Source of the DNA: a virus
Strand: one strand, 5' to 3'
Length of the DNA: 64,000 bases
IMG/VR virus record: IMGVR_UViG_3300021364_001752
Span: 16,456 to 80,455 of that record
In this document: positions 1-64,000 of the stretch, one piece after another
Position numbering within the stretch: the stretch's first letter is position 1
Layout of the letters: every line of letters starts with the position of its first letter
Notes under the pieces: generated by a model
The model's database searches: none
What the model was told of the DNA's origin: nothing
What the model saw: the letters and a program-made list of their open reading frames with translations, nothing else
Program-made: the position numbers and the translations under genes

Positions 1-889
1 CGATCTAGAAGAGCTTTGCGATTTAGCTGTAAGAGCATTAGAAGAAATTATTGATTATCAGCGTTACCCAATTGTTGCTGCTGAGAAATCAACCAAGGCT
101 AGACGTTCGTTAGGCATAGGTTATATCGGACTTGCTCACTATTTGGCAAAGAACAAAGTTCAATATAACGACCCAGAAGCATGGAAGGTTGTGCATGATC
201 TTACTGAAGCGTTCCAATACTATCTACTCAAAGCCAGCAACAAATTAGCGCAGGAGCGTGGTGCATGTGATTACTTTGACCGCACTAAATACAGCGACGG
301 CATTCTTCCAATTGACACATACAAGAAGGATGTAGACGCAATAGTGGAGAACAAGTTAAACTATGATTGGGATAGTTTACGCAATGATATCAGAGAGCAC
401 GGGCTACGACATTCAACGTTGTCCGCACAGATGCCATCGGAGAGTAGCTCTGTTGTGTCGAACGCTACCAATGGAATCGAACCACCCCGCGGTTACCTGT
501 CCGTTAAGAAGTCAAAGAAAGGGCCTCTTAAGCAGATTGTTCCGCAATATCAAAGTCTAAAACAATACTACACATTGTTGTGGGACATGCCTAGCAACGA
601 AGGTTATATCAATGTAGTTGCAGTAATGCAAAAGTTCTTTGATCAGGCTATCAGCGGTAACTGGAGTTACAATCCAACACACTATCCAGATAATGAAGTG
701 CCTATGAGTCAGATGATCAACGATTTGTTAATGACTTACAAACTGGGTTGGAAAACAAGTTACTATCAGAACACATACGATTATAAAACTGATCCTAGCG
801 AAATTGAAGAAGAAAAACCGCAGACAGAATTAGCACCATCAGAACTTGATCTCAGTGAAGATGAAATGTGCGAAGCCTGCGCTATATAA
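1..889 (+). CDS. nrdA: Ribonucleotide reductase class Ia alpha subunit, 3' part (begins before window)
   Basis: Frame open from nt 2 (DLEELCDLAVRAL..RRSLGIGYIGLAHYL); GLRHSTLSAQMPSESSS, NATNGIEPP, KTSYYQ, C-terminal CEAC redox pair. Confidence 0.97.
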   Translation, partial: DLEELCDLAVRALEEIIDYQRYPIVAAEKSTKARRSLGIGYIGLAHYLAKNKVQYNDPEAWKVVHDLTEAFQYYLLKASNKLAQERGACDYFDRTKYSDGILPIDTYKKDVDAIVENKLNYDWDSLRNDIREHGLRHSTLSAQMPSESSSVVSNATNGIEPPRGYLSVKKSKKGPLKQIVPQYQSLKQYYTLLWDMPSNEGYINVVAVMQKFFDQAISGNWSYNPTHYPDNEVPMSQMINDLLMTYKLGWKTSYYQNTYDYKTDPSEIEEEKPQTELAPSELDLSEDEMCEACAI

Positions 890-928
890 ATATAACACTT
901 GACATACAGCCCTCATGGGCTGTATACT
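885..928 (+). promoter_or_regulatory. Late promoter TATAAATA (885-892) plus sigma70-like TTGACA-18-TATACT with a palindromic spacer, upstream of nrdB
   Basis: Motifs read directly; inverted repeat ATACAGCCC-TCAT-GGGCTGTAT at 904-925. Confidence 0.65.
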
Positions 929-958
929 CTATACAGACACAATTAAAAAGGAATAACA

Positions 959-2062
959 ATGTCGAAGACTGTTTTTAATCAAGAAAAAGTTGACTTTACA
1001 AAACAAAACATGTTCTTTGGCGAAGACCAAAACACACAGCGTTATGATACATTTCGCTTTCCTGTCTTCGACAAGTTGAACCAAACCATGCTAGGTTACT
1101 TCTGGCGTCCGGAGGAAGTGAGTCTGCAAAAAGATCGTGCTGACTTTGCTAACTTCCGTCCAGAACAAAAACATATTTTTACAAGTAACCTAAAATATCA
1201 AACATTGCTAGACAGTGTGCAAGGACGTGGCCCGTGCCTAGCATTTTTGCCACACGTAAGTTTGCCTGAGCTCGAAGGTTGCATTGTCACTTGGGACTTC
1301 TTTGAAACTATCCACTCACGTTCATATACACACATTATGAAAAACGTGTATGCAGATCCTGCAGAGGTTTTTGATACTATCCTCGACGATGAAAAGATTA
1401 TTGCTCGTGCAACCAGTGTAACCAAACACTACGATGCATTCAATGAAGCAGCTGATGCATACTTCCATAGAGGTGAAGGCTCTTTGTATGATGTAAAGAA
1501 AAAACTATATCTTGCAATGATGACAGTTAACATCTTAGAAGGGTTGCGTTTCTATGTAAGTTTTGCTTGCACGTTCGGCTTTGGAGAACTCAAGCTAATG
1601 GAAGGTAGTGCAAAGATTATTAGTCTTATCGCACGTGATGAAGCACAGCACCTGGCACTAAGCACACACGTTCTTAAACTTTGGGCACAGGGCAAAGACG
1701 ATCCAGAGATGGCCAAGGTTGCTAAAGAGTGTGAAGAAGATGTTTATGACCTGTGGCGTGAATGTGTTGCAGAAGAAAAAGATTGGGCAGAGTATCTATT
1801 CAAAGACGGCTCAATGATTGGACTTAACACAAACCTATTGAATCAATATGTTGAATATATTGCAAACAGACGTCTAAAAGCCCTTGGCTTCAATGCTATT
1901 TTTGATGCACCAGTGAACACCAATCCACTACCGTGGACACAGCACTGGCTTTCAAGTTCAGGCTTGCAAGTTGCTCCACAGGAAACAGAAGTAGAAAGTT
2001 ATATTATTGGCGGCATCAAACAAGATGTTGATAAAGACAAATTAAAAGGATTTTCACTATGA
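959..2062 (+). CDS. nrdB: Ribonucleotide reductase class Ia beta subunit
   Basis: FWRPEEV, ETIHSRSY, EGLRFYVSF, DEAQH di-iron motifs, APQETEVESY tail. Confidence 0.97.
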   Translation: MSKTVFNQEKVDFTKQNMFFGEDQNTQRYDTFRFPVFDKLNQTMLGYFWRPEEVSLQKDRADFANFRPEQKHIFTSNLKYQTLLDSVQGRGPCLAFLPHVSLPELEGCIVTWDFFETIHSRSYTHIMKNVYADPAEVFDTILDDEKIIARATSVTKHYDAFNEAADAYFHRGEGSLYDVKKKLYLAMMTVNILEGLRFYVSFACTFGFGELKLMEGSAKIISLIARDEAQHLALSTHVLKLWAQGKDDPEMAKVAKECEEDVYDLWRECVAEEKDWAEYLFKDGSMIGLNTNLLNQYVEYIANRRLKALGFNAIFDAPVNTNPLPWTQHWLSSSGLQVAPQETEVESYIIGGIKQDVDKDKLKGFSL

Positions 2063-2310
2063 TACACATTTGGGGTAAACCAGCATGTCCATCATGCACT
2101 AAAGCAAAAGCACTTTGCGAGTCAAATAGTTTTCAATACGAGTATCTTGAATTAGGTAAAGATTTTGATAGAGAAGCAGTATTAGCAGAATTTCCAGAAG
2201 CAAGAACGTTTCCGCAGATTGTGATTAACGGACAAAAAATTGGCGGGTATGAACAGATGCTTAAATACATTGAAGACACAGGTTACACAGGAACAGGACA
2301 CACTTTATGA
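2059..2310 (+). CDS. Glutaredoxin
   Basis: CPSC active site, TFPQI, IGGY; directly follows nrdB. Confidence 0.93.
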   Translation: MIHIWGKPACPSCTKAKALCESNSFQYEYLELGKDFDREAVLAEFPEARTFPQIVINGQKIGGYEQMLKYIEDTGYTGTGHTL

Positions 2311-2600
2311 TTATTGAAACACCTTACAAACAAAACGACACAGTATCAATAAAAACCAACGCTGGTGACGAAGTTGTTGCACGTTTTGTTGAAGAGGACA
2401 AAGATACAATTACAGTTCAGAAGCCTCTTGCATTGATGGCAACACCTCAAGGCGGTGTAGGACTAGGCAACTTTGCGTTTACTATTCCACAAGATACAAA
2501 ATTAAAGTTAAATAAAAGTGGTATATTATTTGTGCATAAAACAGAAGCTGAGATGGCTAAACAATATGTTAATAGCACAAGTTCTATACAAATGGTTTAG
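2307..2600 (+). CDS. Hypothetical protein, Sm-like fold, phage-type
   Basis: SIK..AGDEVVARF..ITVQKPL pattern; translational coupling. Confidence 0.6.
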   Translation: MIIETPYKQNDTVSIKTNAGDEVVARFVEEDKDTITVQKPLALMATPQGGVGLGNFAFTIPQDTKLKLNKSGILFVHKTEAEMAKQYVNSTSSIQMV

Positions 2601-2608
2601 GAGTTAAA

Positions 2609-2917
2609 ATGCCAGGGGTGGTTAGAGAAATAGTTGATACAAATATTGGACATGCAAAGCCACCACCTGATCCAGAACCATTTCACCAGTTTCCTTTTGT
2701 AAGAAATCAAAGCACAGTTTTTGTAGACACCTATGCAGTTATTACAGATGGCGGATCAACACAGTGCGGCGATGGTGTAAATGTCCCAAGTAGTAGAAAT
2801 GTCTATGTAGAGAATCAACGGGTTGCTATTATAGGTGATCCAACAGGCGGCCATGGCGGGTTTGGAGGCAACAGTGTTGCCAGTGGAAGCGGAGATGTTT
2901 TTATAAATGGCCTTTAA
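2609..2917 (+). CDS. PAAR-like baseplate spike tip protein (T4 gp5.4-like)
   Basis: TVFVD, CGD, NVYVEN..VAIIGDPTGGH, SGSGDVFING repeats. Confidence 0.75.
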   Translation: MPGVVREIVDTNIGHAKPPPDPEPFHQFPFVRNQSTVFVDTYAVITDGGSTQCGDGVNVPSSRNVYVENQRVAIIGDPTGGHGGFGGNSVASGSGDVFINGL

Positions 2918-3176
2918 CGTAAGCTATGGTAGTTTTGATTTTCCTCCTAATCCTGATATTGCAGGGTTACTGGCTCAAGCAGCGGCAGAAACTGATCCTG
3001 TATTACAGGCACAACTTTATCAACAGGCTTATAGTTTTTCAGCACCCTTGACAAACGAAGAAAAAACTTTGTTTTCTTATATGCAAGATGATTACATAGA
3101 AAACAATCCAGGACTGGTAGGCAATCGACAAACCAGTTATGTAGGAGCAAGAACGTTAGACGACCTTACAGAATAA
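2907..3176 (+). CDS. Hypothetical virion-associated protein
   Basis: ORF between PAAR and tail-fibre genes. Confidence 0.55.
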   Translation: MAFNVSYGSFDFPPNPDIAGLLAQAAAETDPVLQAQLYQQAYSFSAPLTNEEKTLFSYMQDDYIENNPGLVGNRQTSYVGARTLDDLTE

Positions 3177-3183
3177 ATACTGT

Positions 3184-4662
3184 ATGGCAATAACGAAAAG
3201 AGCAGACAAAGGTGCTGCATTATCATATGAAGAAATGGATGCAAACTTTGACGCAGTTGCTCCTCGTGACAGCGCAACCGGTGCAATAGAAATACCTACA
3301 GGCACCACTGGAGAACAGCCTGCTTCTCCTGTAGTTGGACAACTTAGATTTAACACACAATTAAATTTGTTTGAAGGTTACTTTGATACATTAGGATGGA
3401 GTGCCTTAGCAGCTTCTGGTGTATCAGGCGAAGTAAACCAAAATGCTTGGGCTGAAATAGCAGTGGCAGGACAAACAAACGTTGCCGCAGATCAAAAGTC
3501 AGATGTGTTAACATTTGTTGCCGGCACTGATATTAGTATTACTACCAACGCTACAGCTGATAGCATAACAATCAACAGCACATATACACCACCGAGTAAC
3601 GTGAGCGCATTTACAAACGATTCGGGTTACTTGACTAGCGAAACTACAACCACGCTTACCGCAGACAGTGTCAACACAAAACTTGTCTTTACAGACGAAA
3701 CTGGCACAGCAAACGATATCGATCTCAGTTGGACCATTGATGACACAAATCTAGCACGTATCACCAGCGGCACTGTAGATGGTGCAACAGGCATTGCAAC
3801 ATTCACAAGAGATGATGCTACAACTTTTACAACAGACTTTAGTGCTTTATTTGATGATACAAACCTTACAAGAATAACCAGTGGTAGTTTTAACAGCGGC
3901 ACTGGTGACCTTACACTCACTCGCAGTGATGCAACTACAGCGGCGACTATAAGTCTAGACGGAAGATACCTTACCAGTTACACAGTTACAGAATCAGATG
4001 TGACACAGCACCAAGCAGCATTAAGTATAACACAAAGTCAGATAAGTGATTTAGCACATTATTCTAATAGCGATGTTGATTCACATTTAAATACAGGAAC
4101 TGCATTAGGAAGTCAAATTTTAAGTTGGACTGGCACTGATTATGACTGGGTAGCACAGCCTAGTGGCGGACTTGCAAATGTTGTTGAAGACACAACTCCA
4201 CAACTTGGCGGCAACTTGGATGTTAATAGCAACTCTATTACAGGCACCACAGTGAATATTACAACTACAACAAATGGTGATGTTGTGATTCAGCCTTCTG
4301 GAACAGGTGGAATATCTTTACGCAAAAGCTACGATGAACACTTTGTATCACTTGGAACCTTGTTTGGCACAGAACAAATTGATGTAGGAACAGCAAGTCA
4401 TTTTTATGGCTCAATACAAAGCAACGTTACATTTCAGTTTATAGGGGAGACTGCTACAACTAACCAAGTAGATAGTTTTACTTTGTATCTTTATAGAGCA
4501 ACCAGTTTTAGTATTACACTAACATGGCCTGCTGAAGTTCAATGGAGTAACGGAACAGCACCGGCTCTACCTGGTGTAGGCGAAATGGATATCTATGTAT
4601 TTACTACTATCAATAACGGAACATCGTGGTTTGGCTTCCAAGCCGGAGATGCTATGGCATGA
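3184..4662 (+). CDS. Tail fibre / virion structural protein
   Basis: N-terminal MAITKRADKGAALSYEEMDANF, IPTGTTGEQP..LRFNT..FEGY, EDTTPQLGGNLDVN, duplicated DDTNL.RITSG, C-terminal TWPAEVQWSNGTAP; TAAATA late promoter. Confidence 0.8.
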   Translation: MAITKRADKGAALSYEEMDANFDAVAPRDSATGAIEIPTGTTGEQPASPVVGQLRFNTQLNLFEGYFDTLGWSALAASGVSGEVNQNAWAEIAVAGQTNVAADQKSDVLTFVAGTDISITTNATADSITINSTYTPPSNVSAFTNDSGYLTSETTTTLTADSVNTKLVFTDETGTANDIDLSWTIDDTNLARITSGTVDGATGIATFTRDDATTFTTDFSALFDDTNLTRITSGSFNSGTGDLTLTRSDATTAATISLDGRYLTSYTVTESDVTQHQAALSITQSQISDLAHYSNSDVDSHLNTGTALGSQILSWTGTDYDWVAQPSGGLANVVEDTTPQLGGNLDVNSNSITGTTVNITTTTNGDVVIQPSGTGGISLRKSYDEHFVSLGTLFGTEQIDVGTASHFYGSIQSNVTFQFIGETATTNQVDSFTLYLYRATSFSITLTWPAEVQWSNGTAPALPGVGEMDIYVFTTINNGTSWFGFQAGDAMA

Positions 4663-6545
4663 TACATAAAATGCTTATGGCTGCTGCCGGTGCAGGCGGC
4701 GCCCCTGACACTTCATATCATATAACCAATATAGCATACAGTGGGACAGATACACCTAACGTTCAAACGATAGAAGCTCAGCGTGATACAAGGAAAGGAG
4801 GAAGTAAAATATTATACAATTTTGACTTCTTCAATAATGGGCAAGGTATAATCACATCCAGTGGTGCTAATAGTGATTTTTGTGCATACACAGTTGAGTT
4901 TGGCGGAGGCGCATATACAAAAGGCACAGAATTATTTGATTCTTCCACAAGTGTAAGCATGCCAACAAATGACAGATGTGATTTTTTAACTTTTATTGAC
5001 AGCACAAATTTAGTTGGCGCATATGGTAATACATTAAAAAAATTCACATGTTCAACACCCTGGGACATAAGCACTTTAAGCAATAACACCTACTTTACCA
5101 GTTCTTTTGCCAGTCCTCCGTTTTCGGGTCTTATAAAATATTTTAAGTTTAACTCTACTGGAACTGAAATAATAATAGTTACCCCAGGTCAGTCTCCTAA
5201 TGGCTTGTTTAAATTTACTTTGTCAACGCCATATGATATAGCAACTATATCGTCCAGTCCGACACAGTCCGATGCTACTCATCCTAGAGGCGTTGTTCAT
5301 ATAAACGATGCAGGCACAGTCATAACATACCAAAACGGTGGTGTGGATTGGAACTACAGGCAACAAACAATGAGCACACCATTTGACCTATCTACACTGA
5401 GCACAGAAACTGTTTACACATTTAACTTTTCGGACGGCTACGGAACTCAATATAATGAAGGATTAGGTTTTGCCGAAGCACATGGATCTTTTGCAGCAGG
5501 AGAAGTATTCTTTTTTAACAAGGGTCCAAACGTTATCGGTAGAGGTGTTTGCTCTACAGCATACGACCTAAGCACTATCACATGGGATACAGATATTCCT
5601 AGCGGATCAAAAGCTACAACAATATTCCAAGCAAGCGGAAATGCAGATATAGCTTCTACCAACAGAATGTGGTATTTAGAAAATTATCCTGATAATTTTA
5701 ATCGTAATGGCCAATTTTATGTAGGATTTGATAGGTATCCAGGGCAAGGCGATAAATGGGTTTGGCAACTTAGTTTTCCATATACAATAGAAAATTTAAG
5801 TGTTTATGGGGACGGAAGTGCAATAAATCTTACCAATACCTCAAAACAAAGAAGGACATTCTGTAGAACTAGAACCAACTATTATGCATTTATCAGCACT
5901 GAGTATGTTAATAATGCTTATGCATTTTATCTTGACTATGTGCCTCAAGTTTTCGGCGGCGGTATAGATTCTACCAATGCAGTCGACTATGGGTCCGAGA
6001 TTACAGTAGATATTACTAGTTGGATATCAGATGGTGGGTTAAATTTGAACACAATTTATCCAAAAAGAATACAAATGAGACAAGAGCATGAGTATACCAG
6101 CGGTTTGAACGAATATCGTTGTTGGGTATTGTTAGCAACACAATCAACCAGTGCGACACCACAGGTAGATATAATTAGACAAATGACAGCAACAACTAGC
6201 CCTCAGAGTGATCCTACAGTATGGTCTCTTGACACAGGAGCCAATGCAACATGGCAAATACCAAGAGGAGGAACTTATGAACCTGCTACAGATGAACTCA
6301 TATCTGATTTCCAAGTTAGTCATGATGGAAGATATATTTTAATTTGCACTTGGCGAGGTAAACTTTACCTTTTTGAAAATGACGATCCTTGGAACTTGAG
6401 TGGTAATATCACAGCAATTCAGGAAGCTACTATACCATTAGAGGGAAATAAAAGACCAGAACAAATACATTTTAACAGCGACGGAACCAAACTTTTTGTG
6501 CATGATACGAGTGCAATTATATATGAATACGATATTGGCACTTAA
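4659..6545 (+). CDS. Beta-propeller repeat protein, probable tail-fibre partner / receptor-binding protein
   Basis: Repeats ST(P/A)(W/Y/F)D(I/L)(S/A)T and FNSxGTxxxV; ATGA overlap with the upstream gene gives start 4659. Confidence 0.65.
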   Translation: MIHKMLMAAAGAGGAPDTSYHITNIAYSGTDTPNVQTIEAQRDTRKGGSKILYNFDFFNNGQGIITSSGANSDFCAYTVEFGGGAYTKGTELFDSSTSVSMPTNDRCDFLTFIDSTNLVGAYGNTLKKFTCSTPWDISTLSNNTYFTSSFASPPFSGLIKYFKFNSTGTEIIIVTPGQSPNGLFKFTLSTPYDIATISSSPTQSDATHPRGVVHINDAGTVITYQNGGVDWNYRQQTMSTPFDLSTLSTETVYTFNFSDGYGTQYNEGLGFAEAHGSFAAGEVFFFNKGPNVIGRGVCSTAYDLSTITWDTDIPSGSKATTIFQASGNADIASTNRMWYLENYPDNFNRNGQFYVGFDRYPGQGDKWVWQLSFPYTIENLSVYGDGSAINLTNTSKQRRTFCRTRTNYYAFISTEYVNNAYAFYLDYVPQVFGGGIDSTNAVDYGSEITVDITSWISDGGLNLNTIYPKRIQMRQEHEYTSGLNEYRCWVLLATQSTSATPQVDIIRQMTATTSPQSDPTVWSLDTGANATWQIPRGGTYEPATDELISDFQVSHDGRYILICTWRGKLYLFENDDPWNLSGNITAIQEATIPLEGNKRPEQIHFNSDGTKLFVHDTSAIIYEYDIGT

Positions 6546-6614
6546 TGGTTGACAGAGGTTGTAGGTAAAGTTATTATTAATCATAGGCGATGTTGCCTAT
6601 TGAACGGAGATCTT

Positions 6615-7133
6615 ATGTTTAAAATTATCGCGGGTGTCGCAGTAGCAGGCGCCCTCACTGGTTGTGCTATTGGTGCAGAACCACAGGCGTTTGGTGTTGT
6701 CCGCAGCATTGAACCACATTACGAAACAGTTAGTTTCTTTCCTCCTGATGCAAACTGCACAGTGTATCCTCATTACCAGCAAGAACTTAGCCCTAGTGGT
6801 GCTCTAGTTGGTGCTGCTGCCGGATACGTTCTATCTGGTGGATTGTTGGTTCCGACTCTTGCAGTCGGCGGCGCAGGTGCAGTAGCATTTGGTAATGTTG
6901 AAAACTACTCAAATGTTGTATGCGAAAATGATTATTTGCCACCTGTAGAGCAAGAGGTAATTTCACACTTCAATGTCACTTACGAATACAAGGGTTATGA
7001 AGGCCGTGGCACTACCCAAACACAATACCAGGTTGGAGATAGTATTCCGCTATCCCATACACAAACTTATGCTCGTGAACTTACAGAATTTTTCACTGAT
7101 GCACCTTATATCAATCCTGTATTAGAAAAGTAG
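6615..7133 (+). CDS. Glycine-zipper lipoprotein (YcfJ-like); paralog of 43988-44497
   Basis: Lipobox ALTGC, GALVGAAAG zipper, GGAG RBS before ATG 6615. Confidence 0.65.
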   Translation: MFKIIAGVAVAGALTGCAIGAEPQAFGVVRSIEPHYETVSFFPPDANCTVYPHYQQELSPSGALVGAAAGYVLSGGLLVPTLAVGGAGAVAFGNVENYSNVVCENDYLPPVEQEVISHFNVTYEYKGYEGRGTTQTQYQVGDSIPLSHTQTYARELTEFFTDAPYINPVLEK

Positions 7134-7134
7134 G

Positions 7135-7163
7135 TTGACAAATACTTGCAAATCTACTAAAAT
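7135..7163 (+). promoter_or_regulatory. sigma70-like promoter
   Basis: TTGACA-17-TAAAAT. Confidence 0.7.
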
Positions 7164-7191
7164 ATGATATAGGCAAAACAGAAAGGCAAAC

Positions 7192-7791
7192 ATGAACAAG
7201 ATTATACTTACAGACTGTGACGGAGTGCTACTTAATTGGGAGTATGCTTTTTGTGTATGGATGGAACAACATGGCCATGCACAGATAGAAAATGGCAACG
7301 AAGAATATAACATCGCAAAACGATTTAATATTACTGAAGATGCAGGCAAAAAACTGGTAAAACAGTTTAATGAAAGTGCTGCAATGGGCTTTCTACCTGC
7401 ACTGCGTGATGCACGTTATTATGTAAAACGGCTACACGAAGAACATGGATACGAGTTTCATTGTATTACTAGCATGAGCTTGGATCCTAATGCTAAAAAA
7501 CTACGTCAAATGAATCTTGATAAGATGTTTGGTCCAACAGCATTTCCGGTTTTGCACTGTTTAGATACTGGTGCAGATAAAGATGAATTCTTAGATGAAC
7601 ACTATAGCGATAGTGGTCTATATTGGATTGAAGACAAAATGTCTAATGCTATTGCTGGACTTAACGTAGGATTGAATCCTATATTGATTGAGCATGGTTG
7701 GAACATGAACGATAGCGTTCCAGTAGGTATGCGTAAATGTGTCAACTGGAAAGAAGTATATGAGCTTATCGTAAATGACAGAGTTACATGA
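7192..7791 (+). CDS. HAD-family 5'(3')-deoxyribonucleotidase-like phosphatase
   Basis: DCDGVL motif I, WIEDK motif IV, H.WN. Confidence 0.85.
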   Translation: MNKIILTDCDGVLLNWEYAFCVWMEQHGHAQIENGNEEYNIAKRFNITEDAGKKLVKQFNESAAMGFLPALRDARYYVKRLHEEHGYEFHCITSMSLDPNAKKLRQMNLDKMFGPTAFPVLHCLDTGADKDEFLDEHYSDSGLYWIEDKMSNAIAGLNVGLNPILIEHGWNMNDSVPVGMRKCVNWKEVYELIVNDRVT

Positions 7792-7954
7792 ACAATTAAA
7801 ACTGGCTTTCGCAGTTTACGTTAGAGAAAGCGAAAAATTTGAAAATGAAGGTGTCAAGGTGAGTGCAGTAAGAGCTCGCCAGGCACTTTCTGATATCAAC
7901 AAATTGATTGCTGCTCGTAGAAAAGAAATTCAAACATTAAAAGATAATACATGA
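7775..7954 (+). CDS. Small histone-H1-like (Hc1-type) helical protein, 59 aa (not in ORF track)
   Basis: MTELHEQLKLAFAVYVRESEKFENEGVKVSAVRARQALSDINKLIAARRKEIQ; fills the gap with overlaps on both sides. Confidence 0.6.
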   Translation: MTELHEQLKLAFAVYVRESEKFENEGVKVSAVRARQALSDINKLIAARRKEIQTLKDNT

Positions 7955-8265
7955 TTAGTAATTACTTGGATAACATAGCACATCGTGTGCAACGATTAAA
8001 TGATGCAAAAGAAACCACAGTCAAGTATCTGATTAAAGAAGAAGTAAAAGACAAAGACAAAATTGAAAATTGTGTGGTGATGAGTCAAATTTGGGCTGCG
8101 CATCAATTGGGTGAGCGCATGACAATGACAGACTTGAATATTGCTTTAGGTGGTCATGAAGATGTGATTGACCATCGAGAGCTATCACTTGATCCCGAAT
8201 ATGAAGATTATACCCTAATCGAAATGCTAGACGAGCTTTTACACAATGATGACAATAAGAATTAA
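7951..8265 (+). CDS. Hypothetical protein
   Basis: ORF in operon. Confidence 0.6.
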   Translation: MISNYLDNIAHRVQRLNDAKETTVKYLIKEEVKDKDKIENCVVMSQIWAAHQLGERMTMTDLNIALGGHEDVIDHRELSLDPEYEDYTLIEMLDELLHNDDNKN

Positions 8266-8491
8266 TAAATCAGAATTAAAAGTTTGCGAGAGCACTGCTA
8301 AAGTAGCAGTTTTAAATGCTACAGAAACTGATGTTAATGATATAGCAGAGTTGATCACCAGCAGGAACTATACTTGTGCTGTGATATATACCAAAGATCA
8401 AACAGCAGCACAAAAGTTATTTGAACAGGTAGGTGGCGAAACTACAAATTCTTACGACCGTCTGTATGCTTATGTAAGCAGTTTCACTTGA
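8246..8491 (+). CDS. Hypothetical protein
   Basis: ORF in operon. Confidence 0.55.
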   Translation: MMTIRINKSELKVCESTAKVAVLNATETDVNDIAELITSRNYTCAVIYTKDQTAAQKLFEQVGGETTNSYDRLYAYVSSFT

Positions 8492-8528
8492 TGTTAGCGC
8501 CAGCATTTTTAAAAAATGTAAATACAGT

Positions 8529-8750
8529 ATGTTGAGAAACGACCTTAAAGAATACTACAAAGTTTTCTACATGGTGAAAGGTCACCTCGACGCATCACCT
8601 CAGACAGTTATAGATAGTTACAACGGATACTTTCGTCGACTATGGATCGATGGAAGTAACGGCGCTCCTCTGTATGACTATGAAGAACAGTTCGAACAAG
8701 CATGGGAAGACATACAAAATGGTTTCAAAGAAAATACAAGAACTCAGTAA
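8529..8750 (+). CDS. Hypothetical late protein
   Basis: TAAATA-CAGT-ATG. Confidence 0.65.
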   Translation: MLRNDLKEYYKVFYMVKGHLDASPQTVIDSYNGYFRRLWIDGSNGAPLYDYEEQFEQAWEDIQNGFKENTRTQ

Positions 8751-8937
8751 CGACGACTTGTCGTATTTAGAAAAACTATTAGGCGAGCAATTTGCCAAAG
8801 AACTTGAAAGAGACAAAACCTGGGTCCAAAAAAATAACTATCATCGCCCAGGTGAAAAGAAAAGCAGAATACTTCGCCTTATGAATGCCATCCGTGCTCA
8901 ACAAGATATCAAAAAACGCACAGCAGAAAAGTGGTAA
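8719..8937 (+). CDS. Hypothetical basic protein
   Basis: MVSKKIQELS..; overlaps upstream gene. Confidence 0.55.
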   Translation: MVSKKIQELSNDDLSYLEKLLGEQFAKELERDKTWVQKNNYHRPGEKKSRILRLMNAIRAQQDIKKRTAEKW

Positions 8938-8963
8938 TGCATATCTGATATGCACCAAAAAGG

Positions 8964-8994
8964 TTGACCTCATTTACATAACATGTTATAAATA
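8964..8994 (+). promoter_or_regulatory. Overlapping sigma70-like and late promoter for tmRNA
   Basis: TTGACC-17-TATAAA, with TATAAATA at 8987-8994. Confidence 0.65.
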
Positions 8995-8998
8995 GCTT

Positions 8999-9380
8999 TG
9001 TTAGCGTTGAAGCAACGTGGACACATACTGGACCCGGGTGCGATTCCCGGCAGCTCCACCATAAGGACACTATAATGGCATTGATTTGGACAGGAATACA
9101 ATACACAAGTTTAGCCGCACTACTGGGAATGTGTGTGACGAAATGGGTTATTGATTTCCGTGCTTGGAGAGCAGGCAGACAAAAGCCAAAATGCTGCGGA
9201 TAGTGTTTTTATGATGGGGCTGATCAGGATCGACAGGTGTGAAAGTGAAGTGGAGTTAACCGGATGACTGCGTAATAAGTCAATCAAACTAGATGCAAAC
9301 GATAATTTTGCACCATCTGAGTTCGCTCTAGCAGCGTAACCACAGGGGGTATGGGCTCCACCTAGCAACAGAACGGGCCT
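8999..9380 (+). ncRNA. ssrA: Circularly permuted two-piece tmRNA (alphaproteobacterial type); tag ANDNFAPSEFALAA
   Basis: Acceptor piece ends GACCCGGGTGCGATTCCCGGCAGCTCCACCA (to 9061); coding piece starts GGGGCTGATCAGGATCGAC (9216); G3.U70 pair; tag ORF 9295-9339; outer ends approximate. Confidence 0.95.
9075..9203 (+). CDS. Putative 42-aa membrane peptide inside the tmRNA intervening segment
   Basis: AAGGA-N7-ATG; MALIWTGIQYTSLAALLGMCVTKWVIDFRAWRAGRQKPKCCG*. Confidence 0.5.
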   Translation: MALIWTGIQYTSLAALLGMCVTKWVIDFRAWRAGRQKPKCCG

Positions 9381-9425
9381 CCAAGATGAAACATAGGTTA
9401 TAGCACATCTGAAAGGAAACCCAAA

Positions 9426-10553
9426 ATGTTTAAAACAATCGCCGCATCGATGATGCGGTTTTCAGCGTTAGCAGCGTTGGCATTGACTATTCTCACTCCA
9501 TCACAAGCAGCAGCAGAAACCAAAGTAGGTTTTGTTTACGTAGGTCCAGTTGGCGACCTTGGTTGGACATACCGCCATGACATTGGACGTCAAGCTGTAG
9601 AACAAGCATACGGTGATGAAGTTTCTACTACCTACCTAGAAAACGTGCCAGAAGGTCCTGAAGCAGTTGAAGCAATTACTCAACTTGCAGAAGCTGGACA
9701 CGATATTATCTTTACGACCTCTTTTGGATTCATGGATGCAACCAACGAAGTTGCTTCTAGATATCCAGACATTGCATTTGAACATGCAACTGGTTATATT
9801 CGCGAAACTGAAAACATGGCTACCTTTGGAGCACGTTTTTATGAAGGGCGTGTTGTAGAAGGCATGCTTGCAGCGGAAATGACCAAAACCAACAAGATTG
9901 GTTACATCGCATCATTCCCTATTCCAGAAGTGGTGCGCGGTATCAACGCATTTATGTTGGAAGCACAAAAGCACAATCCAGATGTTGAAGTTGACATTGT
10001 TTGGGTTTACACCTGGTTCAACCCAGCAGTTGAAGCATCAGCAGCACAGGCATTGATTGATGAAGGTGCTGATATCATTGTGCAGCATACAGACTCGCCA
10101 GCGCCATTAAGTATTGCAGAAAAAGCTGGTGTATACGGATTCGGACAAGCGTCAAACATGAGCCGCTTTGGTCCTAGTGCGCATCTTGTGAGTATTGTAG
10201 ATGATTGGGATAGTTACTATGTTGACCGTGTAGGTGAAGTTATCAACGGCACCTGGGAAGGCGGAGACACCTGGTGGGGTCTTACCAAAGACGGTCAAGG
10301 TGGCGAAAAGGGTATGGTAGCCCTTGAGAGCTACAATGTCGAAGTGCTTGGACAGGATCTAGTCGATCGTGCCATTGCACTTGAAGAGTCACTTGCTAAT
10401 GGTGAGCGTCACGCATTTCCATGTGAAGGATTGTTTATGCAAGACGGTTCGGTTCCAGAGGACTGTGCAAATGGCGAAGAGCATCTTACAGATGGAACTT
10501 TGCTTGGTATGAATTGGTATGTAAAAGGAATTGACGCATCCCTTCCAAACTAA
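9426..10553 (+). CDS. BMP-family (purine nucleoside) ABC substrate-binding protein
   Basis: Signal peptide; KVGFVYVGPVGDLGWTY.HD.GR, FTTSFG, GADIIVQHTDS. Confidence 0.92.
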   Translation: MFKTIAASMMRFSALAALALTILTPSQAAAETKVGFVYVGPVGDLGWTYRHDIGRQAVEQAYGDEVSTTYLENVPEGPEAVEAITQLAEAGHDIIFTTSFGFMDATNEVASRYPDIAFEHATGYIRETENMATFGARFYEGRVVEGMLAAEMTKTNKIGYIASFPIPEVVRGINAFMLEAQKHNPDVEVDIVWVYTWFNPAVEASAAQALIDEGADIIVQHTDSPAPLSIAEKAGVYGFGQASNMSRFGPSAHLVSIVDDWDSYYVDRVGEVINGTWEGGDTWWGLTKDGQGGEKGMVALESYNVEVLGQDLVDRAIALEESLANGERHAFPCEGLFMQDGSVPEDCANGEEHLTDGTLLGMNWYVKGIDASLPN

Positions 10554-10734
10554 CCAATTTATATGTTGTCATCCATTATGATGATAGAGACTGGTGGGCA
10601 CCGCCTAAAACGGTGTCTGCTAGACTGCCCTACGAAAATGCAATGGATGAGCTCGCTAGGTTAAATGCAATGGCTGGTCCACCGGACAAATATCAAGTTA
10701 TGATGATTGAATGCCATCGGCCTGGTAAGAAATA

Positions 10735-10763
10735 AAAAAGGGGGAGTGTAAAAACTCCCCTTT
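10735..10763. terminator. Bidirectional intrinsic terminator
   Basis: A-tract, GGGGAGT-GTAAAA-ACTCCCC, TTT; lies between convergent genes. Confidence 0.8.
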
Positions 10764-10778
10764 AGTTTTGCGCTTTTT

Positions 10779-11786
10779 TTAAAAAGTTTTACCTATTTTT
10801 TCTTCGTCGTGGTCAGCGCCGAAAAACTCTTTGTAGGTATCAGGATTTATAATGACCTTAAGTTTATCTTCAAGGTTTAATGATTTATACCATTCTTTGA
10901 AATTGTTGCCAAATGTGTCTACGTCATCACCAATTTCAACAGTTGCATTTACCCAGCCAGTGTTTCTTTTCCTGTCCGGATCTACGTAATATTTTACTTC
11001 AGGCCAACGGCTTGCCATATCGTCAAGAAAGTCTTTTTTGTTGATAAGTGCATAAAGTTTTTTTAGCTTTTCAACATCATCGTTTTGATGGAACGCTATA
11101 AGTATACCCTGTAACACTATATCATCTTGTGGATTTTTAATGTATTTAGAAAGTTTTTCTACTCTGTAGTGTGCCAATCTACGTAGTTCAATAGCTGATT
11201 CAATAGATAACTTGCTACGTAGAGCAAAGGTGGTTGCTACAGCGTCAAGTTTATCTTGATCGTCCATTTGCGCTAAAGTCATATCCCAATCTCTGTTGGC
11301 TCGAACTTCCTTATACATCGGAATATTGTAAGCATCGTATCGTTGACTGCCTTGCGATCTTCGGCGTGGAGGAGTTGTAGTAGATCTGCCTTGATCAAAA
11401 CCTGATGCATCTCTATCGCCTCTAGCTCTACGTCTTCCTTTACCAGGATTCATCCATTGATAATGTTGACCAGCAATTGCAACCATACCAGTGACTAGAT
11501 TGCCTAATTTATCTAATAGTTGCTTAGTTTTAGATGAAGGACCAGCTGCCCGTCTTGAACCTCTAGGCGAATCAAATTCATCTCCATATGCTCTTGGTGG
11601 TGCATCAAATTCGTCGCCGTAGTTTGCACCTGGTGGTGCATCAAATTCATCTCCATATGTTGCACCTGGACCTGCTGAAAATTCATCACCGTATGTAGCA
11701 GGTGTTCTTGCTGACATCATACGGTCAAATGCATCTCTCGAGGATGGCATGCGTGGATCTTCACTAAGGATATCAATAATTTTCAT
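10779..11786 (-). CDS. Late protein with capsid-targeting-like leader MKIIDILSE and YGDEF repeats
   Basis: TAAATA and GGAG RBS upstream of ATG 11786; four YGDEF units. Confidence 0.7.
   Translation of the reverse strand: MKIIDILSEDPRMPSSRDAFDRMMSARTPATYGDEFSAGPGATYGDEFDAPPGANYGDEFDAPPRAYGDEFDSPRGSRRAAGPSSKTKQLLDKLGNLVTGMVAIAGQHYQWMNPGKGRRRARGDRDASGFDQGRSTTTPPRRRSQGSQRYDAYNIPMYKEVRANRDWDMTLAQMDDQDKLDAVATTFALRSKLSIESAIELRRLAHYRVEKLSKYIKNPQDDIVLQGILIAFHQNDDVEKLKKLYALINKKDFLDDMASRWPEVKYYVDPDRKRNTGWVNATVEIGDDVDTFGNNFKEWYKSLNLEDKLKVIINPDTYKEFFGADHDEEKIGKTF
11571..11700 (-). repeat. Four tandem coding repeats YGDEF(S/D)(A/S)(G/P)(P/R)
   Basis: TYGDEFSAGPGA TYGDEFDAPPGA NYGDEFDAPPRA YGDEFDSP. Confidence 0.9.
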
Positions 11787-11993
11787 TGTGTTCTCCGTGT
11801 TACAGTATTTACCTTGCCTATCAAAACCATGCATGCCTTTAAATGGGTAATATTTGCAAGAAAACCTATTGCTCCAAGCGAAGGTATATAAACGCATTGT
11901 TTACCATGCCTGCTACACTTTAGCGCAGTTCTACAACTTGACATTGTAAAATTTGTATGCTATATATTAATACTTAGACACACGGAGATTAAT

Positions 11994-12197
11994 ATGAGTG
12001 ATACTGTAAGAGCAGCAGCACAAAAGCAAGCCGAAGAAGCAATGGATGGATTTATCCTATGGAGCAAACGAGTCACACTGTGGAGCGCATTCTTTTTATG
12101 TGTTGTTGTATTTGCTTGTAACTCAGGCGTAGACGGCAGTGGCAGTGGTTATAACGGAGAACAATATTCTCCTAGCAACTTGAATGTTAAAAAATGA
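11994..12197 (+). CDS. aa3-type cytochrome c oxidase subunit IV-like single-TM peptide
   Basis: EAMDGFILWSKRVTLWSAFFLCVVVFACNS resembles the Paracoccus CtaH pattern (GFI-TM-NS); TTGACA-17-TATATA upstream. Confidence 0.5.
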   Translation: MSDTVRAAAQKQAEEAMDGFILWSKRVTLWSAFFLCVVVFACNSGVDGSGSGYNGEQYSPSNLNVKK

Positions 12198-12430
12198 AGT
12201 GGTTAATCGTATTTGCAATGTTGGAAGCAGATCCATTTGCAATAAAAAGTTTACAATTTGACACACAAAACGAATGCAAAGCATATATCAATGATCCTGC
12301 TAACAGCAGCAGACTTGCAATAGAAGTGATTGATGTGGCAGGATTTAACGATACAATATTAAATGTGGCTTGTATGCCCGCAAACAAAATTACGAGGGAG
12401 ATGTTGAATGAAACCGAACAAGAAGTTTGA
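12194..12430 (+). CDS. Small secreted protein with a Cys pair (F.T..EC...VAC)
   Basis: Hydrophobic N-terminus; similar layout to 49235-49429. Confidence 0.6.
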   Translation: MKWLIVFAMLEADPFAIKSLQFDTQNECKAYINDPANSSRLAIEVIDVAGFNDTILNVACMPANKITREMLNETEQEV

Positions 12431-12572
12431 GTTATCAGTAAAAGATTTAGAACTTATCGAGAATGCACTGCACAGACTAGAACCAACTCGAGAAGTTCAG
12501 GAACTTTTAGGACGACTACACAATCAAAAGAATTGGTATCGTCCAAAAGACGCAATCTATGTAGGAGGATAA
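12408..12572 (+). CDS. 54-aa conserved hypothetical protein resembling a Rhodobacteraceae family (not in ORF track)
   Basis: MKPNKKFELSVKDLELIENAL..LLGRLHNQKNWYRPKDAIYVGG; GGGAG RBS. Confidence 0.7.
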   Translation: MKPNKKFELSVKDLELIENALHRLEPTREVQELLGRLHNQKNWYRPKDAIYVGG

Positions 12573-12574
12573 AG

Positions 12575-13009
12575 ATGCGGATTTTAACTACACTAGGACT
12601 ACTGTTAGTAATGGCAACAAGTGCCTTTGCTGAATCAAGGACAGTTGAAATGTGGAACAAGGACCCAGAAGACAAAAAGCGTAAGATGGTGTTCTCAGAA
12701 GAAATCGTCGTTATTGAACCAGGCGAATCAGTTACTTGGTTAGCAACAGACAAAGGTCACAATGTGCAATTTATTGACGGTCCAGATGGCTACGAACTGC
12801 CAAAGAAATCAAAGATTTCAAAAGACGTTACAATTACATTTGATACTCCAGGTGTTTATGTTTATGTTTGCACACCACACGCAACAATGGGCATGATTGG
12901 AATGATCATAGTAGGAGATTTAACTCAAGAAGGAGTTGATGCAATACGTGACGCAAAGTTACGTGGAAAAAGCAAAAAGAAGTTTAAACAACTTTTGAGC
13001 GAACTGTAA
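12575..13009 (+). CDS. Pseudoazurin (type-1 copper protein)
   Basis: Signal peptide; DKGHNV, Y.CTPHATMGM copper ligands. Confidence 0.92.
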   Translation: MRILTTLGLLLVMATSAFAESRTVEMWNKDPEDKKRKMVFSEEIVVIEPGESVTWLATDKGHNVQFIDGPDGYELPKKSKISKDVTITFDTPGVYVYVCTPHATMGMIGMIIVGDLTQEGVDAIRDAKLRGKSKKKFKQLLSEL

Positions 13010-13192
13010 ACACATTTTGCTTTAAAGTGTTGTTTTTAAGCAACACTCACTGGTTTTATAATACTATCCACAGGGTAATATGCTCATAAAACTTACAAAG
13101 CAAAATTAGTGTGTTATAAATAAAGAGTAATTTGAAAGGGCACCTTTTGCGCCCTTTCATTTTGCCTCATAATAAAAAGAAGGAAAAATATT

Positions 13193-14044
13193 ATGCGCAA
13201 GGTATTTACCATTTTAGCGGCTACCATGGTAGCTGGTGTAGCTTCAGCACAAGAAGCACCAGCACCGACAGTCGTAATGCCAGTTGTAAGTGGCGAAGTT
13301 TCACTAGATTTTGCTGAAACTGCAGGCGGTTCAATTGGCGGCACTATGGGTCTTGATTTAGGTATTGATGCAGGCGATATTGCTTACATCGATCTTGGTC
13401 TAAGTGCAACCGACGGAAATGCAGTTACACTAGATAACTGGGAAGTCGGAACCGAACTAGGCGGTGTAGGCGTTGCATTAGGTGACGACATTAACCTATT
13501 CTCAGAAGCAGAAGATGGTTCAACACTTTCTGCACCAGGCGGCGCCGAGTCAGTTAAAGTTACTGTAGGCGGTGCAGCAGTTGCAGTTGGTCTAACTGAC
13601 TGGACAACCGACGTTACTGATTTTAGCAATGTTCAGGGTTCATACACCATCGGTGATGTATCAGAACTATCAGCTATAACAGTAGCAGGTGAAATGGATC
13701 TAGCAGACGATACACTATTGCTAGGTGCAAGTGCTGGTTATGGCTTCAATGACATTGGCCTTACTGGACATCTTACTTGGGAAGAAGCAGGTTATGTATC
13801 AGACACAGTAGCTGGAACTTCAAGTGACCTAATTGGTTACGAAGTTGTTGCTAGCCTTGGTTCACTAACTGCTTATGCCAACGGCAACAACCAGTCAATT
13901 GACGAGGCTGACGTTGAGTGGATCCAAAACATTGGTGCTTCATATGAGTATGGACTAGGTGGTGCAACATTCACTGCCGGTGCAAACTACGATATGGTTG
14001 CACAAGAACTTGCTCCAACAGCAGGTATCAGCTTCAGCTTCTAA
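13193..14044 (+). CDS. Outer-membrane porin (Rhodobacter-like)
   Basis: Signal peptide, amphipathic beta strands, C-terminal GISFSF; TATAAATA at 13115, 5' hairpin, terminator. Confidence 0.75.
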   Translation: MRKVFTILAATMVAGVASAQEAPAPTVVMPVVSGEVSLDFAETAGGSIGGTMGLDLGIDAGDIAYIDLGLSATDGNAVTLDNWEVGTELGGVGVALGDDINLFSEAEDGSTLSAPGGAESVKVTVGGAAVAVGLTDWTTDVTDFSNVQGSYTIGDVSELSAITVAGEMDLADDTLLLGASAGYGFNDIGLTGHLTWEEAGYVSDTVAGTSSDLIGYEVVASLGSLTAYANGNNQSIDEADVEWIQNIGASYEYGLGGATFTAGANYDMVAQELAPTAGISFSF

Positions 14045-14067
14045 GCAATAGAAGAAAAACAAGTATC

Positions 14068-14094
14068 AAGGGGCGTTTCGGCGCCCCTTTATTT
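14068..14094 (+). terminator. Intrinsic terminator
   Basis: AAGGGGCGT-TTCG-GCGCCCCTT-TATTT. Confidence 0.9.
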
Positions 14095-14135
14095 GTGACT
14101 AAATAATACGGGCATATTACTTTAGGAGGGCAGAA

Positions 14136-14618
14136 ATGCAACAAAACGAATATGATGTAGTGCTACTCAAATGTGTAGATGGAGATACAGTTGATGTAGA
14201 TATTGACCTAGGCTTTGGCGTATGGTTAAAAGATGAACGTGTTAGAATAATGGGTATTGATACACCAGAATCACGCACAAGAGACAAAGTAGAAAAACTT
14301 TTTGGCACAGCAGCAAAAGAAAGACTCAAAGAATTATTAGCAGAAGGCGGCAAACTAATCACTACAGAAAACAAAGACGGTGAAGATATGAAAGGCAAGT
14401 TCGGACGTATCCTAGGCGACTTTTATGTAGAGCGTTACGAAGGACAGCGTGAAAAAGTAACAGACATTATGATCGAAGAAGGACATTGTGTTGCTTACTT
14501 CGGCGGTAGCAAAGAAGAAATTGCAATGAAGCACATGGCCAATAGAGAGAAGTTATTACGTGAAGGTGTGGTAAGTAGAGAAGCATATGAAGAAGCTCAA
14601 AACCTAATGGAGGACTGA
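14136..14618 (+). CDS. SNase-like (thermonuclease) endonuclease
   Basis: VDGDTVD, RVRIMGIDTPE, KFGRILG. Confidence 0.9.
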   Translation: MQQNEYDVVLLKCVDGDTVDVDIDLGFGVWLKDERVRIMGIDTPESRTRDKVEKLFGTAAKERLKELLAEGGKLITTENKDGEDMKGKFGRILGDFYVERYEGQREKVTDIMIEEGHCVAYFGGSKEEIAMKHMANREKLLREGVVSREAYEEAQNLMED

Positions 14619-14619
14619 A

Positions 14620-14874
14620 TTGTTCAATACCAGACCGTCAACTATACGAGAAATACAAAGTTGGATTCACGGAAGAAAAAGTGCTGCAAGAGCAGAGCTT
14701 AAAAACACAGAGCCAGGCACCGAAAAGTATGATTACCTACTAGGTCGCTTGGCTTACTACGATGAATGGTCACAAAAATATGGATCTTTAATAGGAAAAA
14801 AGATGCCACCTAAGCGTGATCGTAGTAATGAAAAAAACCTGCCAGAACATTTGAAAACCAAAAAAAGAACTTGA
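14620..14874 (+). CDS. Hypothetical protein
   Basis: TTG start after GGAGG. Confidence 0.55.
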   Translation: MFNTRPSTIREIQSWIHGRKSAARAELKNTEPGTEKYDYLLGRLAYYDEWSQKYGSLIGKKMPPKRDRSNEKNLPEHLKTKKRT

Positions 14875-14928
14875 CAAACACTGACTATCTGCTATAATGA
14901 AAGAACAGTAACAACGCAGGAGTCTAAT

Positions 14929-15291
14929 ATGAGTATGCATCTTGTAGGTCCACATATGACCACAACCAATTACAAGAAACGCAAACAGAAAGGTCTTACA
15001 AAAAGAGATCGTCAAGCTCAAGTTGAACACGAAGCATGGCTTAAGAAGATGGGTGTGCATCCAACACAGATCAAACCCAAGAGTCAGCCGTTGCAAACAA
15101 AAAACAATTACCAGCGTAATCCTGACATTCCTAGTTGCAGCGATAAGATTGATGGCTATGCACCTAAGAAAGAGTCACAACAGTATACAGGCACGTATAT
15201 CACTGGTATTGCAACCATGCATAAATCTAACATGGTTCCTATTAGCAATAAGAAAGATGCTATTGAAGTTGCTAGAATGCGCAGAGGTTAA
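14929..15291 (+). CDS. Conserved T4-like phage hypothetical protein
   Basis: YTG..ITGIATMHKSNMVPI..MRR motif; TTGACA-16-TATAAT promoter at 14871-14898. Confidence 0.7.
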   Translation: MSMHLVGPHMTTTNYKKRKQKGLTKRDRQAQVEHEAWLKKMGVHPTQIKPKSQPLQTKNNYQRNPDIPSCSDKIDGYAPKKESQQYTGTYITGIATMHKSNMVPISNKKDAIEVARMRRG

Positions 15292-15345
15292 ACTGCGCAT
15301 TTATAACCATATTACTTAACCGTAAATAATATATGAGGTATAATA

Positions 15346-15837
15346 ATGAAAACTCTAATCTTAGTGTTGGCAGGTGTTTTGATGGCTAGCCAAGTTGTAG
15401 CAGAAAGTTTGTTTGACAAAGATGCACATCCAGATGCCTTTTGTCTTGCACAAAATATATACTACGAAGCACGTGGTAGTAATCTAGCTGACCGAGCAGC
15501 AGTTGCAGATGTAGTTATTAACCGTGTAGAAGATACACGTTATCCTAATACAGTGTGCGAAGTAGTAAAACAAGGACGTAAAGATTCAAACGGAAATATG
15601 ATTAGAAACCAATGCCAATTCAGTTGGTATTGTGATGGAAAAAGTGATAACCCTCAGGATGCCGATCTATGGGCGGATGCACAAATGTTGGCATGGAATG
15701 TGTTTTATTTCGATAAGTATAATGGACTGACCGAAGGTGCAACACACTATCATGCAACTTATGTTTCGCCGAGTTGGGCAAAAGAATTACAATTGGTAGG
15801 AAGAATCGGAGGACATATCTTCTACCGTTGGGAATAG
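15346..15837 (+). CDS. SleB/Hydrolase_2 cell wall hydrolase (lytic transglycosylase)
   Basis: CLAQNIYYEARG, VVINRV, CQFSWYCDGK, GATHYHA, IGGHIFY; signal peptide. Confidence 0.93.
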   Translation: MKTLILVLAGVLMASQVVAESLFDKDAHPDAFCLAQNIYYEARGSNLADRAAVADVVINRVEDTRYPNTVCEVVKQGRKDSNGNMIRNQCQFSWYCDGKSDNPQDADLWADAQMLAWNVFYFDKYNGLTEGATHYHATYVSPSWAKELQLVGRIGGHIFYRWE

Positions 15838-15849
15838 GAATTTCAATAA

Positions 15850-17775
15850 ATGTTTTTAGGTTTACTAGTTTTAATCACGGCCCTATCTATCTCTGCCGTT
15901 GCAATTTATTACAGTGTTAGCGGTCTGGTAGCAATCTTTGCTGCCGCCGCTATACCAATTCTAATCATGGGAGGAGTATTAGAAATAGGAAAACTTGTGA
16001 CTGCTGTTTGGTTGCATAGGTATTGGCGTGAAGCCAAGTGGTGGCTTAAAACTTATCTCAGTATCAGTGTCCTTGTGCTCATGTTTATTACAAGTATGGG
16101 TATTTTTGGTTTCCTATCAAAAGCACACATTGAGCAAACGGCTGCCGCAGAGGAAGGTATTGCTCAATTACAGATTATTGACACAGAAATTGCAAGATCA
16201 CAAGCAATCATTGAAAGAGCAGAAATAAAGATAGAAGAAGCTCTTGCCAGTGTAGGACAAGGCAACGATGCAATACAAGCTCAAATTGACAAAGAGCAAG
16301 AGCGAATTGATACAGCATACGATCGCATTCAGCCTGCTATTGATGAACAAAATGCCATTATAGCCAATGCAAGACAAGACGATGCAAAAAGAACCGAACC
16401 TTATGAGCAACAGCTGGCGTCTTTAGATGTTGAGCTACGCAGTCTAGCAGAGCAAGCCAATCAATATGAAGAACGTATAAGTGCCTTGGTTGTGGATAAC
16501 AGTGCAAGTAATCCGCTATTAGATAATATTGCTCTTATACGTGAAAGTATAACTAGAGTAAACGCACAACTTGCCAGTAGAGAACGTGAGCAAATACGAC
16601 AGGCACAAAGAACTATTGGTGCTAATCCTGATGGATGGGCAGGACAAAATACAAGAAACGCAGCCGATGCATGGATCAATCAACAAAATCTAGTAATTGA
16701 AGATTTACAAGAACAAGTTAGTATTCTAAGAGAAGAAGCACAAACTGAAGTTAACAATGAACGAACAAGGTTGAGCAATCTTGTTGCATCATTGCGAGGG
16801 CAAAAGACAGACGAAATTAAAAGTAGACAACTTGAAATTCTTGCTACCATAGATCAAGTTAGGGGAACAGAATCTCCTATAATTGTTTCAGCAAGAAAAG
16901 AAATATCTAGGCTACGAGAAAGTGCAGATACACAAATTACACAATCAAATGATCTTATACAAAGACTACGTGATAGTCTTACAGTAGGCGTTGATGAAGA
17001 AGTAGAAGCAGAAGTAGAACAGCAACAACAAAAAATTATAGAAGCAAACAATTCTATTGACACACTTACAGAACAAAAGTATACTCTTCAAGCAGAGTAT
17101 AGAAAACTAGAAGCAGAAGTAGGACCAGTAAAATATCTTGCAGAGTTTGTTTACGGAGAAACCGCTAACCAAGATTTACTAGAAGAGGCAGTAAGATGGG
17201 TCATTATTATGATTATTTTTGTATTTGATCCCCTGGCAGTCCTTCTGTTGATAGCAAGCCAGACAACATTCGAAATGCGCCGAGCCAATAAGATGGCTAA
17301 TAAGGAGTATCTTCGGCAAAAAGAGTGGAAAAACTATGAGCAAGCAAGGGCACAAGCTATAGTCAATAATCCTGGCTTCACAGTAGGAGATAAAGATGAC
17401 AATGAAAGCATTGATAATAAGCATGATGAACATGCACAATCCAGAAGTGTCGACAGAGGATCTAGTGACACCAACGGAGCCACCCATGAAGACGGAGCCG
17501 GACCAGGAGAAGATATCCTCGCCTATGCCGAAATGTATCACGATACTGGAACCAACGATAATGGAGGAAGCACTACCGTCGGACTTTCTGACTCCCAAAA
17601 ACAAGAACGAATAAGTGAATTAGAAGAAAAAGAACAGGATCTAAATTATACAGAGCTGAAAAGAAAATGGAAATTGAAATATCCAGATCAGACCGCAAAG
17701 TTTTGGAAAGAGCAATATATACTTGGTAAAATTAACAGTCTTCCTTGGGAAGATTTTGAAAACACATCTGATTAA
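15850..17775 (+). CDS. Multi-TM coiled-coil membrane protein with an internal peptidoglycan-binding motif
   Basis: 3 N-terminal TMs, ITSMGIFGFLSKAH, long coiled coil, QRTIGANPDGWAGQNTRNA, FVFDPLA TM. Confidence 0.7.
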   Translation: MFLGLLVLITALSISAVAIYYSVSGLVAIFAAAAIPILIMGGVLEIGKLVTAVWLHRYWREAKWWLKTYLSISVLVLMFITSMGIFGFLSKAHIEQTAAAEEGIAQLQIIDTEIARSQAIIERAEIKIEEALASVGQGNDAIQAQIDKEQERIDTAYDRIQPAIDEQNAIIANARQDDAKRTEPYEQQLASLDVELRSLAEQANQYEERISALVVDNSASNPLLDNIALIRESITRVNAQLASREREQIRQAQRTIGANPDGWAGQNTRNAADAWINQQNLVIEDLQEQVSILREEAQTEVNNERTRLSNLVASLRGQKTDEIKSRQLEILATIDQVRGTESPIIVSARKEISRLRESADTQITQSNDLIQRLRDSLTVGVDEEVEAEVEQQQQKIIEANNSIDTLTEQKYTLQAEYRKLEAEVGPVKYLAEFVYGETANQDLLEEAVRWVIIMIIFVFDPLAVLLLIASQTTFEMRRANKMANKEYLRQKEWKNYEQARAQAIVNNPGFTVGDKDDNESIDNKHDEHAQSRSVDRGSSDTNGATHEDGAGPGEDILAYAEMYHDTGTNDNGGSTTVGLSDSQKQERISELEEKEQDLNYTELKRKWKLKYPDQTAKFWKEQYILGKINSLPWEDFENTSD

Positions 17776-17780
17776 AACAT

Positions 17781-18173
17781 ATGGCTCACATAAACGTTAT
17801 TACTCCTCCTGACATGTTGCACAATGCTGCATTGACATTTTGTTTGATACAACCTAGCGACAGTATCAAAGAACAGACGCAAAAACTTATAGAAAATTTT
17901 GATGATCCTGTGAACATTTATATCTACGACCCAGAAGCCGAGCAAGACAGAGATTGGGACTGGCTTATCAACACAGCTAGGTTAGCTGATTATACCATAT
18001 TAGATATTGATAATTTAGATGTAATCACACGTAATTTTGCAAGCTATTTCGTCAGCTTGCCAAATGTTTTTTACTTGACAAATGACGAAAACACCCCTTA
18101 TAATAAATTAAGTTTGAACAGAGTTTACAACTTAGATTGGCTTTACGATAAAATCTTAGAGAGGAAAACATGA
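17781..18173 (+). CDS. Hypothetical protein
   Basis: ORF in operon. Confidence 0.6.
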   Translation: MAHINVITPPDMLHNAALTFCLIQPSDSIKEQTQKLIENFDDPVNIYIYDPEAEQDRDWDWLINTARLADYTILDIDNLDVITRNFASYFVSLPNVFYLTNDENTPYNKLSLNRVYNLDWLYDKILERKT

Positions 18174-18418
18174 GCAGATACAATCGCAAACAAAAAAACT
18201 TTGAAGAAGGCATCAAAGGCCTTGCTGTAGAAGTTTACAACAACGACATCAACAAAGCACTTCGCAAGTTCAAAAAGAAAGTGCAAGAGGATGGAATTTT
18301 ACAAGAGCTTCGTAAGCGTGAATATTACGAAAGCAAAGGCACAAAGAAACGTAAAGCCAAAGAAGCTGCAATCCGTCGTCATCGCAAGCAGCGTCTCAAA
18401 GAAGCAGCTAACTGGTAA
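18170..18418 (+). CDS. rpsU: Ribosomal protein bS21
   Basis: NKALRKFKKKVQEDGILQELRKREYYES; own promoter TTGACA-18-TATAAT at 18075-18104. Confidence 0.93.
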   Translation: MSRYNRKQKNFEEGIKGLAVEVYNNDINKALRKFKKKVQEDGILQELRKREYYESKGTKKRKAKEAAIRRHRKQRLKEAANW

Positions 18419-18427
18419 GAGGTAATT

Positions 18428-19564
18428 ATGCGTCTCGAAGAAGACCTTAAACTAGACTACAAGGACGTCCTAATTCGTCCCAAGCGTAGCACTCTCAAAA
18501 GTCGTTCTGAAGTTAGTCTCGAACGTAAAACAAACTTTCGTAACTATGAACCAGACTTTGATATTGGAGACTACCATTACCGTGGTATTCCAATTATGGC
18601 AAGTAATATGGATGGTGTTGGCACATTTGAAATGGCTGACAAACTTGCCGAAGGCGATATATTCACCTGTCTAGTAAAGACCTATAGCGTAGAGGAACTA
18701 GTTGAATATTTCAATGGTCCTATTGAACGCACTGAATGTGTTGCAATGAGTATTGGCACAGGTGATAGTGATTATAATAAACTTATCCAAGTTAAGAAAG
18801 AATGTGATAACAAATTAAAATATGTTTGTATGGACATTGCAAATGGATACAGTGAACATTTTGCTGACCATGTAAGAAAGGTCCGCGAAGATTTTCCTGA
18901 TCTTGTGATTATTGCTGGTAATGTTGTCACTAGAGAAATGACGGAGGAATTGATTCTTGCTGGAGCCGACATTGTTAAAGTGGGCATTGGCCCTGGTAGT
19001 GTTTGCACTACTCGTATTCAAACTGGTGTGGGTTATCCACAACTTTCGGCTGTTATTGAGTGTGCTGATGCTGCTCATGGTCTCGGCGGTCACATTATTG
19101 CTGATGGCGGGTGTTCGACGCCTGGAGATGTCGCAAAAGCCTTTGCCGCAGGAGCCGACTTCGTCATGCTTGGAGGAATGCTTGCAGGACACGATGAAGG
19201 CGGAGGAGAATCCATTTTCAAATATGAAGGAACTGGTGAGTTCTATTTTATGAAAGAGGACGAAATTTACAAGCCGGTTATCAACAGAAAAGAATATCGT
19301 AAGTTTTACGGTATGAGTAGCGAAACAGCTAATGAAAAACATTTTGGCGGACTTAAAGACTATCGTTCGTCGGAAGGTCGCACAGTGCTTGTGCCATACA
19401 GAGGACCTGTAGCTAAAACAGTGCAGGAAATCATGGGTGGTGTGCGTAGCACCTGCACCTATACGGGTGCAAAGAAAATCAAGCAGTTGCCCAAGTGTGC
19501 AACTTTTATACGTTGTTCACAAACACATAATTCAGTGTATGAAGGAAGCACAATTGGTAAATAA
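18428..19564 (+). CDS. guaC: GMP reductase
   Basis: [48 protein letters not shown]. Confidence 0.95.
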
Positions 19565-19566
19565 AC

Positions 19567-19618
19567 ATGAGCGCCGAAAGGGCTCAACATATCTTGCTTA
19601 AAAAGGAGAAATGACATG
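19567..19618 (+). promoter_or_regulatory. ROSE-like RNA thermometer in the hsp20 5' UTR
   Basis: 5' hairpin TGAGC..GAAA..GCTCA, then TCTTGCTT-AAA-AAGGAGA pairing with the SD with a bulged G. Confidence 0.65.
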
Positions 19619-20062
19619 ACAAGATTAACAACTCTAGACTTACCTACATTCGCTCGTGCCACAATTGGCTTTGATAGAATGTTTGAGCAACTCGATAGAG
19701 AGTTTTCAAATTCAAAAAGCTCAGGATATCCTCCATACAATGTTGTCCAAGAAAACGACGATGAGTATACTATCTCATTGGCTATTGCTGGATTTTCTAT
19801 GAACGACCTTGACATCACTTTGGAGAAAAATGTCCTAACAATCGAAGGCACATCGCCCGAAGTTCCAGAAGGTAAAAATTACCTACATAAAGGCATTGGC
19901 AACAGAAACTTCCGTAGACAGTTTACACTAGCTGAACACATTGAAGTTGAAGATGCTGAACTAGAAAACGGTATGCTACATATCAATTTGGTGCGTAATG
20001 TGCCAGAAGCACAGAAGCCAAAGAAGATTAATATCCGTGAAGTTGGAATGATCGAAGGCTAA
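19616..20062 (+). CDS. Small heat-shock protein Hsp20
   Basis: GFDRMF, YPPYNV, AIAGF, YLHKGI..R.F.R.FTL, A.LENGML. Confidence 0.95.
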   Translation: MTRLTTLDLPTFARATIGFDRMFEQLDREFSNSKSSGYPPYNVVQENDDEYTISLAIAGFSMNDLDITLEKNVLTIEGTSPEVPEGKNYLHKGIGNRNFRRQFTLAEHIEVEDAELENGMLHINLVRNVPEAQKPKKINIREVGMIEG

Positions 20063-20070
20063 AAAGTCTA

Positions 20071-20092
20071 GGGGGAGTGAAATACCTCCCCC
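20071..20092 (+). terminator. GC-rich hairpin after hsp20
   Basis: GGGGGAG..CTCCCCC, weak U-tract. Confidence 0.55.
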
Positions 20093-20111
20093 AATTATAG
20101 GAGATGAATGA

Positions 20112-20417
20112 ATGAGTGTTGATACAGAAGTTGTATTAGACGAAAAAATTAAAATCAAACAGAAACAGCCAAAAAAATATAAAGTTGTTTTCCTAAACGA
20201 TGATACTACGCCTATGGAGTTTGTTGTAGGTGTGTTAATGGAAATATTCAAACACTCTGCCGCTACAGCAGAAAAAATTACAATGACTATACACAACGAA
20301 GGCAGTGGTGTCGTTGGTGTTTACAGTTACGAAATTGCAGAACAAAAAAGTATCGAAACTACACAAGCTGCAAGAAACAATGGTTTTCATTTACAGGTTA
20401 GATTAGAAGAAGAATGA
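20112..20417 (+). CDS. clpS: ClpS N-end-rule adaptor
   Basis: YKVVFLNDDTTPMEFVV, IHNEG, EIAEQK. Confidence 0.93.
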   Translation: MSVDTEVVLDEKIKIKQKQPKKYKVVFLNDDTTPMEFVVGVLMEIFKHSAATAEKITMTIHNEGSGVVGVYSYEIAEQKSIETTQAARNNGFHLQVRLEEE

Positions 20418-20950
20418 GCAAACTCAAAGAACTTACTTGGGCAAATCATCAAAAAGCAGAACGCACAGAACATGCCCGTAAACTGCTAAAAGGAATGACT
20501 CCTGAAGAGTATCACAGATACATTTATAATCAATATGTGCAATACGCAGTTTTAGAAAGTAGAGCAAAAGATGTTTCTGCTCTTGCTGGTATAGAAACTA
20601 TATGTAGAGCAAAAAATATATTAGAAGACTTGGAAGAATTAGAATCAGAATTTGATATTCAACGCAATGTCGACTTGCTTTGTCCGGTGGTTGCTCAATA
20701 TACAGGACATGTAATGAGTCTAACTGAAATTGATGACTTGCTTGCACACATTTACGTAAGACATTTTGGTGATATGTATGGCGGACAAATGATCAACAAA
20801 CGCAACCCCGGCTCGGGTAAAATGTATGAGTTTGAAGATGTAGAAGGTTTGAAACTTACGGTAAGAGCAAGGCTAAAAGACTCAATGGCAGACGAAGCCA
20901 ATCGCTGCTTCGAGTTTGCAATGCAATTATTCGAAGAACTTGATGGTTAA
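20414..20950 (+). CDS. Heme oxygenase (phage HemO-like)
   Basis: LKELT..HQKAE, AHIYVRHFGDMYGGQ, EANRCFEF. Confidence 0.9.
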   Translation: MSKLKELTWANHQKAERTEHARKLLKGMTPEEYHRYIYNQYVQYAVLESRAKDVSALAGIETICRAKNILEDLEELESEFDIQRNVDLLCPVVAQYTGHVMSLTEIDDLLAHIYVRHFGDMYGGQMINKRNPGSGKMYEFEDVEGLKLTVRARLKDSMADEANRCFEFAMQLFEELDG

Positions 20951-21641
20951 AACTGTATATTCAATAGGGTGCAGTCATACTAATGGCTGCATGATTGACG
21001 GTATAAACGGAACAAGTAAAGTTAATAAACAAAATAGCTTTGCAGGACAAATTGCAAAAAGGCTTAAAGCAACACATTATAATCTGTCTTTAAACGGCGC
21101 AAGTAACCAGTATATATTTCGCATAGCTAACCAAGTTGTAGCGCAGGTCACTGACTCTGATGACACATTGTTTATAATAGGGTGGACTAGTCCTACTAGA
21201 TTAGAGTTAAGAGAAGATAATAAAATTTTTCCAGGCCATCCTGAGGGATATGACAATAACTATATTCCTTTTAGTGTTGGGGCTAATAAAGACAACTTTT
21301 CTAAAGAGTATAAAAGGCTATTAAATGATGCACCTGCATTGTGTAATATAACAATGTTAATTGATCACTGGACTTGCTACATCATTGCACTTCAAAATTT
21401 ATTTGCACAGCATAAAATAAGATATATAATGTGTAATACAATGCAGCCCATTGAGCAAACAAGCAATAATAGTGACATGATTAAAATGATAGATACATCA
21501 AATTATTATAAACCTTTTGATGTTGATGAAAGTTTTTATAATTGGGCAAACCTTAATTATGAAAGAACACCATGTCATCACTTCCCCTTAAAAGCACATA
21601 AAGATTTTGCTGTAAAAATTATGAAAGAGATGAAATTATGA
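20943..21641 (+). CDS. SGNH-like hypothetical protein; paralog of 61456-62181
   Basis: GCSHT.G, NLSLNGASN, IGWTS..R.E, HHF..AH. Confidence 0.65.
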   Translation: MVKTVYSIGCSHTNGCMIDGINGTSKVNKQNSFAGQIAKRLKATHYNLSLNGASNQYIFRIANQVVAQVTDSDDTLFIIGWTSPTRLELREDNKIFPGHPEGYDNNYIPFSVGANKDNFSKEYKRLLNDAPALCNITMLIDHWTCYIIALQNLFAQHKIRYIMCNTMQPIEQTSNNSDMIKMIDTSNYYKPFDVDESFYNWANLNYERTPCHHFPLKAHKDFAVKIMKEMKL

Positions 21642-22324
21642 GTGAAGTTTGGAATACACTGATTAAAATTCAAGATAGACTAATTGAACGTTTTGATGAT
21701 ACTGGCAAAGAAATAGAAGAACCAGGAATGAATAGATTCAATCAACCAGGCTGGATTAATAGAGTTTGGAGCAGTGAAGCCTATCGTCGAGCTCACGTAG
21801 ATGTTGTCGATGCAAGAGACACTAAAGGTCTATGGATGATGCATTGTTGTGTGTTTCCACACTTGCACAACGATGGTCCTATCTTTGGATTAGATGTTAT
21901 TGCAGGTAAAAATAAAATTACAGGTTACTTTCATGATTACTCACCGACTAGCAATCCTGCAAATGAAATGATTGAGGCGTTTGGAGATGAAGTTGCAAAA
22001 CTAGAATGGCGCAAACCTCGCGAGCTACCAGATTGGGCCAAAGCAATATTTACAGAACATATGGTAGCAGCAGGAAATGTTAACAGCGAAGAAGAATTAC
22101 AGCAGTTGCTTGATCTTAGTTTTGAAAGCATAGATAACTATCTAGAATACATTAGTGCATACAATAACGTAGCCAACGAGCAAGCAGGTAAAGATGCACA
22201 AAATCGCTATGCTCATTATCAAAAACAAAATCCGCATACGCCACGCACAATGACCAGTTTAGGACTTGATGAAGAAGATGTGCAAGTATTTGTGCAGGAG
22301 TGTCTTTTTCCCGACATTGAATAA
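21638..22324 (+). CDS. Ferredoxin-dependent bilin reductase (PcyA/PcyX-type)
   Basis: RRAHVD, MMHCCVFP, PIFGLD, RELPDWAKAIF, QKQNPHTPRTM. Confidence 0.88.
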   Translation: MSEVWNTLIKIQDRLIERFDDTGKEIEEPGMNRFNQPGWINRVWSSEAYRRAHVDVVDARDTKGLWMMHCCVFPHLHNDGPIFGLDVIAGKNKITGYFHDYSPTSNPANEMIEAFGDEVAKLEWRKPRELPDWAKAIFTEHMVAAGNVNSEEELQQLLDLSFESIDNYLEYISAYNNVANEQAGKDAQNRYAHYQKQNPHTPRTMTSLGLDEEDVQVFVQECLFPDIE

Positions 22325-23349
22325 TGCCACAATGCAAAGCTCTAACAAACCAACTTCATATTAATGTAGACGGGGAATATAAGCCCTGTTGTGCCTATAG
22401 TGGTGATACAGGTTACAAGGTAGCTAACACCGATCATAAAGATTTTTTGTCCAGCCCGTTGATGCAAACCATTAAGCAAGAAATGGAACAAGGATGGCAT
22501 GACGGGTGTCTTGGGTGCAAACACGCAGAAGAAAGTGGACAAATGAGTGCTCGCAATGCATTTAATATGTGGTGCAAACAGCAACCTGGTGTGTTAGAAT
22601 ATCTTGATATAAGTTTAAGCAATCAATGCAATCTAGCCTGTAGAATGTGCAATGAGATAAGCAGTAGTCGTTGGGAAAAATTATTAGACTGTAAAACTGC
22701 TCCTAAAAATAATTTAGATAGCATAATAAAAGACCTAGATTTAAATCTATTAAATCACATAAAGTATCAAGGCGGCGAGCCTTTTATAACTCCTGAAATA
22801 ATAGATGTGTTAAAATTAGTTGCTTCGCAAAAAACTTTCTTTACATTCAGCACCAACTTGACGCTGTATCCTAAAAAGTATGAAAGCCTACTAATGCAAG
22901 CCAAAGGAATATATGCAAACTTTAGTTTGGACGGATACAAGCATGTAAACAATTATATAAGAAGTTGTGCTTGGGATACTATAGATTCTAATCTAGATCG
23001 TTGGCTTAAATTTTTTAAAAAATACAATATCAAAGGTATGCAAAATGTTAGCACAGTGGTTCAAGCTCTAAATTTTCACGACCTTCAAAATATAAAAAAT
23101 TATGTAAACGGAAAAAATATAATTTGGATAGCACAAGAAATAGTAGATCCTGATTATATGAGTATAAATGCTTTACCTGAATCTTATATAGAGCAAGTTA
23201 TAGACGATGTAAATTCAAAATTTTTACACTCATACAAATTTGATCAACAACTTTTTAAAGATTTTAAACAAAACATTTTGGCACAAGATAAGTTGTTAGG
23301 CACAACATTGCAAACAGTAAATCCGTTGCTGTATTCTTATTTAGAATAA
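22324..23349 (+). CDS. Radical SAM protein with N-terminal SPASM/twitch domain
   Basis: PCC..C..C, CNLACRMC, GGEPF, TN. Confidence 0.88.
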   Translation: MPQCKALTNQLHINVDGEYKPCCAYSGDTGYKVANTDHKDFLSSPLMQTIKQEMEQGWHDGCLGCKHAEESGQMSARNAFNMWCKQQPGVLEYLDISLSNQCNLACRMCNEISSSRWEKLLDCKTAPKNNLDSIIKDLDLNLLNHIKYQGGEPFITPEIIDVLKLVASQKTFFTFSTNLTLYPKKYESLLMQAKGIYANFSLDGYKHVNNYIRSCAWDTIDSNLDRWLKFFKKYNIKGMQNVSTVVQALNFHDLQNIKNYVNGKNIIWIAQEIVDPDYMSINALPESYIEQVIDDVNSKFLHSYKFDQQLFKDFKQNILAQDKLLGTTLQTVNPLLYSYLE

Positions 23350-23356
23350 ATACTGT

Positions 23357-24139
23357 ATGCGTTATAAAGAAGTTATACCAGAACAAGATAGAATCGTGTC
23401 TGTCGGCGGCGACAAATTGCTATATCATTCAACCAGCTATGCGCATGCCGCTGCCATACTAAGCGATGATGGATTCAAGCCCGGAGTATCAGATGGCGGG
23501 CAACCTGTAAAAAAGGACAGTTTTATCAGTTTTAGTAGAACACCCGGAAACACATATGCAGGGTCATCTATGACTGTTACATTTGAAATTGATGAAGAAA
23601 AATTACAAAGACATTTGAATAGCCAGGCAAGAAAATTTGACATGGAGCCGCATAGATTTGCAAGATTTTATCACGGAGAGCGTGAAACAAGATTGAACCT
23701 AGGCGGTGCTGACAAAATTACAAACTTAAAAAAATTTGTAAGAGCAATTCATGTATGGCCTGTCAAAGATATACAAGATGTAGCATCATGGGAAATTGAA
23801 GCAGACAAAATGCCTGCTATGGTAGGAGGTTTAGACAGTGATCCTAATCGTGTTGATCCAGCTGATCCTAATGCTAGAACACCCAAAGGCGAAGCACAAT
23901 ATAGAAAAATAGTTACAGGCCATGCAAAAACAGAAGCAGAACCGTTGGATGTGATGCTTAAACTTGCAAAACAAAAAGGCATACGCACTCATATCTATTT
24001 AGACAGAACAGACTTTTTGTCTAAGCGCATAGACCGTAGTGCAAGGGTAACAAATAGGCCTGCAATTTTTCCAATTGTTAAGGCATTACTACAGCGCAAA
24101 TTTGTAAAAGCAGCAAGGTTAATAGGCGGAGATAAATAG
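23357..24139 (+). CDS. Putative ADP-ribosyltransferase-like virion protein
   Basis: LYHSTS, ISFSR, ERE (H-S-E pattern); leader MRYKEVIPE; late promoter. Confidence 0.45.
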   Translation: MRYKEVIPEQDRIVSVGGDKLLYHSTSYAHAAAILSDDGFKPGVSDGGQPVKKDSFISFSRTPGNTYAGSSMTVTFEIDEEKLQRHLNSQARKFDMEPHRFARFYHGERETRLNLGGADKITNLKKFVRAIHVWPVKDIQDVASWEIEADKMPAMVGGLDSDPNRVDPADPNARTPKGEAQYRKIVTGHAKTEAEPLDVMLKLAKQKGIRTHIYLDRTDFLSKRIDRSARVTNRPAIFPIVKALLQRKFVKAARLIGGDK

Positions 24140-24142
24140 TAT

Positions 24143-25240
24143 ATGCGTTACAATGATTTTAAATTAGTTGAATATGTAGATCCAGAAGAAGCCAAGCGTG
24201 AAATCTTGACAAAAGTTCAACAACTAGATGTAAATACAGAAGAAAACCAAGCTCTGCTTGACAGAGTTTACAGCATTGTGCATCAGACAGGTGTTACTGA
24301 TAGACTTATGCCCAGCCTAGAAGGTGCTCTTAAAGACGAGTATAACGATGCTGCAATCAAAATGATAGCAGAAAAAATTGTAATAGCAAATAGTTTAAAT
24401 TTAGCGCAAAAGAAAAAATTCTTACAAAACTTAGAAAATAACAAGTGTGTAAATCACAAGTTATTTCTTCAAAATGGCCATTTCAATTTAGACGAATTGT
24501 TCTACAACGACCCTATTAACAAACAGATGTTTTTAGAATTTATAAACTTTGGTGCTGGCCAAAAACGTGCAGGTAAAGGTGAACATGCATTTGCTATTCT
24601 AAGTCAGAATATTACACAAAAAGGCTTAGGCGATCTTGATGTTGATGGTGCACCAGTTGAGTTAAAAGTTGCAACTACAAAAGGTAGCGGTAGACTAGGC
24701 GAAGGCGGAGTTAACCCAGAAAAAGCAAGACAAATAATTGCACAATTTGAAGAACTAACGGATGCACTAAATGGATACTCCAAAGGTGGACACCAAGGTG
24801 ATAGTGAATTTATTAAAAGTCGCGGCACTCCAGACAAACCACAAAAAAGTGTAAACCTAGTAGACTTTACTCGTATATGTAATGCATTGAGATTAGACGA
24901 GCAGCGCAGACAAGCCATAGGCAAAGCAGTATTCAATGATAGGTTTGGAAAGTTTGGCGATACTATTACAGCAGTATTCCAAAAACCTGGTGCAGCACCA
25001 ACAGCAGTGCTTGATGCTTATATTGAAGCAAACTTTGAATTCTACAAAGCAAGTGAAGGTGGCGGCGCATGGCAAACATTAACTAGTATTGCATTAGGAT
25101 CAAACAGTGGTGTGACAGCTGATACTGGCAAAGCATTAGCTCAACTTTTTGCAGATGGCGCTCTTGCTAGCAGTATTCCTGCTGTAATTCCTACACAAGA
25201 TCCTGAAGTTTTCTATCAAGTTAACCCAGCCGTAAAGTAA
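24143..25240 (+). CDS. Putative PD-(D/E)xK nuclease-fold virion protein
   Basis: GKGE..GDLDVDGAPVELK; leader MRYNDFKLVE; late promoter. Confidence 0.5.
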   Translation: MRYNDFKLVEYVDPEEAKREILTKVQQLDVNTEENQALLDRVYSIVHQTGVTDRLMPSLEGALKDEYNDAAIKMIAEKIVIANSLNLAQKKKFLQNLENNKCVNHKLFLQNGHFNLDELFYNDPINKQMFLEFINFGAGQKRAGKGEHAFAILSQNITQKGLGDLDVDGAPVELKVATTKGSGRLGEGGVNPEKARQIIAQFEELTDALNGYSKGGHQGDSEFIKSRGTPDKPQKSVNLVDFTRICNALRLDEQRRQAIGKAVFNDRFGKFGDTITAVFQKPGAAPTAVLDAYIEANFEFYKASEGGGAWQTLTSIALGSNSGVTADTGKALAQLFADGALASSIPAVIPTQDPEVFYQVNPAVK

Positions 25241-25287
25241 GCAGTTATAAAAGAACTGTTTCGATAAATATACATGGAGGGCCATGT

Positions 25288-25770
25288 ATGAAAAGAATAG
25301 CGAACATCGCCATGTTGCTGCCTATGTTTGTGTCACTGTCAGTGTCACATGCAGGAGCAGATCTAGTTCATCAGTTTAAAAATCCCAGTTTTAGTGGTAT
25401 TGGGTATAGCACCCATGTTTTGAGTTTAGAACAATTACAATTTAACAGAACAGAGGACATTGCAAAGGCAGCTGAAGCAGAAGAGCGTAGGCTAGAGCGC
25501 GAGCTAGAAAATTCAACATTAAACAAATTTATTAAAAATGTAGAGTCTCGCATATATGCAACATTGAGCAAGCAAATGGTAGACGCTATGTTTGAATCAT
25601 GCACTGATGACACTGGGCTTACCTGTCCTACAAGCGGAACTACTGAAATTGAGGATAGCACCATTACTTGGAGCAAAGATACAACCACAGGAGAAATTAC
25701 AATTGTTGTTGATGGTCCTGACGGTTATACTGAAATCAGCATACCGGGATCAGGGGAGTTTGCCTTTTGA
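25288..25770 (+). CDS. csgF: Curli assembly protein CsgF-like
   Basis: Signal peptide, LVHQFKNPSFSG, F...VESRIYATLS. Confidence 0.88.
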   Translation: MKRIANIAMLLPMFVSLSVSHAGADLVHQFKNPSFSGIGYSTHVLSLEQLQFNRTEDIAKAAEAEERRLERELENSTLNKFIKNVESRIYATLSKQMVDAMFESCTDDTGLTCPTSGTTEIEDSTITWSKDTTTGEITIVVDGPDGYTEISIPGSGEFAF

Positions 25771-26546
25771 AGTATTTAATGATACTTGGAATTTTATTTT
25801 TAACAGGTTGCACGGTGCCACAAAGCGTTCAAGAAGCAATGGATAGCGAACCTGAAGTCCAAGTAAATCCTATGCAAGCTGAGTTGAGAGCACTACCTGG
25901 ACCAGATGGCGATCCAGTGCCAATAGGTGTTTACAGTTTTTCAGACAAAACTGGACAGCGTAAGCCTGCTGACAGTGTAGCAAATCTAAGTTCAGCTGTT
26001 ACACAAGGCGCAGAAGTATGGCTTATTGATGCACTACTGGAGGCAGGCGAAGGCGAATGGTTTAATGTTGTCGAGCGTGTTAGTTTAGACAACATTATAA
26101 GAGAAAGACAACTTATACGAAGCACAAGGGAAAATTATGATGATCCAAGTCCTTTAGAGCCAATGCTCTTCGCAGGAGTGGTTTTAGAAGGCGGAATTAT
26201 AGGATATGACAGCAACCAGACCACAGGAGGGTATGGTGCAAGATATTTTGGAATAGGCGCTGCTACTGAATACAGAGTAGATACTGTGACAGTTGGCATG
26301 CGTTTAGTGAGCGTTGGCACTGGAAGAGTGTTAATGAGCGTGGCAGCAGAGAAGACTATAGCTAGCCATAGGAGTGGGGCAGATGTTTTTAAGTTCTTAG
26401 ACATGAGCACCAAGGCACTGGAAATAGAGAGCGGATACAGTGTCAATGAGCCTACCAATTATGCTGTGAGGGCAGCAATAGAGGCAGGAGTAATAGAACT
26501 AATTTATGAAGGAAATCGAAAAGGTTTTTGGACATTTAAACAATGA
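25767..26546 (+). CDS. csgG: Curli secretion channel CsgG lipoprotein
   Basis: Lipobox FLTGC, VYSFSDKTGQRKP, SSAVTQG, VVER..ERQLIR, GGIIGYD. Confidence 0.95.
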   Translation: MKYLMILGILFLTGCTVPQSVQEAMDSEPEVQVNPMQAELRALPGPDGDPVPIGVYSFSDKTGQRKPADSVANLSSAVTQGAEVWLIDALLEAGEGEWFNVVERVSLDNIIRERQLIRSTRENYDDPSPLEPMLFAGVVLEGGIIGYDSNQTTGGYGARYFGIGAATEYRVDTVTVGMRLVSVGTGRVLMSVAAEKTIASHRSGADVFKFLDMSTKALEIESGYSVNEPTNYAVRAAIEAGVIELIYEGNRKGFWTFKQ

Positions 26547-26558
26547 GGGCAACGATAA

Positions 26559-27266
26559 ATGAAAAAAATAATATATGCCGCCTTATTTGGTCTTATTAGT
26601 TCGGTTGCATTAGCAAATGAAATTTATATCAGTCAAATAGGTGACACATTAGACTTAGACATTACCCAAAGCGGTGATAACAACAAAATAGGAACCAGTT
26701 TAGCCGATATGGTTATTCAAGGTGACGACATGACATTCAGTATTACACAAACTGGAGATAGCAATACGATTGATGCAACTATAAAAGGAGCCAATTATAC
26801 AGGCACATGGGATTTTACAGGAAGCAATAACGATGTTGATCTTTTATGTAGTTCAACTACCGCAGGCAATTGTGATACTGTAACCCTTAACATAGATACC
26901 ACTGGCGGATACAACAATTTCACATTTGCTATTGGCGAAACCGCTTCGGCTGACAGCAGTATTATTAACTTTACTGTGACAGGGGATAGTCAAGTATTTG
27001 ATGTTACTGTAGATGGCGAAGCAATTGATGTAACAGTTGTAATTGATGATGGCACAAGCGGTCTTACAAACACAGCGGGCAACACTAACAATTTAACAAT
27101 TGATACAAGTGGCAATGGCGGAACCAACGGTAACACAGTTGACTTGAACATTACAGGTTCGGGTGGGACATACAACGTTACACAAACAGGAACGCTAATT
27201 GATCAGACCATTGATGCAACATTCAGTGGCGATGACGCAACAGTTGATATCACACAGAGCGACTGA
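26559..27266 (+). CDS. Curlin-repeat protein
   Basis: Signal peptide, ANEIYISQIG, repeated I.Q.G..N. Confidence 0.8.
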   Translation: MKKIIYAALFGLISSVALANEIYISQIGDTLDLDITQSGDNNKIGTSLADMVIQGDDMTFSITQTGDSNTIDATIKGANYTGTWDFTGSNNDVDLLCSSTTAGNCDTVTLNIDTTGGYNNFTFAIGETASADSSIINFTVTGDSQVFDVTVDGEAIDVTVVIDDGTSGLTNTAGNTNNLTIDTSGNGGTNGNTVDLNITGSGGTYNVTQTGTLIDQTIDATFSGDDATVDITQSD

Positions 27267-28357
27267 TGTGGAGATTGTTATTTGTGCTGCTGTTTTTTGC
27301 CAGCAGTGCTATAGCTCAAATAGGCGAAATCGCTGACATAGAAGGCAGCGGCATTGTTAAGCGTGACAGTGAAAAGATAAAAGGTGAACTGGGCATTGGT
27401 GTTCAAATGGCCGACAAAATTATTACGGCCAAAGGACGTATGCAATTACACTTCTCTGACGAAACTCGTGTAGACGTAACTGAGCATAGTGCAATGGTGA
27501 TCGATGAGTTTATATATGATCCTGCACAAGGCACAGGTGCATTAAAAATGCGAGCTACATTGGGTGCAGTAAGATATGCCAGCGGACAGATAGCCAAAAC
27601 CAGCAGACAAAGAGTTAGTATCAGAACACCTAGTGCAACTATCGGTGTTCGCGGCACAGACTTTATAATGATTGTTGATGAAATAGGCGGCAGCATGGTT
27701 ACCCTCTTACCTAGCTGTGATGACAGAGGCTTTTGTATGGTTGGTGAAATTACTGTAGAGAGCGATGCAGGTATTGTAATAATGAATCAAGCCTATCAAA
27801 CAACAATAGTTAAACACAGTGCTGCTCCTCCTGCGCCACCTAAGATATTAGACTTACCAGACGATCTTTTACGTGCAATGTTGATAGTAAGAAAGACTTC
27901 TCCTTACGATGAAATTAATGAAGAGGCTGTAGCTGCAACAGATATTTTAAAATTTGATTTTCTAGCATTTGATGGTTTAGATGAGGATTTACTTAATGCA
28001 GATGAGCTATGGGTAACTGATTTAGACAATGAATCTTATTTAAACCAAATGTTTGTAGATCAGTTAACCCAGGCACTGAAAGAATTGTTCGCATTACTTA
28101 CAAGTCTATTGGATTTACAAGCAGAAGAATTTATGCGTATACAAGTATTTGGATACGATCCCGAAACTGGTATAACCTTAGAAGACCAGCCACCAAATTA
28201 TGTATTCACACGAACAGAAAATACACACCATGTGAGATTAACATTGAATGAAAATTATGGTTATAATATTGATTTAATTCAAAACGATTTTTCAATATTT
28301 GATTACAGTATAGGAGTAGGAGCAAATGACATTTACATCAATCAGCAAGAAAATTAA
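27266..28357 (+). CDS. FecR-domain periplasmic protein
   Basis: D.I.T..G, F.D.T, IRTPSATIGVRGTDF. Confidence 0.88.
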   Translation: MWRLLFVLLFFASSAIAQIGEIADIEGSGIVKRDSEKIKGELGIGVQMADKIITAKGRMQLHFSDETRVDVTEHSAMVIDEFIYDPAQGTGALKMRATLGAVRYASGQIAKTSRQRVSIRTPSATIGVRGTDFIMIVDEIGGSMVTLLPSCDDRGFCMVGEITVESDAGIVIMNQAYQTTIVKHSAAPPAPPKILDLPDDLLRAMLIVRKTSPYDEINEEAVAATDILKFDFLAFDGLDEDLLNADELWVTDLDNESYLNQMFVDQLTQALKELFALLTSLLDLQAEEFMRIQVFGYDPETGITLEDQPPNYVFTRTENTHHVRLTLNENYGYNIDLIQNDFSIFDYSIGVGANDIYINQQEN

Positions 28358-29018
28358 ATTGCTGGTATTATTTGCAGCATTTCCTGCCCATGCTAACGAA
28401 ATTTATATTACGCAAACCGGTGATAGCCTTGCCTTGCGTGTTGAGCAGCGAAGTGCAGACAATTATGTCAATCTAAGCAGCACTGGTAATACAAACGACA
28501 TAAGCATTACACAAGGCATGCATTACGATGGCTCTACATATTGGGTAGACACAGACGAGACTGGTGGACACGAAGCATACTGGACCATTACTGGTGCAAA
28601 CAATACCGTGTGGAGTAGTCAAACAGATGTCAACAGAGGTGGTGGTGGAGGATCTCCGCACCATTTGGCAAACATAGTAAATGGAGATTACAATACAATT
28701 GCACATACACAAATGGGAAAAGCAGGACACGATGGCTTTGTAGAAATACAAGGTGACAACAATGATGTTACACTTTATCAGAGAGGTAATGGTGGTGCAA
28801 AGTGGGCAGATGTTGTGCTCAACGGTGATGGACATAGTGTAGACGTTAACCAAAGAGGAAGCCAAAGTGCTAATGCTACTGTAGATTTAACCAATAGTGG
28901 CGGTGCATATGATTTTATACTCACACAGAATGTTACTACTAGTGCTGATACATATAGTATAACTGGCATTTGCACAAACAGTGCAGGTTGCGCATTGTCT
29001 GTTGATCGCAACAACTAA
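28326..29018 (+). CDS. Second curlin-repeat protein
   Basis: ANEIYITQTG, Q.G repeats, terminal Cys pair. Confidence 0.75.
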   Translation: MTFTSISKKIKLLVLFAAFPAHANEIYITQTGDSLALRVEQRSADNYVNLSSTGNTNDISITQGMHYDGSTYWVDTDETGGHEAYWTITGANNTVWSSQTDVNRGGGGGSPHHLANIVNGDYNTIAHTQMGKAGHDGFVEIQGDNNDVTLYQRGNGGAKWADVVLNGDGHSVDVNQRGSQSANATVDLTNSGGAYDFILTQNVTTSADTYSITGICTNSAGCALSVDRNN

Positions 29019-29037
29019 ATATATGTGAGGGCATACA

Positions 29038-29178
29038 ATGGGCGAAAGTATCATAGCATTCTTTGTAGCAGGATTTTTCACCGCATTTGGCTGGTGGGCT
29101 GCCGGCAAGGTTACCACACAGATTGACTCTCACATAGAGGAGCAGCACAATGGATCTAATTTGGGCACTGGCGATTAG
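29038..29178 (+). CDS. Small single-TM protein (46 aa; not in ORF track)
   Basis: MGESIIAFFVAGFFTAFGWWAAG..; TAAATA and GAGGG RBS. Confidence 0.55.
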   Translation: MGESIIAFFVAGFFTAFGWWAAGKVTTQIDSHIEEQHNGSNLGTGD

Positions 29179-29497
29179 CACACATCTAGGAATGGAAGGC
29201 GATTACAACAGCATTCATCCACACGTAAGGATAGAAGATGGAGGAGCAATAGCAGGAGCCTATTACAACAGCATGGACCGCATAAGTTTATATGCGGGGC
29301 ACAGATTAGAATCGGGTAACGCAGGCTTAGAGTTTGCGTTGGTCACAGGATACGATGAATGGATGCCCGTAGCACCATACATTAGAGGCACATATGACTT
29401 AGGCAATGTTAGAGCGTTTGCATCACCAACAGGGGAAGTATGGAACGGCGAAACCAATATAGGCGTGGTTTTTGGAATTGAATACACGTTTAAATAG
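29150..29497 (+). CDS. Small outer-membrane beta-barrel-like protein
   Basis: GAYYNSMDRISLYAG, LVTGY, terminal GIEYTFK. Confidence 0.6.
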   Translation: MDLIWALAISTHLGMEGDYNSIHPHVRIEDGGAIAGAYYNSMDRISLYAGHRLESGNAGLEFALVTGYDEWMPVAPYIRGTYDLGNVRAFASPTGEVWNGETNIGVVFGIEYTFK

Positions 29498-29563
29498 TAT
29501 GTGGACCGCGGCGTGAGGGCGCAACCGGCATAACAAGAAGTCTTCAATCAAGGAGAACATTAA

Positions 29564-31063
29564 ATGAGGGCAATCAAAAATACGTTAGGCGGAGCCATTG
29601 TCGCCTCTTTATTATCAACAACAGCAATGGCACACACAAATTCAGTTGGTTATGTTGGTGACGGTAACGGAAACATTACTGTATGGTATGGTTCATGGCA
29701 CGACGGCACAACATTTAACGAAGCAGAACTAAAAGTATTAGATTCTAATGATGCTAAAATTACACAAACACAGTTTAACTTACTGTCGCAGGATTCACCA
29801 GCAGGACTTATCTCAGGTGTAAACTACTTTGGTAGTGATGGTATACAGTTGATTGATTATGATGTAAACACGGGTGGTGGCGAGTCATACACTTGGCAAG
29901 GTGCAACATTTACACTGGCACCAGGTGACTACACATTTGTATACATTCCATTACAGGATGCAGAAAGCACACTATGTCCGGCTGGCACATCAGGATGCGG
30001 TCCAACACAAGACTGGGTTCCAATGGACGAAATTATTCGCAGTTTAAGTATTACACTTACACAAAATGATATCGATGGTGATGCTAACGCAAACGGAATC
30101 CTTGATACAACTGAAGTTGCTGTAGGTGATGCGGCGGCCGCGGCAAGTGGTCCAACAGTAGTAAGCCAGGGTTCAAGCACAGTAATTGGATATGTTGCGG
30201 CAAGCGGCGGCGTTATACAGATTGTTCAAAGAACAAGCACAACAACTATGTGGAATAATATGAGTGACGGATCTATAGATGGACTACACACAATGGCTCC
30301 TGTTACACTCGATCCGTTCGAAGGACGCATTGATCAGGTGGATCAAATGTTAAATTTAAATTTACATAGAAGCACACCTATTGCAGATGGTATTCAAAGC
30401 GGACGTATCAGTCACGAAATGGGCGACGGATATGACGCAGATACAAGAACCTATAGTTTAGGACACACTGTATTCACAGAAGAAGGTATGAGTATACAAG
30501 GTGGAATAACAAAAGGATCAACTACCTTTACAGGAAGCGATAGCACAGGATCAATGGAATCTATGATGTTGCAAGGAAGAGTAGGTAAAGCCTTAGATGA
30601 TAGAGATATTACAATAGGCGTAGGTGCGCATGTGCATAACAGCGATATTGAATATTCTAGAACAATAGGAGATTTCAGTGCTGCTGGTTCAACCAGTGCA
30701 AGTGACATCGGAGCTAACATTACTTTTGAAAAATCAACTGGTAACGTTCGTCCTTTTGTAGGATATACAATTGGAAAGCAGTCAACAGATGCTTATGATG
30801 AGACAGGAGATGCACAAGTAGCTCTATCACGTGATGCAGCAGAAGAGACTTACAACTTTGCAACAATTGGTATCAACATTGATGCAGGAATGTTTACAGC
30901 AAATTTTGCTAGAGATTTCGACGATGTAGGAACTACCAGAATAGGGCTGGGCATTGATAAGCACATAAATGATAGAATATCTATAGGTGCAAGTGCTAAT
31001 CGTTCTATGAGTGGTGACAACACAAGCACATACCTAAGTGCAGGATTTAAAATTAAATTTTAA
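29564..31063 (+). CDS. Autotransporter-like protein with C-terminal beta-barrel
   Basis: Signal peptide, passenger domain, amphipathic strands, C-terminal AGFKIKF. Confidence 0.75.
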   Translation: MRAIKNTLGGAIVASLLSTTAMAHTNSVGYVGDGNGNITVWYGSWHDGTTFNEAELKVLDSNDAKITQTQFNLLSQDSPAGLISGVNYFGSDGIQLIDYDVNTGGGESYTWQGATFTLAPGDYTFVYIPLQDAESTLCPAGTSGCGPTQDWVPMDEIIRSLSITLTQNDIDGDANANGILDTTEVAVGDAAAAASGPTVVSQGSSTVIGYVAASGGVIQIVQRTSTTTMWNNMSDGSIDGLHTMAPVTLDPFEGRIDQVDQMLNLNLHRSTPIADGIQSGRISHEMGDGYDADTRTYSLGHTVFTEEGMSIQGGITKGSTTFTGSDSTGSMESMMLQGRVGKALDDRDITIGVGAHVHNSDIEYSRTIGDFSAAGSTSASDIGANITFEKSTGNVRPFVGYTIGKQSTDAYDETGDAQVALSRDAAEETYNFATIGINIDAGMFTANFARDFDDVGTTRIGLGIDKHINDRISIGASANRSMSGDNTSTYLSAGFKIKF

Positions 31064-31073
31064 GTGATAGTTT

Positions 31074-31110
31074 TATTGCCCTCATTGGATAAATACCTTT
31101 GAGGGCAATA
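31074..31110 (+). promoter_or_regulatory. RBS-sequestering hairpin with a late promoter in its loop
   Basis: TATTGCCCTCA..TAAATA..TGAGGGCAATA, perfect 11 bp. Confidence 0.75.
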
Positions 31111-31505
31111 TGAGAATAATAATTTTATTATGTATACTGGCGGGACCAGTATGGGCTGACTCCAATCACGATAGCAAACTCTGCTTGGAGCGGTATGGGT
31201 ATTCTGTAGAAAATTTTGATAGGTTTGACTGGAACAAAGCAGCAGCATGTGCAAGTAAACTAAGACAAAAACAAAATGCAGAAGAATTAGCAGAACTAAG
31301 AGACTTTCTCAAACATAATCCAAGATACAGAGTGCCAGGACAGAGTTTAAATCGTTGCTGGGGCAAGCCACGTGAAATGCCGTTTGAAAGTGTAACAGCA
31401 AGTGCCAGTGCAGATGGCAGTTGGCATGTGGGTGTAAATTATAAAGATAAACTGCCAGCAGGATGCTATGAAAATGCTCCGTGGGATAATAGGGACTCAA
31501 AATAA
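31110..31505 (+). CDS. Secreted Cys-containing hypothetical protein
   Basis: Signal peptide; four Cys in mature part. Confidence 0.65.
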   Translation: MRIIILLCILAGPVWADSNHDSKLCLERYGYSVENFDRFDWNKAAACASKLRQKQNAEELAELRDFLKHNPRYRVPGQSLNRCWGKPREMPFESVTASASADGSWHVGVNYKDKLPAGCYENAPWDNRDSK

Positions 31506-31663
31506 TGTGGAAAACATCATTAGCAATACTTTTAATCATACTAGGCGTAACTTGGTGGAGGTATGGAGAGCAAAGTCAAACATATTGGCAGAACGTAGGA
31601 CCTTCTTGGGACAAGATGTTAAACCCGAATAAATACACGGAGCAACACAATGAAGGACAATAA
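31505..31663 (+). CDS. Small membrane protein (52 aa; not in ORF track)
   Basis: MWKTSLAILLIILGVTWW..; TAATG coupling. Confidence 0.55.
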   Translation: MWKTSLAILLIILGVTWWRYGEQSQTYWQNVGPSWDKMLNPNKYTEQHNEGQ

Positions 31664-31665
31664 TA

Positions 31666-33714
31666 ATGACCAAAAAAATTCTTCTGTCACCACTGTGGAG
31701 CGTTCTGCTTTTAGGCCTCTTAGCCTACGTGATATCGCTGTCGCCCAGCTTCCTGCAGAGCATCCAACTAAGATACTTCGACCAACTTATAATCAATCAA
31801 CCAAAAGTTGAAAACAATATCTACACTGTAGACATTGACGAAGATACAATCAACGCATATGGACAATGGCCATTTCCAAGGGGCGATTATGCAATGCTTA
31901 TTGATGATCTTTATGCTAGGGGTGCAGGTTTGGTTGTGTTCAATGTTTTAATGAGTGAGCCTGATAGGTCTGGTCAGGACGATATACTTGCAGATACAAT
32001 GGAACAGTTTCCTGTTATTTTAACCATGCTAGGAGCAGCAGAAGGTAAAAATGAACCTATCAATCCAGGTGCAACCATTGTTAACAGTGACTTCTTACAC
32101 ACAATTCCCAGTGTTCCAGGCATAATTGCCAATGTGCCTGAAATTGAAAATGTAGCAGTTGGAAGTGGAATAATCAACTCATGGGCAGAAATAGACGGCG
32201 TTACTAGACGCATACCACTGGTTGTTATGGCTGATGGCACATTGTATCCTAATGTAACAATGGAAGTGTTACGTGTGTTAGCAGGTGATCCCTCGTTCCA
32301 AATCAAACTAAATGCACTAGGTGTAGACAAACTACGCATACCACAGTTTGGCTTTTTACAAACAAATCCAGATGGTGAAGTATGGATTGACTGGAGTCAA
32401 GGATATAAACGTTATAGTGCAGTAGACTTGCCAGACGACTTTGCGGGTGGTATTGTATTTGTAGGTCCAACAGCAGCTGGTGTAACACAACCTATAGCTA
32501 CTGCAATGGGCAGTGTATTTCCGCATCAAATACAAGCAGCATTGCTTGGCACAGTTTTTAACGAATCAAACATAAGCAGACATCCTGACGCAGAAGCATG
32601 GGGCGAATTAGCCGCCTTTGTTGTTGCAGGCTTGCTGTTAATCGCACTCGCCCGATGGACATATGTTGGCATAGCCTTTTACATTATGTCAGTAGGCGGC
32701 TTTATTGGAGTTAGTATATATGTATTTAATACGCAAAACATTCTTATTGATGGCGCTACTATCAGTGCTTTCCTCTTGCTCGTGGGCCTTCAACGATACG
32801 TGCTCAAGTTCATCGACGAGTTCTTGCAAAAGCAAGCCATTAAAAAACAATTCGAAGGATACGCCAGCCCAGCAGTTGTTAAATTACTACAACAATCTCC
32901 AGAGCTTGTTAAGCAGGGTATAAAGAAAGATGTAAGCATCGTGTTCTCAGACTTACGTGGCTTTACACCATTAGGTGAAAGTTTTGGTGATGATGTGCAA
33001 GGACTTACAAGAATAATGAATGGCTATATGGATGCCATTACACAACCTGTGCTAGACGCAGACGGGATGATTATAAAATATATTGGTGATGCAAGTATGC
33101 ATATACACAACGCACCTATAGACGATGCTAACCACGCTAGAACAGCAGTGCAGTGTGGCTTAGACATGTTAAGAGCAGTGGAGAAATTCAATGACGAAGT
33201 TATTATTCCAGAAGGTCGCCCTCCTGTTGGGATGGGTGCTGGGATTAATACTGGCCTTGGCTACATTGGCGAAATGGGCAGTAGTAAGCGGCATAGTTAC
33301 GATGTGCTTGGAGACGCCGTCTCAACGGCTGCTAGGGTTGAATCTAAATGTAAAGAATACGGTTGTTTGTTATTGGTGGGAGAAGCCACCTATGAAGCAA
33401 CTAAGGATGATTTCTTCTATTTAAAAATTGACGACTTGCAAGTTAAAGGCAAAAGTGTAGGATTAGGCATTTATACAGTTTTAGACGACACAAAGGCACA
33501 CTTTACAGTTAGCAAAAAGTATCACGATCAAATGCACAAACAATATAGAGATCAAGACTTTGACGGTGCTATAGAAACAATAAAGAAAATATACAGTGGA
33601 TTTGATGGCAGGATGCAAGGGTATTATGATATGTGGATAGAACGTTGTGAGTATATGAAGAAGCAAGAATTGCCTTCAAATTGGAATGGCACATTTATAG
33701 CAACGTCTAAATAG
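31666..33714 (+). CDS. CHASE2-domain class III adenylate/guanylate cyclase
   Basis: VDIDE..GQWPFPR, DGVTRRIPL, 3 TMs, FSDLRGFT, KYIGDA, GINTG, YDVLGDAVSTAARVES. Confidence 0.93.
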   Translation: MTKKILLSPLWSVLLLGLLAYVISLSPSFLQSIQLRYFDQLIINQPKVENNIYTVDIDEDTINAYGQWPFPRGDYAMLIDDLYARGAGLVVFNVLMSEPDRSGQDDILADTMEQFPVILTMLGAAEGKNEPINPGATIVNSDFLHTIPSVPGIIANVPEIENVAVGSGIINSWAEIDGVTRRIPLVVMADGTLYPNVTMEVLRVLAGDPSFQIKLNALGVDKLRIPQFGFLQTNPDGEVWIDWSQGYKRYSAVDLPDDFAGGIVFVGPTAAGVTQPIATAMGSVFPHQIQAALLGTVFNESNISRHPDAEAWGELAAFVVAGLLLIALARWTYVGIAFYIMSVGGFIGVSIYVFNTQNILIDGATISAFLLLVGLQRYVLKFIDEFLQKQAIKKQFEGYASPAVVKLLQQSPELVKQGIKKDVSIVFSDLRGFTPLGESFGDDVQGLTRIMNGYMDAITQPVLDADGMIIKYIGDASMHIHNAPIDDANHARTAVQCGLDMLRAVEKFNDEVIIPEGRPPVGMGAGINTGLGYIGEMGSSKRHSYDVLGDAVSTAARVESKCKEYGCLLLVGEATYEATKDDFFYLKIDDLQVKGKSVGLGIYTVLDDTKAHFTVSKKYHDQMHKQYRDQDFDGAIETIKKIYSGFDGRMQGYYDMWIERCEYMKKQELPSNWNGTFIATSK

Positions 33715-33718
33715 TATT

Positions 33719-34363
33719 ATGCTGAACTACATAAGAAATTTATTCGGTAATCATACCGAAGAAAAACGCACTACAGATGATATAAATGTTATATGGCTAC
33801 ATGGCGCAAATCAGTCAAGTCTAAGTTTCAAATATCTACAAACCAAAACACAATTTTCAAATGAAATATTGCCTAACTATAGCAGTATGAATCGCTTCTA
33901 TGATAATCTTGAAATGATTGCAGATTCATGCCAAGGCAAAGGTCCTCATTTTGTTATAGGTCATTCTATGGGCGGTCTATATGCACTGCATTTAACTAGA
34001 TATGTTAGGGTAATTGGAGGAGTAAGCATAGGAACTCCCTTTGCAGGCAGTAGCACAGCAGATTGGGCAAAATATATAGTGCCAAACTATCAATTGTTTA
34101 GAGACATAGGACGTAAAAGCGACCCTGTAAAAGAATCACAACAAATAGAATTAGAAATACCTTGGACTCAGATAGTAAGCACTCACGGAAGCGTTCCTTA
34201 TCACGGTGGACCAAATGATGGTGTAGTGACAATTGCTAGCATGAAGTATAGAAAAGATATGAAAATTATTGAAGTTCCACATACACACCATGAAGTTATG
34301 GTTAGTGATAAAGTAGGCGAAATAATTTTAGATTCTTACAACGCTATTGTAAATCCTTCTTGA
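33719..34363 (+). CDS. Alpha/beta hydrolase (lipase-like)
   Basis: LHG, GHSMGG, GTPFAGS, NDGVV, His. Confidence 0.9.
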   Translation: MLNYIRNLFGNHTEEKRTTDDINVIWLHGANQSSLSFKYLQTKTQFSNEILPNYSSMNRFYDNLEMIADSCQGKGPHFVIGHSMGGLYALHLTRYVRVIGGVSIGTPFAGSSTADWAKYIVPNYQLFRDIGRKSDPVKESQQIELEIPWTQIVSTHGSVPYHGGPNDGVVTIASMKYRKDMKIIEVPHTHHEVMVSDKVGEIILDSYNAIVNPS

Positions 34364-34742
34364 TTTCTTTTAGATCGTCTTTGCTAAAACTTTCTTTATT
34401 TAAATCTGGCTTAGGCTTTGGTGCTTCCTCTATGCCTGTGCTGTTGAAAACTTCGCTAGTGCTTTGGTAACGAGCAACAATATCATTTAGTTCGTCCTGT
34501 CTTTCTTTGTCTAACATGGCACGATGTTCTAGAACCATACTTAGTTTACTATTAAGTCTAATCATATCATTGTCAAGCATACGAATACGATCAACAAGTT
34601 TTATTAATGTTCCCATTGTTTCACCTAGCACAGGATCAATGGTTTCAGTTACCCATTTCCATATAAAGAATATAAAATACCCCATACCCATTGCGGCAAT
34701 AATAGGAAATCCGTATTCTGCTACTGCTGCTCCGATATCCAT
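34344..34742 (-). CDS. Single-TM coiled-coil protein (GFPI motif), holin-like candidate
   Basis: YGFPII TM; paralog of 34743-35021. Confidence 0.6.
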   Translation of the reverse strand: MDIGAAVAEYGFPIIAAMGMGYFIFFIWKWVTETIDPVLGETMGTLIKLVDRIRMLDNDMIRLNSKLSMVLEHRAMLDKERQDELNDIVARYQSTSEVFNSTGIEEAPKPKPDLNKESFSKDDLKEIKKDLQ

Positions 34743-35021
34743 TTAGTCTCTCCTAGCATCATTTTTGCCTTCGTTGGCTGCAATACGGTCTATATTTGGT
34801 TTTACATTGAGTGCGTAACTAAGTAGTGCATCTATCTTAACAAGGTCATTGTTCATCGTTTGAACACGGTTGTCCAATTGACCAATGATGTTCTTAAGAG
34901 TCGTTACACTACCTGTTACACCAGCTAATATGAATTTTAGTGTGAGAAATACAAAGCCACCTGCGGCTAATGCTCCAGCTATTGGAAACCCTACATCGCC
35001 CACTAAACTTAAAAAATCCAT
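34743..35021 (-). CDS. Single-TM coiled-coil protein (GFPI motif), holin-like candidate
   Basis: VGFPIAG TM; minus-strand TAAATA at 35060-35065. Confidence 0.6.
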   Translation of the reverse strand: MDFLSLVGDVGFPIAGALAAGGFVFLTLKFILAGVTGSVTTLKNIIGQLDNRVQTMNNDLVKIDALLSYALNVKPNIDRIAANEGKNDARRD

Positions 35022-35115
35022 TTGCCCTCCTGGTAGAACGCCCTCACGCTCTGCACTTGTATTTAGTAGTTGACAACCGTAAATGATATGTTATACTACA
35101 ACAAAGGAGTAAAAA

Positions 35116-35841
35116 ATGGCTACTAAAGAAGAAAAGCAAGAAACGGTTGATGTTCTAAAAGGTCCGCGATACTATCGTATCTATTTGAATGGATATGGTG
35201 GCGAAGCAGCATACATCAACATTTCAAAAGAAGCATATGAATTTTGGAAAGATGTTACTGAAGAAAATGGCGACAGCGATCTTGTAAATTATATGGTAGA
35301 AGCAGAGAACGGCGATTTAGATGATCTAGAAGTTATCGTTCCGCCTGAAGCAATGTTTATGCAGGAAGAAGACGATGGGGAAGTATATGCTTATCCTTGG
35401 TATGAATCACCACATGAATTTGTGCATCAATACGGTGTAGAATATGGTAGTGCTAGGCTTGTAGTTGAGGAAGTTGATTCAGATGACTATATGAGCAAAA
35501 CAATTGCAGATGTAATTGATGGCGAAGATCTACAAGAGTATATGGACAATGTAATGGAGAAAAACAATTACGAATTTGATCTAGTTGAAGCAGATGAGGA
35601 CTTTGGCGAAGAAGGCGATTATGTTGTTCAATTCTACAGTAGTGAAAAAGGCTGCTTTTTTGATGGCATCATCGACACTCACGGCGAGTTTGATCCTACA
35701 AAATTAAAAGTCATTTATACAGAATATCCTAATGGCGAAGATGTTGTAACCAGTATTGAATACGACGGTGTTGAGATTGATAATCAAGGTGGCGATACAA
35801 ACGGCAAAGGATATTCAGCTCACCTTTGGAAAAATGTATAA
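35116..35841 (+). CDS. Acidic hypothetical protein
   Basis: TTGACA-16-TATACT at 35070-35097, AAGGAG RBS. Confidence 0.7.
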   Translation: MATKEEKQETVDVLKGPRYYRIYLNGYGGEAAYINISKEAYEFWKDVTEENGDSDLVNYMVEAENGDLDDLEVIVPPEAMFMQEEDDGEVYAYPWYESPHEFVHQYGVEYGSARLVVEEVDSDDYMSKTIADVIDGEDLQEYMDNVMEKNNYEFDLVEADEDFGEEGDYVVQFYSSEKGCFFDGIIDTHGEFDPTKLKVIYTEYPNGEDVVTSIEYDGVEIDNQGGDTNGKGYSAHLWKNV

Positions 35842-35872
35842 AATATTTTGCTAAATTATATATAACCAGGAG

Positions 35873-36109
35873 TTGTATATGATTTGGGTAGATTATATTG
35901 TAGAAAGTGCTGGAGGTAAAGGCCAAGCATTTCGTGTAAAAGGTGATTGGGAAGGTGAAGTTATGGGTGTCGGTAAAGATGGCACTCCTAAAGATAGCTG
36001 GTTATACAAACCAGGAGATGTGTTTATTGTGAATGAACACGGATGGCTGGTAAAAACAGACGAAGTAAATATGCTGTTAACAAAGTATGAACAAGGAAAG
36101 AAAAAATGA
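35873..36109 (+). CDS. Hypothetical protein
   Basis: AGGAG RBS. Confidence 0.6.
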   Translation: MYMIWVDYIVESAGGKGQAFRVKGDWEGEVMGVGKDGTPKDSWLYKPGDVFIVNEHGWLVKTDEVNMLLTKYEQGKKK

Positions 36110-36297
36110 TTGTGGTAGGATACAGATCAACTGCAAATTTTATAGAAGCAACCAATGTGATTAGAAAGCACACAGAATTTAGTCTAAATGATACGAAAAC
36201 TATCATTGAAAACATTAAATCAGGTAAGGGTGTAAAGCTGCCCGATGACTTTGTGCTTAGAGCAGACTTAGAAGACCTTGATTTTTTGGTGCAGTAG
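36106..36297 (+). CDS. Hypothetical protein
   Basis: ATGA overlap. Confidence 0.55.
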   Translation: MIVVGYRSTANFIEATNVIRKHTEFSLNDTKTIIENIKSGKGVKLPDDFVLRADLEDLDFLVQ

Positions 36298-36298
36298 C

Positions 36299-36490
36299 AT
36301 GGTAAATAATACTTACACATACAAAGTTGAAGAAATATTTGAAGATATCCCTGGAGATCCAGATAATGTTAATATGAACATTCCTAATGAGATTATGGAA
36401 TCTCAAGGCTGGAAAGAAGGGGATATTTTAAAAATTAAAATAGAAGAAGGATTAATAACAATAGTGAAAGCAAATAATGGCGAAGAGTGA
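36299..36490 (+). CDS. AbrB/MazE-like swapped-hairpin protein
   Basis: [19 protein letters not shown]. Confidence 0.6.
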
Positions 36491-36695
36491 AGACCTGCTC
36501 GAGTTTGAAGGCGATATAATAGAAGTGTTGCCTAATCAAATGTTTAAGGTCAAACTGGATAACGAACATGTAGTCACATGTTATACCGGCGGAAAGATGC
36601 GCCAGTTTAAGATAAGACTAGTAGCAGGCGACAGGGTGCGCATAGAAATGACGCCTTATGATTTAGAAAAAGGCCGTATAGTTCGTAGATTATAG
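36477..36695 (+). CDS. infA: Translation initiation factor IF-1
   Basis: [43 protein letters not shown]. Confidence 0.96.
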
Positions 36696-36745
36696 TTGAC
36701 AGCCATTTTGCCTTGTGCTATAAAATAGTATACACGGAGGGTAAC

Positions 36746-37048
36746 ATGGCGTTATTAGAATTAGCAAGTTTTGAAATGATTGAAGAGCATGACATACTGG
36801 GTAAACAACAGTGTGTGCTTGCGTTTGGCGATGAATATGAACTCAGCATTATTTCTGGCGAAGGAGCATACAGCACCAAAGATGCTCCATATGAAATTGG
36901 TGTTTTCAAAAACGGTGACTTTGTGCATATGCCTGGTATTACAGATGATGGTGATACTGTAAAAGGTTACCTTACCGAAACTGAAGTCAACGGTATAATC
37001 AAAAAAATGTTTTTGGTTAGCGGCTTCAAAAATCCGGTGCAAGTATGA
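36746..37048 (+). CDS. Conserved phage hypothetical protein
   Basis: F...YELSII, YEIGV, TVKGYLT; promoter TTGACA-17-TATAAA at 36696. Confidence 0.65.
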   Translation: MALLELASFEMIEEHDILGKQQCVLAFGDEYELSIISGEGAYSTKDAPYEIGVFKNGDFVHMPGITDDGDTVKGYLTETEVNGIIKKMFLVSGFKNPVQV

Positions 37049-37437
37049 AAGACAAAATAAAAGAAAGCATTAATAAGATTGTTACCCTATATGATATATG
37101 GGGCAATATACAATTTGATCAATGGAGTTCTAAACCCAACATTGAAAATAAAAGAGCACGTGGTGTCTACGTTATCTATGATAATGAACGTGTTTATTAT
37201 GTCGGAAAGGGATTTATACGAGATCGTCAAGACAAACACAAAGAAAAGTTTTTAGGCGAATTCCGTAATGCAAGAGACACTAGAGGTTTTAAAGCCTTTA
37301 GAGACAAATTTGGCATTTTAGACTTGACACAGCTGGATTTCTGCTATATAACTTTAGATGAGGAAACAGCAATAGGTGCTGTTGAAACAGGGCTAATTCA
37401 CTTACTTCAGCCTTTAGCAAATGATGAGACACAATGA
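37045..37437 (+). CDS. GIY-YIG nuclease
   Basis: GVYVIY..YYVGKG.IRDR..H, E..LI...QP..N. Confidence 0.8.
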   Translation: MKDKIKESINKIVTLYDIWGNIQFDQWSSKPNIENKRARGVYVIYDNERVYYVGKGFIRDRQDKHKEKFLGEFRNARDTRGFKAFRDKFGILDLTQLDFCYITLDEETAIGAVETGLIHLLQPLANDETQ

Positions 37438-37832
37438 TTTATGTAGAGGGCGGCACAAAGTCACAAAAGACATATGCATACAGCATGGCAGACTTTGTAT
37501 GCAATAAATTTAATATCGATGCAGATATAGAAATCTACTTTCGCAGCATGACTAATGATAGGAGTTTAGGTGGGTGTGTTCAAGTAGATCAGCATGAATA
37601 TGAGATTGATATTAAGCGTGGTATGAAACTGCGTGATATGCTTACAACACTTGCGCATGAACTGGTTCATGTTAAACAATATGAAGCAGGCGAACTTGAT
37701 CACGATGCAGAACGTGATATTGAATACTGGGACAAGCCCAGTGAAATCGAAGCACATGGACGTGAAGTTGGACTGTTTGTTCGGTGGGCAGAACAGCACA
37801 ATCACGCACACAAAAAATGGACTCAGGTATAA
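37434..37832 (+). CDS. Zn metallopeptidase-like protein
   Basis: LAHELVHVKQ, P.EIEA. Confidence 0.85.
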   Translation: MIYVEGGTKSQKTYAYSMADFVCNKFNIDADIEIYFRSMTNDRSLGGCVQVDQHEYEIDIKRGMKLRDMLTTLAHELVHVKQYEAGELDHDAERDIEYWDKPSEIEAHGREVGLFVRWAEQHNHAHKKWTQV

Positions 37833-38440
37833 TGTGGACACAGGATAACGTTGACTTCTTACGAGGATTAGGAAAAAGAAGTATCACACTCAATGACTAT
37901 GTAAAGGCATATTATGATGTAGAAATTTTGCCTTACGATACAGCTCTCAATAATACACTACAAAAAGTTATAGATCGTGTATATGAGATTACAAAAGAAG
38001 CATATGACAATCCTAGTCATGAATATTACTATGCTCCTAACAGACGCATTAATGAATACGGAAACCACGTGGAAGATGTATTGTGTCAGGCAATTGAAGA
38101 TGTAGATGGCACAGAAGCAAAAAACCTTGGTGTTGGTTATCCGGATGTGCGGACAAAACTAGGCGGCACGTTTTTATATCCAGAATGTAAAATCAGCAGC
38201 AACATAGACGAAGTGGGTTCTATGCGCAGTTTTTATACCAGTGTTCCTGCTGAACGCACAAAGAAGATTAAAAACCTGCAAGATGGTATGCATATCCTAT
38301 TCAAGTTTCAACACAATGGACCAGGTGTGCTTACGGGGCGCCACAAGGTGTTTGATCTAAACGGAATGGAGTATGTAAGCGAAGCATTGCAGCAGGGCAA
38401 TGACAAAAATGTTTATGCTTGTAAAATGCTTTTCGGTTGA
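37832..38440 (+). CDS. PD-(D/E)xK restriction-endonuclease-like protein
   Basis: RINEYGN..E, GYPD..YPECK, RSFY. Confidence 0.6.
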   Translation: MWTQDNVDFLRGLGKRSITLNDYVKAYYDVEILPYDTALNNTLQKVIDRVYEITKEAYDNPSHEYYYAPNRRINEYGNHVEDVLCQAIEDVDGTEAKNLGVGYPDVRTKLGGTFLYPECKISSNIDEVGSMRSFYTSVPAERTKKIKNLQDGMHILFKFQHNGPGVLTGRHKVFDLNGMEYVSEALQQGNDKNVYACKMLFG

Positions 38441-38499
38441 CATTGGGCAAAAGACTCGTTATATTACACTTACACAAAGGCAAAACAAAGGCACAACAA

Positions 38500-39180
38500 A
38501 TGGAATATCCTACTCAACAACTCCTCGAAATGTCATATGCTGCTTATCGTATTAACAAGGGCTATGTAAAACAAACACGCCGTTACAGCGAAGGCCAGCC
38601 CACAACATTCAGCAACAAAGAAATGATTACATACACCGCACATGGTGAATGGAAGCCAGAAGACTTTGTCCCAATTGAGATTACTGACGAAGATCGTGAA
38701 GCAAAGGTTAAAGGCGACAAGCATATGCGCCGTTATACTCTTTTGGCAATGGGCGATTTGCCGCAGTTTGAATCAGATCTTTTTGCTGCTTACAGCAGTG
38801 ATAAAATGCCAATTGGTCGTGTTGGCTTAATTGCATATTTACCTGCATTTGTTGACCGTGAACTACAGGATAAAATCTATAAGCAGCGTCTTAAGACTGA
38901 ATTTAGTGATAGTCAATATCTCAATGACAATATCACCGAGGCAACCGATGTTGAAATATTGAAAGTCATTCCACTTAACAATGACTGGATGTCGGAACCT
39001 GCTTACATGCACTTTGGTGCAATTGGCAAAGATTTGGTTTGCTTTACAAAGAAAGAAATGTTTGCAGTTGGAGAGACATATGACCTTATTGGTCGTATCA
39101 AAGGGGTGGACACAGAACGTGACAGCGGATTGCCGCTAACACGTCTTAACTATGTTAAAATTCGTAAACAAGAGGTATGA
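38500..39180 (+). CDS. Conserved phage hypothetical protein
   Basis: AYRINKGYVK, C-terminal TRLNYVK; upstream TTGACA promoter. Confidence 0.65.
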   Translation: MEYPTQQLLEMSYAAYRINKGYVKQTRRYSEGQPTTFSNKEMITYTAHGEWKPEDFVPIEITDEDREAKVKGDKHMRRYTLLAMGDLPQFESDLFAAYSSDKMPIGRVGLIAYLPAFVDRELQDKIYKQRLKTEFSDSQYLNDNITEATDVEILKVIPLNNDWMSEPAYMHFGAIGKDLVCFTKKEMFAVGETYDLIGRIKGVDTERDSGLPLTRLNYVKIRKQEV

Positions 39181-39181
39181 T

Positions 39182-39424
39182 ATGAATCGAGTTACAAAAA
39201 AGTTTCTAAACAAAATATGGCCGCCGTTTGCAGTAATGGCGTATGTGTTTGTAGTTTTCTATGTCGCAACAATGGCAAAGGATCCGCTAACCATGGCATT
39301 GATCATAGGAAGTTGTTTGGCTGTTCCTATATTGTATGTTTTCTTTAGAGATTCATACAAAGATGCTAAATGGGAAGTAGAACAAGAAAACCAAATAATG
39401 TTGAGTAAAATTAAAGGTGAATAA
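39182..39424 (+). CDS. Two-TM membrane protein
   Basis: GAGG RBS, two hydrophobic segments. Confidence 0.6.
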   Translation: MNRVTKKFLNKIWPPFAVMAYVFVVFYVATMAKDPLTMALIIGSCLAVPILYVFFRDSYKDAKWEVEQENQIMLSKIKGE

Positions 39425-39600
39425 TGTTCAACTACTATAATGTATGGTTAGTTGATGCAAATGGCAAAAAAATCAAACACATTGATACTGTCAAATGTAT
39501 TAGCAAAAGCACAGCAGAACAACGCTGTTTCATGGCATATGGTTCAGCAAGTAAATACACTGGCTGGGGCCGAGATAATTTTGTAGCGGAGGTAGCATGA
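39424..39600 (+). CDS. Hypothetical protein (58 aa; not in ORF track)
   Basis: MFNYYNVWLVDANG..; TAATG and ATGA coupling. Confidence 0.55.
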   Translation: MFNYYNVWLVDANGKKIKHIDTVKCISKSTAEQRCFMAYGSASKYTGWGRDNFVAEVA

Positions 39601-39818
39601 TTACAGATATTATTACAGATCCATTAACCTATTGGTTTTTGCTAACAGCAGTTATTTTTACTCTGCTCGGACGTTGGATGGCATACCATGACATTATCCA
39701 TAATGCCGTAGAAGCAACACTTGACAGTCTTATCAAACAAGGTTATATTAAAACCAAAGGTGTTGGTGAAGATATGGAAATTCTTAAAGTTTCGGAGTGG
39801 TGCAGCAAAGATGATTAA
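39597..39818 (+). CDS. Small membrane protein
   Basis: Single TM, GGAGG RBS. Confidence 0.6.
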   Translation: MITDIITDPLTYWFLLTAVIFTLLGRWMAYHDIIHNAVEATLDSLIKQGYIKTKGVGEDMEILKVSEWCSKDD

Positions 39819-40431
39819 ACTACAGGGCAAACTGCCTAGACGGGTTTATCTTGCATGTAGCGGTGGAGTAGATTCAATGGCAGCATTGGATTTTCTTCGC
39901 CGTAATCATGACATCCATGTGTTACATTTTAATCATGGAACAGCACACGGTGAAAAAGCACAAGCGTTTATGGAACGCTATTGCACCGAAAAGCAAATTC
40001 CTCTTACCATCGGAGAAGTCAGTGGCACTATTCCTCCTGGCCCAATCAGTAGAGAAGCATGGTGGCGTGAACAGCGTTATGCTTTTCTTGACAAGTTTTT
40101 TACTGTTCCTGTTATTACCTGTCATCATTTAGACGATTGTGTTGAAACTTGGGTAATGAGCAGTATGCACGGAACAGGTAAATGGATTCCGTATCGTAGA
40201 CGTCATGTAATTCGTCCCTTCCGTCTTACTCGTAAGAGAGATCTTACTTTATGGTGTGAACTAAATAATGTGCCATGGATTGAAGACGGAACAAACGAAG
40301 ATATTCATTATACCCGTAATTATGTGCGGCATGAGATGATGCCACATGTATTGCAAGTAAATCCAGGCATCCATAAAACGATTGCAAAAAAGGTTAAAAA
40401 AGATGTCGAAGGCATCGAAAGAACAGAGTAA
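39811..40431 (+). CDS. tilS: tRNA(Ile)-lysidine synthase-like, catalytic domain only
   Basis: ACSGGVDSM PP-loop, HFNHG, R..RY, HHLDDCVET, IRP, WIED.TN, RNYVR. Confidence 0.88.
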   Translation: MIKLQGKLPRRVYLACSGGVDSMAALDFLRRNHDIHVLHFNHGTAHGEKAQAFMERYCTEKQIPLTIGEVSGTIPPGPISREAWWREQRYAFLDKFFTVPVITCHHLDDCVETWVMSSMHGTGKWIPYRRRHVIRPFRLTRKRDLTLWCELNNVPWIEDGTNEDIHYTRNYVRHEMMPHVLQVNPGIHKTIAKKVKKDVEGIERTE

Positions 40432-40546
40432 AAAGTTGTTGAAGGAATGGAAGCAGCATCTAGCACAAACAAGGCTCACACCTCAACAACAAAATAAAAG
40501 GGCACGTGAGTTTACAAGGAAAGGAATGCGACCTAATGAGTCATGA
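40403..40546 (+). CDS. Small basic protein (47 aa; not in ORF track)
   Basis: MSKASKEQSKKLLKEWKQHL..; fills gap. Confidence 0.45.
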   Translation: MSKASKEQSKKLLKEWKQHLAQTRLTPQQQNKRAREFTRKGMRPNES

Positions 40547-40739
40547 TTATCTAGGGTTAGAAGATAGTTTAGAAGAAGATGATTACGGATTCATCTTGGA
40601 TAAAGAAGGCAATCTCAAAGGCATGTGGATACCACAAAGCCAAGAAGATGAACCTGTGCCAGAAGCCATAGTTGCCTTGTTAAAAGCTCACTGGGGAGTT
40701 GACTTAACAGATCCTACGGAATATGGAACAATCCATTGA
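40536..40739 (+). CDS. Hypothetical acidic protein
   Basis: MSHDYLGLED.. Confidence 0.55.
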   Translation: MSHDYLGLEDSLEEDDYGFILDKEGNLKGMWIPQSQEDEPVPEAIVALLKAHWGVDLTDPTEYGTIH

Positions 40740-40848
40740 AACTGTATTGGGTGTTCCTTTTCTGTATTTCTGTAGCATTTGGAGTTGCTGTTTATTTTTG
40801 GTTATGGCAATTCCTACTTTTAGCCTATCTTAATATTGGATTAAAATC

Positions 40849-41079
40849 ATGACACCACAAGAGATATTTGAATACAAACAACGTTGGAAACCAGGTCATA
40901 CTGTAAGACTTCACAGCGATGTAGTTGACTTGGGCAAGACATGGTGTAAACGGCAATGTGAAAAACACGAATGGAGTTGCACCACATGGACTGGCCCTTA
41001 CGAACATACATTCCATTTTGAAAATATTTTAGCAGCACAAAATTTTGCAATGGAAATGGGAAGGTATGCAAATCAATGA
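40849..41079 (+). CDS. Hypothetical protein
   Basis: ORF in operon. Confidence 0.6.
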   Translation: MTPQEIFEYKQRWKPGHTVRLHSDVVDLGKTWCKRQCEKHEWSCTTWTGPYEHTFHFENILAAQNFAMEMGRYANQ

Positions 41080-41546
41080 AAATACATATTCCAAGTTACG
41101 ACGAAAGAGATGATATAGGCACAGAAATTATAATCCATTCTTGGGATACCTGGAATATGGATCATACCTTAGCTTTGATTATTCTGCCTATGCTGAAGCA
41201 ACTGAAAAAAACAAAGCATGGGTCGCCAAATGTGAAGGACGAAGATGTGCCTAAAGAATTACAGTCAACCAATGCTGCGCCTAAAGAGAACACTTGGGAT
41301 ATTGACGAGTTATGGCACCAAAGGTGGGACTATGTTCTTGATGAAATGATTTGGACTTTTGAACAAATGCACATAGAACAAGGTTGGGAAGACCAATATT
41401 ATGGACCATATATCAAGGGGCCAGAAGGCGGCGTCAAAGATGGACATTTTGAATGGATAGATGACAAAGGTTTGAAAGCACACCAAAAACGTATGGATAA
41501 TGGATTTCTGTTGTTTGGAAAATATTATCAAAACCTTTGGGATTAA
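41076..41546 (+). CDS. Conserved phage hypothetical protein
   Basis: WDTWNMDHTLA..IILPMLKQLK..KHGSP, LFGKYYQNLWD. Confidence 0.75.
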   Translation: MKIHIPSYDERDDIGTEIIIHSWDTWNMDHTLALIILPMLKQLKKTKHGSPNVKDEDVPKELQSTNAAPKENTWDIDELWHQRWDYVLDEMIWTFEQMHIEQGWEDQYYGPYIKGPEGGVKDGHFEWIDDKGLKAHQKRMDNGFLLFGKYYQNLWD

Positions 41547-41601
41547 CTTATTGACATTAATAGTATTTTATATTATAATGAACAAATAGTTTGGAGATAA
41601 A

Positions 41602-41880
41602 ATGACTGAATTACTAACTAGAACTGAAGCAGTTGGAAGGCTTATAGAGCTTGCCAGAGAAATGGAAATAAAAACCTTTGATGTAGTTCCAAGCGAAATC
41701 AATATTGATCATGCATATGAAATGTGTGCAAATAACGTGCTTACACAACTATATGCAGTTCCTGAAGACCATAAAGAAACTGTTTCGCTGGCAACTATTA
41801 CTAAACTGCTGGTAGAAAACATGATGTTACATATTAAATTAAACGAGGTAAAAAATGTATCTAATTCCAACAGTGATTGA
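41602..41880 (+). CDS. Hypothetical protein
   Basis: Consensus promoter TTGACA-17-TATAAT at 41551-41579. Confidence 0.65.
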
Positions 41881-42472
41881 AAAAACAAGTAAAGGCGAAC
41901 GTGCTTACGATATCTACAGTCGCTTGCTTAAAGATCGTATTGTAATGCTGAATGGTCCTGTAGAGGACGGAATGGCAAACAGTATTGTATCGCAATTGCT
42001 TTTCTTAGAAGCAGAAAATCCTGACAAAGAAATTAATTTGTATATTAACTCTCCAGGTGGCGCTGTAACTGCTGGACTTAGTATCTATGACACCATGCAA
42101 TTTATCAAGTGTGATGTTAGAACAATTGTTTTAGGTCAAGCAGCAAGCATGGGTAGCTTCTTAGCACAAGCAGGCACAAAAGGTAAACGAGTAGTGCTAC
42201 CAGAAAGCCGCACAATGATTCATAGAGTATCAAGTGGAACACGAGGCACCAGTGGTAGTGTCCATGTTCAAGAACTTGAGTTTGAAGATGCTCGTAGACA
42301 CTTTGAAGAAAGTAAACGCCTTAATCAACGTTTGACTGAACTTTATGTAAAACACAATTCAGTAGGCAAATCTTATGAAGAACTTTTTGAAACTATGAAG
42401 TTTGACACATTCTTGAGTGCTGAGGAGGCAGTGGAAAATGGATTCGCAGACAGAGTCATCGAAAGTCGCTGA
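41855..42472 (+). CDS. clpP: ClpP protease proteolytic subunit
   Basis: [31 protein letters not shown]. Confidence 0.96.
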
Positions 42473-42797
42473 AACAGTAGCAGCTCTTAAAGGCATACCC
42501 ACAAGAGAAGAGCTGCTAAAGTTACTCAGTGAAGAAATTTGTTATGTAACATTTAAAAAACTAAGTGGCGATGAACGTAAGATGCGCTGCACTTTGATTC
42601 CGAGTATGTTGCCGCCGGCTCAGCGTGATGACAAATTAAGTCAAACAAAAATACGCAACCTGGAAGACAAAGTTTTTGTTGTATGGGCAATTGACATTGA
42701 TCCTAGTGCATGGCGCAGTTTCAGATATGATAGAGTTACTGATGTAGAGGTTGATAAGTATTATGGTAATGGACATGAAGATGGAGCAAACTATTGA
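42438..42797 (+). CDS. WYL_2/SH3-like beta-barrel protein
   Basis: [24 protein letters not shown]. Confidence 0.8.
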
Positions 42798-43333
42798 TAC
42801 TTGAAACAAAACTTAACTATGATTTATCTGTATTTCTATCAGCTGATTACGAGCAACACAAAGGTAGCTGTATCAGCTATCAGGTTCGTGAGCAGGAAGA
42901 CATTCATAAAACATTTGGAGGTTTTCCGCCTAGTTACAGTGAAGAAAATACAAAGATACAGCAGTTATGGTTTGATGACGGTGATATAGATTATGCTGCT
43001 CTAGGCAAAGAGCTTGACATTGAAATTGTAACAGTGAGCAGCATATTACAGCCCCCTGGTAATACTATAACCATGCACAGGGATACATTTTTTAAGATTA
43101 ACAATATGTATCCAGATGACCAACGTAAAAAAGTTCGTGCAAACATTTATTTGGAAGATTGGGCACCAGGTCATTTTATAAACTATCAAGATTCTAACAA
43201 ACAATGGCAAACCAGCACACACTGGCATGCAGGTGATGGATTTATTTGGGATAGTGACCATTTGCATTTGAGTGCAAATGCAGGACTCACTCCAAAATAT
43301 ACATTACAAATTTCAGGTTTTTGGCAAAAATAG
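42794..43333 (+). CDS. Fe(II)/2OG oxygenase-like (Asp beta-hydroxylase-like) protein
   Basis: PG...MHRD..H.SANAG..KYTLQI. Confidence 0.7.
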   Translation: MILETKLNYDLSVFLSADYEQHKGSCISYQVREQEDIHKTFGGFPPSYSEENTKIQQLWFDDGDIDYAALGKELDIEIVTVSSILQPPGNTITMHRDTFFKINNMYPDDQRKKVRANIYLEDWAPGHFINYQDSNKQWQTSTHWHAGDGFIWDSDHLHLSANAGLTPKYTLQISGFWQK

Positions 43334-43395
43334 GTTGACCTTGCTGCATAAGTCGTATATGTTATTTGCATAGGCAATAACAAAAGGCTAAAGGA

Positions 43396-43983
43396 ATGGC
43401 AACTGTATTAACCGAGAACTGTCAAAAAGGTGATAACCTTATTTTTGACCAAATTATCAATTATGCTTACCAAGGCATTACAAAAGACACTTATAATGTT
43501 TTGAGACGTATGGTAGACGACGGTGTTTTGCAAATAGAAACACTGGTAGAACAAGCAATCAGCAAGGCAGGCCAATTAGAACGTGAAAGTATTGAAGGCC
43601 GTGACTTTGTAGACGGCTCAGATGCCAAAAAGGCTATCACAACCGAATGTGTAGAACCTAGTAAAAACACTTATAGACGTGTTGCACATATCAGTAATAT
43701 CAAAGGCAAACAAGGTATTTTGCGTATTGTTGTCAGCGAAACTGTAAACAATAAGCTTCATTATTTTGCTATTCCAAAATATGCATACGAAGGACTACAA
43801 AGTATCCGTATCTATTTTAATTGGGATGGAACCCCTAAGCTAGGTGGTAAATGGTTTGTTTACCGCTGCAAATCTTTTGAACAGATGGCAAATATAAAAG
43901 ATGAAGATATCAATCAATTAATGGTTGACAATAACCCTATGTTGCGCTATATTATAAATACAGGCACAAACTTGGAAGGCTAA
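43396..43983 (+). CDS. Hypothetical protein, possible nuclease
   Basis: E..GRDFVDGSDAK (D..D.K-like); own promoter. Confidence 0.45.
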   Translation: MATVLTENCQKGDNLIFDQIINYAYQGITKDTYNVLRRMVDDGVLQIETLVEQAISKAGQLERESIEGRDFVDGSDAKKAITTECVEPSKNTYRRVAHISNIKGKQGILRIVVSETVNNKLHYFAIPKYAYEGLQSIRIYFNWDGTPKLGGKWFVYRCKSFEQMANIKDEDINQLMVDNNPMLRYIINTGTNLEG

Positions 43984-43987
43984 AACT

Positions 43988-44497
43988 ATGAAAAACATTA
44001 TTGCAGGTGCAATCATCTCATCATCTGTCTTTGCAACCACTGCAATGGCAGAAACCGTTACGGCTACTGTAACATACGTAGAACCTCGTTATGAAACTAT
44101 CTATCAAAATGTTCCATCAACGCACTGTCAAAATGTGCAAGTTCCGATTTATGGAACTGTGCAAGGCGGCGGAGCAACCGGTGGCGATGTATTAGGTGGA
44201 ATGATTATCGGCGGTTTGCTTGGTAAAGGTGTAACTGGCAAAGACAACGGTGCAGCAGCTGGTGCTGTTATTGGCGGTATCATTGCTGCTGATCAAGGTA
44301 ACCGTAGTCAGCAAGTTATTACAGGCTACAGAAATGAACGTCAGTGCAGCGAAGTTATTAATCGTGAACAAGTGCGTCAGCTAAAAAACTATTACATTGA
44401 GTTTGATTGGAACGGTGTTGAAGGAAGTGCATACACTTACAATAATTACCGTATCGGCGATCAACTTTATGCAACAGTTTCTATTGTGGCACAATGA
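43988..44497 (+). CDS. Glycine-zipper 2TM secreted protein (YcfJ-like)
   Basis: Signal peptide, GMIIGGLLG..GAAAGAVIGG. Confidence 0.8.
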   Translation: MKNIIAGAIISSSVFATTAMAETVTATVTYVEPRYETIYQNVPSTHCQNVQVPIYGTVQGGGATGGDVLGGMIIGGLLGKGVTGKDNGAAAGAVIGGIIAADQGNRSQQVITGYRNERQCSEVINREQVRQLKNYYIEFDWNGVEGSAYTYNNYRIGDQLYATVSIVAQ

Positions 44498-44640
44498 ACG
44501 ATAACCGTGAAATTCTAGCCTTCCTACAAGAAATTTTAGCAAGGCTAGAAAAGATTGAACAGCAGTTGAAATCCCCTAAAGCTGCCAATGTAAATCGTTT
44601 GGCTCCAAAATTACGATTGATTACAGACGAAGACGAATAA
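44494..44640 (+). CDS. Small coiled-coil protein (48 aa; not in ORF track)
   Basis: MNDNREILAFLQEILARLEKIEQQL; ATGA overlap. Confidence 0.5.
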   Translation: MNDNREILAFLQEILARLEKIEQQLKSPKAANVNRLAPKLRLITDEDE

Positions 44641-44647
44641 CTATAAT

Positions 44648-44908
44648 ATGGACATCAAAGATATTATACCTGGCAACAGTTATGGTTGCAAATTTAGAAT
44701 AACAACAATGCTCAATGAGCTAGGTCATCCTGTAGCAGAAGATGAGAAACTTGCTATCAAAGGACCAGGACGTTATGAAGCGTTTGGTATTTTAGTAAGA
44801 CGTGATTCAACAAATCAACTTGTAGAAGTCTATGACGATGATATAAAACGTAATTTTGTTGTGCATTGGGATGACATTTGGGACGTAGATGATATAGAAT
44901 GGATATAG
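44648..44908 (+). CDS. Hypothetical protein
   Basis: ORF. Confidence 0.6.
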   Translation: MDIKDIIPGNSYGCKFRITTMLNELGHPVAEDEKLAIKGPGRYEAFGILVRRDSTNQLVEVYDDDIKRNFVVHWDDIWDVDDIEWI

Positions 44909-45576
44909 AAAAATTACTGTATCTACCAATTGAAATTGAAAAACCGCCTACAGATTTTCTGGATCATCTGAATAATTTAAAATTAGAAAAGTTATACGAC
45001 GATGAATACAGGCAATGTTATCATGTGCCTATCATGTATGACTTTAAGCCTGGCAACTTTACTTGGACACCTTATGCCTTGCCTTATCCTTCATTGAGAG
45101 AATGGGCAGAAGATGTTTTACTACCTGCATTTGGAAAAAGTCGTATTATGATTATAACAACTCCGGCAGGTATAACAAATCCTCCACACATTGATTGTGA
45201 TAGGAAAAAATTTCACACTACATTACAACACAAGTTTAGATATGTGTTGCAAGGCAATATAGATGATTTGTATTTTATGTCCGACAAAGGCGATGTTAGA
45301 GCACCTCACGGTCCAGACAAGCCATTTATTATGAGTGGCAAATGGCCTCACTATATGACCAATACCAGCAGCGATACAAAATTCACATTGGCGCTTGGAG
45401 CACCTTGGGATGGTAGTATAGACGATAAAGCATATGTTGATTTGCTAACAAACAGTCATAAGGTGAATAAAAAATATTACCTAGAAGCAGATTTTGATTT
45501 ACCAAATGACTATGATAACCTGTTTGAAGAATCTTATGATTTTAGAGAACGTGCAAAAAAGTTTATCAAACACTGA
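44899..45576 (+). CDS. Cupin / Fe(II)-oxygenase-like protein
   Basis: PPHID..WPHYMTN..KFTL. Confidence 0.6.
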   Translation: MDIEKLLYLPIEIEKPPTDFLDHLNNLKLEKLYDDEYRQCYHVPIMYDFKPGNFTWTPYALPYPSLREWAEDVLLPAFGKSRIMIITTPAGITNPPHIDCDRKKFHTTLQHKFRYVLQGNIDDLYFMSDKGDVRAPHGPDKPFIMSGKWPHYMTNTSSDTKFTLALGAPWDGSIDDKAYVDLLTNSHKVNKKYYLEADFDLPNDYDNLFEESYDFRERAKKFIKH

Positions 45577-46387
45577 GAAGGTTAGATAAGCACATACGAT
45601 TGATAATCGTTCTTTCAAATTTATCCCATTTAGCGTCATTACTGGTTCCAAATATCACAGTATTGGTAGTATCAATGTTGTGTTCATTGCAAATTTCTAC
45701 ACTGCGTGATTTGTATTTGTCAACGATGTAATTAGAACTAAATTCTCTCATTAGATATTGATGTATCAAAGAACCTAATTGATTATTGTATGCCCAAAGA
45801 TTTTGATGTAACAAAGGTGTGTTGTATTTTTCTCTAGTATATAAAAAGCCAGTCCTATAGGAGCCTGTATTAAATGCTTTGCTAAAACTAAAAGCGCAGT
45901 GAGTTACACATTTAGGAATACTCAATTCTAAATCGTATGCAACACCAAATAGGCACAAGTCAAGAAACACACTTATGTTCAAGGACTCGCATACATTGAT
46001 TATGTTTTGCCAGTCTGGATGCACTGTGCCTGTTGCGCTGAATGGAAAGCTGATAATCAATGCACTGTTTGGCTCTATCTCTCCAATGCGACTTATTTGT
46101 TTTATGCCTATGTCTCTATGATAATTGTATTCTCCTTCGAGAACAAATATATTTTTATGCAAGAAATAAAAATCGTTAAAAGCATCTGTGACGCCGTGCG
46201 TAACATTACAATATTCAAAATCCAAGTCTATTTTAAAATTTTTAGATTTTGCTATCCATTGCCTGTGTTGTTTTACAATGGTATCTGGTAACACAAGTTT
46301 GTTATAGTTTCTAGCAAAATCAAAATTTAGTATTGCATCATCTACATCATTGTCTTTGATAGCAAATGCTTTACGAACTAGAGCCAT
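45566..46387 (-). CDS. PLP-dependent aminotransferase-fold protein
   Basis: GVTDAF, ISFPFS.TG, VFLD, FSFSKAF..R.G. Confidence 0.75.
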   Translation of the reverse strand: MALVRKAFAIKDNDVDDAILNFDFARNYNKLVLPDTIVKQHRQWIAKSKNFKIDLDFEYCNVTHGVTDAFNDFYFLHKNIFVLEGEYNYHRDIGIKQISRIGEIEPNSALIISFPFSATGTVHPDWQNIINVCESLNISVFLDLCLFGVAYDLELSIPKCVTHCAFSFSKAFNTGSYRTGFLYTREKYNTPLLHQNLWAYNNQLGSLIHQYLMREFSSNYIVDKYKSRSVEICNEHNIDTTNTVIFGTSNDAKWDKFERTIINRMCLSNLLSV

Positions 46388-47096
46388 TGTTCTTTACCAC
46401 GTTTTGTGAAAACACATTGTAAAATCCTGTAAGTGTCACTCTCATATTTTGTCCTGCGTCTGGATCTACTCTAGTGATACCATGCACAGTGCCGCCATTT
46501 ATAAGCACAAGTCTATTTGGTTTAGGACTTACAAATGTTCCTAACCCATGTTGTATTAAATTTTTATTCTTTTCTTTTTGTTCAAATAATTCTAAACTGA
46601 CTAAATCTTTATAAGAATCATATTGCACAGTCCCAGGTAGCAATGGCATTTTTTGTTTAAAATTGACACTGCCTTTTGGTAATACCAATAGTGTGCTATC
46701 CCAGTTGATTTCCCATTCCTTATGAAGATAGTAGGTATATGTTGTAGCACCTAAATCCATATGCCACGGGTTCTTAGAACCTACAGGATAGGCATGGCAC
46801 CGCATGGCTATGTCTGTGTATTTTTTTACATATGGCTGTGCTGCTTCACACTTGCTGCTAAATTCGTGTATCGCTTGAAACCAAAGATCAAAATTATCAT
46901 TGTATGGTGCCTGTTTAAGAAAACGTTTGATACCTTTGTAATTAGGACCATCTGTGATGTGCCAATATCTATCATCTGTTTCGGTTTGTGTCCATGCATC
47001 TACCTGAGCTTGGTTGAGTATTTTATCCCATGTGGTTTCGTCAAGAAAGTCATCAACAACCAACAGCTCTGGTGTTTGCATTACAATATTATACAT
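46371..47096 (-). CDS. 2OG-Fe(II) oxygenase (prolyl-hydroxylase-like)
   Basis: VVDDFL, WHMD, YYLH, PKPNRLV..H, RVTLTGF. Confidence 0.85.
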   Translation of the reverse strand: MYNIVMQTPELLVVDDFLDETTWDKILNQAQVDAWTQTETDDRYWHITDGPNYKGIKRFLKQAPYNDNFDLWFQAIHEFSSKCEAAQPYVKKYTDIAMRCHAYPVGSKNPWHMDLGATTYTYYLHKEWEINWDSTLLVLPKGSVNFKQKMPLLPGTVQYDSYKDLVSLELFEQKEKNKNLIQHGLGTFVSPKPNRLVLINGGTVHGITRVDPDAGQNMRVTLTGFYNVFSQNVVKNNGSSS

Positions 47097-48087
47097 AACT
47101 CTCGCAAGTTCCTTCTCTTGTCAAATCAAGTGTTACACAGTGCAAGCCTCCGTCCCAGAAAAATTTATGTCTAAAATCAAAAGGCACCATTTCTACACCA
47201 TAGCGTTTTAATTGTGCAGCAATGTCTTTGTCGTATCCATTGGTGACAACAAGTTCTGGTGAAACACTGACTATATTTACATCAAATATTGTTTCGTCTA
47301 CATGCCCTATCCAACTGTCTAACCAACGTGCTACATTTTTTGCTTTGATAGGTTGTATTTTACTTTGCCAAAATTGCTCTGGCACAGGTTGCTTGGGCAC
47401 CTGTATGTAATCCCATGACTTTAATTCTTCTGGAATCATGTCAGGTGTCCAACACATCAACAAGCCCGGTTTGATTAGTGCTAACTTTCCATCTGCATGT
47501 CCGCTTTCGTGCAAACCAATCCATTTAGCATCTATGGTGTCTTGCACCCATTTTAAACCGGCCTGTGTGCCTCTGCCAAATTGCCTAGTAAGCGGATAGG
47601 TGTTGTCGTTGTATGGCGCTGTGTAAAGCAGTGTGTCGCCGCATTTGAGTATGTTAGCAGCATGATATAAAGGGATATCTTCTTGTGTCTTATATGGCAT
47701 ATAAATTCTGCCTAATGCTGGTGTTGGCATTTCGCTATATTGTCTGTCTAACCCAAGCATTATATCGTTATAATGTTCACGCTCATAAAATCTATTTGGA
47801 TCGCCCCCAATGGTAGCAACAACTTGATCTCCATAAACTATGTGCATGTCCCTTGGACACACAGCAGGATAACGAAAATCTCCTTTGTATTCGCAAGTAG
47901 GTCTATGCACCTTGACACCGTAACTGGCAAATAGTTCTGCTAGGTCATGAAAATCTTCCTCTGACTCTTCGAGTATACGTTGTAAACCGTTACGGAATTC
48001 TACATCTTCAATGTGTGATATATCATGTGGATCATATACACGACCAACTATGATTTCTTTTAGGGGATCCCATTCTGTCCAAATCAT
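47089..48087 (-). CDS. Amidinotransferase (glycine/inosamine-phosphate type)
   Basis: EWDPLKEIIVG, CPRD, GHADG, GGLHCVTLD; TAAATA-N5-ATG. Confidence 0.9.
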   Translation of the reverse strand: MIWTEWDPLKEIIVGRVYDPHDISHIEDVEFRNGLQRILEESEEDFHDLAELFASYGVKVHRPTCEYKGDFRYPAVCPRDMHIVYGDQVVATIGGDPNRFYEREHYNDIMLGLDRQYSEMPTPALGRIYMPYKTQEDIPLYHAANILKCGDTLLYTAPYNDNTYPLTRQFGRGTQAGLKWVQDTIDAKWIGLHESGHADGKLALIKPGLLMCWTPDMIPEELKSWDYIQVPKQPVPEQFWQSKIQPIKAKNVARWLDSWIGHVDETIFDVNIVSVSPELVVTNGYDKDIAAQLKRYGVEMVPFDFRHKFFWDGGLHCVTLDLTREGTCESYV

Positions 48088-48119
48088 AAAAATATTTACA
48101 AAAAAATTCAATTTGATGG

Positions 48120-48148
48120 TTGACTTCTGATAAGTAATACACTATATT
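48120..48148 (+). promoter_or_regulatory. sigma70-like promoter of the tRNA cluster
   Basis: TTGACT-17-TATATT. Confidence 0.65.
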
Positions 48149-48201
48149 AAACAAATAAGCGCAACGCTTATTCGTTCTTTGACATTGTGGTTAGGTAATT
48201 A

Positions 48202-48291
48202 GGAAACGTGGCTGAGTGGTCGAAAGCGGCACCCTGCTAAGGTGTTGAACGTGTAAGCGTTCCGAGGGTTCGAATCCCTCCGTTTCCGCCA
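48202..48291 (+). tRNA. tRNA-Ser(GCT)
   Basis: Cloverleaf, long V-arm, GTTCGAATC, encoded CCA. Confidence 0.95.
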
Positions 48292-48297
48292 GAGTTT

Positions 48298-48383
48298 GTG
48301 GGTGCGATACAGTTGGAGAGGTATGCTGGTCTCCAAAACCAGTGCATTAAGCTGAGTAGGTTCGAATCCTACCACCTACGCCA
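48298..48383 (+). tRNA. tRNA with anticodon CCA (Trp), atypical: 13-nt V region, G3.U70, C8
   Basis: GTGGGTG/CACCTAC stem, CTGGT-CTCCAAA-ACCAG, GTAGG-TTCGAAT-CCTAC, GCCA. Confidence 0.85.
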
Positions 48384-48406
48384 AAACCCGGTAGAGCAAT
48401 GCCCTT

Positions 48407-48495
48407 GGCCCGTGGCATTCTACTGTGAGAATCAAATCCTACTCCGGTAGGGGTTGCAAACATCATTCCAACGGTGTGCAGCTAACGGGCCGCCA
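48407..48495 (+). ncRNA. Non-canonical tRNA-like RNA ending in GCCA
   Basis: GGCCCGT/ACGGGCC stem plus GCCA and three internal hairpins; no TTC T-loop. Confidence 0.6.
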
Positions 48496-48500
48496 ACCAT

Positions 48501-48574
48501 GCGGGTATAGTATAATGGTATTATCGCAGCCTTCCAAGCTGAGGATACGAGTTCGATTCTCGTTACCCGCTCCA
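48501..48574 (+). tRNA. tRNA-Gly(TCC)
   Basis: GCGGGTA/TACCCGC, CAGC-CTTCCAA-GCTG, TCCA. Confidence 0.95.
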
Positions 48575-48597
48575 TATATTTTTATAAGTAAACTTAT

Positions 48598-48623
48598 GCT
48601 CCTATAGCTCAGTTGGTAGAGCA
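48598..48623 (+). pseudogene. 5' fragment of a tRNA (Thr-like) truncated at the HNH insertion
   Basis: GCTCCTATAGCTCAGTTGGTAGAGCA = acceptor 5' strand plus D-arm only. Confidence 0.75.
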
Positions 48624-48659
48624 GAAATGATAAATAAAGTGGTATACAAGGAAATTAGT

Positions 48660-49055
48660 ATGGATACTTTTATTTGTCAAAACTGCGGAAAGGAAAATTT
48701 AAAGTCTCACCAGACTACTAATAAGTATTGTAATAATTCGTGTCAACAGGAAGCACAATACAAAAAACGTATAGTAGAATGGAAAAAGACTGGTAAATTT
48801 TCTAAAGGACCAGTTAAGCGTTATTTGTCAGAACAGAAAGAAGGTTGCTGGACTTGCGGTATTAACAAATGGAACAATAAACCTTTAGTGTTAGAGTTAG
48901 AACATATCGACGGTGATTCTAATAATAACACAGAAGACAATTTATCTTTGCTTTGTCCTAACTGTCATTCGCAGACAGATACATACAAAGGGAAGAATAG
49001 AGGCAAAGGAAGATATGCTCGTAGAGAGCGGTATGCTGAAGGAAAAAGTTTTTAA
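48660..49055 (+). mobile_element. Free-standing HNH homing endonuclease
   Basis: CQNCG, YCNNSC, CWTCG, LELEHIDGDSNNN..NL.LLCPNCH; TAAATA and AAGGA upstream. Confidence 0.88.
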
Positions 49056-49130
49056 GCTGCTGTGGCCGAATGGTAAGGCAACTGATTTGTAATCAGTAGA
49101 TTGGGAGTTCGATTCTCTCCAGCAGCACCA
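49056..49130 (+). tRNA. tRNA-Thr(TGT)
   Basis: GCTGCTG/CAGCAGC, CTGAT-TTGTAA-TCAG, ACCA. Confidence 0.93.
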
Positions 49131-49134
49131 TATT

Positions 49135-49219
49135 GCGAGTATGGTGAAATTGGTAGACACGCTAGATTTAGGTTCTAGTGCTTTACGGCGTGGGGGTTCA
49201 AGTCCCTCTACTCGCACCA
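49135..49219 (+). tRNA. tRNA-Leu(TAG)
   Basis: CTAGA-TTTAGGT-TCTAG, V-arm, ACCA. Confidence 0.95.
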
Positions 49220-49234
49220 TTTTTTGGAGTTTAT

Positions 49235-49429
49235 ATGTGGAGTTTAGTATTAATAGTTTTTTTAGCTGGCACACCACATGCGTCTTTCCAAGGCAACTAT
49301 GTTACCATGTATGATTGTTTTGAAGACAGAGAACAGCTCGCATTTGATGTGGGCGGTGTAGATGGATACTATCCCAGCGGTATGCAAGCTGTGTGCATTT
49401 ATAGAGAAGATGTTGATATAAAGATGTAA
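49235..49429 (+). CDS. Small secreted protein with a Cys pair
   Basis: MWSLVLIVFL..TMYDC..AVC; GGAG RBS. Confidence 0.6.
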   Translation: MWSLVLIVFLAGTPHASFQGNYVTMYDCFEDREQLAFDVGGVDGYYPSGMQAVCIYREDVDIKM

Positions 49430-49436
49430 ATACAGC

Positions 49437-49592
49437 ATGTTCAAAGCAGTAAAAGAAACTATTTGGCATCTCACTTGCACCAAGTGCAAGAACTGGTTTA
49501 CCTATGCAACAATGGAAAAAATGTGTATCGACCGATATACGTTTCACTGCCCGCATTGTGGACACAAAGGCGGATGTGAAATAGACAGGTAG
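49437..49592 (+). CDS. Zinc-ribbon protein (51 aa; not in ORF track)
   Basis: CTKC..CPHCG; TAAATA-CAGC-ATG. Confidence 0.65.
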   Translation: MFKAVKETIWHLTCTKCKNWFTYATMEKMCIDRYTFHCPHCGHKGGCEIDR

Positions 49593-49681
49593 GTAAGGTG
49601 GCCGAGAGGCTTAAGGCGTCGGTCTTGAAAACCGAAGTAGAGGAGACTCTACCGTGGGTTCGAATCCCACCCTTACCGCCA
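49592..49681 (+). tRNA. tRNA-Ser(TGA)
   Basis: TCGGT-CTTGAAA-ACCGA, long V-arm, GCCA. Confidence 0.95.
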
Positions 49682-49725
49682 CTATGCTTATCAAAGCGAT
49701 AAATACATCAAAGCAGGAGAAATAG

Positions 49726-50493
49726 ATGATTCTTAACGAAGGCGGCAATGTATTTGATGGCACTAGTGATTTTGATCATGCAGATATAGACAACATACTC
49801 AAAACAGTAAATGCAAGTTTAGATGGCACAGGCATAGAAGCAATTCCAGTTGGCAGTGCTGCTACACCTACTCCTGGAAAAATCAGTGGTGACTTAGATG
49901 TTATTGTTGACGCTGGTGCTGTAATGAATTACTTTGATGTTAAGGATCCTAAGTCTGCTAGAAAAATGCTAAACGATTTTATTGCCAACAAAGGTTTTGA
50001 AACAGCACAGACTGGCACTAATGTCCACGTAAGAGCACCCAATAATGATAGCAGCGCACAAGTTGATATTATGGTTGTAGCTAATGCACCTACCATTGCT
50101 AAATTCCATACGCATGATATTCCGGTAGATTCGCCATATAAAGGTATACACAAGCAACTTGCAATTAGTAAACTTGCAAAGCAGCAAGGTAAATTGTGGA
50201 GTGCATGGAAAGGCTTGTATACTAGAAACGACAAAGGCAAAGCAGGCGATTTTATTTCCGACGATTTAAATGTTATTGCACAGTCATTGCTAGGCGATGG
50301 TGCAAGGGCAGAAGACCTAGGAAGTTTAGAAAGCATAGTTGCAAAACTGCCGAAAGACCAAGGCGATGCATTAATGGCAGAACTTTCGCAAGATCCTAAC
50401 TGGACAAAAGTAAAAAAAGAAACAGTTTTAACATTAGCCGATAAGAATCATCAACGAATTGTTGAATTAATGCAAAGGATGGCAGACAGATGA
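49726..50493 (+). CDS. Pol-beta-superfamily nucleotidyltransferase
   Basis: VGS..SGDLDVIVD, QVDIM; leader MILNE; TAAATA upstream. Confidence 0.75.
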   Translation: MILNEGGNVFDGTSDFDHADIDNILKTVNASLDGTGIEAIPVGSAATPTPGKISGDLDVIVDAGAVMNYFDVKDPKSARKMLNDFIANKGFETAQTGTNVHVRAPNNDSSAQVDIMVVANAPTIAKFHTHDIPVDSPYKGIHKQLAISKLAKQQGKLWSAWKGLYTRNDKGKAGDFISDDLNVIAQSLLGDGARAEDLGSLESIVAKLPKDQGDALMAELSQDPNWTKVKKETVLTLADKNHQRIVELMQRMADR

Positions 50494-51149
50494 AGATAAG
50501 AGATTTAATTGAGGACGATCCAGGCAGCAGCGATTCATTAGGACTTGGCGGTCTTTTTACTGGTGTGTTGCGTGGAGCAGAAAGAACTCAACAAGCAGCA
50601 TCTGGTTCTGTTGATACACACGGTAGCACAGGTTCAGTAGGTGGTTCTGATAGTTTAGACGATATAGAGTTTGCTCAAGGACAGTCGCAAGGTAGAGTAA
50701 GAATGCAAAACAGTGGAGCAACTCGTAACAAGCCACTGAATCAAAGATTAATGAATATACTGGTTGCAGCAGCAGAAGAAGCACAAGTTGATGTTGTTGT
50801 ATTCAGCGGTGGACAAGATGCAAGAGGACAAGGCACTAGACGCACTGGCTCAGTCAGACACGACAACGGTAATGCAGCAGATGTTTGGATTTACTCAGGC
50901 GGAAGCAGATTGAGCACAGCTAGAGAAAATCCTATTGTTGCTAACTTTATTAGAGCAGCCGTTGCAGCAGGCGCAAAAGGCATAGGCGCAGGCCCAGGTT
51001 ATATGGACAGCGTTGGAATACACGTTGACATAGTTGGAGACTCAGCAGGCGGATCAGTAACATGGGGTAGAGGTTCAAGATCAGCAACAACTCCTGGCTA
51101 CGTTACAGCAGCATATCAAGCTGGGCAATCTGGAACATCAATGGCATGA
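50490..51149 (+). CDS. LAS/peptidase-M15-like peptidoglycan peptidase
   Basis: SG..S.RH..GNAADV, GIG...IHVD; leader MKIRDLIE. Confidence 0.65.
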   Translation: MKIRDLIEDDPGSSDSLGLGGLFTGVLRGAERTQQAASGSVDTHGSTGSVGGSDSLDDIEFAQGQSQGRVRMQNSGATRNKPLNQRLMNILVAAAEEAQVDVVVFSGGQDARGQGTRRTGSVRHDNGNAADVWIYSGGSRLSTARENPIVANFIRAAVAAGAKGIGAGPGYMDSVGIHVDIVGDSAGGSVTWGRGSRSATTPGYVTAAYQAGQSGTSMA

Positions 51150-52276
51150 GATATCAAGAGATCATAGAAGCAAAGCAGCTAGGAAGAGCTTTCAATCATT
51201 TGGAAGATCTTGTGTTCTTTTACGGCAGCCAAGGCACACTTGAAGCCTTAGAACATTTACGTGATTTTGCAAGTGAACAGGGCGGCAACAGTATAAGAAT
51301 GAAATGGGATGGCAACCCACAAATCTATTGGGGCAGAGCAGAAGCAGGAGGTCCATTAGTATTAGCAGGACACAATGCTTGGGCCAGAGGAGCAGCAGCC
51401 ACATCACCAGAACAAGTTCAAGACTTTATTGCGAACCAAAGTGGTAATCCAAAAACGGACGAAGAGCGTGAAGCACGTAATGAATTTGCTGCAAAGTTTG
51501 CAAGTTTATACAGTGAGTTTGATGCTGCAACACCAAAAGATTTTGTAGGCTATGTTTATGCGGACGGGCTGTTTTTAGAACAACCTGCGCAGCAAAACGG
51601 AGTTTACACTTTCTGTCCTAATCCTAGGTCACAAACTTGCTATCATGTAAAAGCTGACAGCGATTTAGGTAAACGTATCCAAGCTGCTAATATTATGGTA
51701 GTAGGACATGCGTTCTTCCCTGAGTTTGGAATGCCTGACAGCGCACAACAACCAATGCAAGACTTTAGCATGTTTGATGGCAACCGAAACGTTATTGTTT
51801 TAGGTCCAGTGTATAACACAAAACCAGTTGAAATTGACACAGGCGCAATAGACATTGTTGAAGCATTTGTAAAAAAACATGCAGGACACATTGATCAGTT
51901 TTTAGAAAGTGTTAAAGGTTTAAGCGACTTAAAAAATATTATATACACCTATGTTAATCAAACAGCAAAGGCAAAGCAACTAGATAATCTAAGCGACAAG
52001 CATTTTTTCCAATGGTTGGCAACAAGTAAGGTAAGCCAAGGTAAGCAAGACAAAATTGCTGAATTAGAGCAAACTTTTAATGGAGCTCTAGCTGCAATAT
52101 TTGAATTGGTAAAAATGATACAGCGCATGAAGGATCAAGTTATTGATCAAATTGAAGGCGAACAAGGCGACATATGGGATACAAATGGAGAAGGTAGGGT
52201 AAGATATGCAGATCCATCTACCAAACAATTTGGCAATGTAAAACTTGTTCCAAGAAAGAGATGGACACCGTCATGA
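51146..52276 (+). CDS. DUF6267-like protein with ligase-type KxDG motif
   Basis: HLEDL, KWDG.P, EG.V, VKLVPR; leader MRYQEIIE. Confidence 0.65.
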   Translation: MRYQEIIEAKQLGRAFNHLEDLVFFYGSQGTLEALEHLRDFASEQGGNSIRMKWDGNPQIYWGRAEAGGPLVLAGHNAWARGAAATSPEQVQDFIANQSGNPKTDEEREARNEFAAKFASLYSEFDAATPKDFVGYVYADGLFLEQPAQQNGVYTFCPNPRSQTCYHVKADSDLGKRIQAANIMVVGHAFFPEFGMPDSAQQPMQDFSMFDGNRNVIVLGPVYNTKPVEIDTGAIDIVEAFVKKHAGHIDQFLESVKGLSDLKNIIYTYVNQTAKAKQLDNLSDKHFFQWLATSKVSQGKQDKIAELEQTFNGALAAIFELVKMIQRMKDQVIDQIEGEQGDIWDTNGEGRVRYADPSTKQFGNVKLVPRKRWTPS

Positions 52277-53190
52277 GATTTAAAGAAATAATGGAAGATA
52301 TACCTGTGCCAACACCAAGACCAGATGCGCCGCCACCTGTGCCACCATCAAGAGGTGACGCACCGCCACGTGTTCAACAGTCTGGCGATATCACTGTTAG
52401 TGGACCAGATGGCTCAGATTTTGAAACACAAACCACAGATTCAGGATTGCAAGAAGGACCTCCATATCATACAGAGGAAGTAGATATGGTAAAGGCAGTG
52501 CAAACCAAATTGGAACAGTTAGGTTACAGTGTAGGTCTTACAGGAATTGACGGGAAATATGGTTATAGAACGGCTGCCGCAATAGCAGCCTTCAAGCAGG
52601 ATAACAACATTGCAGGCGCCGGCAGTTCAATAAGTAGAGACGAAATTGCTAAATTGAACAATGCAACGCCTGTGGAAAATCCTACACCTGTAAGGACAAC
52701 CGATCCAACTAGACGCCCAGTTACACCTGTTACTGATTTAACACCAGATGAGAATTTGTTTAATGGTCCATCTAGTAATAGAGCAGCAGTTAGATTTAAC
52801 AATCCAGGTGCTATGTATCCTGCAAGCTGGCAAAGTAGATTCGGCGGCACAGACACTAGAGAACGCATAGGCGGCGGACATAGAATTGCAATGTTTCCTG
52901 ACAAAGTTTCTGGAGCAGCAGCTCTTTTCGCCCTGTTGGATGGCAGATTATACAGAGACAAATCAGTTGCAAGTGCATTGAGAACATGGACTGGAGGTAA
53001 TAGCACATCTTCCTATGTAACATGGCTGCAAGGTAGAGGTATAGACACTGACGAAACAGTAGCAAATTTCCTTGCAAATGAAGATGCGGCTGTTGCTTTA
53101 GGATCAGCAATGGCTAGATGGGAAACAGGACACGTCTATCCTATGTCGGAAGACGATTGGCGTCAAGCATACAGTAGATCAGGAGTATAA
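52273..53190 (+). CDS. Peptidoglycan-binding domain plus lysozyme-like (NNPG) domain protein
   Basis: VQ..L..LGY..IDGKYG.RTAAAIAAFK; RFNNPG, MARWETG; leader MRFKEIME. Confidence 0.7.
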   Translation: MRFKEIMEDIPVPTPRPDAPPPVPPSRGDAPPRVQQSGDITVSGPDGSDFETQTTDSGLQEGPPYHTEEVDMVKAVQTKLEQLGYSVGLTGIDGKYGYRTAAAIAAFKQDNNIAGAGSSISRDEIAKLNNATPVENPTPVRTTDPTRRPVTPVTDLTPDENLFNGPSSNRAAVRFNNPGAMYPASWQSRFGGTDTRERIGGGHRIAMFPDKVSGAAALFALLDGRLYRDKSVASALRTWTGGNSTSSYVTWLQGRGIDTDETVANFLANEDAAVALGSAMARWETGHVYPMSEDDWRQAYSRSGV

Positions 53191-53191
53191 G

Positions 53192-53785
53192 ATGAAAATT
53201 AGAGAATTACTAGAAGCACCAGGCGAAACTGTAGGACTAATATTTGGACGTTTTAATCCTCCACACAAAGGACACAAAGCAGCATGGGAAATGGCAAGCC
53301 AGGAAAATCATTGGTATGTAGGAACAAACATGGCAACTATAGGTCCTAAAGATCCACTGCCTTTCCAAGTAAAAATCAAAGCCATGGAAACAATATGGCC
53401 ACAGGTAAGGGACCATATTATTGCAAGTCAAAGTTGGTTAACATTAGCCAGTGAGCTATACGCAAAACATCCTAATGCTACACTGGTATTATTCACTGAC
53501 GAAGCATGGGTTCCTAAAACCATTCAGCAATATAACGGACAAGAAGGTCCGCATGGTGTTTATAATTTTAAAAATATTGAGACAAAACCCACACCAAGAT
53601 TGAGCAGTGCAACAGCATTACGTCAAGCTGTTTTGGACAACAATCCAGAAGAGTTTAGCGATGCAGCTGGTGTTCCTGCTGATACTGTAATTGACGTTCC
53701 TGGAGAAAATATTACCTTCTTTGATATGGTAGCTAAGTATATAGAACCACATCGAGAGAAACTTCTTGCAAAATCTAAAAAATAA
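53192..53785 (+). CDS. HxGH cytidylyl/nucleotidyltransferase
   Basis: FGRFNPPHKGH, KDPL, SSATALR; leader MKIRELLE. Confidence 0.85.
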   Translation: MKIRELLEAPGETVGLIFGRFNPPHKGHKAAWEMASQENHWYVGTNMATIGPKDPLPFQVKIKAMETIWPQVRDHIIASQSWLTLASELYAKHPNATLVLFTDEAWVPKTIQQYNGQEGPHGVYNFKNIETKPTPRLSSATALRQAVLDNNPEEFSDAAGVPADTVIDVPGENITFFDMVAKYIEPHREKLLAKSKK

Positions 53786-53800
53786 TAGTATAATCAATTA

Positions 53801-54982
53801 ATGAAACACGCTTTTATTCTAACTGAAGTAGAGCCTACTCCTCACGGAGCACTGACTGCTACTAGGCAGAGTGGACCTCCCAGTGTCCCTATTGACAGCA
53901 TGTTGGCACACCTAGGCGGCTTTAACATGAGTGAATTTTACACATGGGAGAAGCGACATCTTACAAAAAACTGTGATAGGATTTATGTAACATATTTTTT
54001 GCACATGCCTCAAATTGTGCATTTTAACTTCAGCGACAAAATTGTAGAGGAACTAAAAAACAATCCTAAATATTTTTTGGTGTGTTTTAGTATGCTCGAA
54101 GGTGTTATTACACCAGAGCAGTTGGCTAGCGCAGCGAAAGACAAAGGTCTGCCGCTTGAAAAGATAATAGTTGTATGCAGTAACTATCCTGCAGATAAAA
54201 CTACACAAAACGGTATTAAATTTGTTTATATTGATTTTTGGGAAAGTTTTACACGCTTCCATCAAAGATGTATGCCAGGCAGCACTGAGTTAAACATTAA
54301 TGAAAGAAAAAAATCACTTCCAAGGGCTAGAAGAAAATTTTTATGTTTGAATAGAAATATCAAAGCACATCGTATTTGGTTCTATTGGTTGTTGTTACAA
54401 AAGAATCTAGTTGAACGTAATCACGTAAGCTATCACTTGCCACGTATCAACAAACCGCAGTATATGCTGGAAGCTCTTAATTATGACACAACCAAATATA
54501 TTCCTAAGTTATTGCATAAAGAATATCATATAGCTTTGAAAAGACAAATACATCCACGTCAGTTGGATAAAATTGACAGTGAATATATTATTAATTATAG
54601 AGAAACTATTAAACCTTTTTACAAAGACAGTCTGTTTAGTATAGTAACAGAAAGTGATTTTAGATTGCCGTTTTTAACTGAAAAAACATATAAAGCTATT
54701 GCTCACTGTCATCCGTTTTTCATTATTGGAAATCCAGAACATCATCGTTTGCTTAGGGAAAAGGGATATTATACATTTGAAAACTTTTTTGGCGTTTCTC
54801 AAGTTACCAACTGGGAGGAAGCAGAATTGTTTTTAGATAATATATCTAGAATTGATTTAGAAACTTATAAAAGTAAAGTTACAGAAATATTACCAATGTT
54901 GGAACACAACTACAATAACTTTTTTGAAAGAAGCCTAGAATGGTCTGAGGTTAAACAAAAAATAGATTCAGTGGCCGGATGA
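53801..54982 (+). CDS. Glycosyltransferase-like protein
   Basis: FLCLNR..K.HR, SIVTES, FLTEKTYKAI..HPFFIIG, LREKGYYTF. Confidence 0.65.
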   Translation: MKHAFILTEVEPTPHGALTATRQSGPPSVPIDSMLAHLGGFNMSEFYTWEKRHLTKNCDRIYVTYFLHMPQIVHFNFSDKIVEELKNNPKYFLVCFSMLEGVITPEQLASAAKDKGLPLEKIIVVCSNYPADKTTQNGIKFVYIDFWESFTRFHQRCMPGSTELNINERKKSLPRARRKFLCLNRNIKAHRIWFYWLLLQKNLVERNHVSYHLPRINKPQYMLEALNYDTTKYIPKLLHKEYHIALKRQIHPRQLDKIDSEYIINYRETIKPFYKDSLFSIVTESDFRLPFLTEKTYKAIAHCHPFFIIGNPEHHRLLREKGYYTFENFFGVSQVTNWEEAELFLDNISRIDLETYKSKVTEILPMLEHNYNNFFERSLEWSEVKQKIDSVAG

Positions 54983-56190
54983 TGCAGGATAACAAAGAAC
55001 ATTTTTGCATGGCACCTTGGGTGCATATGAGTGTGTGGCAGACAGGAGATGCATATCCTTGTTGTATCTATCACTGGGACATGCCAGTAGACAATATTAA
55101 TCGCAGTGGAATTAAGGGTGCATGGAACAGTGAAAAGATGCGTGAACTGCGTTTGCGTATGCTTGCAAATGAGCCAAGCGAAGGTTGTGCAAAGTGTATT
55201 AACTATGATAAAGATGGCATTATCAGTTATAGACACAAGATGAACACTGAGTATGCACATCACAAAGATGTGGTAGAAAGCACACACGATGACGGAACTG
55301 TTGATAAACTTAATCTAGCGTATTTTGATATACGGTTTAGTAATCTATGCAACATGAAATGCCGTAGCTGTGGTCCGCACTTTAGCAGCAAGTGGGCTGA
55401 AGACCTTTCTGGCAAGCCGGAAGTAATAGAAATCAATCATCCCGACATGTGGGAAGAAATAGAAGAAGTGTTACCTACTATTGAAGAAGTTTATTTTACA
55501 GGTGGAGAGAGCTTGTTTATGTCACAGCATTATAGATTGCTAGACATGCTTATAGAGCGTGGACTCAAACCGAGACTGACATACAACAGCAACGCAACAC
55601 GCCTGAGTCTCAAAGGCAAACACATAAAAGATTATTGGCAGCATTTTGATCGTATCTTTTATTGTGTAAGTTTGGATCAAGTAGGACCTAAAGCAGAGTA
55701 TACACGCAATGGCCAAACATGGGATACAGTGTTTACCAACCTGTGTTGGATACGTGATAACTTTGAACACAGTTATGAAAAAGGTGTGATAATACAACCC
55801 AACCCAACTATCAGTGTATTAAACATTTTGGATTTAGATTACATTATTAAATTTTTATTTGATAATAATATACCAACTGACTTTGATATAAATTTAAGCA
55901 ATGTATTAATAGGCCCCGAATGGTTAAGTATTACAATATTGCCAACACATATTAAAGATATTGCAAAACAAAAATTAGAAGCACTAAAAATAGATTTAGA
56001 TAATTATAAAATGTATCCAGATAGAAAAAACTTCATTGTTAATGGAATTGACAATATTATTAATCACATGTATAATGAAGATAACTCTAACTTGATTCCA
56101 AAGTTTAGACAGGAAATGCAAAAGATGGACATGGTAAGAAATGAAAACTTTTTAAAAGTATTTCCGGAGTTAAAGGATCTATATGTCTAA
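54979..56190 (+). CDS. Twitch/SPASM-radical SAM protein
   Basis: C.APW..PCC..C..C; CNMKCRSC; TGGE. Confidence 0.92.
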   Translation: MMQDNKEHFCMAPWVHMSVWQTGDAYPCCIYHWDMPVDNINRSGIKGAWNSEKMRELRLRMLANEPSEGCAKCINYDKDGIISYRHKMNTEYAHHKDVVESTHDDGTVDKLNLAYFDIRFSNLCNMKCRSCGPHFSSKWAEDLSGKPEVIEINHPDMWEEIEEVLPTIEEVYFTGGESLFMSQHYRLLDMLIERGLKPRLTYNSNATRLSLKGKHIKDYWQHFDRIFYCVSLDQVGPKAEYTRNGQTWDTVFTNLCWIRDNFEHSYEKGVIIQPNPTISVLNILDLDYIIKFLFDNNIPTDFDINLSNVLIGPEWLSITILPTHIKDIAKQKLEALKIDLDNYKMYPDRKNFIVNGIDNIINHMYNEDNSNLIPKFRQEMQKMDMVRNENFLKVFPELKDLYV

Positions 56191-57388
56191 AATAAAAGAC
56201 TCAAAAACATTTTGTATAATGCCATGGATTCACATGCACATGTGGCCCGCCGGAACAACTTATCCGTGCTGTCTAAGTGATCCAAATCATCCTGTAGGAA
56301 ACACACAAGAACAAAGTTTGCAGGACATTTGGAATGGTCCAGAAATGCGCAAACTTAGGTTGAATATGCTTGAGGACAAAAAATCCCCAGAGTGTAGACG
56401 CTGTTACGAACTAGAAGAAAACGGCGTATGGACATTACGCAATAGCTCAAACGCAAACTTTGAACATCATTTAAACAAAGTAGAACAAACTGCTGAAGAC
56501 GGAAGTGCTGGTGATGTAAATATGGCTTACATGGATATACGCTTCAGTAATCTCTGTAATCTAAAATGTCGCAGTTGTGGACCTCAGTTCAGCAGCAGTT
56601 GGTTTGAAGACCATAAACAAACACACGGCGATCCAGGACATCCTAAAATACTACAAGTTCGTGAAGAAATGAAAAGTTTTATGGATGAACTTGATCCATT
56701 GTTAGAAACTGTAGAACGTGTATACTGGGCAGGTGGCGAGCCATTAATTACAAAAGAACATTACGACATACTTGACAAATGGATTACGATGGGCAAACGT
56801 GATGTTAAGATGGATTACACCACAAACTTCACACAGATGTTTTACAAACGCAAAACAGCATTTGAATATTGGAATGCATTTGATCATGTAAGAGTTGCAG
56901 CCAGCTTGGATGCCAATCACAGTAGAGCAGAATATTTGCGTAAGAACATGGATTGGTCAATTGTTGTGCAAAACAGACGTGATATGATTGAGCAGTGTCC
57001 ACATGTATATTTTGAAGTAACACCTACTGTGAGTGTTTACAATGTTTTGAATCTGCCTGACTTCCATAAAGAATGGATTGAGGAAGGGTTGCTTGAGCCT
57101 GGTAATATGAGAATTAACATCTTGTTGGATCCAACTTATATGAGATTAAGCATACTACCTCCTTGGAAAAAAGATGCAGTGCGTAGCAGATATGAAGAAC
57201 ATTTATCTTATCTAAAACAGTTTGATGATATTGATGCTGTGGTAAATCATTATAATAGCATATTGCAATTCATAGAAGAAGACAGAACAGAAGAAATTAA
57301 AATGTTTATGTATAAAACAAATAGGGTTGATTTATTACGCAAAGAAAATGTGTTTGATACGTTTCCTGAACTAGAAGGTTTACAATGA
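56183..57388 (+). CDS. Twitch/SPASM-radical SAM protein
   Basis: CIMPW..PCC..CRRC; CNLKCRSC; AGGEP. Confidence 0.92.
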   Translation: MSKIKDSKTFCIMPWIHMHMWPAGTTYPCCLSDPNHPVGNTQEQSLQDIWNGPEMRKLRLNMLEDKKSPECRRCYELEENGVWTLRNSSNANFEHHLNKVEQTAEDGSAGDVNMAYMDIRFSNLCNLKCRSCGPQFSSSWFEDHKQTHGDPGHPKILQVREEMKSFMDELDPLLETVERVYWAGGEPLITKEHYDILDKWITMGKRDVKMDYTTNFTQMFYKRKTAFEYWNAFDHVRVAASLDANHSRAEYLRKNMDWSIVVQNRRDMIEQCPHVYFEVTPTVSVYNVLNLPDFHKEWIEEGLLEPGNMRINILLDPTYMRLSILPPWKKDAVRSRYEEHLSYLKQFDDIDAVVNHYNSILQFIEEDRTEEIKMFMYKTNRVDLLRKENVFDTFPELEGLQ

Positions 57389-58593
57389 CAGATACCTATT
57401 GTGTTTACCCATTTATAAATGTGCATACAAATACAGATGGCAGGTGCAAATTGTGCTGTCATGTTTACGGAGAAGATTACATACAAGTTGACGGCAAAGA
57501 TGCTGTGCTTGGAAAAACAGATTGGACTAACATTTGGAATAGCAAATACATGCTAGATGTTAGAGCAAACATGTTAGCAGGTAAGCCTGTTAAAGAATGT
57601 AGTCGCTGCTACGAGCATGAAGAAAAAGGTTTACAAAGCAGTAGGCAGTGGGCAAACGAAAACTATAAGGCACCCATGTTGCATAGCAATCCTACTCACC
57701 TGGAACTTAGGCTTGGCAATCACTGCAACCTAAAGTGCAACAGTTGTTGGAGTGTTAGCAGCGACAACATTTACAAAGAACGCAAAAAGATTATGAGCAA
57801 AGAGCGTTTGCCTACTTGGTTGCACGATCAGTGGGCACACGAAATACGCAGCGTAGAAGAACATGATTGGCAGTGGTATGAAACACAGGAGTTCCGTGAC
57901 TTTGTAGATAGCGTAGCACCAACACTGGAACGATTATACATGACAGGTGGTGAACCAACACTAATACAAGCAAACCAATATGTGTTGGACAAACTAGTAG
58001 AAACGGGCAACCGCAAATGTCATGTTGCTTGGACAACCAATATGACAACATGGCCCAAAGGCTTTTACGACAAATTAGACTTCTTTGATAGCAGTGAAAT
58101 ACAGATGAGCATAGACGGTTACGATGCACACAATCAGTATATACGATATCCTACTGATTGGAGCAAGGTAGAAGAAAACTTTGCAAAAGCAATGACACTG
58201 CCTAGCAAAGTAGAACTAAAAATATACTTTGTGTATCAAGCATGGAATGTGTTTGATGTAGCACCATTAATCAAATGGCTAGAAGATGCACAAACAAGAC
58301 GTGTGGATTTTGTGCCTATCTTCCTTGAGCATCCTGATCAGTTGCACAGTTGCGTATGGCCTGAAGAAATTAGACACAAAGCACTAGACGACTTACGGAT
58401 GTTAAAAACTACAATGCATAGAGATCCTGTCCAAAGAATCATTAACTACACAGTTAATACCGATAAATATTCTGTAGAAAACATTAAACGTATGAAACAG
58501 TTTATTGATATAAACGACAAATACAGAAAACTTAAATTCTCTGAAGTTTTTCCTGCACTGAATTATATATTGGAAACTGAATGCAAGATATAA
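57385..58593 (+). CDS. Twitch/SPASM-radical SAM protein
   Basis: CVYPF..LCC..CSRC; CNLKCNSC; TGGEP. Confidence 0.92.
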   Translation: MTDTYCVYPFINVHTNTDGRCKLCCHVYGEDYIQVDGKDAVLGKTDWTNIWNSKYMLDVRANMLAGKPVKECSRCYEHEEKGLQSSRQWANENYKAPMLHSNPTHLELRLGNHCNLKCNSCWSVSSDNIYKERKKIMSKERLPTWLHDQWAHEIRSVEEHDWQWYETQEFRDFVDSVAPTLERLYMTGGEPTLIQANQYVLDKLVETGNRKCHVAWTTNMTTWPKGFYDKLDFFDSSEIQMSIDGYDAHNQYIRYPTDWSKVEENFAKAMTLPSKVELKIYFVYQAWNVFDVAPLIKWLEDAQTRRVDFVPIFLEHPDQLHSCVWPEEIRHKALDDLRMLKTTMHRDPVQRIINYTVNTDKYSVENIKRMKQFIDINDKYRKLKFSEVFPALNYILETECKI

Positions 58594-59573
58594 AAGCAAT
58601 TGTTCCTGCAAAGGATAAATGGGTAAGCATAGTATGGCAAGTAAACGATTGGTGTAACTTTCGTTGCACATATTGTAGTGAATGGAACTGGGCAGGACGT
58701 AACAAAAATGATACCGACATTCAGTTGATTGTAGACACACTTGAAAGAATAGTAAAACACTATCAAAGCAAAGGATATGTGTATTTCAAACTATTCCTCA
58801 GCGGTGGCGAGCCTACATTTTGGAAAGGTCTTATTCCTGTAGTAGAAAAATTTAGGGAACTAGTTGAGTGGCCCGGCAGTTGTGTGGGCATCAACACAAA
58901 CTTTTCAAAGCCATTAAGTTGGTGGAAAGAACATCATCACTTGTTTGAAGATGTTGTTGCAAGTTACCATGCTGAATGGAGCAAAGACGACAAGTATATG
59001 GAGACATATAAATTTCTACAAGACAAGAAAAATTACCTTTGCAGTAGAATAATGATGCACCATAACAAATTTGAACAGTGTGTAGATTTTGCAAATCGTA
59101 TTAAAGATGAGTGCGACAATTATCATATAGAGTATGCTCCGGTTTATGACGAGCTTCGTCCAAGCACTGATCCTTATCACTACGAAGAACAATGGAAAAT
59201 GGATTTCTTTAAAACTCATAGCACAGAGCGTAATCAAACTATTCCTGTTAAGAAAGACCCAAGTTATGCGTGGGCAAAAGTTTGGTATGAAGATGATACC
59301 GAAGATGCTATTGATACAAATGCTATAATCACAGAAGGAAAAAACTTTTTCAAAGGTTGGCTTTGTAACATTCACGAAAGTTTACATATACATCCAAATG
59401 GTAGAATACAGGCCGCAAGCTGTGGTGTAGGACCAATTGTGGGTAATATAGTTGAAGGCAAGTTTGACAGTGATTTAGCAGAAGGTATATGGTGTCCTAA
59501 GACACACTGCCATTGTGCAGCAGACTTTAACATAAGCAAAGCAAGGCCTGAGTATGCAGAAAGAATTAGATAA
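58581..59573 (+). CDS. Radical SAM protein with C-terminal Cys cluster
   Basis: CNFRCTYC, SGGEPT, SYH, GWLC..SC..CPKTHCHC. Confidence 0.9.
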   Translation: MQDIKAIVPAKDKWVSIVWQVNDWCNFRCTYCSEWNWAGRNKNDTDIQLIVDTLERIVKHYQSKGYVYFKLFLSGGEPTFWKGLIPVVEKFRELVEWPGSCVGINTNFSKPLSWWKEHHHLFEDVVASYHAEWSKDDKYMETYKFLQDKKNYLCSRIMMHHNKFEQCVDFANRIKDECDNYHIEYAPVYDELRPSTDPYHYEEQWKMDFFKTHSTERNQTIPVKKDPSYAWAKVWYEDDTEDAIDTNAIITEGKNFFKGWLCNIHESLHIHPNGRIQAASCGVGPIVGNIVEGKFDSDLAEGIWCPKTHCHCAADFNISKARPEYAERIR

Positions 59574-60891
59574 CTTACCAGGGAATTTTTGTTACTATGC
59601 AATGCAGGGTTATAGCACCCATCCGCATGGAAGAACACGCCCTTGTTGCTTTAGCAGAGTAGGCACCAATGAATACATGCCAGATGTTGATATACACAAC
59701 ATACCAGAATGGGAACATCACAACAATCGCAACTCTAAGAACATCGATGAATTTATAAATGATGCTGCGATAAAAACTATTCGCAAGGCATTGATTGCTG
59801 GCGAAAAGCCTGCAGGCTGTGCTGAATGTTTCAAATTAGAAGATCAAGGTATACGCAGTTTTAGACAAACTTTCAATGAAGTTTACGCAGACGAAATTGA
59901 CAGCAGTTTACAGTATCTAGGAGAGGACGGAAGTTTAAGTCCTCAAGCAATTACATACTTGGATATCAGTTTAGGCAATGTGTGCAATTTAAAATGCCGT
60001 AGTTGTAACCCATGGGCAAGTCATAACTGGATAGAAGAAGGCCCAACAGTTCCGCATACAGACTGGGACAAAACTGCCTATACCATAGGCAACATGAGTT
60101 GTAAAGATCCGTGGTATATTGCAGCATTTGAAACAGGATTTTTTGATGAAGTCTTGCCCAATATAAAACGTATAAATTTTATTGGCGGCGAGCCACTGGT
60201 AGTAAAAGAACACTACACATGGTTAAGGCATATTGCACAAAACGGCTGGGCTGAAAATATAGAACTGCATTACAATACAAATGCTACAACTTTTCCAAAC
60301 GAACTTTTGGATTTATGGAGCATGTTTAAAGGTATTGTTTTAAGTATTAGCATTGATGCTGTAGAAGATTTGGCATACTATGTTAGATTTCCAAGTAAAT
60401 GGCGTGTGGTTCAAAAGCAGGTTAACAAACTAAAAGAATTTAGCAAAGACAAAAAAGGTGTTACAGTGCAAACGCACGTCACTTTAAGTGTTCTTAATTT
60501 GCACGATTTGCCCAATGTGCTGTCTTGGTGCGAAGACAATTACAATACCTGGCATCATACATGGGAATGGGGCAATTGGGGATATCAAAACTGTTTGCCG
60601 CATTTTAATTTTGTCGAATGGCCTCAAAACATGAGTATAAAACATTTGCCAGAAAAACAAAAACAAAAAATGATTACGATGCTGGACGAACAGTATGCTA
60701 AATTTGCTGCGAAAGATTTACCGGAATGGGAACAACACAGTATTGAAAATATCAAAGGTATAAAAAACATACTCACACAACCTCGAGACGATACAATGTG
60801 GCAGCATTTTATAGACAATACTCGTGCAAGCGACAAGTTTCGCAATGTAGATATTTGCGATTATATTCCATGGATGGAGGAATACATTTGA
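59554..60891 (+). CDS. Twitch/SPASM-radical SAM protein
   Basis: CYY..PCC..CAEC; CNLKCRSC; IGGEP. Confidence 0.92.
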   Translation: MQKELDNLPGNFCYYAMQGYSTHPHGRTRPCCFSRVGTNEYMPDVDIHNIPEWEHHNNRNSKNIDEFINDAAIKTIRKALIAGEKPAGCAECFKLEDQGIRSFRQTFNEVYADEIDSSLQYLGEDGSLSPQAITYLDISLGNVCNLKCRSCNPWASHNWIEEGPTVPHTDWDKTAYTIGNMSCKDPWYIAAFETGFFDEVLPNIKRINFIGGEPLVVKEHYTWLRHIAQNGWAENIELHYNTNATTFPNELLDLWSMFKGIVLSISIDAVEDLAYYVRFPSKWRVVQKQVNKLKEFSKDKKGVTVQTHVTLSVLNLHDLPNVLSWCEDNYNTWHHTWEWGNWGYQNCLPHFNFVEWPQNMSIKHLPEKQKQKMITMLDEQYAKFAAKDLPEWEQHSIENIKGIKNILTQPRDDTMWQHFIDNTRASDKFRNVDICDYIPWMEEYI

Positions 60892-61472
60892 GATTACTAA
60901 GTTTAGGTGATAAAACTTTACAAGAAACCCATTACCATGTCAGCTTGTTTTTCGACGCTGACATTGTGGACTTGACATACAAGGATGCAAGCATACAAAC
61001 TATATATAGATTGTTGGTTAAATTTTTATGCGAAGCATACAATCCTAGAGACGAGTATGTTGCTTTAATACAAATTCCTACAACCAAAAGATTAGAATTA
61101 AGGCACGACACAAATCAAAACACAGACTTTTTTGATAATAACTATTTTGTTTATTATCCAAGATCAAAAGACTTTCCTAAACTAATATATGCAAAATTAA
61201 AAAAGTTTAATGCACCTATTTTTGAACAGAAAATGATAAACAACAGACACAGTTATTTTATCTATGCTATATCAAATCTATTGGAAATTTACAATATAGA
61301 TTATATTATGTTCAATGCCGATGAGCCATTGGATAAGGATATCCCAGTTCCAAAAAATTATTTTGCACCATATGCATATAATAAAACTGCAAACTATGTT
61401 TTGGATCAGGAAGAAACTGAATTGTATTATTCACAAAAACTAACGAGGTTCTATCGTGACCACTGTAGTTAG
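60888..61472 (+). CDS. Hypothetical protein (degenerate SGNH-like)
   Basis: TTG start after GGAGG; IYRL, R.ELR, YIMFN pattern like neighbour. Confidence 0.5.
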   Translation: MRLLSLGDKTLQETHYHVSLFFDADIVDLTYKDASIQTIYRLLVKFLCEAYNPRDEYVALIQIPTTKRLELRHDTNQNTDFFDNNYFVYYPRSKDFPKLIYAKLKKFNAPIFEQKMINNRHSYFIYAISNLLEIYNIDYIMFNADEPLDKDIPVPKNYFAPYAYNKTANYVLDQEETELYYSQKLTRFYRDHCS

Positions 61473-62181
61473 TATAGGATGCAGTCATACACATGGCAGT
61501 ATGCTGGATGGAGAAAATGGCACCAGCTTATATAACAAAGAGAATGCCTACGGACCGCAATTGGCAAAACTACATAATTTTGATTTCCTAAATCTAGGAG
61601 TTCCTGGCGCAAGCAATACTTATATCTTTAGAGCAACAATAAACTTTTTGCAAAACCATCTTAAAAAGAAAGAAGACTATATTTTCTTAATTGGATGGAC
61701 AAGCCAAGACAGAATGGAAATGCGTTACGATGAAAACAATAGATTTAGACATGACACCATCGGCGACCTAATAGATACAAAATACATTCCCTTTACTTCA
61801 GGAACTTCAAAAGGATTGATGAAAACTTTCCATCACAGAAAACTGCTGGATTTAACGCCTTTATTTTTTGATACAGTGCAAGCACATGACGAATGGGCCA
61901 GCTATGCATTTGGCTTGCAAAAAATACTTAGTCAAAAGAATATAAAATATCTAATGTTCAACACTTGTCAAGAGCTTAAGATAACCGAAAACAATTATCG
62001 CATAATTGATAATCTGGATACAACACATTACCTACATCCACAAAACTCAGAGGAAGTGTTCTTAAATTGGGGTATGAACAGAGGCCACGAAATTACAGAA
62101 TGCTGGCACCACCGTAGGCATGCACATATTGCATGGGCAAAATATTTAGATATTGTTTGTAAAAACCTAGATTTCTATTGA
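61456..62181 (+). CDS. SGNH-like hypothetical protein
   Basis: SIGCSHTHG, NLGVPGASN, IGWTS..R.E, HH..AH. Confidence 0.65.
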   Translation: MTTVVSIGCSHTHGSMLDGENGTSLYNKENAYGPQLAKLHNFDFLNLGVPGASNTYIFRATINFLQNHLKKKEDYIFLIGWTSQDRMEMRYDENNRFRHDTIGDLIDTKYIPFTSGTSKGLMKTFHHRKLLDLTPLFFDTVQAHDEWASYAFGLQKILSQKNIKYLMFNTCQELKITENNYRIIDNLDTTHYLHPQNSEEVFLNWGMNRGHEITECWHHRRHAHIAWAKYLDIVCKNLDFY

Positions 62182-62228
62182 CAAGCAAATTGTATTGTGC
62201 TAATTTATAGAAAATAAAGGAGGGCTAG

Positions 62229-62753
62229 ATGGCTGACAAATGGGTAATCAGTGACACACACTTTAATCACGCTGCTATTCTGACATTCAAAGACTATGCT
62301 GGCAAACCTCCTAGAGTGTTTGACAGTGTAGACGACATGAACCAATGCATGTTGGACAACTGGGCAGACACAGTTAAGCCAGGTGACACAGTATACCACT
62401 TGGGCGATGTGCTGTTTGGTATGGATAAAGTAGATTGGATGGACAAGAACTTTGCCAAGTTGCCTGGAAAGAAGAAACTTATCTTAGGTAACCACGATAA
62501 TCCAAAGTTCCTTGGACCGTTCTTCAAAGATATCATGTTGTGGAAAGATTTAAGCGATATTGGGTTGTTGTTGAGTCACACACCGCAACATGCTAGCACA
62601 CTTGCTGAATCACACAGATTTGGCACTGATCCTGTGCTTAACGTGCATGGACACATACACAGTAACCCATCGCCTGTTGGTCCTTACAAATGTGTGTGCG
62701 TTGAGCAAACAGATTACAAGCCGGTAAACATCGAGGATCTAATAAATGCTTGA
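62229..62753 (+). CDS. Calcineurin-like metallophosphoesterase
   Basis: SDTHFNH, HLGD, GNHD, HGHIH. Confidence 0.92.
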   Translation: MADKWVISDTHFNHAAILTFKDYAGKPPRVFDSVDDMNQCMLDNWADTVKPGDTVYHLGDVLFGMDKVDWMDKNFAKLPGKKKLILGNHDNPKFLGPFFKDIMLWKDLSDIGLLLSHTPQHASTLAESHRFGTDPVLNVHGHIHSNPSPVGPYKCVCVEQTDYKPVNIEDLINA

Positions 62754-63060
62754 TAATCATGCTGCTAAACTGTTTGCAACAGATGTAAATATGATGGTGC
62801 CATGGTATCTCATGGCATCATACGCATATTACGAACAAGGCGATCCAATCTTCTCAGATGCTTTCTTTGATGATATGGGCAAAACAATGTTGGAGGTATG
62901 GGATGATATCGATCATTTTCATAAACATCTTATTAGTGTTGACGATCTACATGCTGGCACCTATCTTGGAGAGTATCCCTCTAGAGTTATAGGCGGACTA
63001 GGAGCAGTTCGTGAAGAATTTTTTACAAAAAAAGGGCAGGTAAAAAAGAAGTATGCCTAG
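62746..63060 (+). CDS. Stand-alone NAD-ligase domain-Ia-like protein
   Basis: YAYYEQGDPIFSDAFFD. Confidence 0.6.
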   Translation: MLDNHAAKLFATDVNMMVPWYLMASYAYYEQGDPIFSDAFFDDMGKTMLEVWDDIDHFHKHLISVDDLHAGTYLGEYPSRVIGGLGAVREEFFTKKGQVKKKYA

Positions 63061-63277
63061 AAAATTTGCAGTGGCAGATAAATTTGAAATAGACAGCAAT
63101 ATTGCAGATGAAATTGCAATACAAAGTCTAAAACAATTCTACAATTACACTGTAACAGATATGGACGCCTTTGTGCTGCATCAAAAAGGTCATCCAGATG
63201 ACTACGAACGCAATGTAAAATTGAAAGAAGCACTCGAAATAGTTCTTGACTTCTATGGACACTCGCTATATAGTTAG
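63053..63277 (+). CDS. Hypothetical protein
   Basis: ORF in operon. Confidence 0.55.
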   Translation: MPRKFAVADKFEIDSNIADEIAIQSLKQFYNYTVTDMDAFVLHQKGHPDDYERNVKLKEALEIVLDFYGHSLYS

Positions 63278-63295
63278 ATCAGTGAGGAGAAGAAT

Positions 63296-63496
63296 ATGTC
63301 AAAATATGGTCCAAAAGTTTATGCCAGTGATGTGATTAACACAAAGGGTCACTGGGCAGTAGGCACAATTTGGAACGCTGAGGGCAGTCGCGGCATATAT
63401 AATATCGAAATGGTTGACAAAGGATTTACATGCGATTGTCCTGCGTTCAAGAAATGCAAACACATCAAAGCGGTTGAGGAGAAGTTCATTGGCTAG
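63296..63496 (+). CDS. SWIM zinc-finger protein
   Basis: CDCP..CKH. Confidence 0.8.
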   Translation: MSKYGPKVYASDVINTKGHWAVGTIWNAEGSRGIYNIEMVDKGFTCDCPAFKKCKHIKAVEEKFIG

Positions 63497-64000
63497 ACGT
63501 CCAACAGCAAAACCAAAAAAGAAAACAGTAAGAGCAGTCCGTAGAGGCTCTGCTCGAATGCCTTTGATGCCAACTAAAATCACGTGGGAAGGTGCAAAGT
63601 ATTACACGCACTATGAGGTTGAGTCAAAGGAGTGGTTAAGTGTTATCAAAGACTACATTAAAAAGAATTATGATAAGAAGACTCTTAGTGCAATTAATAA
63701 GCTACCGGATTGGAAGGTCGGTGGGAAAAGCCATTGGACTTGCACGGCGTATCTTTTAGAACACAATCCAGAACTTGTTCCTGAGTCTTATTCTACTGGA
63801 TTTAAAAAATGGATCGACGAGCTTGCAGAAGAAGGTGCAAAGGTTGTTGAAGAAAAGAAAGCCGAAGAAAAAAGCAAAAAGAACGTTTATGTTCCAAGCA
63901 TCCAAGAACGCATTTCAGAACAAGCACAACTTGCTTGCGAAGAAGTTGAAGAATGGCTAGACGGCTTTGTAACTGACAAAAAGAAGTTTGATCCTAAAGG
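63489..64000 (+). CDS. Hypothetical protein, 5' part (runs off window)
   Basis: TTG start after GAGGAG; MARRPTAKPKKK..; open to window end. Confidence 0.65.
   Translation, partial: MARRPTAKPKKKTVRAVRRGSARMPLMPTKITWEGAKYYTHYEVESKEWLSVIKDYIKKNYDKKTLSAINKLPDWKVGGKSHWTCTAYLLEHNPELVPESYSTGFKKWIDELAEEGAKVVEEKKAEEKSKKNVYVPSIQERISEQAQLACEEVEEWLDGFVTDKKKFDPK

Follow-up and report, generated by a model that had tools for sequence, protein, structure and literature searches.

The tmRNA locus and its spacer

The window is a stretch of 64,000 nt from an 80-kb virus record in IMG/VR, which is a contig from an uncultured marine T4-like phage. In composition, tRNA cluster, and gene content, it resembles Melnitz and the pelagimyophage group (T4-like marine phages). 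As an earlier note on this DNA had proposed, the window contains a permuted tmRNA gene: ARAGORN places it at 8968-9430 with the tag ANDNFAPSEFALAA, and two Rfam models match it with scores above their cut-offs (RF04321, 108.4 bits with a cut-off of 47; RF01849, 97.9 bits with a cut-off of 50). The gene belongs to the two-piece alpha type, as its acceptor piece, which carries the T-arm and CCA, precedes the coding piece. The alanine identity element G3.U70 is present (GGGGCUG paired with CAGCUCC), and the tag ends in LAA, followed by a stop codon.

Passages in PMC9004378 (citing Keiler et al. 2000) and in PMC11915505 describe circularly permuted two-piece tmRNA genes from Alphaproteobacteria and aquatic phages. 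The gene in the window shares with the alpha two-piece tmRNAs the order of acceptor piece, CCA, spacer, and coding piece; a single precursor that is predicted to give rise to two base-paired RNAs; G3.U70; and the LAA tag. An Rfam search found no intron in the window, and the intervening segment is not a group I intron or a homing-endonuclease insertion. We did not find SmpB (PF01668) in the 80-kb record, but as this record is itself a genome fragment, that result says nothing about the phage as a whole. The features of the locus are:

8964-8994, + strand: promoter of the tmRNA unit, as read from the sequence (TTGACC at 8964-8969, a 17-nt spacer, and TGn-TATAAA at 8984-8992)
8987-8994, + strand: T4-late-type motif TATAAATA, overlapping the sigma-70-type TGn-TATAAA
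9000-9061, + strand: acceptor piece from the RF04321 alignment (T-arm, 3' acceptor strand CAGCUCC, discriminator A, and CCA at 9059-9061)
9062-9215, + strand: intervening segment of 154 nt that is not in the mature tmRNA; a stem-closed hairpin with a gene in its loop
9062-9073, + strand: 5' arm of the closing helix, within which lies the Shine-Dalgarno sequence AAGGA (9063-9067)
9075-9203, + strand: 42-codon gene, with its ATG at 9075 and its stop codon TAG at 9201-9203
9200-9212, + strand: 3' arm of the closing helix, overlapping the TAG; the conserved GAU is next, before G1 of the coding piece
9216-9382, + strand: tmRNA coding piece, with the 5' acceptor strand GGGGCUG; the RNase P site is expected at 9215/9216
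9295-9339, + strand: tag frame, ANDNFAPSEFALAA plus stop

The earlier note had given the CCA end as 9061, followed by a 154-nt spacer up to GGGGCTG at 9216, with AAGGA, an ATG at 9075, and a TAG ending at 9203 in between, and all of these match the sequence.

TTGAC and TGTTATAA are both conserved among the relatives that we aligned, and the promoter region falls within the Rfam alpha_tmRNA model. The promoter was not listed by a simple promoter scan because the last base of its -10 hexamer is A. Most relatives (L062, L065, L066, and L070) have kept the TATAAATA motif; L064 has TATAATAT there. The overlap of sigma-70-type and T4-late-type elements suggests that the tmRNA unit may be transcribed both early and late.

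The tmRNA is followed by a gene for a BMP-family ABC-transporter substrate-binding lipoprotein (9426-10553), which has its own Shine-Dalgarno sequence (AAAGGAA), and we saw no terminator between the two. Using this lipoprotein as a synteny anchor gave nine viral loci listed, at 51-53% identity, of which none had an adjacent tmRNA. The relative L070 does not have the BMP-gene insertion between its tmRNA and its homologue of the window gene 12194-12430.

The two ends of the intervening segment pair, as the earlier note had recognized. The arms ATAAGGACACTAT (9061-9073) and ATAGTGTTTTTAT (9200-9212) form 12-13 base pairs, including two G.U pairs, with an energy of -13 kcal/mol, and both the Shine-Dalgarno sequence and the stop codon are within this stem. 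The closing helix is present in the minimum free energy fold of the spacer (-48.2 kcal/mol, z = -3.9) and in that of the whole precursor, in which it is predicted to stack on the acceptor stem. Both G's of AAGGA form G.U pairs with a run of U's in the 3' arm.

Across 79 unique viral spacers, positions +2 to +10 pair with positions -6 to -14 in 74-77 spacers (versus 35-71 if the partners are shuffled), and several pair types covary, so the covariation that the earlier note had proposed looking for is present. The helix was found in phage spacers with and without an ORF, which implies that the pairing predates the gene. The Shine-Dalgarno sequence is placed in one of two ways. In the first type, it is grafted in the 5' arm as UAAGGA or AAAGGAG, with its G's opposite U's (in L064 and L070, the grafted sequence faces a leftover G rather than a U). 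In the second type, it lies immediately past the stem. Among the spacers compared, GG at +4/+5 is restricted to those that bear an ORF. These patterns indicate that the Shine-Dalgarno sequence was grafted onto a conserved tmRNA helix by A/C-to-G changes, which would have been tolerated as G.U pairs.

The 42-codon gene in two contexts

The predicted peptide (MALIWTG...KPKCCG) has 42 amino acids, and its Shine-Dalgarno sequence is at the proper spacing before the start codon (AAGGA-N7-ATG). A hydrophobic N-terminal helix (approximately residues 2-26) is followed by a basic tail, RAWRAGRQKPKCCG, of charge +5 and ending in two cysteines (KCCG). The earlier note had described a peptide with one transmembrane helix and a basic CCG tail. 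The length and the tail are as described; a transmembrane helix is plausible, but the best 19-residue Kyte-Doolittle mean (1.46) is borderline. The peptide has no match in Pfam, and its best match in PHROG has E = 0.003. In the ESM Atlas, the best score was 0.81, which is below lead level, and a tblastn search of 50,697 GenBank phage records with the peptide found none. The ORF thus matches no endonuclease family, and the searches pointed to no other family, fold, or partner. A word-indexed protein search plus phmmer over 1.8 billion representatives found only P0001, a 90%-identical protein from an ENA assembly, which is the same gene. The gene call for P0001 runs in from the acceptor piece, and its in-frame upstream residues (SSTINTLGDIA) suggest a leader that is 10 nt longer, with the Shine-Dalgarno sequence after the stem.

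We gathered copies of the ORF with amino-acid-degenerate DNA patterns, which gave six IMG/VR contigs and eight JGI metagenome contigs among the matches listed. Including the window, there are at least 15 copies with 11 distinct nucleotide sequences, and 15 of 15 are intact. The C-terminal KCCG is invariant across the copies. Among the 11 distinct sequences, the numbers of variable sites at codon positions 1, 2, and 3 are 5, 0, and 19, and the Nei-Gojobori dN/dS is 0-0.19, with dS of up to 0.88. The earlier note had asked for an alignment of related spacers to check ORF conservation and dN/dS, and on both counts the ORF passes. The codon-position pattern and the low dN/dS argue that the ORF is translated, and they mark it as a genuine gene under strong purifying selection.

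The length of the ORF by itself is within chance: when we made 2000 dinucleotide shuffles from the spacer, 6.5% of them had an ORF of at least 42 amino acids. The spacer also folds better than its shuffles do (z = -3.9). Both observations would fit a spacer that is conserved as a structured RNA and whose reading frame is accidental. However, of the 24 variable sites, 19 fall at third codon positions and none at second positions, and the frame is preserved in a different RNA context (described below), so this alternative is effectively refuted.

The gene occurs in two contexts. In the window and in L064, L066, L067, L070, L071, L072, and L073, it lies in the spacer, and the tmRNAs concerned span at least four lineages that differ in their T-arms, acceptor stems, and tags. 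In L062/L063, L065, and L069/L074, it lies downstream of a tmRNA whose own spacer is short or ORF-less (29, 92, or 72 nt). The downstream copies have the same 13-nt leader (with AAGGA) and the ORF, starting 1-2 nt past the 3' end of the coding piece. In both contexts, then, only 1-2 nt separate the cassette from the mature tmRNA 3' end before it, and the homology between contexts runs from the AAGGA leader to the stop codon. All 15 copies listed adjoin a tmRNA. For L070 (spacer) and L065 (downstream), the ORFs differ by one synonymous change and the acceptor pieces and promoters are 97% identical, with the order of ORF and coding piece swapped. The same sequence, a terminator-like hairpin, follows the ORF in L062 and the coding piece in L070.

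Because the cassette is also kept outside the spacer, adjoining the tmRNA, what is conserved appears to be co-transcription with the tmRNA, together with a start right behind a mature tmRNA 3' end, and not excision. The earlier note's claim of a coding ORF in the excised segment of a tmRNA is therefore right about the gene, which is under selection, but the excised location is not essential, as L062/L063, L065, and L069/L074 show. When we folded the copies in the downstream context, we found no conserved equivalent of a helix that sequesters the Shine-Dalgarno sequence. Since the closing helix is general to phage tmRNA spacers and is absent from the downstream copies, the stem was not built as a device for the 42-codon gene.

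Between lineages, the nucleotide identity is 87-99% for the ORF, 69-88% for the acceptor piece, and 58-81% for the coding piece. For the window versus L062, dS is 0.16 while the coding pieces are 63% identical. That dS is far below the tmRNA divergence in some pairs implies that the cassette and the tmRNA pieces have recombined. Might the cassette be a selfish or neutral passenger, that is, a mobile insert that is tolerated by the spacer loop with no benefit to the phage, comparable to the S23p-ORF intervening sequence in Coxiella 23S rRNA? The mosaic distribution would agree with this, as would the higher identity of the ORF than of the flanking tmRNA pieces between lineages and the lack of the ORF in the closest tmRNA relatives (L008 and L010). 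Nevertheless, we consider it quite improbable. With dN/dS below 0.1 and no second-position change in 11 sequences, it is the protein that is selected. Also, no mobility gene or repeat flanks the cassette, and it was retained after moving out of the spacer.

Spacers of viral and cellular tmRNA genes

With a single pattern that recognizes the 5' end of the alpha-type coding piece, we searched IMG/VR and a set with one genome per prokaryotic species. Since the patterns were fixed words and the counts are among the matches listed, the frequencies are rough. This census gave 110 viral permuted tmRNAs from IMG/VR and 101 cellular alphaproteobacterial ones, among the matches listed. The cellular spacers have a median length near 29 nt, and 3 of 101 reach 95 nt (among the matches listed); none of the 101 alphaproteobacterial genes listed has an ORF in its spacer. 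This is where the gene in the window, with its protein-coding spacer of 154 nt, differs from the cellular alpha two-piece tmRNAs. The lengths of the viral spacers lie between 9 and 499 nt, and among the 110 viral tmRNAs listed, 38 unique spacers are at least 95 nt long.

The ORF coverage of these 38 long spacers is bimodal: in 14, one ORF takes up at least 80% of the spacer, and the rest are clearly non-coding. Each of the 14 spacer-filling ORFs is matched by at most 2% of shuffles. If we count ORFs that run on into the coding piece, then 35 of the 48 unique spacers of at least 90 nt bear an ORF and 13 have none. In 25 of these 35, the ORF ends inside the spacer; in the other ten, it ends beyond, including six that end at a conserved UAG at +13. 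Counted from the end of the spacer, the stop codons are concentrated at -12, -7, -1, and +13, showing that conserved tmRNA letters are reused as stops.

The encoded proteins, or cargos, have 27 to 120 amino acids. About one-third have a clear hydrophobic helix, and the others are soluble or very basic. We tested the five cargo families with at least two members, and four have dN/dS of 0.1-0.35 for most pairs. The fifth (L132/L140) has a saturated dS, which leaves no ratio to compute. A 63-aa spacer cargo (L100:8744-8932, + strand) belongs to Pfam family DUF6356, with a score above the cut-off (E = 4e-11). A 67-aa gene (L083:2115-2315, - strand) fills a tmRNA spacer of 210 nt and is homologous to a free-standing gene in the window (8529-8750; 30% identity, E = 2e-7, with a shared MVKGH motif) that sits about 250 nt upstream of the tmRNA promoter. 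This homology implies that ordinary phage genes can enter the slot. Judging from these sequences, the spacer of the alpha-type phage tmRNA is a protein-coding slot with exchangeable small genes as its cargo. The many unrelated cargos, both membrane and soluble, point to a general expression slot and not to a peptide-specific tie to trans-translation.

Among cultured phages, the Methylophilales phage Melnitz-1 (L316; MZ577095.1, 44732-45184) has an annotated SsrA with a 142-nt spacer and GGAG-N6-ATG. The ORF has about 54 codons; it spans the whole closing stem and then 42 nt of the coding piece. As it continues past the RNase P site, cleavage would leave its message without a stop codon. Locus tags _86 and _87 are missing from the Melnitz record (MZ577095.1).

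Some other observations from the census are of interest. One cargo family (L126, L165, L087, and L086; 43-47 aa) has the pattern WISW..PFQWG..FR..NG.PYK.YR.GPLLIRVF. Its stop codon is inside the spacer in L086 and is the conserved UAG 13 nt into the coding piece in L126, L165, and L087, and the codons for the last residues of the proteins lie in the closing stem and the acceptor strand. The Sinorhizobium phage Phosso (L317; PV764938.1, at about 349.2-350.2 kb) has an unannotated alpha-type permuted tmRNA that was missed by ARAGORN; its spacer of 410 nt has no spacer-filling ORF. On the viral contig L014, two different permuted tmRNA genes are in tandem (8159-8493 and 9090-9481), with the tags ANDNFASEDYALAA and ANENFALAA. 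Alpha-type tmRNA 5' ends were also found in L204, L246, L264, and L267, which are from metagenome-assembled genome (MAG) bins of Planctomycetota, Subdoligranulum, Gemmatimonadaceae, and Sulfotelmatobacter. These hits are probably due to misbinning or to phage DNA.

The diversity of the cargos bears on two other readings of the locus. The earlier note had favored the first, in which processing of the pre-tmRNA (maturation of the CCA 3' end and RNase P cleavage at G1) frees a stable, stem-closed mini-mRNA and thereby couples a membrane peptide to trans-translation. We think that this is unlikely. The start of the cassette 1-2 nt past the mature tmRNA 3' end in both contexts and the adjoining tmRNA in 15 of the 15 copies listed are in its favor, and the paired ends of the spacer could protect a freed RNA. 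But in a freed spacer, the Shine-Dalgarno sequence would be locked in the helix, and the downstream copies lack both an RNase P site past the stop codon and a helix that pairs with the Shine-Dalgarno sequence. Furthermore, the slot holds unrelated cargos, including soluble and very basic proteins, and some cargo ORFs reach a stop codon on the unprocessed precursor only.

The second is a toxin or lysis-timing peptide that is gated as in hok, with the pairing of the ends blocking translation until the RNA is processed or refolds. In favor of this, the peptide is a small one in which a charged tail follows a hydrophobic helix; its Shine-Dalgarno sequence pairs with the region of the stop codon; and about one-third of the cargo proteins look membrane-embedded. 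However, the helix is a tmRNA feature that exists without any ORF, and the same gene is kept downstream of the tmRNA without a helix that hides its Shine-Dalgarno sequence. We found no sigma-70-like promoter on the minus strand in 9062-9215. Also, the extreme conservation of polar and cysteine residues suggests that the peptide has a specific partner and does not simply damage membranes. All told, a gated toxin seems very unlikely.

The pre-tmRNA as a probable messenger

We consider it likely that the stem-closed loop of the tmRNA spacer is a slot for a small protein gene and that the pre-tmRNA doubles as the messenger. For the window, we infer that the pre-tmRNA also serves as the mRNA for the 42-aa peptide. 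In this scheme, the pre-tmRNA would be made from a strong early-plus-late promoter, and ribosomes would load on the Shine-Dalgarno sequence before the 3' arm has been transcribed or during its transient opening. Translation would come first, and the closing helix and the acceptor stem would form afterwards. RNase P would then cut at 9215/9216, which is 12 nt past the stop codon, the CCA end would be matured at 9061, and the spacer would be discarded or released. With 12 nt between the stop codon and the RNase P site, a ribosome that terminates there would abut the acceptor strand. The cargo ORFs that stop only at +13 or run on further would, at least, have to be read from the unprocessed precursor. 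A point against the scheme is that the Shine-Dalgarno sequence lies inside a helix of -13 kcal/mol, which should hinder initiation once the helix has formed.

A more specific version is possible, although we would not bet on it. In this version, the pre-tmRNA would, in a large group of aquatic T4-like phages, be translated once or a few times during its synthesis, and closure of the helix and the acceptor stem would be an irreversible switch from messenger to RNase P substrate. The output of the cargo would be metered by tmRNA synthesis, stop-less messages from cleaved cargo would be resolved by the phage's own tmRNA, and the KCCG peptide would act at the host membrane both early and late. As to the peptide itself, our best guess, and no more than a guess, is a role at the host inner membrane or close to it.

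Several known systems resemble this arrangement in part. The nearest analogue is an intervening sequence of the 23S rRNA that carries an S23p ORF; such sequences are also present in Leptospira. Like the spacer in the window, these are stem-closed, are excised from the precursor of a stable RNA without religation, have an ORF in the loop, and have a patchy, cassette-like distribution. They differ in that the host is helix 45 of the rRNA, RNase III is involved, and the protein is from another family, whereas the window peptide has no Pfam match and is strongly selected. In the parts of PMC4990558 that deal with the intervening sequence of Coxiella burnetii 23S rRNA, the results suggest that its S23p is not synthesized. 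A member of this class would lie in helix 25 or 45 of the 23S rRNA and carry an S23p-family protein; as the host RNA here is a tmRNA and the peptide has no Pfam match, the spacer in the window is an analogue of the class and not a member of it.

Some tmRNA genes have an intron form, with group I introns, some of which carry homing-endonuclease genes (PMC11915505). There too, a protein gene lies within a segment that is removed from the tmRNA precursor. However, those introns are self-splicing and are located in the T-loop, and the ORF drives the mobility of the intron, while the window has no intron and no endonuclease and the two pieces are not rejoined. In tRNA-punctuated transcripts and tRNA-mRNA co-transcripts, such as those of the mitochondrial punctuation model and the E. 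coli tRNA-tufB operon, the ends of a messenger are likewise set by tRNA-processing enzymes that act on neighboring tRNA-like structures, as they would be here. In the window, by contrast, a single tRNA-like domain flanks the messenger, with one half on each side, and translation of the messenger and folding of the RNA would compete within one molecule. Dual-function RNAs and the mRNAs of type I toxins (SgrS/SgrT, RNAIII/hld, and hok) also combine an RNA gene with a small peptide, and hok likewise hides its ribosome-binding site by pairing of its 5' and 3' ends. The window differs from these in that the peptide is encoded in the discarded part of the RNA, the pairing predates the gene, and no antisense RNA is evident.

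A full-text literature search found no published description of protein genes in tmRNA spacers. In its passages on spacers, the 2025 tmRNA database reports a tRNA-Ala and a repetitive element as the sole spacer contents and no protein genes (PMC11915505). The paper on the Melnitz phage describes its two-piece tmRNA, with a glutamine riboswitch in the 3' part, and does not mention a gene in the spacer. A 2014 survey of tmRNA lists phages with ssrA and does not mention spacers or spacer ORFs.

Because tmRNA spacers are regarded as disposable and annotation pipelines mask everything under a tmRNA call, a class of small phage proteins has been invisible; for the 42-aa peptide, there was one gene call among the 1.8 billion representative proteins. 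If the precursor is both a messenger and the precursor of a stable RNA, then translation and RNase P would compete on one molecule, which would be a simple device for timing or dosing. The slot also shows that phage genomes take up new small genes and move them about, as seen in several independent cargo families and in order swaps between near-identical relatives. It is a natural insertion site for engineering phage tmRNA operons. Because Melnitz is cultured and has an ORF-bearing spacer, the question is experimentally tractable.

We also compared 8900-9500 to four metatranscriptome runs. The matching contigs are mostly the mature pieces of relatives and could include DNA. Only one contig, of 181 nt and low depth (9016-9189), covers the spacer, and it may derive from precursor RNA or from DNA. 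As contigs do not reveal where transcripts start or end, these matches speak neither for nor against expression. One salt-marsh metatranscriptome (X19) has a contig of 58 nt that corresponds to exactly 9004-9061, with five differences and no overhang. This is the size expected for the mature acceptor piece of a relative and is a weak hint of processing into two RNAs.

Follow-up and report, generated by a model that had tools for sequence, protein, structure and literature searches.

A short N-terminal leader on otherwise unrelated phage proteins resembles the T4 capsid targeting sequence

We analysed a 64,000-nucleotide stretch of an uncultured marine T4-like phage (the window; positions 16,456 to 80,455 of IMG/VR record IMGVR_UViG_3300021364_001752) in which several genes begin with similar short peptides. 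Six-frame translation recovered all eight peptides listed by the initial annotation, each in its place, and we name the genes by their start positions. On the minus strand, gene 11786 (10779..11786; 335 residues counted from the Met at 11786) begins MKIIDILSE (11760-11786). On the plus strand, gene 23357 (23357..24139; 260 residues) begins MRYKEVIPE (23357-23383) and gene 24143 (24143..25240; 365 residues) begins MRYNDFKLVE (24143-24172). A five-gene plus-strand operon opens with gene 49726 (49726..50493; 255 residues), which has the short N-terminus MILNE. It continues with genes 50490 (50490..51149; 219 residues; MKIRDLIE, 50490-50513), 51146 (51146..52276; 376 residues; MRYQEIIE, 51146-51169), 52273 (52273..53190; 305 residues; MRFKEIME, 52273-52296) and 53192 (53192..53785; 197 residues; MKIRELLE, 53192-53215). 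A ninth leader, MRFEEIME, lies upstream of the window at contig position 5771, and the tagged genes are spread over four separate loci (contig 5771; window 11786, 23357 and 49726). Judged by its residues, the leader is an amphipathic peptide of 8-10 residues with the form M-(K/R)-(Y/F/I)-x-(D/E)-(hydrophobic)-(hydrophobic)-(x)-E. MILNE is a weak and doubtful member of the set because it has only five residues and because the orthologues of 49726 begin either MILLEGGNVF or directly MGGNVF, several of them having no leader.

Two of these starts, 11786 and 52273, are not the first ATG of the longest open reading frame (ORF). Sequence context suggests that both are nevertheless the likelier true starts: the Met at 52273 overlaps the upstream stop in an ATGA, and the Met at 11786 follows a GGAG located 9 nt upstream, with TAAATA lying at 11806-11811. 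Counting N-termini from first starts, the pattern proposed in the initial annotation matches 6 of 129 ORFs (6-8 of 129 overall). This is a strong enrichment over the roughly 0.02 expected by chance (0.016 from N-terminal composition; 0.027 from shuffling, with a maximum of 2 in 5000 shuffles). Internal Met positions match in 2 of 581 cases, both being the alternative starts 11786 and 52273. Anywhere within the 25,862 translated residues there are 12 matches, and the remaining four occur at about the chance rate. All-versus-all BLASTP of the nine tagged proteins found no similarity outside residues 1-11. This agrees with their earlier description as otherwise unrelated, and we rejected paralogy since nothing is shared past the leader.

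The initial annotation had also placed each tagged gene behind, or in an operon behind, a TAAATA promoter. ATAAATA lies on the plus strand at 23346..23352 and 24132..24138, in each case 4 nt before the ATG (23357 and 24143), and at 49699..49705, where it heads the five-gene operon, with AGGAG between it and the ATG at 49726. Genes 50490 to 53192 trail 49726 through ATGA overlaps or a 1-nt gap. On the minus strand, TAAATA at 11806..11811 lies 19 nt upstream of the 11786 start. The bare hexamer TAAATA is not enriched. The heptamer ATAAATA has 16 occurrences on the plus strand of the contig and one on the minus strand, a strong strand bias. The promoter motif suggests that the tagged genes are expressed late.

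This arrangement invites a reading in which the common start serves translation or the mRNA, for example as a codon pattern favoured at the 5' end of leaderless or translationally coupled late mRNAs, and is not a protein signal. Several of the genes do begin 4 nt after ATAAATA or overlap an upstream stop, and bacterial genes often have A-rich second codons (Lys, Arg-AGA). We regard the idea as highly improbable. The leader is conserved as amino acids and not as nucleotides, with Arg written CGT or AGA, Ile written ATT, ATC or ATA, and Glu written GAA or GAG. The ATAAATACTGTATG that precedes 23357 also stands, unchanged, before a tail-fibre gene at 3184, yet the product of that gene begins MAITKR, and tail-fibre and baseplate genes that share the ATAAATA promoter have no leader. 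Furthermore, the leader occurs with three distinct kinds of initiation context, and orthologues retain a terminal (I/L/V)xE despite variation in length.

Three of the predicted cargo proteins have no family; the others are a protein with an ADP-ribosyltransferase fold, a ligase-like member of DUF6267, an HxGH nucleotidyltransferase, a protein that binds peptidoglycan and a possible LAS peptidase. Searches of Pfam and PHROGs left five of the eight tagged proteins in the window without a family, and phmmer against PDB sequences returned nothing for 49726, 50490 and 51146. The 23357 protein has no Pfam match, and its AlphaFold (AF2) model (pLDDT 69; residues 1-18 disordered) aligns by VIA-align with Tpt1 (Z 9.4, rmsd 3.2, 113 residues aligned) and with DarT (Z 8.6, 8.6, 7.7 and 7.3), followed by many ADP-ribosyltransferase (ART) toxins at Z 4-5; we predict an ADP-ribosyltransferase-like fold of the Tpt1/DarT clade. 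The 51146 protein belongs to Pfam DUF6267, with K53-W-D-G56 invariant in 45 sequences. Foldseek found nothing significant for its model (pLDDT 88; residues 1-13 disordered), and the top VIA-align rows are RNA and DNA ligases at Z 5-6 over ~170-185 residues, scores within the range of chance folds. Those rows include a tRNA ligase adenylyltransferase domain, and by its model the protein looks ligase-like. The 53192 protein is an HxGH, 'cytidyltransferase'-like nucleotidyltransferase of family T4-GC 190. In the 52273 protein the leader is followed by a Pro-rich linker, then by a PG_binding_1 domain and finally by a C-terminal domain; behind its own leader, the 50490 protein has a Gly/Ser-rich linker and an HxxxxxxD ... 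HVD pattern, possibly that of a LAS-type peptidase. In the 11786 protein, YGDEFDAPP-type repeats and then a basic stretch precede a C-terminal domain without a family match; 24143 matches no Pfam family and gave only virus-only unnamed clusters in the protein atlas, together with a weak restriction-endonuclease match at 0.80. Pro- or Gly-rich linkers follow several of the leaders. In both AlphaFold models (51146 and 23357) the leader is disordered and lies outside the fold, and it appears too short to mask an active site.

A leader of this kind is familiar from phage T4, in which the capsid targeting sequence (CTS) MKTYQEFIAE of internal proteins IPII and IPIII is removed by the gp21 prohead protease (PMC3012670, PMC5694885). 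Removing residues 3 and 9 from MKTYQEFIAE leaves a peptide matching the pattern of MRYQEIIE, and MRYQEIIE, MRFKEIME and MKIRELLE all retain the basic-aromatic-x-acidic-hydrophobic-hydrophobic-Glu pattern with two residues fewer than T4. Leaders of homologues in Melnitz (MKKFSEIIE) and a cyanophage (MKSFSQFLTE) bridge the short form and the T4 form. All nine leaders end in (I/L)xE (IPE, LVE, LNE, LIE, IIE, IME, LLE, LSE and IME), and in three of them the I or L at P3 was not imposed by the search pattern. I/L-x-E is the preferred site of the gp21 prohead protease (PMC12991175), and T4 propeptides measure 10-20 residues, with that of Alt merely 6, cut at ITE-6 (PMC5694885). Within the 168.9-kb T4 genome, MKTYQEFIAE begins ipII and ipIII, and a degenerate DNA pattern of the leader has three matches: ipII, ipIII and gp61.1. 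The identical leader was not found on IPI by this search. Since gp61.1 is to our knowledge not a known T4 head protein, the leader rule is not perfectly specific. We rejected a Sec or Tat signal peptide because the leaders, acidic peptides of 8-10 residues with polar or Pro-rich sequence after them, have neither a hydrophobic core nor a twin-arginine motif.

We then surveyed orthologues across 80 IMG/VR loci. Distinct N-termini numbered 47 for DUF6267 and 26 for the nucleotidyltransferase, and the leaders vary in both length and sequence. Most nevertheless end in (I/L/V)xE directly before a conserved mature start (AKQLGR, as in the 51146 protein itself, or ETVGLIFGRFNP); one DUF6267 orthologue (MTSQSVTTYKRLGR) has no leader. 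Homologues of 23357 likewise retain varied leaders (MNIAEIVTE, MKIIEILVE, MRSKEFVFE) with a hydrophobic-x-Glu ending before the mature part. The motif drifts among relatives (MRYQELIE, MRYSDFKLVE, MRLRQLFE, MKSFSQFLTE), and the same leader can appear on different families, as with MRLRQLFKEAE on DUF6267 and MRLRQLFE on the nucleotidyltransferase. Around the operon in these loci we counted 171 leader-bearing ORFs in about 32 clusters, a rough figure because the set takes in all ORFs of at least 80 aa in any frame; single-linkage clustering merged them into one big cluster, and a 60%-coverage rule was used instead.

Such diversity, and the presence of one leader on different families, could mean that the common N-terminus is a functionless by-product of cassette exchange, with gene 5' ends serving as recombination linkers in a hyperplastic locus. 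There is, in our judgement, only a very slight chance that this is the whole explanation: within the genome the leaders have different DNA sequences and would therefore offer little homology for recombination, and the tagged genes occupy four separate loci. Cassette exchange and a targeting function are compatible, not opposed.

The 80-kb contig that includes the window (~25% of a genome by CheckV) contains no head module and no prohead protease, so the co-occurrence of leader and protease is read from relatives at 68-70% identity. Among five long related contigs with the orthologous operon, three (G002, G003 and G004) have Peptidase_S77, and one of these (G004) encodes Portal_T4, Peptidase_S77 and Gp23 by Pfam. 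In related contigs, a small protein between portal and protease begins MLLRELFYF or MILRELFYF and the scaffold begins MLDALK.LFE, starts that resemble cargo leaders of the form M[RKL]LR[QE]LFE. Capsid-protein propeptides in relatives end L-S/T-E before the mature part. A complex prediction that paired residues 1-60 of the G004 nucleotidyltransferase with the scaffold of the same contig scored 0.00 and is uninformative either way. Two stretches of the window, searched by megablast against 50,697 phage records, gave no match, nor did tblastn of the DUF6267 protein against phage isolates, and relatives were found solely through the cyclase and nucleotidyltransferase proteins.

Published virion proteomics of the related cyanophage S-CREM2 (Kyanoviridae) allowed us to compare leaders with particle content. 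Homologues of the 53192 protein include Melnitz gp18 (MKKFSEIIE), P-SSM2 gp194 (MKSFSQFLTE) and S-CREM2 ORF154 (MKNFSSFLTE), the last of which was detected in virions. A T4-type pattern matches four start sites in six frames of the 175-kb S-CREM2 genome (ORF6, 13, 14 and 154). All four are in the virion set detected by mass spectrometry (MS), compared with 52 of 219 proteins overall (Table 3 of PMC10665884; P = 0.003, with the S-CREM2 and T4 patterns both composed after the sequences were seen). Allowing Q at position 2 yields a fifth match, ORF136, which is also virion-detected. The S-CREM2 virion enzymes begin MKDFDSFLEE, (M)KRFDAFLTE and MKNFSSFLTE, CTS-like leaders that end in L-x-E and have the 10 residues of the T4 type, in contrast to the 8-residue type of this window. 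By full-text search, the phrase 'capsid targeting sequence' is not used in PMC10665884.

These data bear on two further readings of the leader. One takes it for a mere propeptide, removable by a protease, that keeps the enzymes inactive or marks them for processing by the prohead protease; the proteins would act in the cytoplasm late in infection and would be given no capsid address. The (I/L)xE ending and the disorder of the leader would suit any cleavable propeptide. In T4, however, gp21 becomes active only once it is within an assembled prohead (PMC5694885), so cleavage by a gp21-type protease would imply prior packaging, and S-CREM2 proteins with a T4-type leader are physically in virions (PMC10665884); we consider this reading improbable. 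The other has the leader address proteins to a site or partner outside the head interior, such as the cell envelope, the tail or baseplate, or a chaperone that they share. Among the tagged proteins two are peptidoglycan-related, such proteins are tail-associated in other phages, and whole-virion MS does not separate head from tail (PMC10665884). Set against this, the leader lacks the features of Sec and Tat signals, its likeness is to head-core proteins and to IPII and IPIII, and it is missing from tail-fibre and baseplate genes that this promoter also precedes. We judge this destination improbable to much the same degree.

The initial annotation had called the leader a capsid-packaging 'zip code', and the likeness to the IPII/IPIII CTS, the uniform (I/L)xE ending, the late-promoter motifs and the orthologue leaders all speak for that proposal, as do the T4-type protease and similar head-core starts in related contigs and the S-CREM2 virion data. 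We estimate a probability of roughly three in four that the shared N-terminus is a T4-type CTS. The tagged enzymes would then probably be packed into the capsid and injected with the DNA. In the mechanism that we propose, the tagged genes would be transcribed late from ATAAATA promoters, and the leader would drive co-assembly of the new proteins with the prohead scaffolding core. A gp21-type prohead protease would cleave after the terminal Glu of (I/L)-x-E, and the mature enzymes would remain in the head and exit with the DNA at infection.

More speculatively, the tagged set may be a pre-packaged kit for nucleic-acid repair or counter-defence and not a random assortment. Its members would be the ligase-like DUF6267 protein, the Tpt1/DarT-like ART-fold protein, the NMNAT-like HxGH nucleotidyltransferase and perhaps also a nucleotidyltransferase of the Pol-beta type. 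In the genome, the operon comes directly after the phage's tRNA array, and enzymes delivered with the DNA could counter tRNA-cleaving or NAD-depleting host defences before phage gene expression. We think such a kit unlikely.

Should the leader prove to be a capsid address, sequence alone could reveal which proteins uncultured marine T4-like phages inject. T4 packs small DNA-binding inhibitors; in contrast, the injected set of this lineage would consist of sizeable enzymes (ADP-ribosyltransferase-fold, ligase-like, nucleotidyltransferase and cell-wall-binding proteins). Kinases, a SAM hydrolase and cytidyltransferases have been found in cyanophage particles with their route of entry left unexplained (PMC10665884). 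The T4-type leader on exactly those S-CREM2 proteins offers an explanation and a testable rule across Kyanoviridae and relatives. The initial annotation suggested that the motif could predict cargo genome-wide; a single fixed pattern would miss cargo because the motif drifts between relatives, and prediction would need lineage-specific profiles. Melnitz, which carries a T4-like 10-residue form, has no match to the strict pattern.

Among known systems, T4 IPII and IPIII come closest. Like them, the window's predicted late proteins are otherwise unrelated and bear an N-terminal leader of about ten residues, built from basic, aromatic and acidic residues, two hydrophobics and a terminal Glu in I/L-x-E, and related contigs hold the T4-type head module of portal, protease, scaffold and Gp23. 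The window leader differs in being two residues shorter (MRYQEIIE) and more variable within one genome, and in its cargo: the T4 CTS marks small basic DNA-associated proteins, and the window leader precedes predicted enzymes of 200-380 residues. T4 Alt, a head-packaged and injected ADP-ribosyltransferase with a 6-residue propeptide (PMC5694885), likewise pairs an enzyme with a very short propeptide ending in I-x-E, and 23357 has a predicted ADP-ribosyltransferase fold behind its leader. Unlike Alt, which is of the R-S-E clade, the 23357 model is best matched by Tpt1 and DarT of the nucleic-acid-directed clade, and the two proteins have no sequence similarity. S-CREM2 virions carry non-structural enzymes (a SAM hydrolase, an APH-like kinase and a cytidylyltransferase; PMC10665884), with which this set has the T4-GC 190 nucleotidyltransferase family and CTS-like leaders ending in L-x-E in common, although the S-CREM2 leaders are longer and the phage of the window comes from another lineage, one with larger genomes. 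In phiKZ and SPN3US, too, head-internal enzymes are cut after Glu by a gp21-related protease and their propeptides are thought to target the prohead, but these propeptides span 80-130 residues with another cleavage motif (PMC5694885), compared with 8-10 residues and I/L at P3 here. The principle is that of the known T4 CTS, reportedly described by Mullaney and Black in 1996, and it involves no new mechanism; what is new is this predicted set of cargo.

We confirmed all eight leader peptides proposed by the initial annotation, at the N termini of genes 11786 (minus strand), 23357, 24143, 49726, 50490, 51146 (encoding a DUF6267 protein), 52273 and 53192, named by their start coordinates in the window. 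A ninth copy, MRFEEIME, lies just upstream of the window (contig coordinates 5771-6598) and opens a very acidic, Pro/Asp/Glu-rich protein of 275 residues with PEPEPD-type repeats. The motif M(K/R)(I/Y/F)x(D/E)(I/L/V/F)..E occurs at the first-start N termini of 6 of 129 ORFs, against 0.016-0.03 expected. It matches 2 of 581 internal methionines, both of them alternative starts already proposed: 52273 is the better start because its ATGA overlaps the upstream stop, and 11786 is the better start because GGAG and TAAATA lie upstream. The proteins are otherwise unrelated, as had been claimed, since all-versus-all BLASTP of the nine found no similarity past residues 1-11. The leader had not been noticed on the metabolic genes of the window, and we found the motif absent from all other ORFs of the contig, including those for reductase, radical SAM, oxygenase and curli proteins. 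MILNE (49726) is a weak member, with five residues and some orthologues that begin directly at MGGNVF.

Motif positions bear out the proposal that a TAAATA-type promoter precedes the leader genes or their operon. ATAAATA lies 4 nt ahead of the start codons of genes 23357 and 24143 and 20 nt ahead of that of 49726, and TAAATA lies 19 nt upstream of 11786. Gene 49726 heads a five-gene putative cargo operon (49726-53785) whose four downstream genes are translationally coupled. ATAAATA has a strand bias of 16:1 on the contig. At 3173-3186, 23346-23359 and 24132-24145 it stands just 4 nt before an ATG, without a Shine-Dalgarno sequence, and such late mRNAs may be leaderless. That the conserved N termini might reflect a feature of translation or mRNA instead of a protein signal is contradicted by tail-fibre gene 3184, which shares the exact promoter-ATG context ATAAATACTGTATG with leader genes but not the peptide. 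The diversity of leader codons contradicts it as well: Arg is CGT or AGA and Ile is written with three codons, so the same residues arise through different codons, which argues for selection on the peptide and not on RNA. A Sec or Tat signal was ruled out by leader composition.

Across 80 IMG/VR loci, DUF6267 orthologues display 47 distinct N termini that vary in length and sequence (for example, MRYQELIE, MRYSDFKLVE, MRFQEFKNINE, MRLRQLFKEAE and MKIAEIITE). Nearly all of them open with M-(R/K)-(aromatic or aliphatic)-x-(E/D), and in most (I/L/V)-x-E directly precedes an invariant AKQLGR. Orthologues of the 53192 protein begin with M(R/K/L)LR(Q/E)LFE followed by ETVGLIFGRFNP, and homologues of the 23357 protein have the same pattern of leader before mature part. 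Predicted mature N termini are AKQLGR or APGETVGLIFGR. AlphaFold models render the leader region disordered, spanning residues 1-13 of the DUF6267 protein (mean pLDDT 88) and 1-18 of the 23357 protein (pLDDT 69), and several leaders are followed by a Pro/Gly-rich linker. A variable extension ending at a fixed junction fits the expected look of a removable address tag. In relatives, the surroundings of the operon contain 171 ORFs with a leader, which group into roughly 32 clusters; the locus is therefore plastic, as are the internal-protein loci of T4. A rival reading, judged improbable, makes the leaders linkers for cassette exchange, a role that could coexist with targeting.

The predicted cargo proteins are varied. 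The 23357 protein is modelled with an ADP-ribosyltransferase-like fold, its best structural matches being Tpt1 (Z 9.4) and DarT (Z 7.3-8.6), then a long tail of ART toxins. T4 Alt offers a parallel, being a packaged and injected ADP-ribosyltransferase with a propeptide of just six residues (PMC5694885). In DUF6267, KWDG is invariant and the best structural matches are RNA/DNA ligases (Z 5-6), which is only suggestive of a ligase-like protein. Gene 53192 encodes an HxGH nucleotidyltransferase, 52273 a PG_binding_1 domain and 50490 an HxxxxxxD...HVD pattern read from sequence only; family searches with the remaining cargo proteins returned no match. Five or six tandem genes of ~400 residues each directly follow the operon (53801-60891). 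Elsewhere in the window, the gene at 22324-23349 matches radical SAM PHROGs.

The T4 capsid targeting sequence (CTS) recruits internal proteins to the scaffolding core, after which the gp21 protease cleaves it off (PMC3012670, PMC5694885); this protease prefers I/L-x-E sites (PMC12991175). Both ipII and ipIII open with MKTYQEFIAE in the T4 genome. Encoded as a degenerate DNA pattern, M-K-x-(F/Y)-x-x-(I/F/L)-x-x-E has only three matches in all 168.9 kb, ipII, ipIII and gp61.1, and the reversed control pattern has none. Gene 61.1, the sole match besides the two internal proteins (NC_000866, 18966-19130), encodes a hypothetical protein of 54 residues, adjoins the primase gene and begins MKTFKEFIKE. 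In the window, MRYQEIIE, MRFKEIME and MKIRELLE correspond to the IPII/IPIII leader pattern minus residues 3 and 9. I/L-x-E ends all nine leaders, and in the three longer ones the P3 residue was not imposed by the search motif.

The source contig (80,455 bp, IMG/VR virus), of which the window spans bases 16456-80455, is ~25% complete by CheckV, and no head module was found on it. The window encodes a ribonucleotide reductase, tail-fibre proteins, a curli/FecR/cyclase module, radical SAM enzymes, six tRNAs and one tmRNA. Relatives of its DUF6267 protein are encoded at 214 IMG/VR loci, and the longest related contigs span 152-176 kb at 42-49% CheckV completeness. Together these values imply lineage genomes of ~330-360 kb, whereas the closest isolates by protein similarity, Methylophilales phage Melnitz (141 kb, OM43 host) and Pelagibacter phage HTVC008M (147 kb), are far smaller. 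Melnitz, classed in Kyanoviridae, has a T4-type head module (portal, prohead core protease, prohead core protein and Gp23). The CsgF/CsgG curli-secretion, curlin-repeat, FecR and adenylate/guanylate cyclase module (25288-33714) shares its gene order with Melnitz genes 99-104 (43-54% identity). ARAGORN predicts a permuted tmRNA (8968-9430; tag peptide ANDNFAPSEFALAA), and Melnitz carries an SsrA annotation in a similar position.

Three of five long related contigs contain both a Peptidase_S77 gene and the orthologous operon, and in one of them, G004, Pfam identifies adjacent genes for Portal_T4, Peptidase_S77 (161717-162340) and Gp23. A small acidic protein encoded between the portal and protease genes takes the place of T4 core proteins gp67/gp68. 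It begins MLLRELFYF in G004 (L094:19686-19934, behind TATAAATA) and MILRELFYF in a second contig (G002:C1:161825-162061, behind TAATAAATA); the scaffold begins MLDALK(T/Q)LFE. Both are similar to the cargo leaders found in those genomes. In G004, Melnitz and cyanophage S-CREM2, capsid-protein propeptides end in L-S-E or L-T-E immediately ahead of the mature sequence, which fits a protease with T4-like specificity.

S-CREM2 (OR473000, Kyanoviridae) is cultured, and 52 of its 219 proteins are in its virion proteome (PMC10665884, Table 3). Its authors note that kinases and cytidyltransferases are frequent in cyanophage virions; their paper was not among the results of a full-text literature search for the phrase 'capsid targeting sequence'. 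We scanned the genome, joined from five pieces, with a T4-type regular expression at every start codon of ORFs of at least 40 residues in six frames. Four sites matched, all four at annotated starts and all four in virion proteins (hypergeometric P = 0.003, with an expression composed after some of the sequences were already known): a SAM hydrolase (ORF6, MKDFDSFLEE), a hypothetical protein (ORF13, MKDLHSFLTE), an APH-like kinase (ORF14, (M)KRFDAFLTE) and a cytidylyltransferase (ORF154, MKNFSSFLTE) homologous to the 53192 protein. Permitting Gln at position 2 adds ORF136 (MQTFSMFFSE), likewise virion-detected (P = 6.5e-4). These five virion proteins carry a CTS-like 10-mer with an L/F-x-E end, unlike the shorter leader of the window. 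The 'Cas9-like' virion protein ORF12 has LRFASFMAE at residues 17-25, with a CTG codon before it. A propeptide that plays no part in targeting is unlikely: proteases of the gp21 type work within proheads, and leader-bearing S-CREM2 proteins are present in virions. Whole-virion mass spectrometry is also compatible with targeting to the tail, a less likely role, but the leaders' likeness is to head-core proteins.

The leader is probably the capsid-packaging 'zip code' put forward by the initial annotation, which is the best reading. Forms intermediate between the window and T4 occur in relatives. The Melnitz homologue of the nucleotidyltransferase begins MKKFSEIIE, and adjoining Melnitz genes begin MKKFSELTSE, MQGFKTFLSE and MKNFKNHIAE. 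Cyanophage homologues begin MKSFSQFLTE (P-SSM2) and MKSFFQFLSE (S-SM2), whereas that of the jumbo enterobacterial phage GAP32 is without any leader. The leader is not a new mechanism; it is best read as the capsid-targeting principle already known from T4, shortened and at work in a marine lineage that is uncultured.
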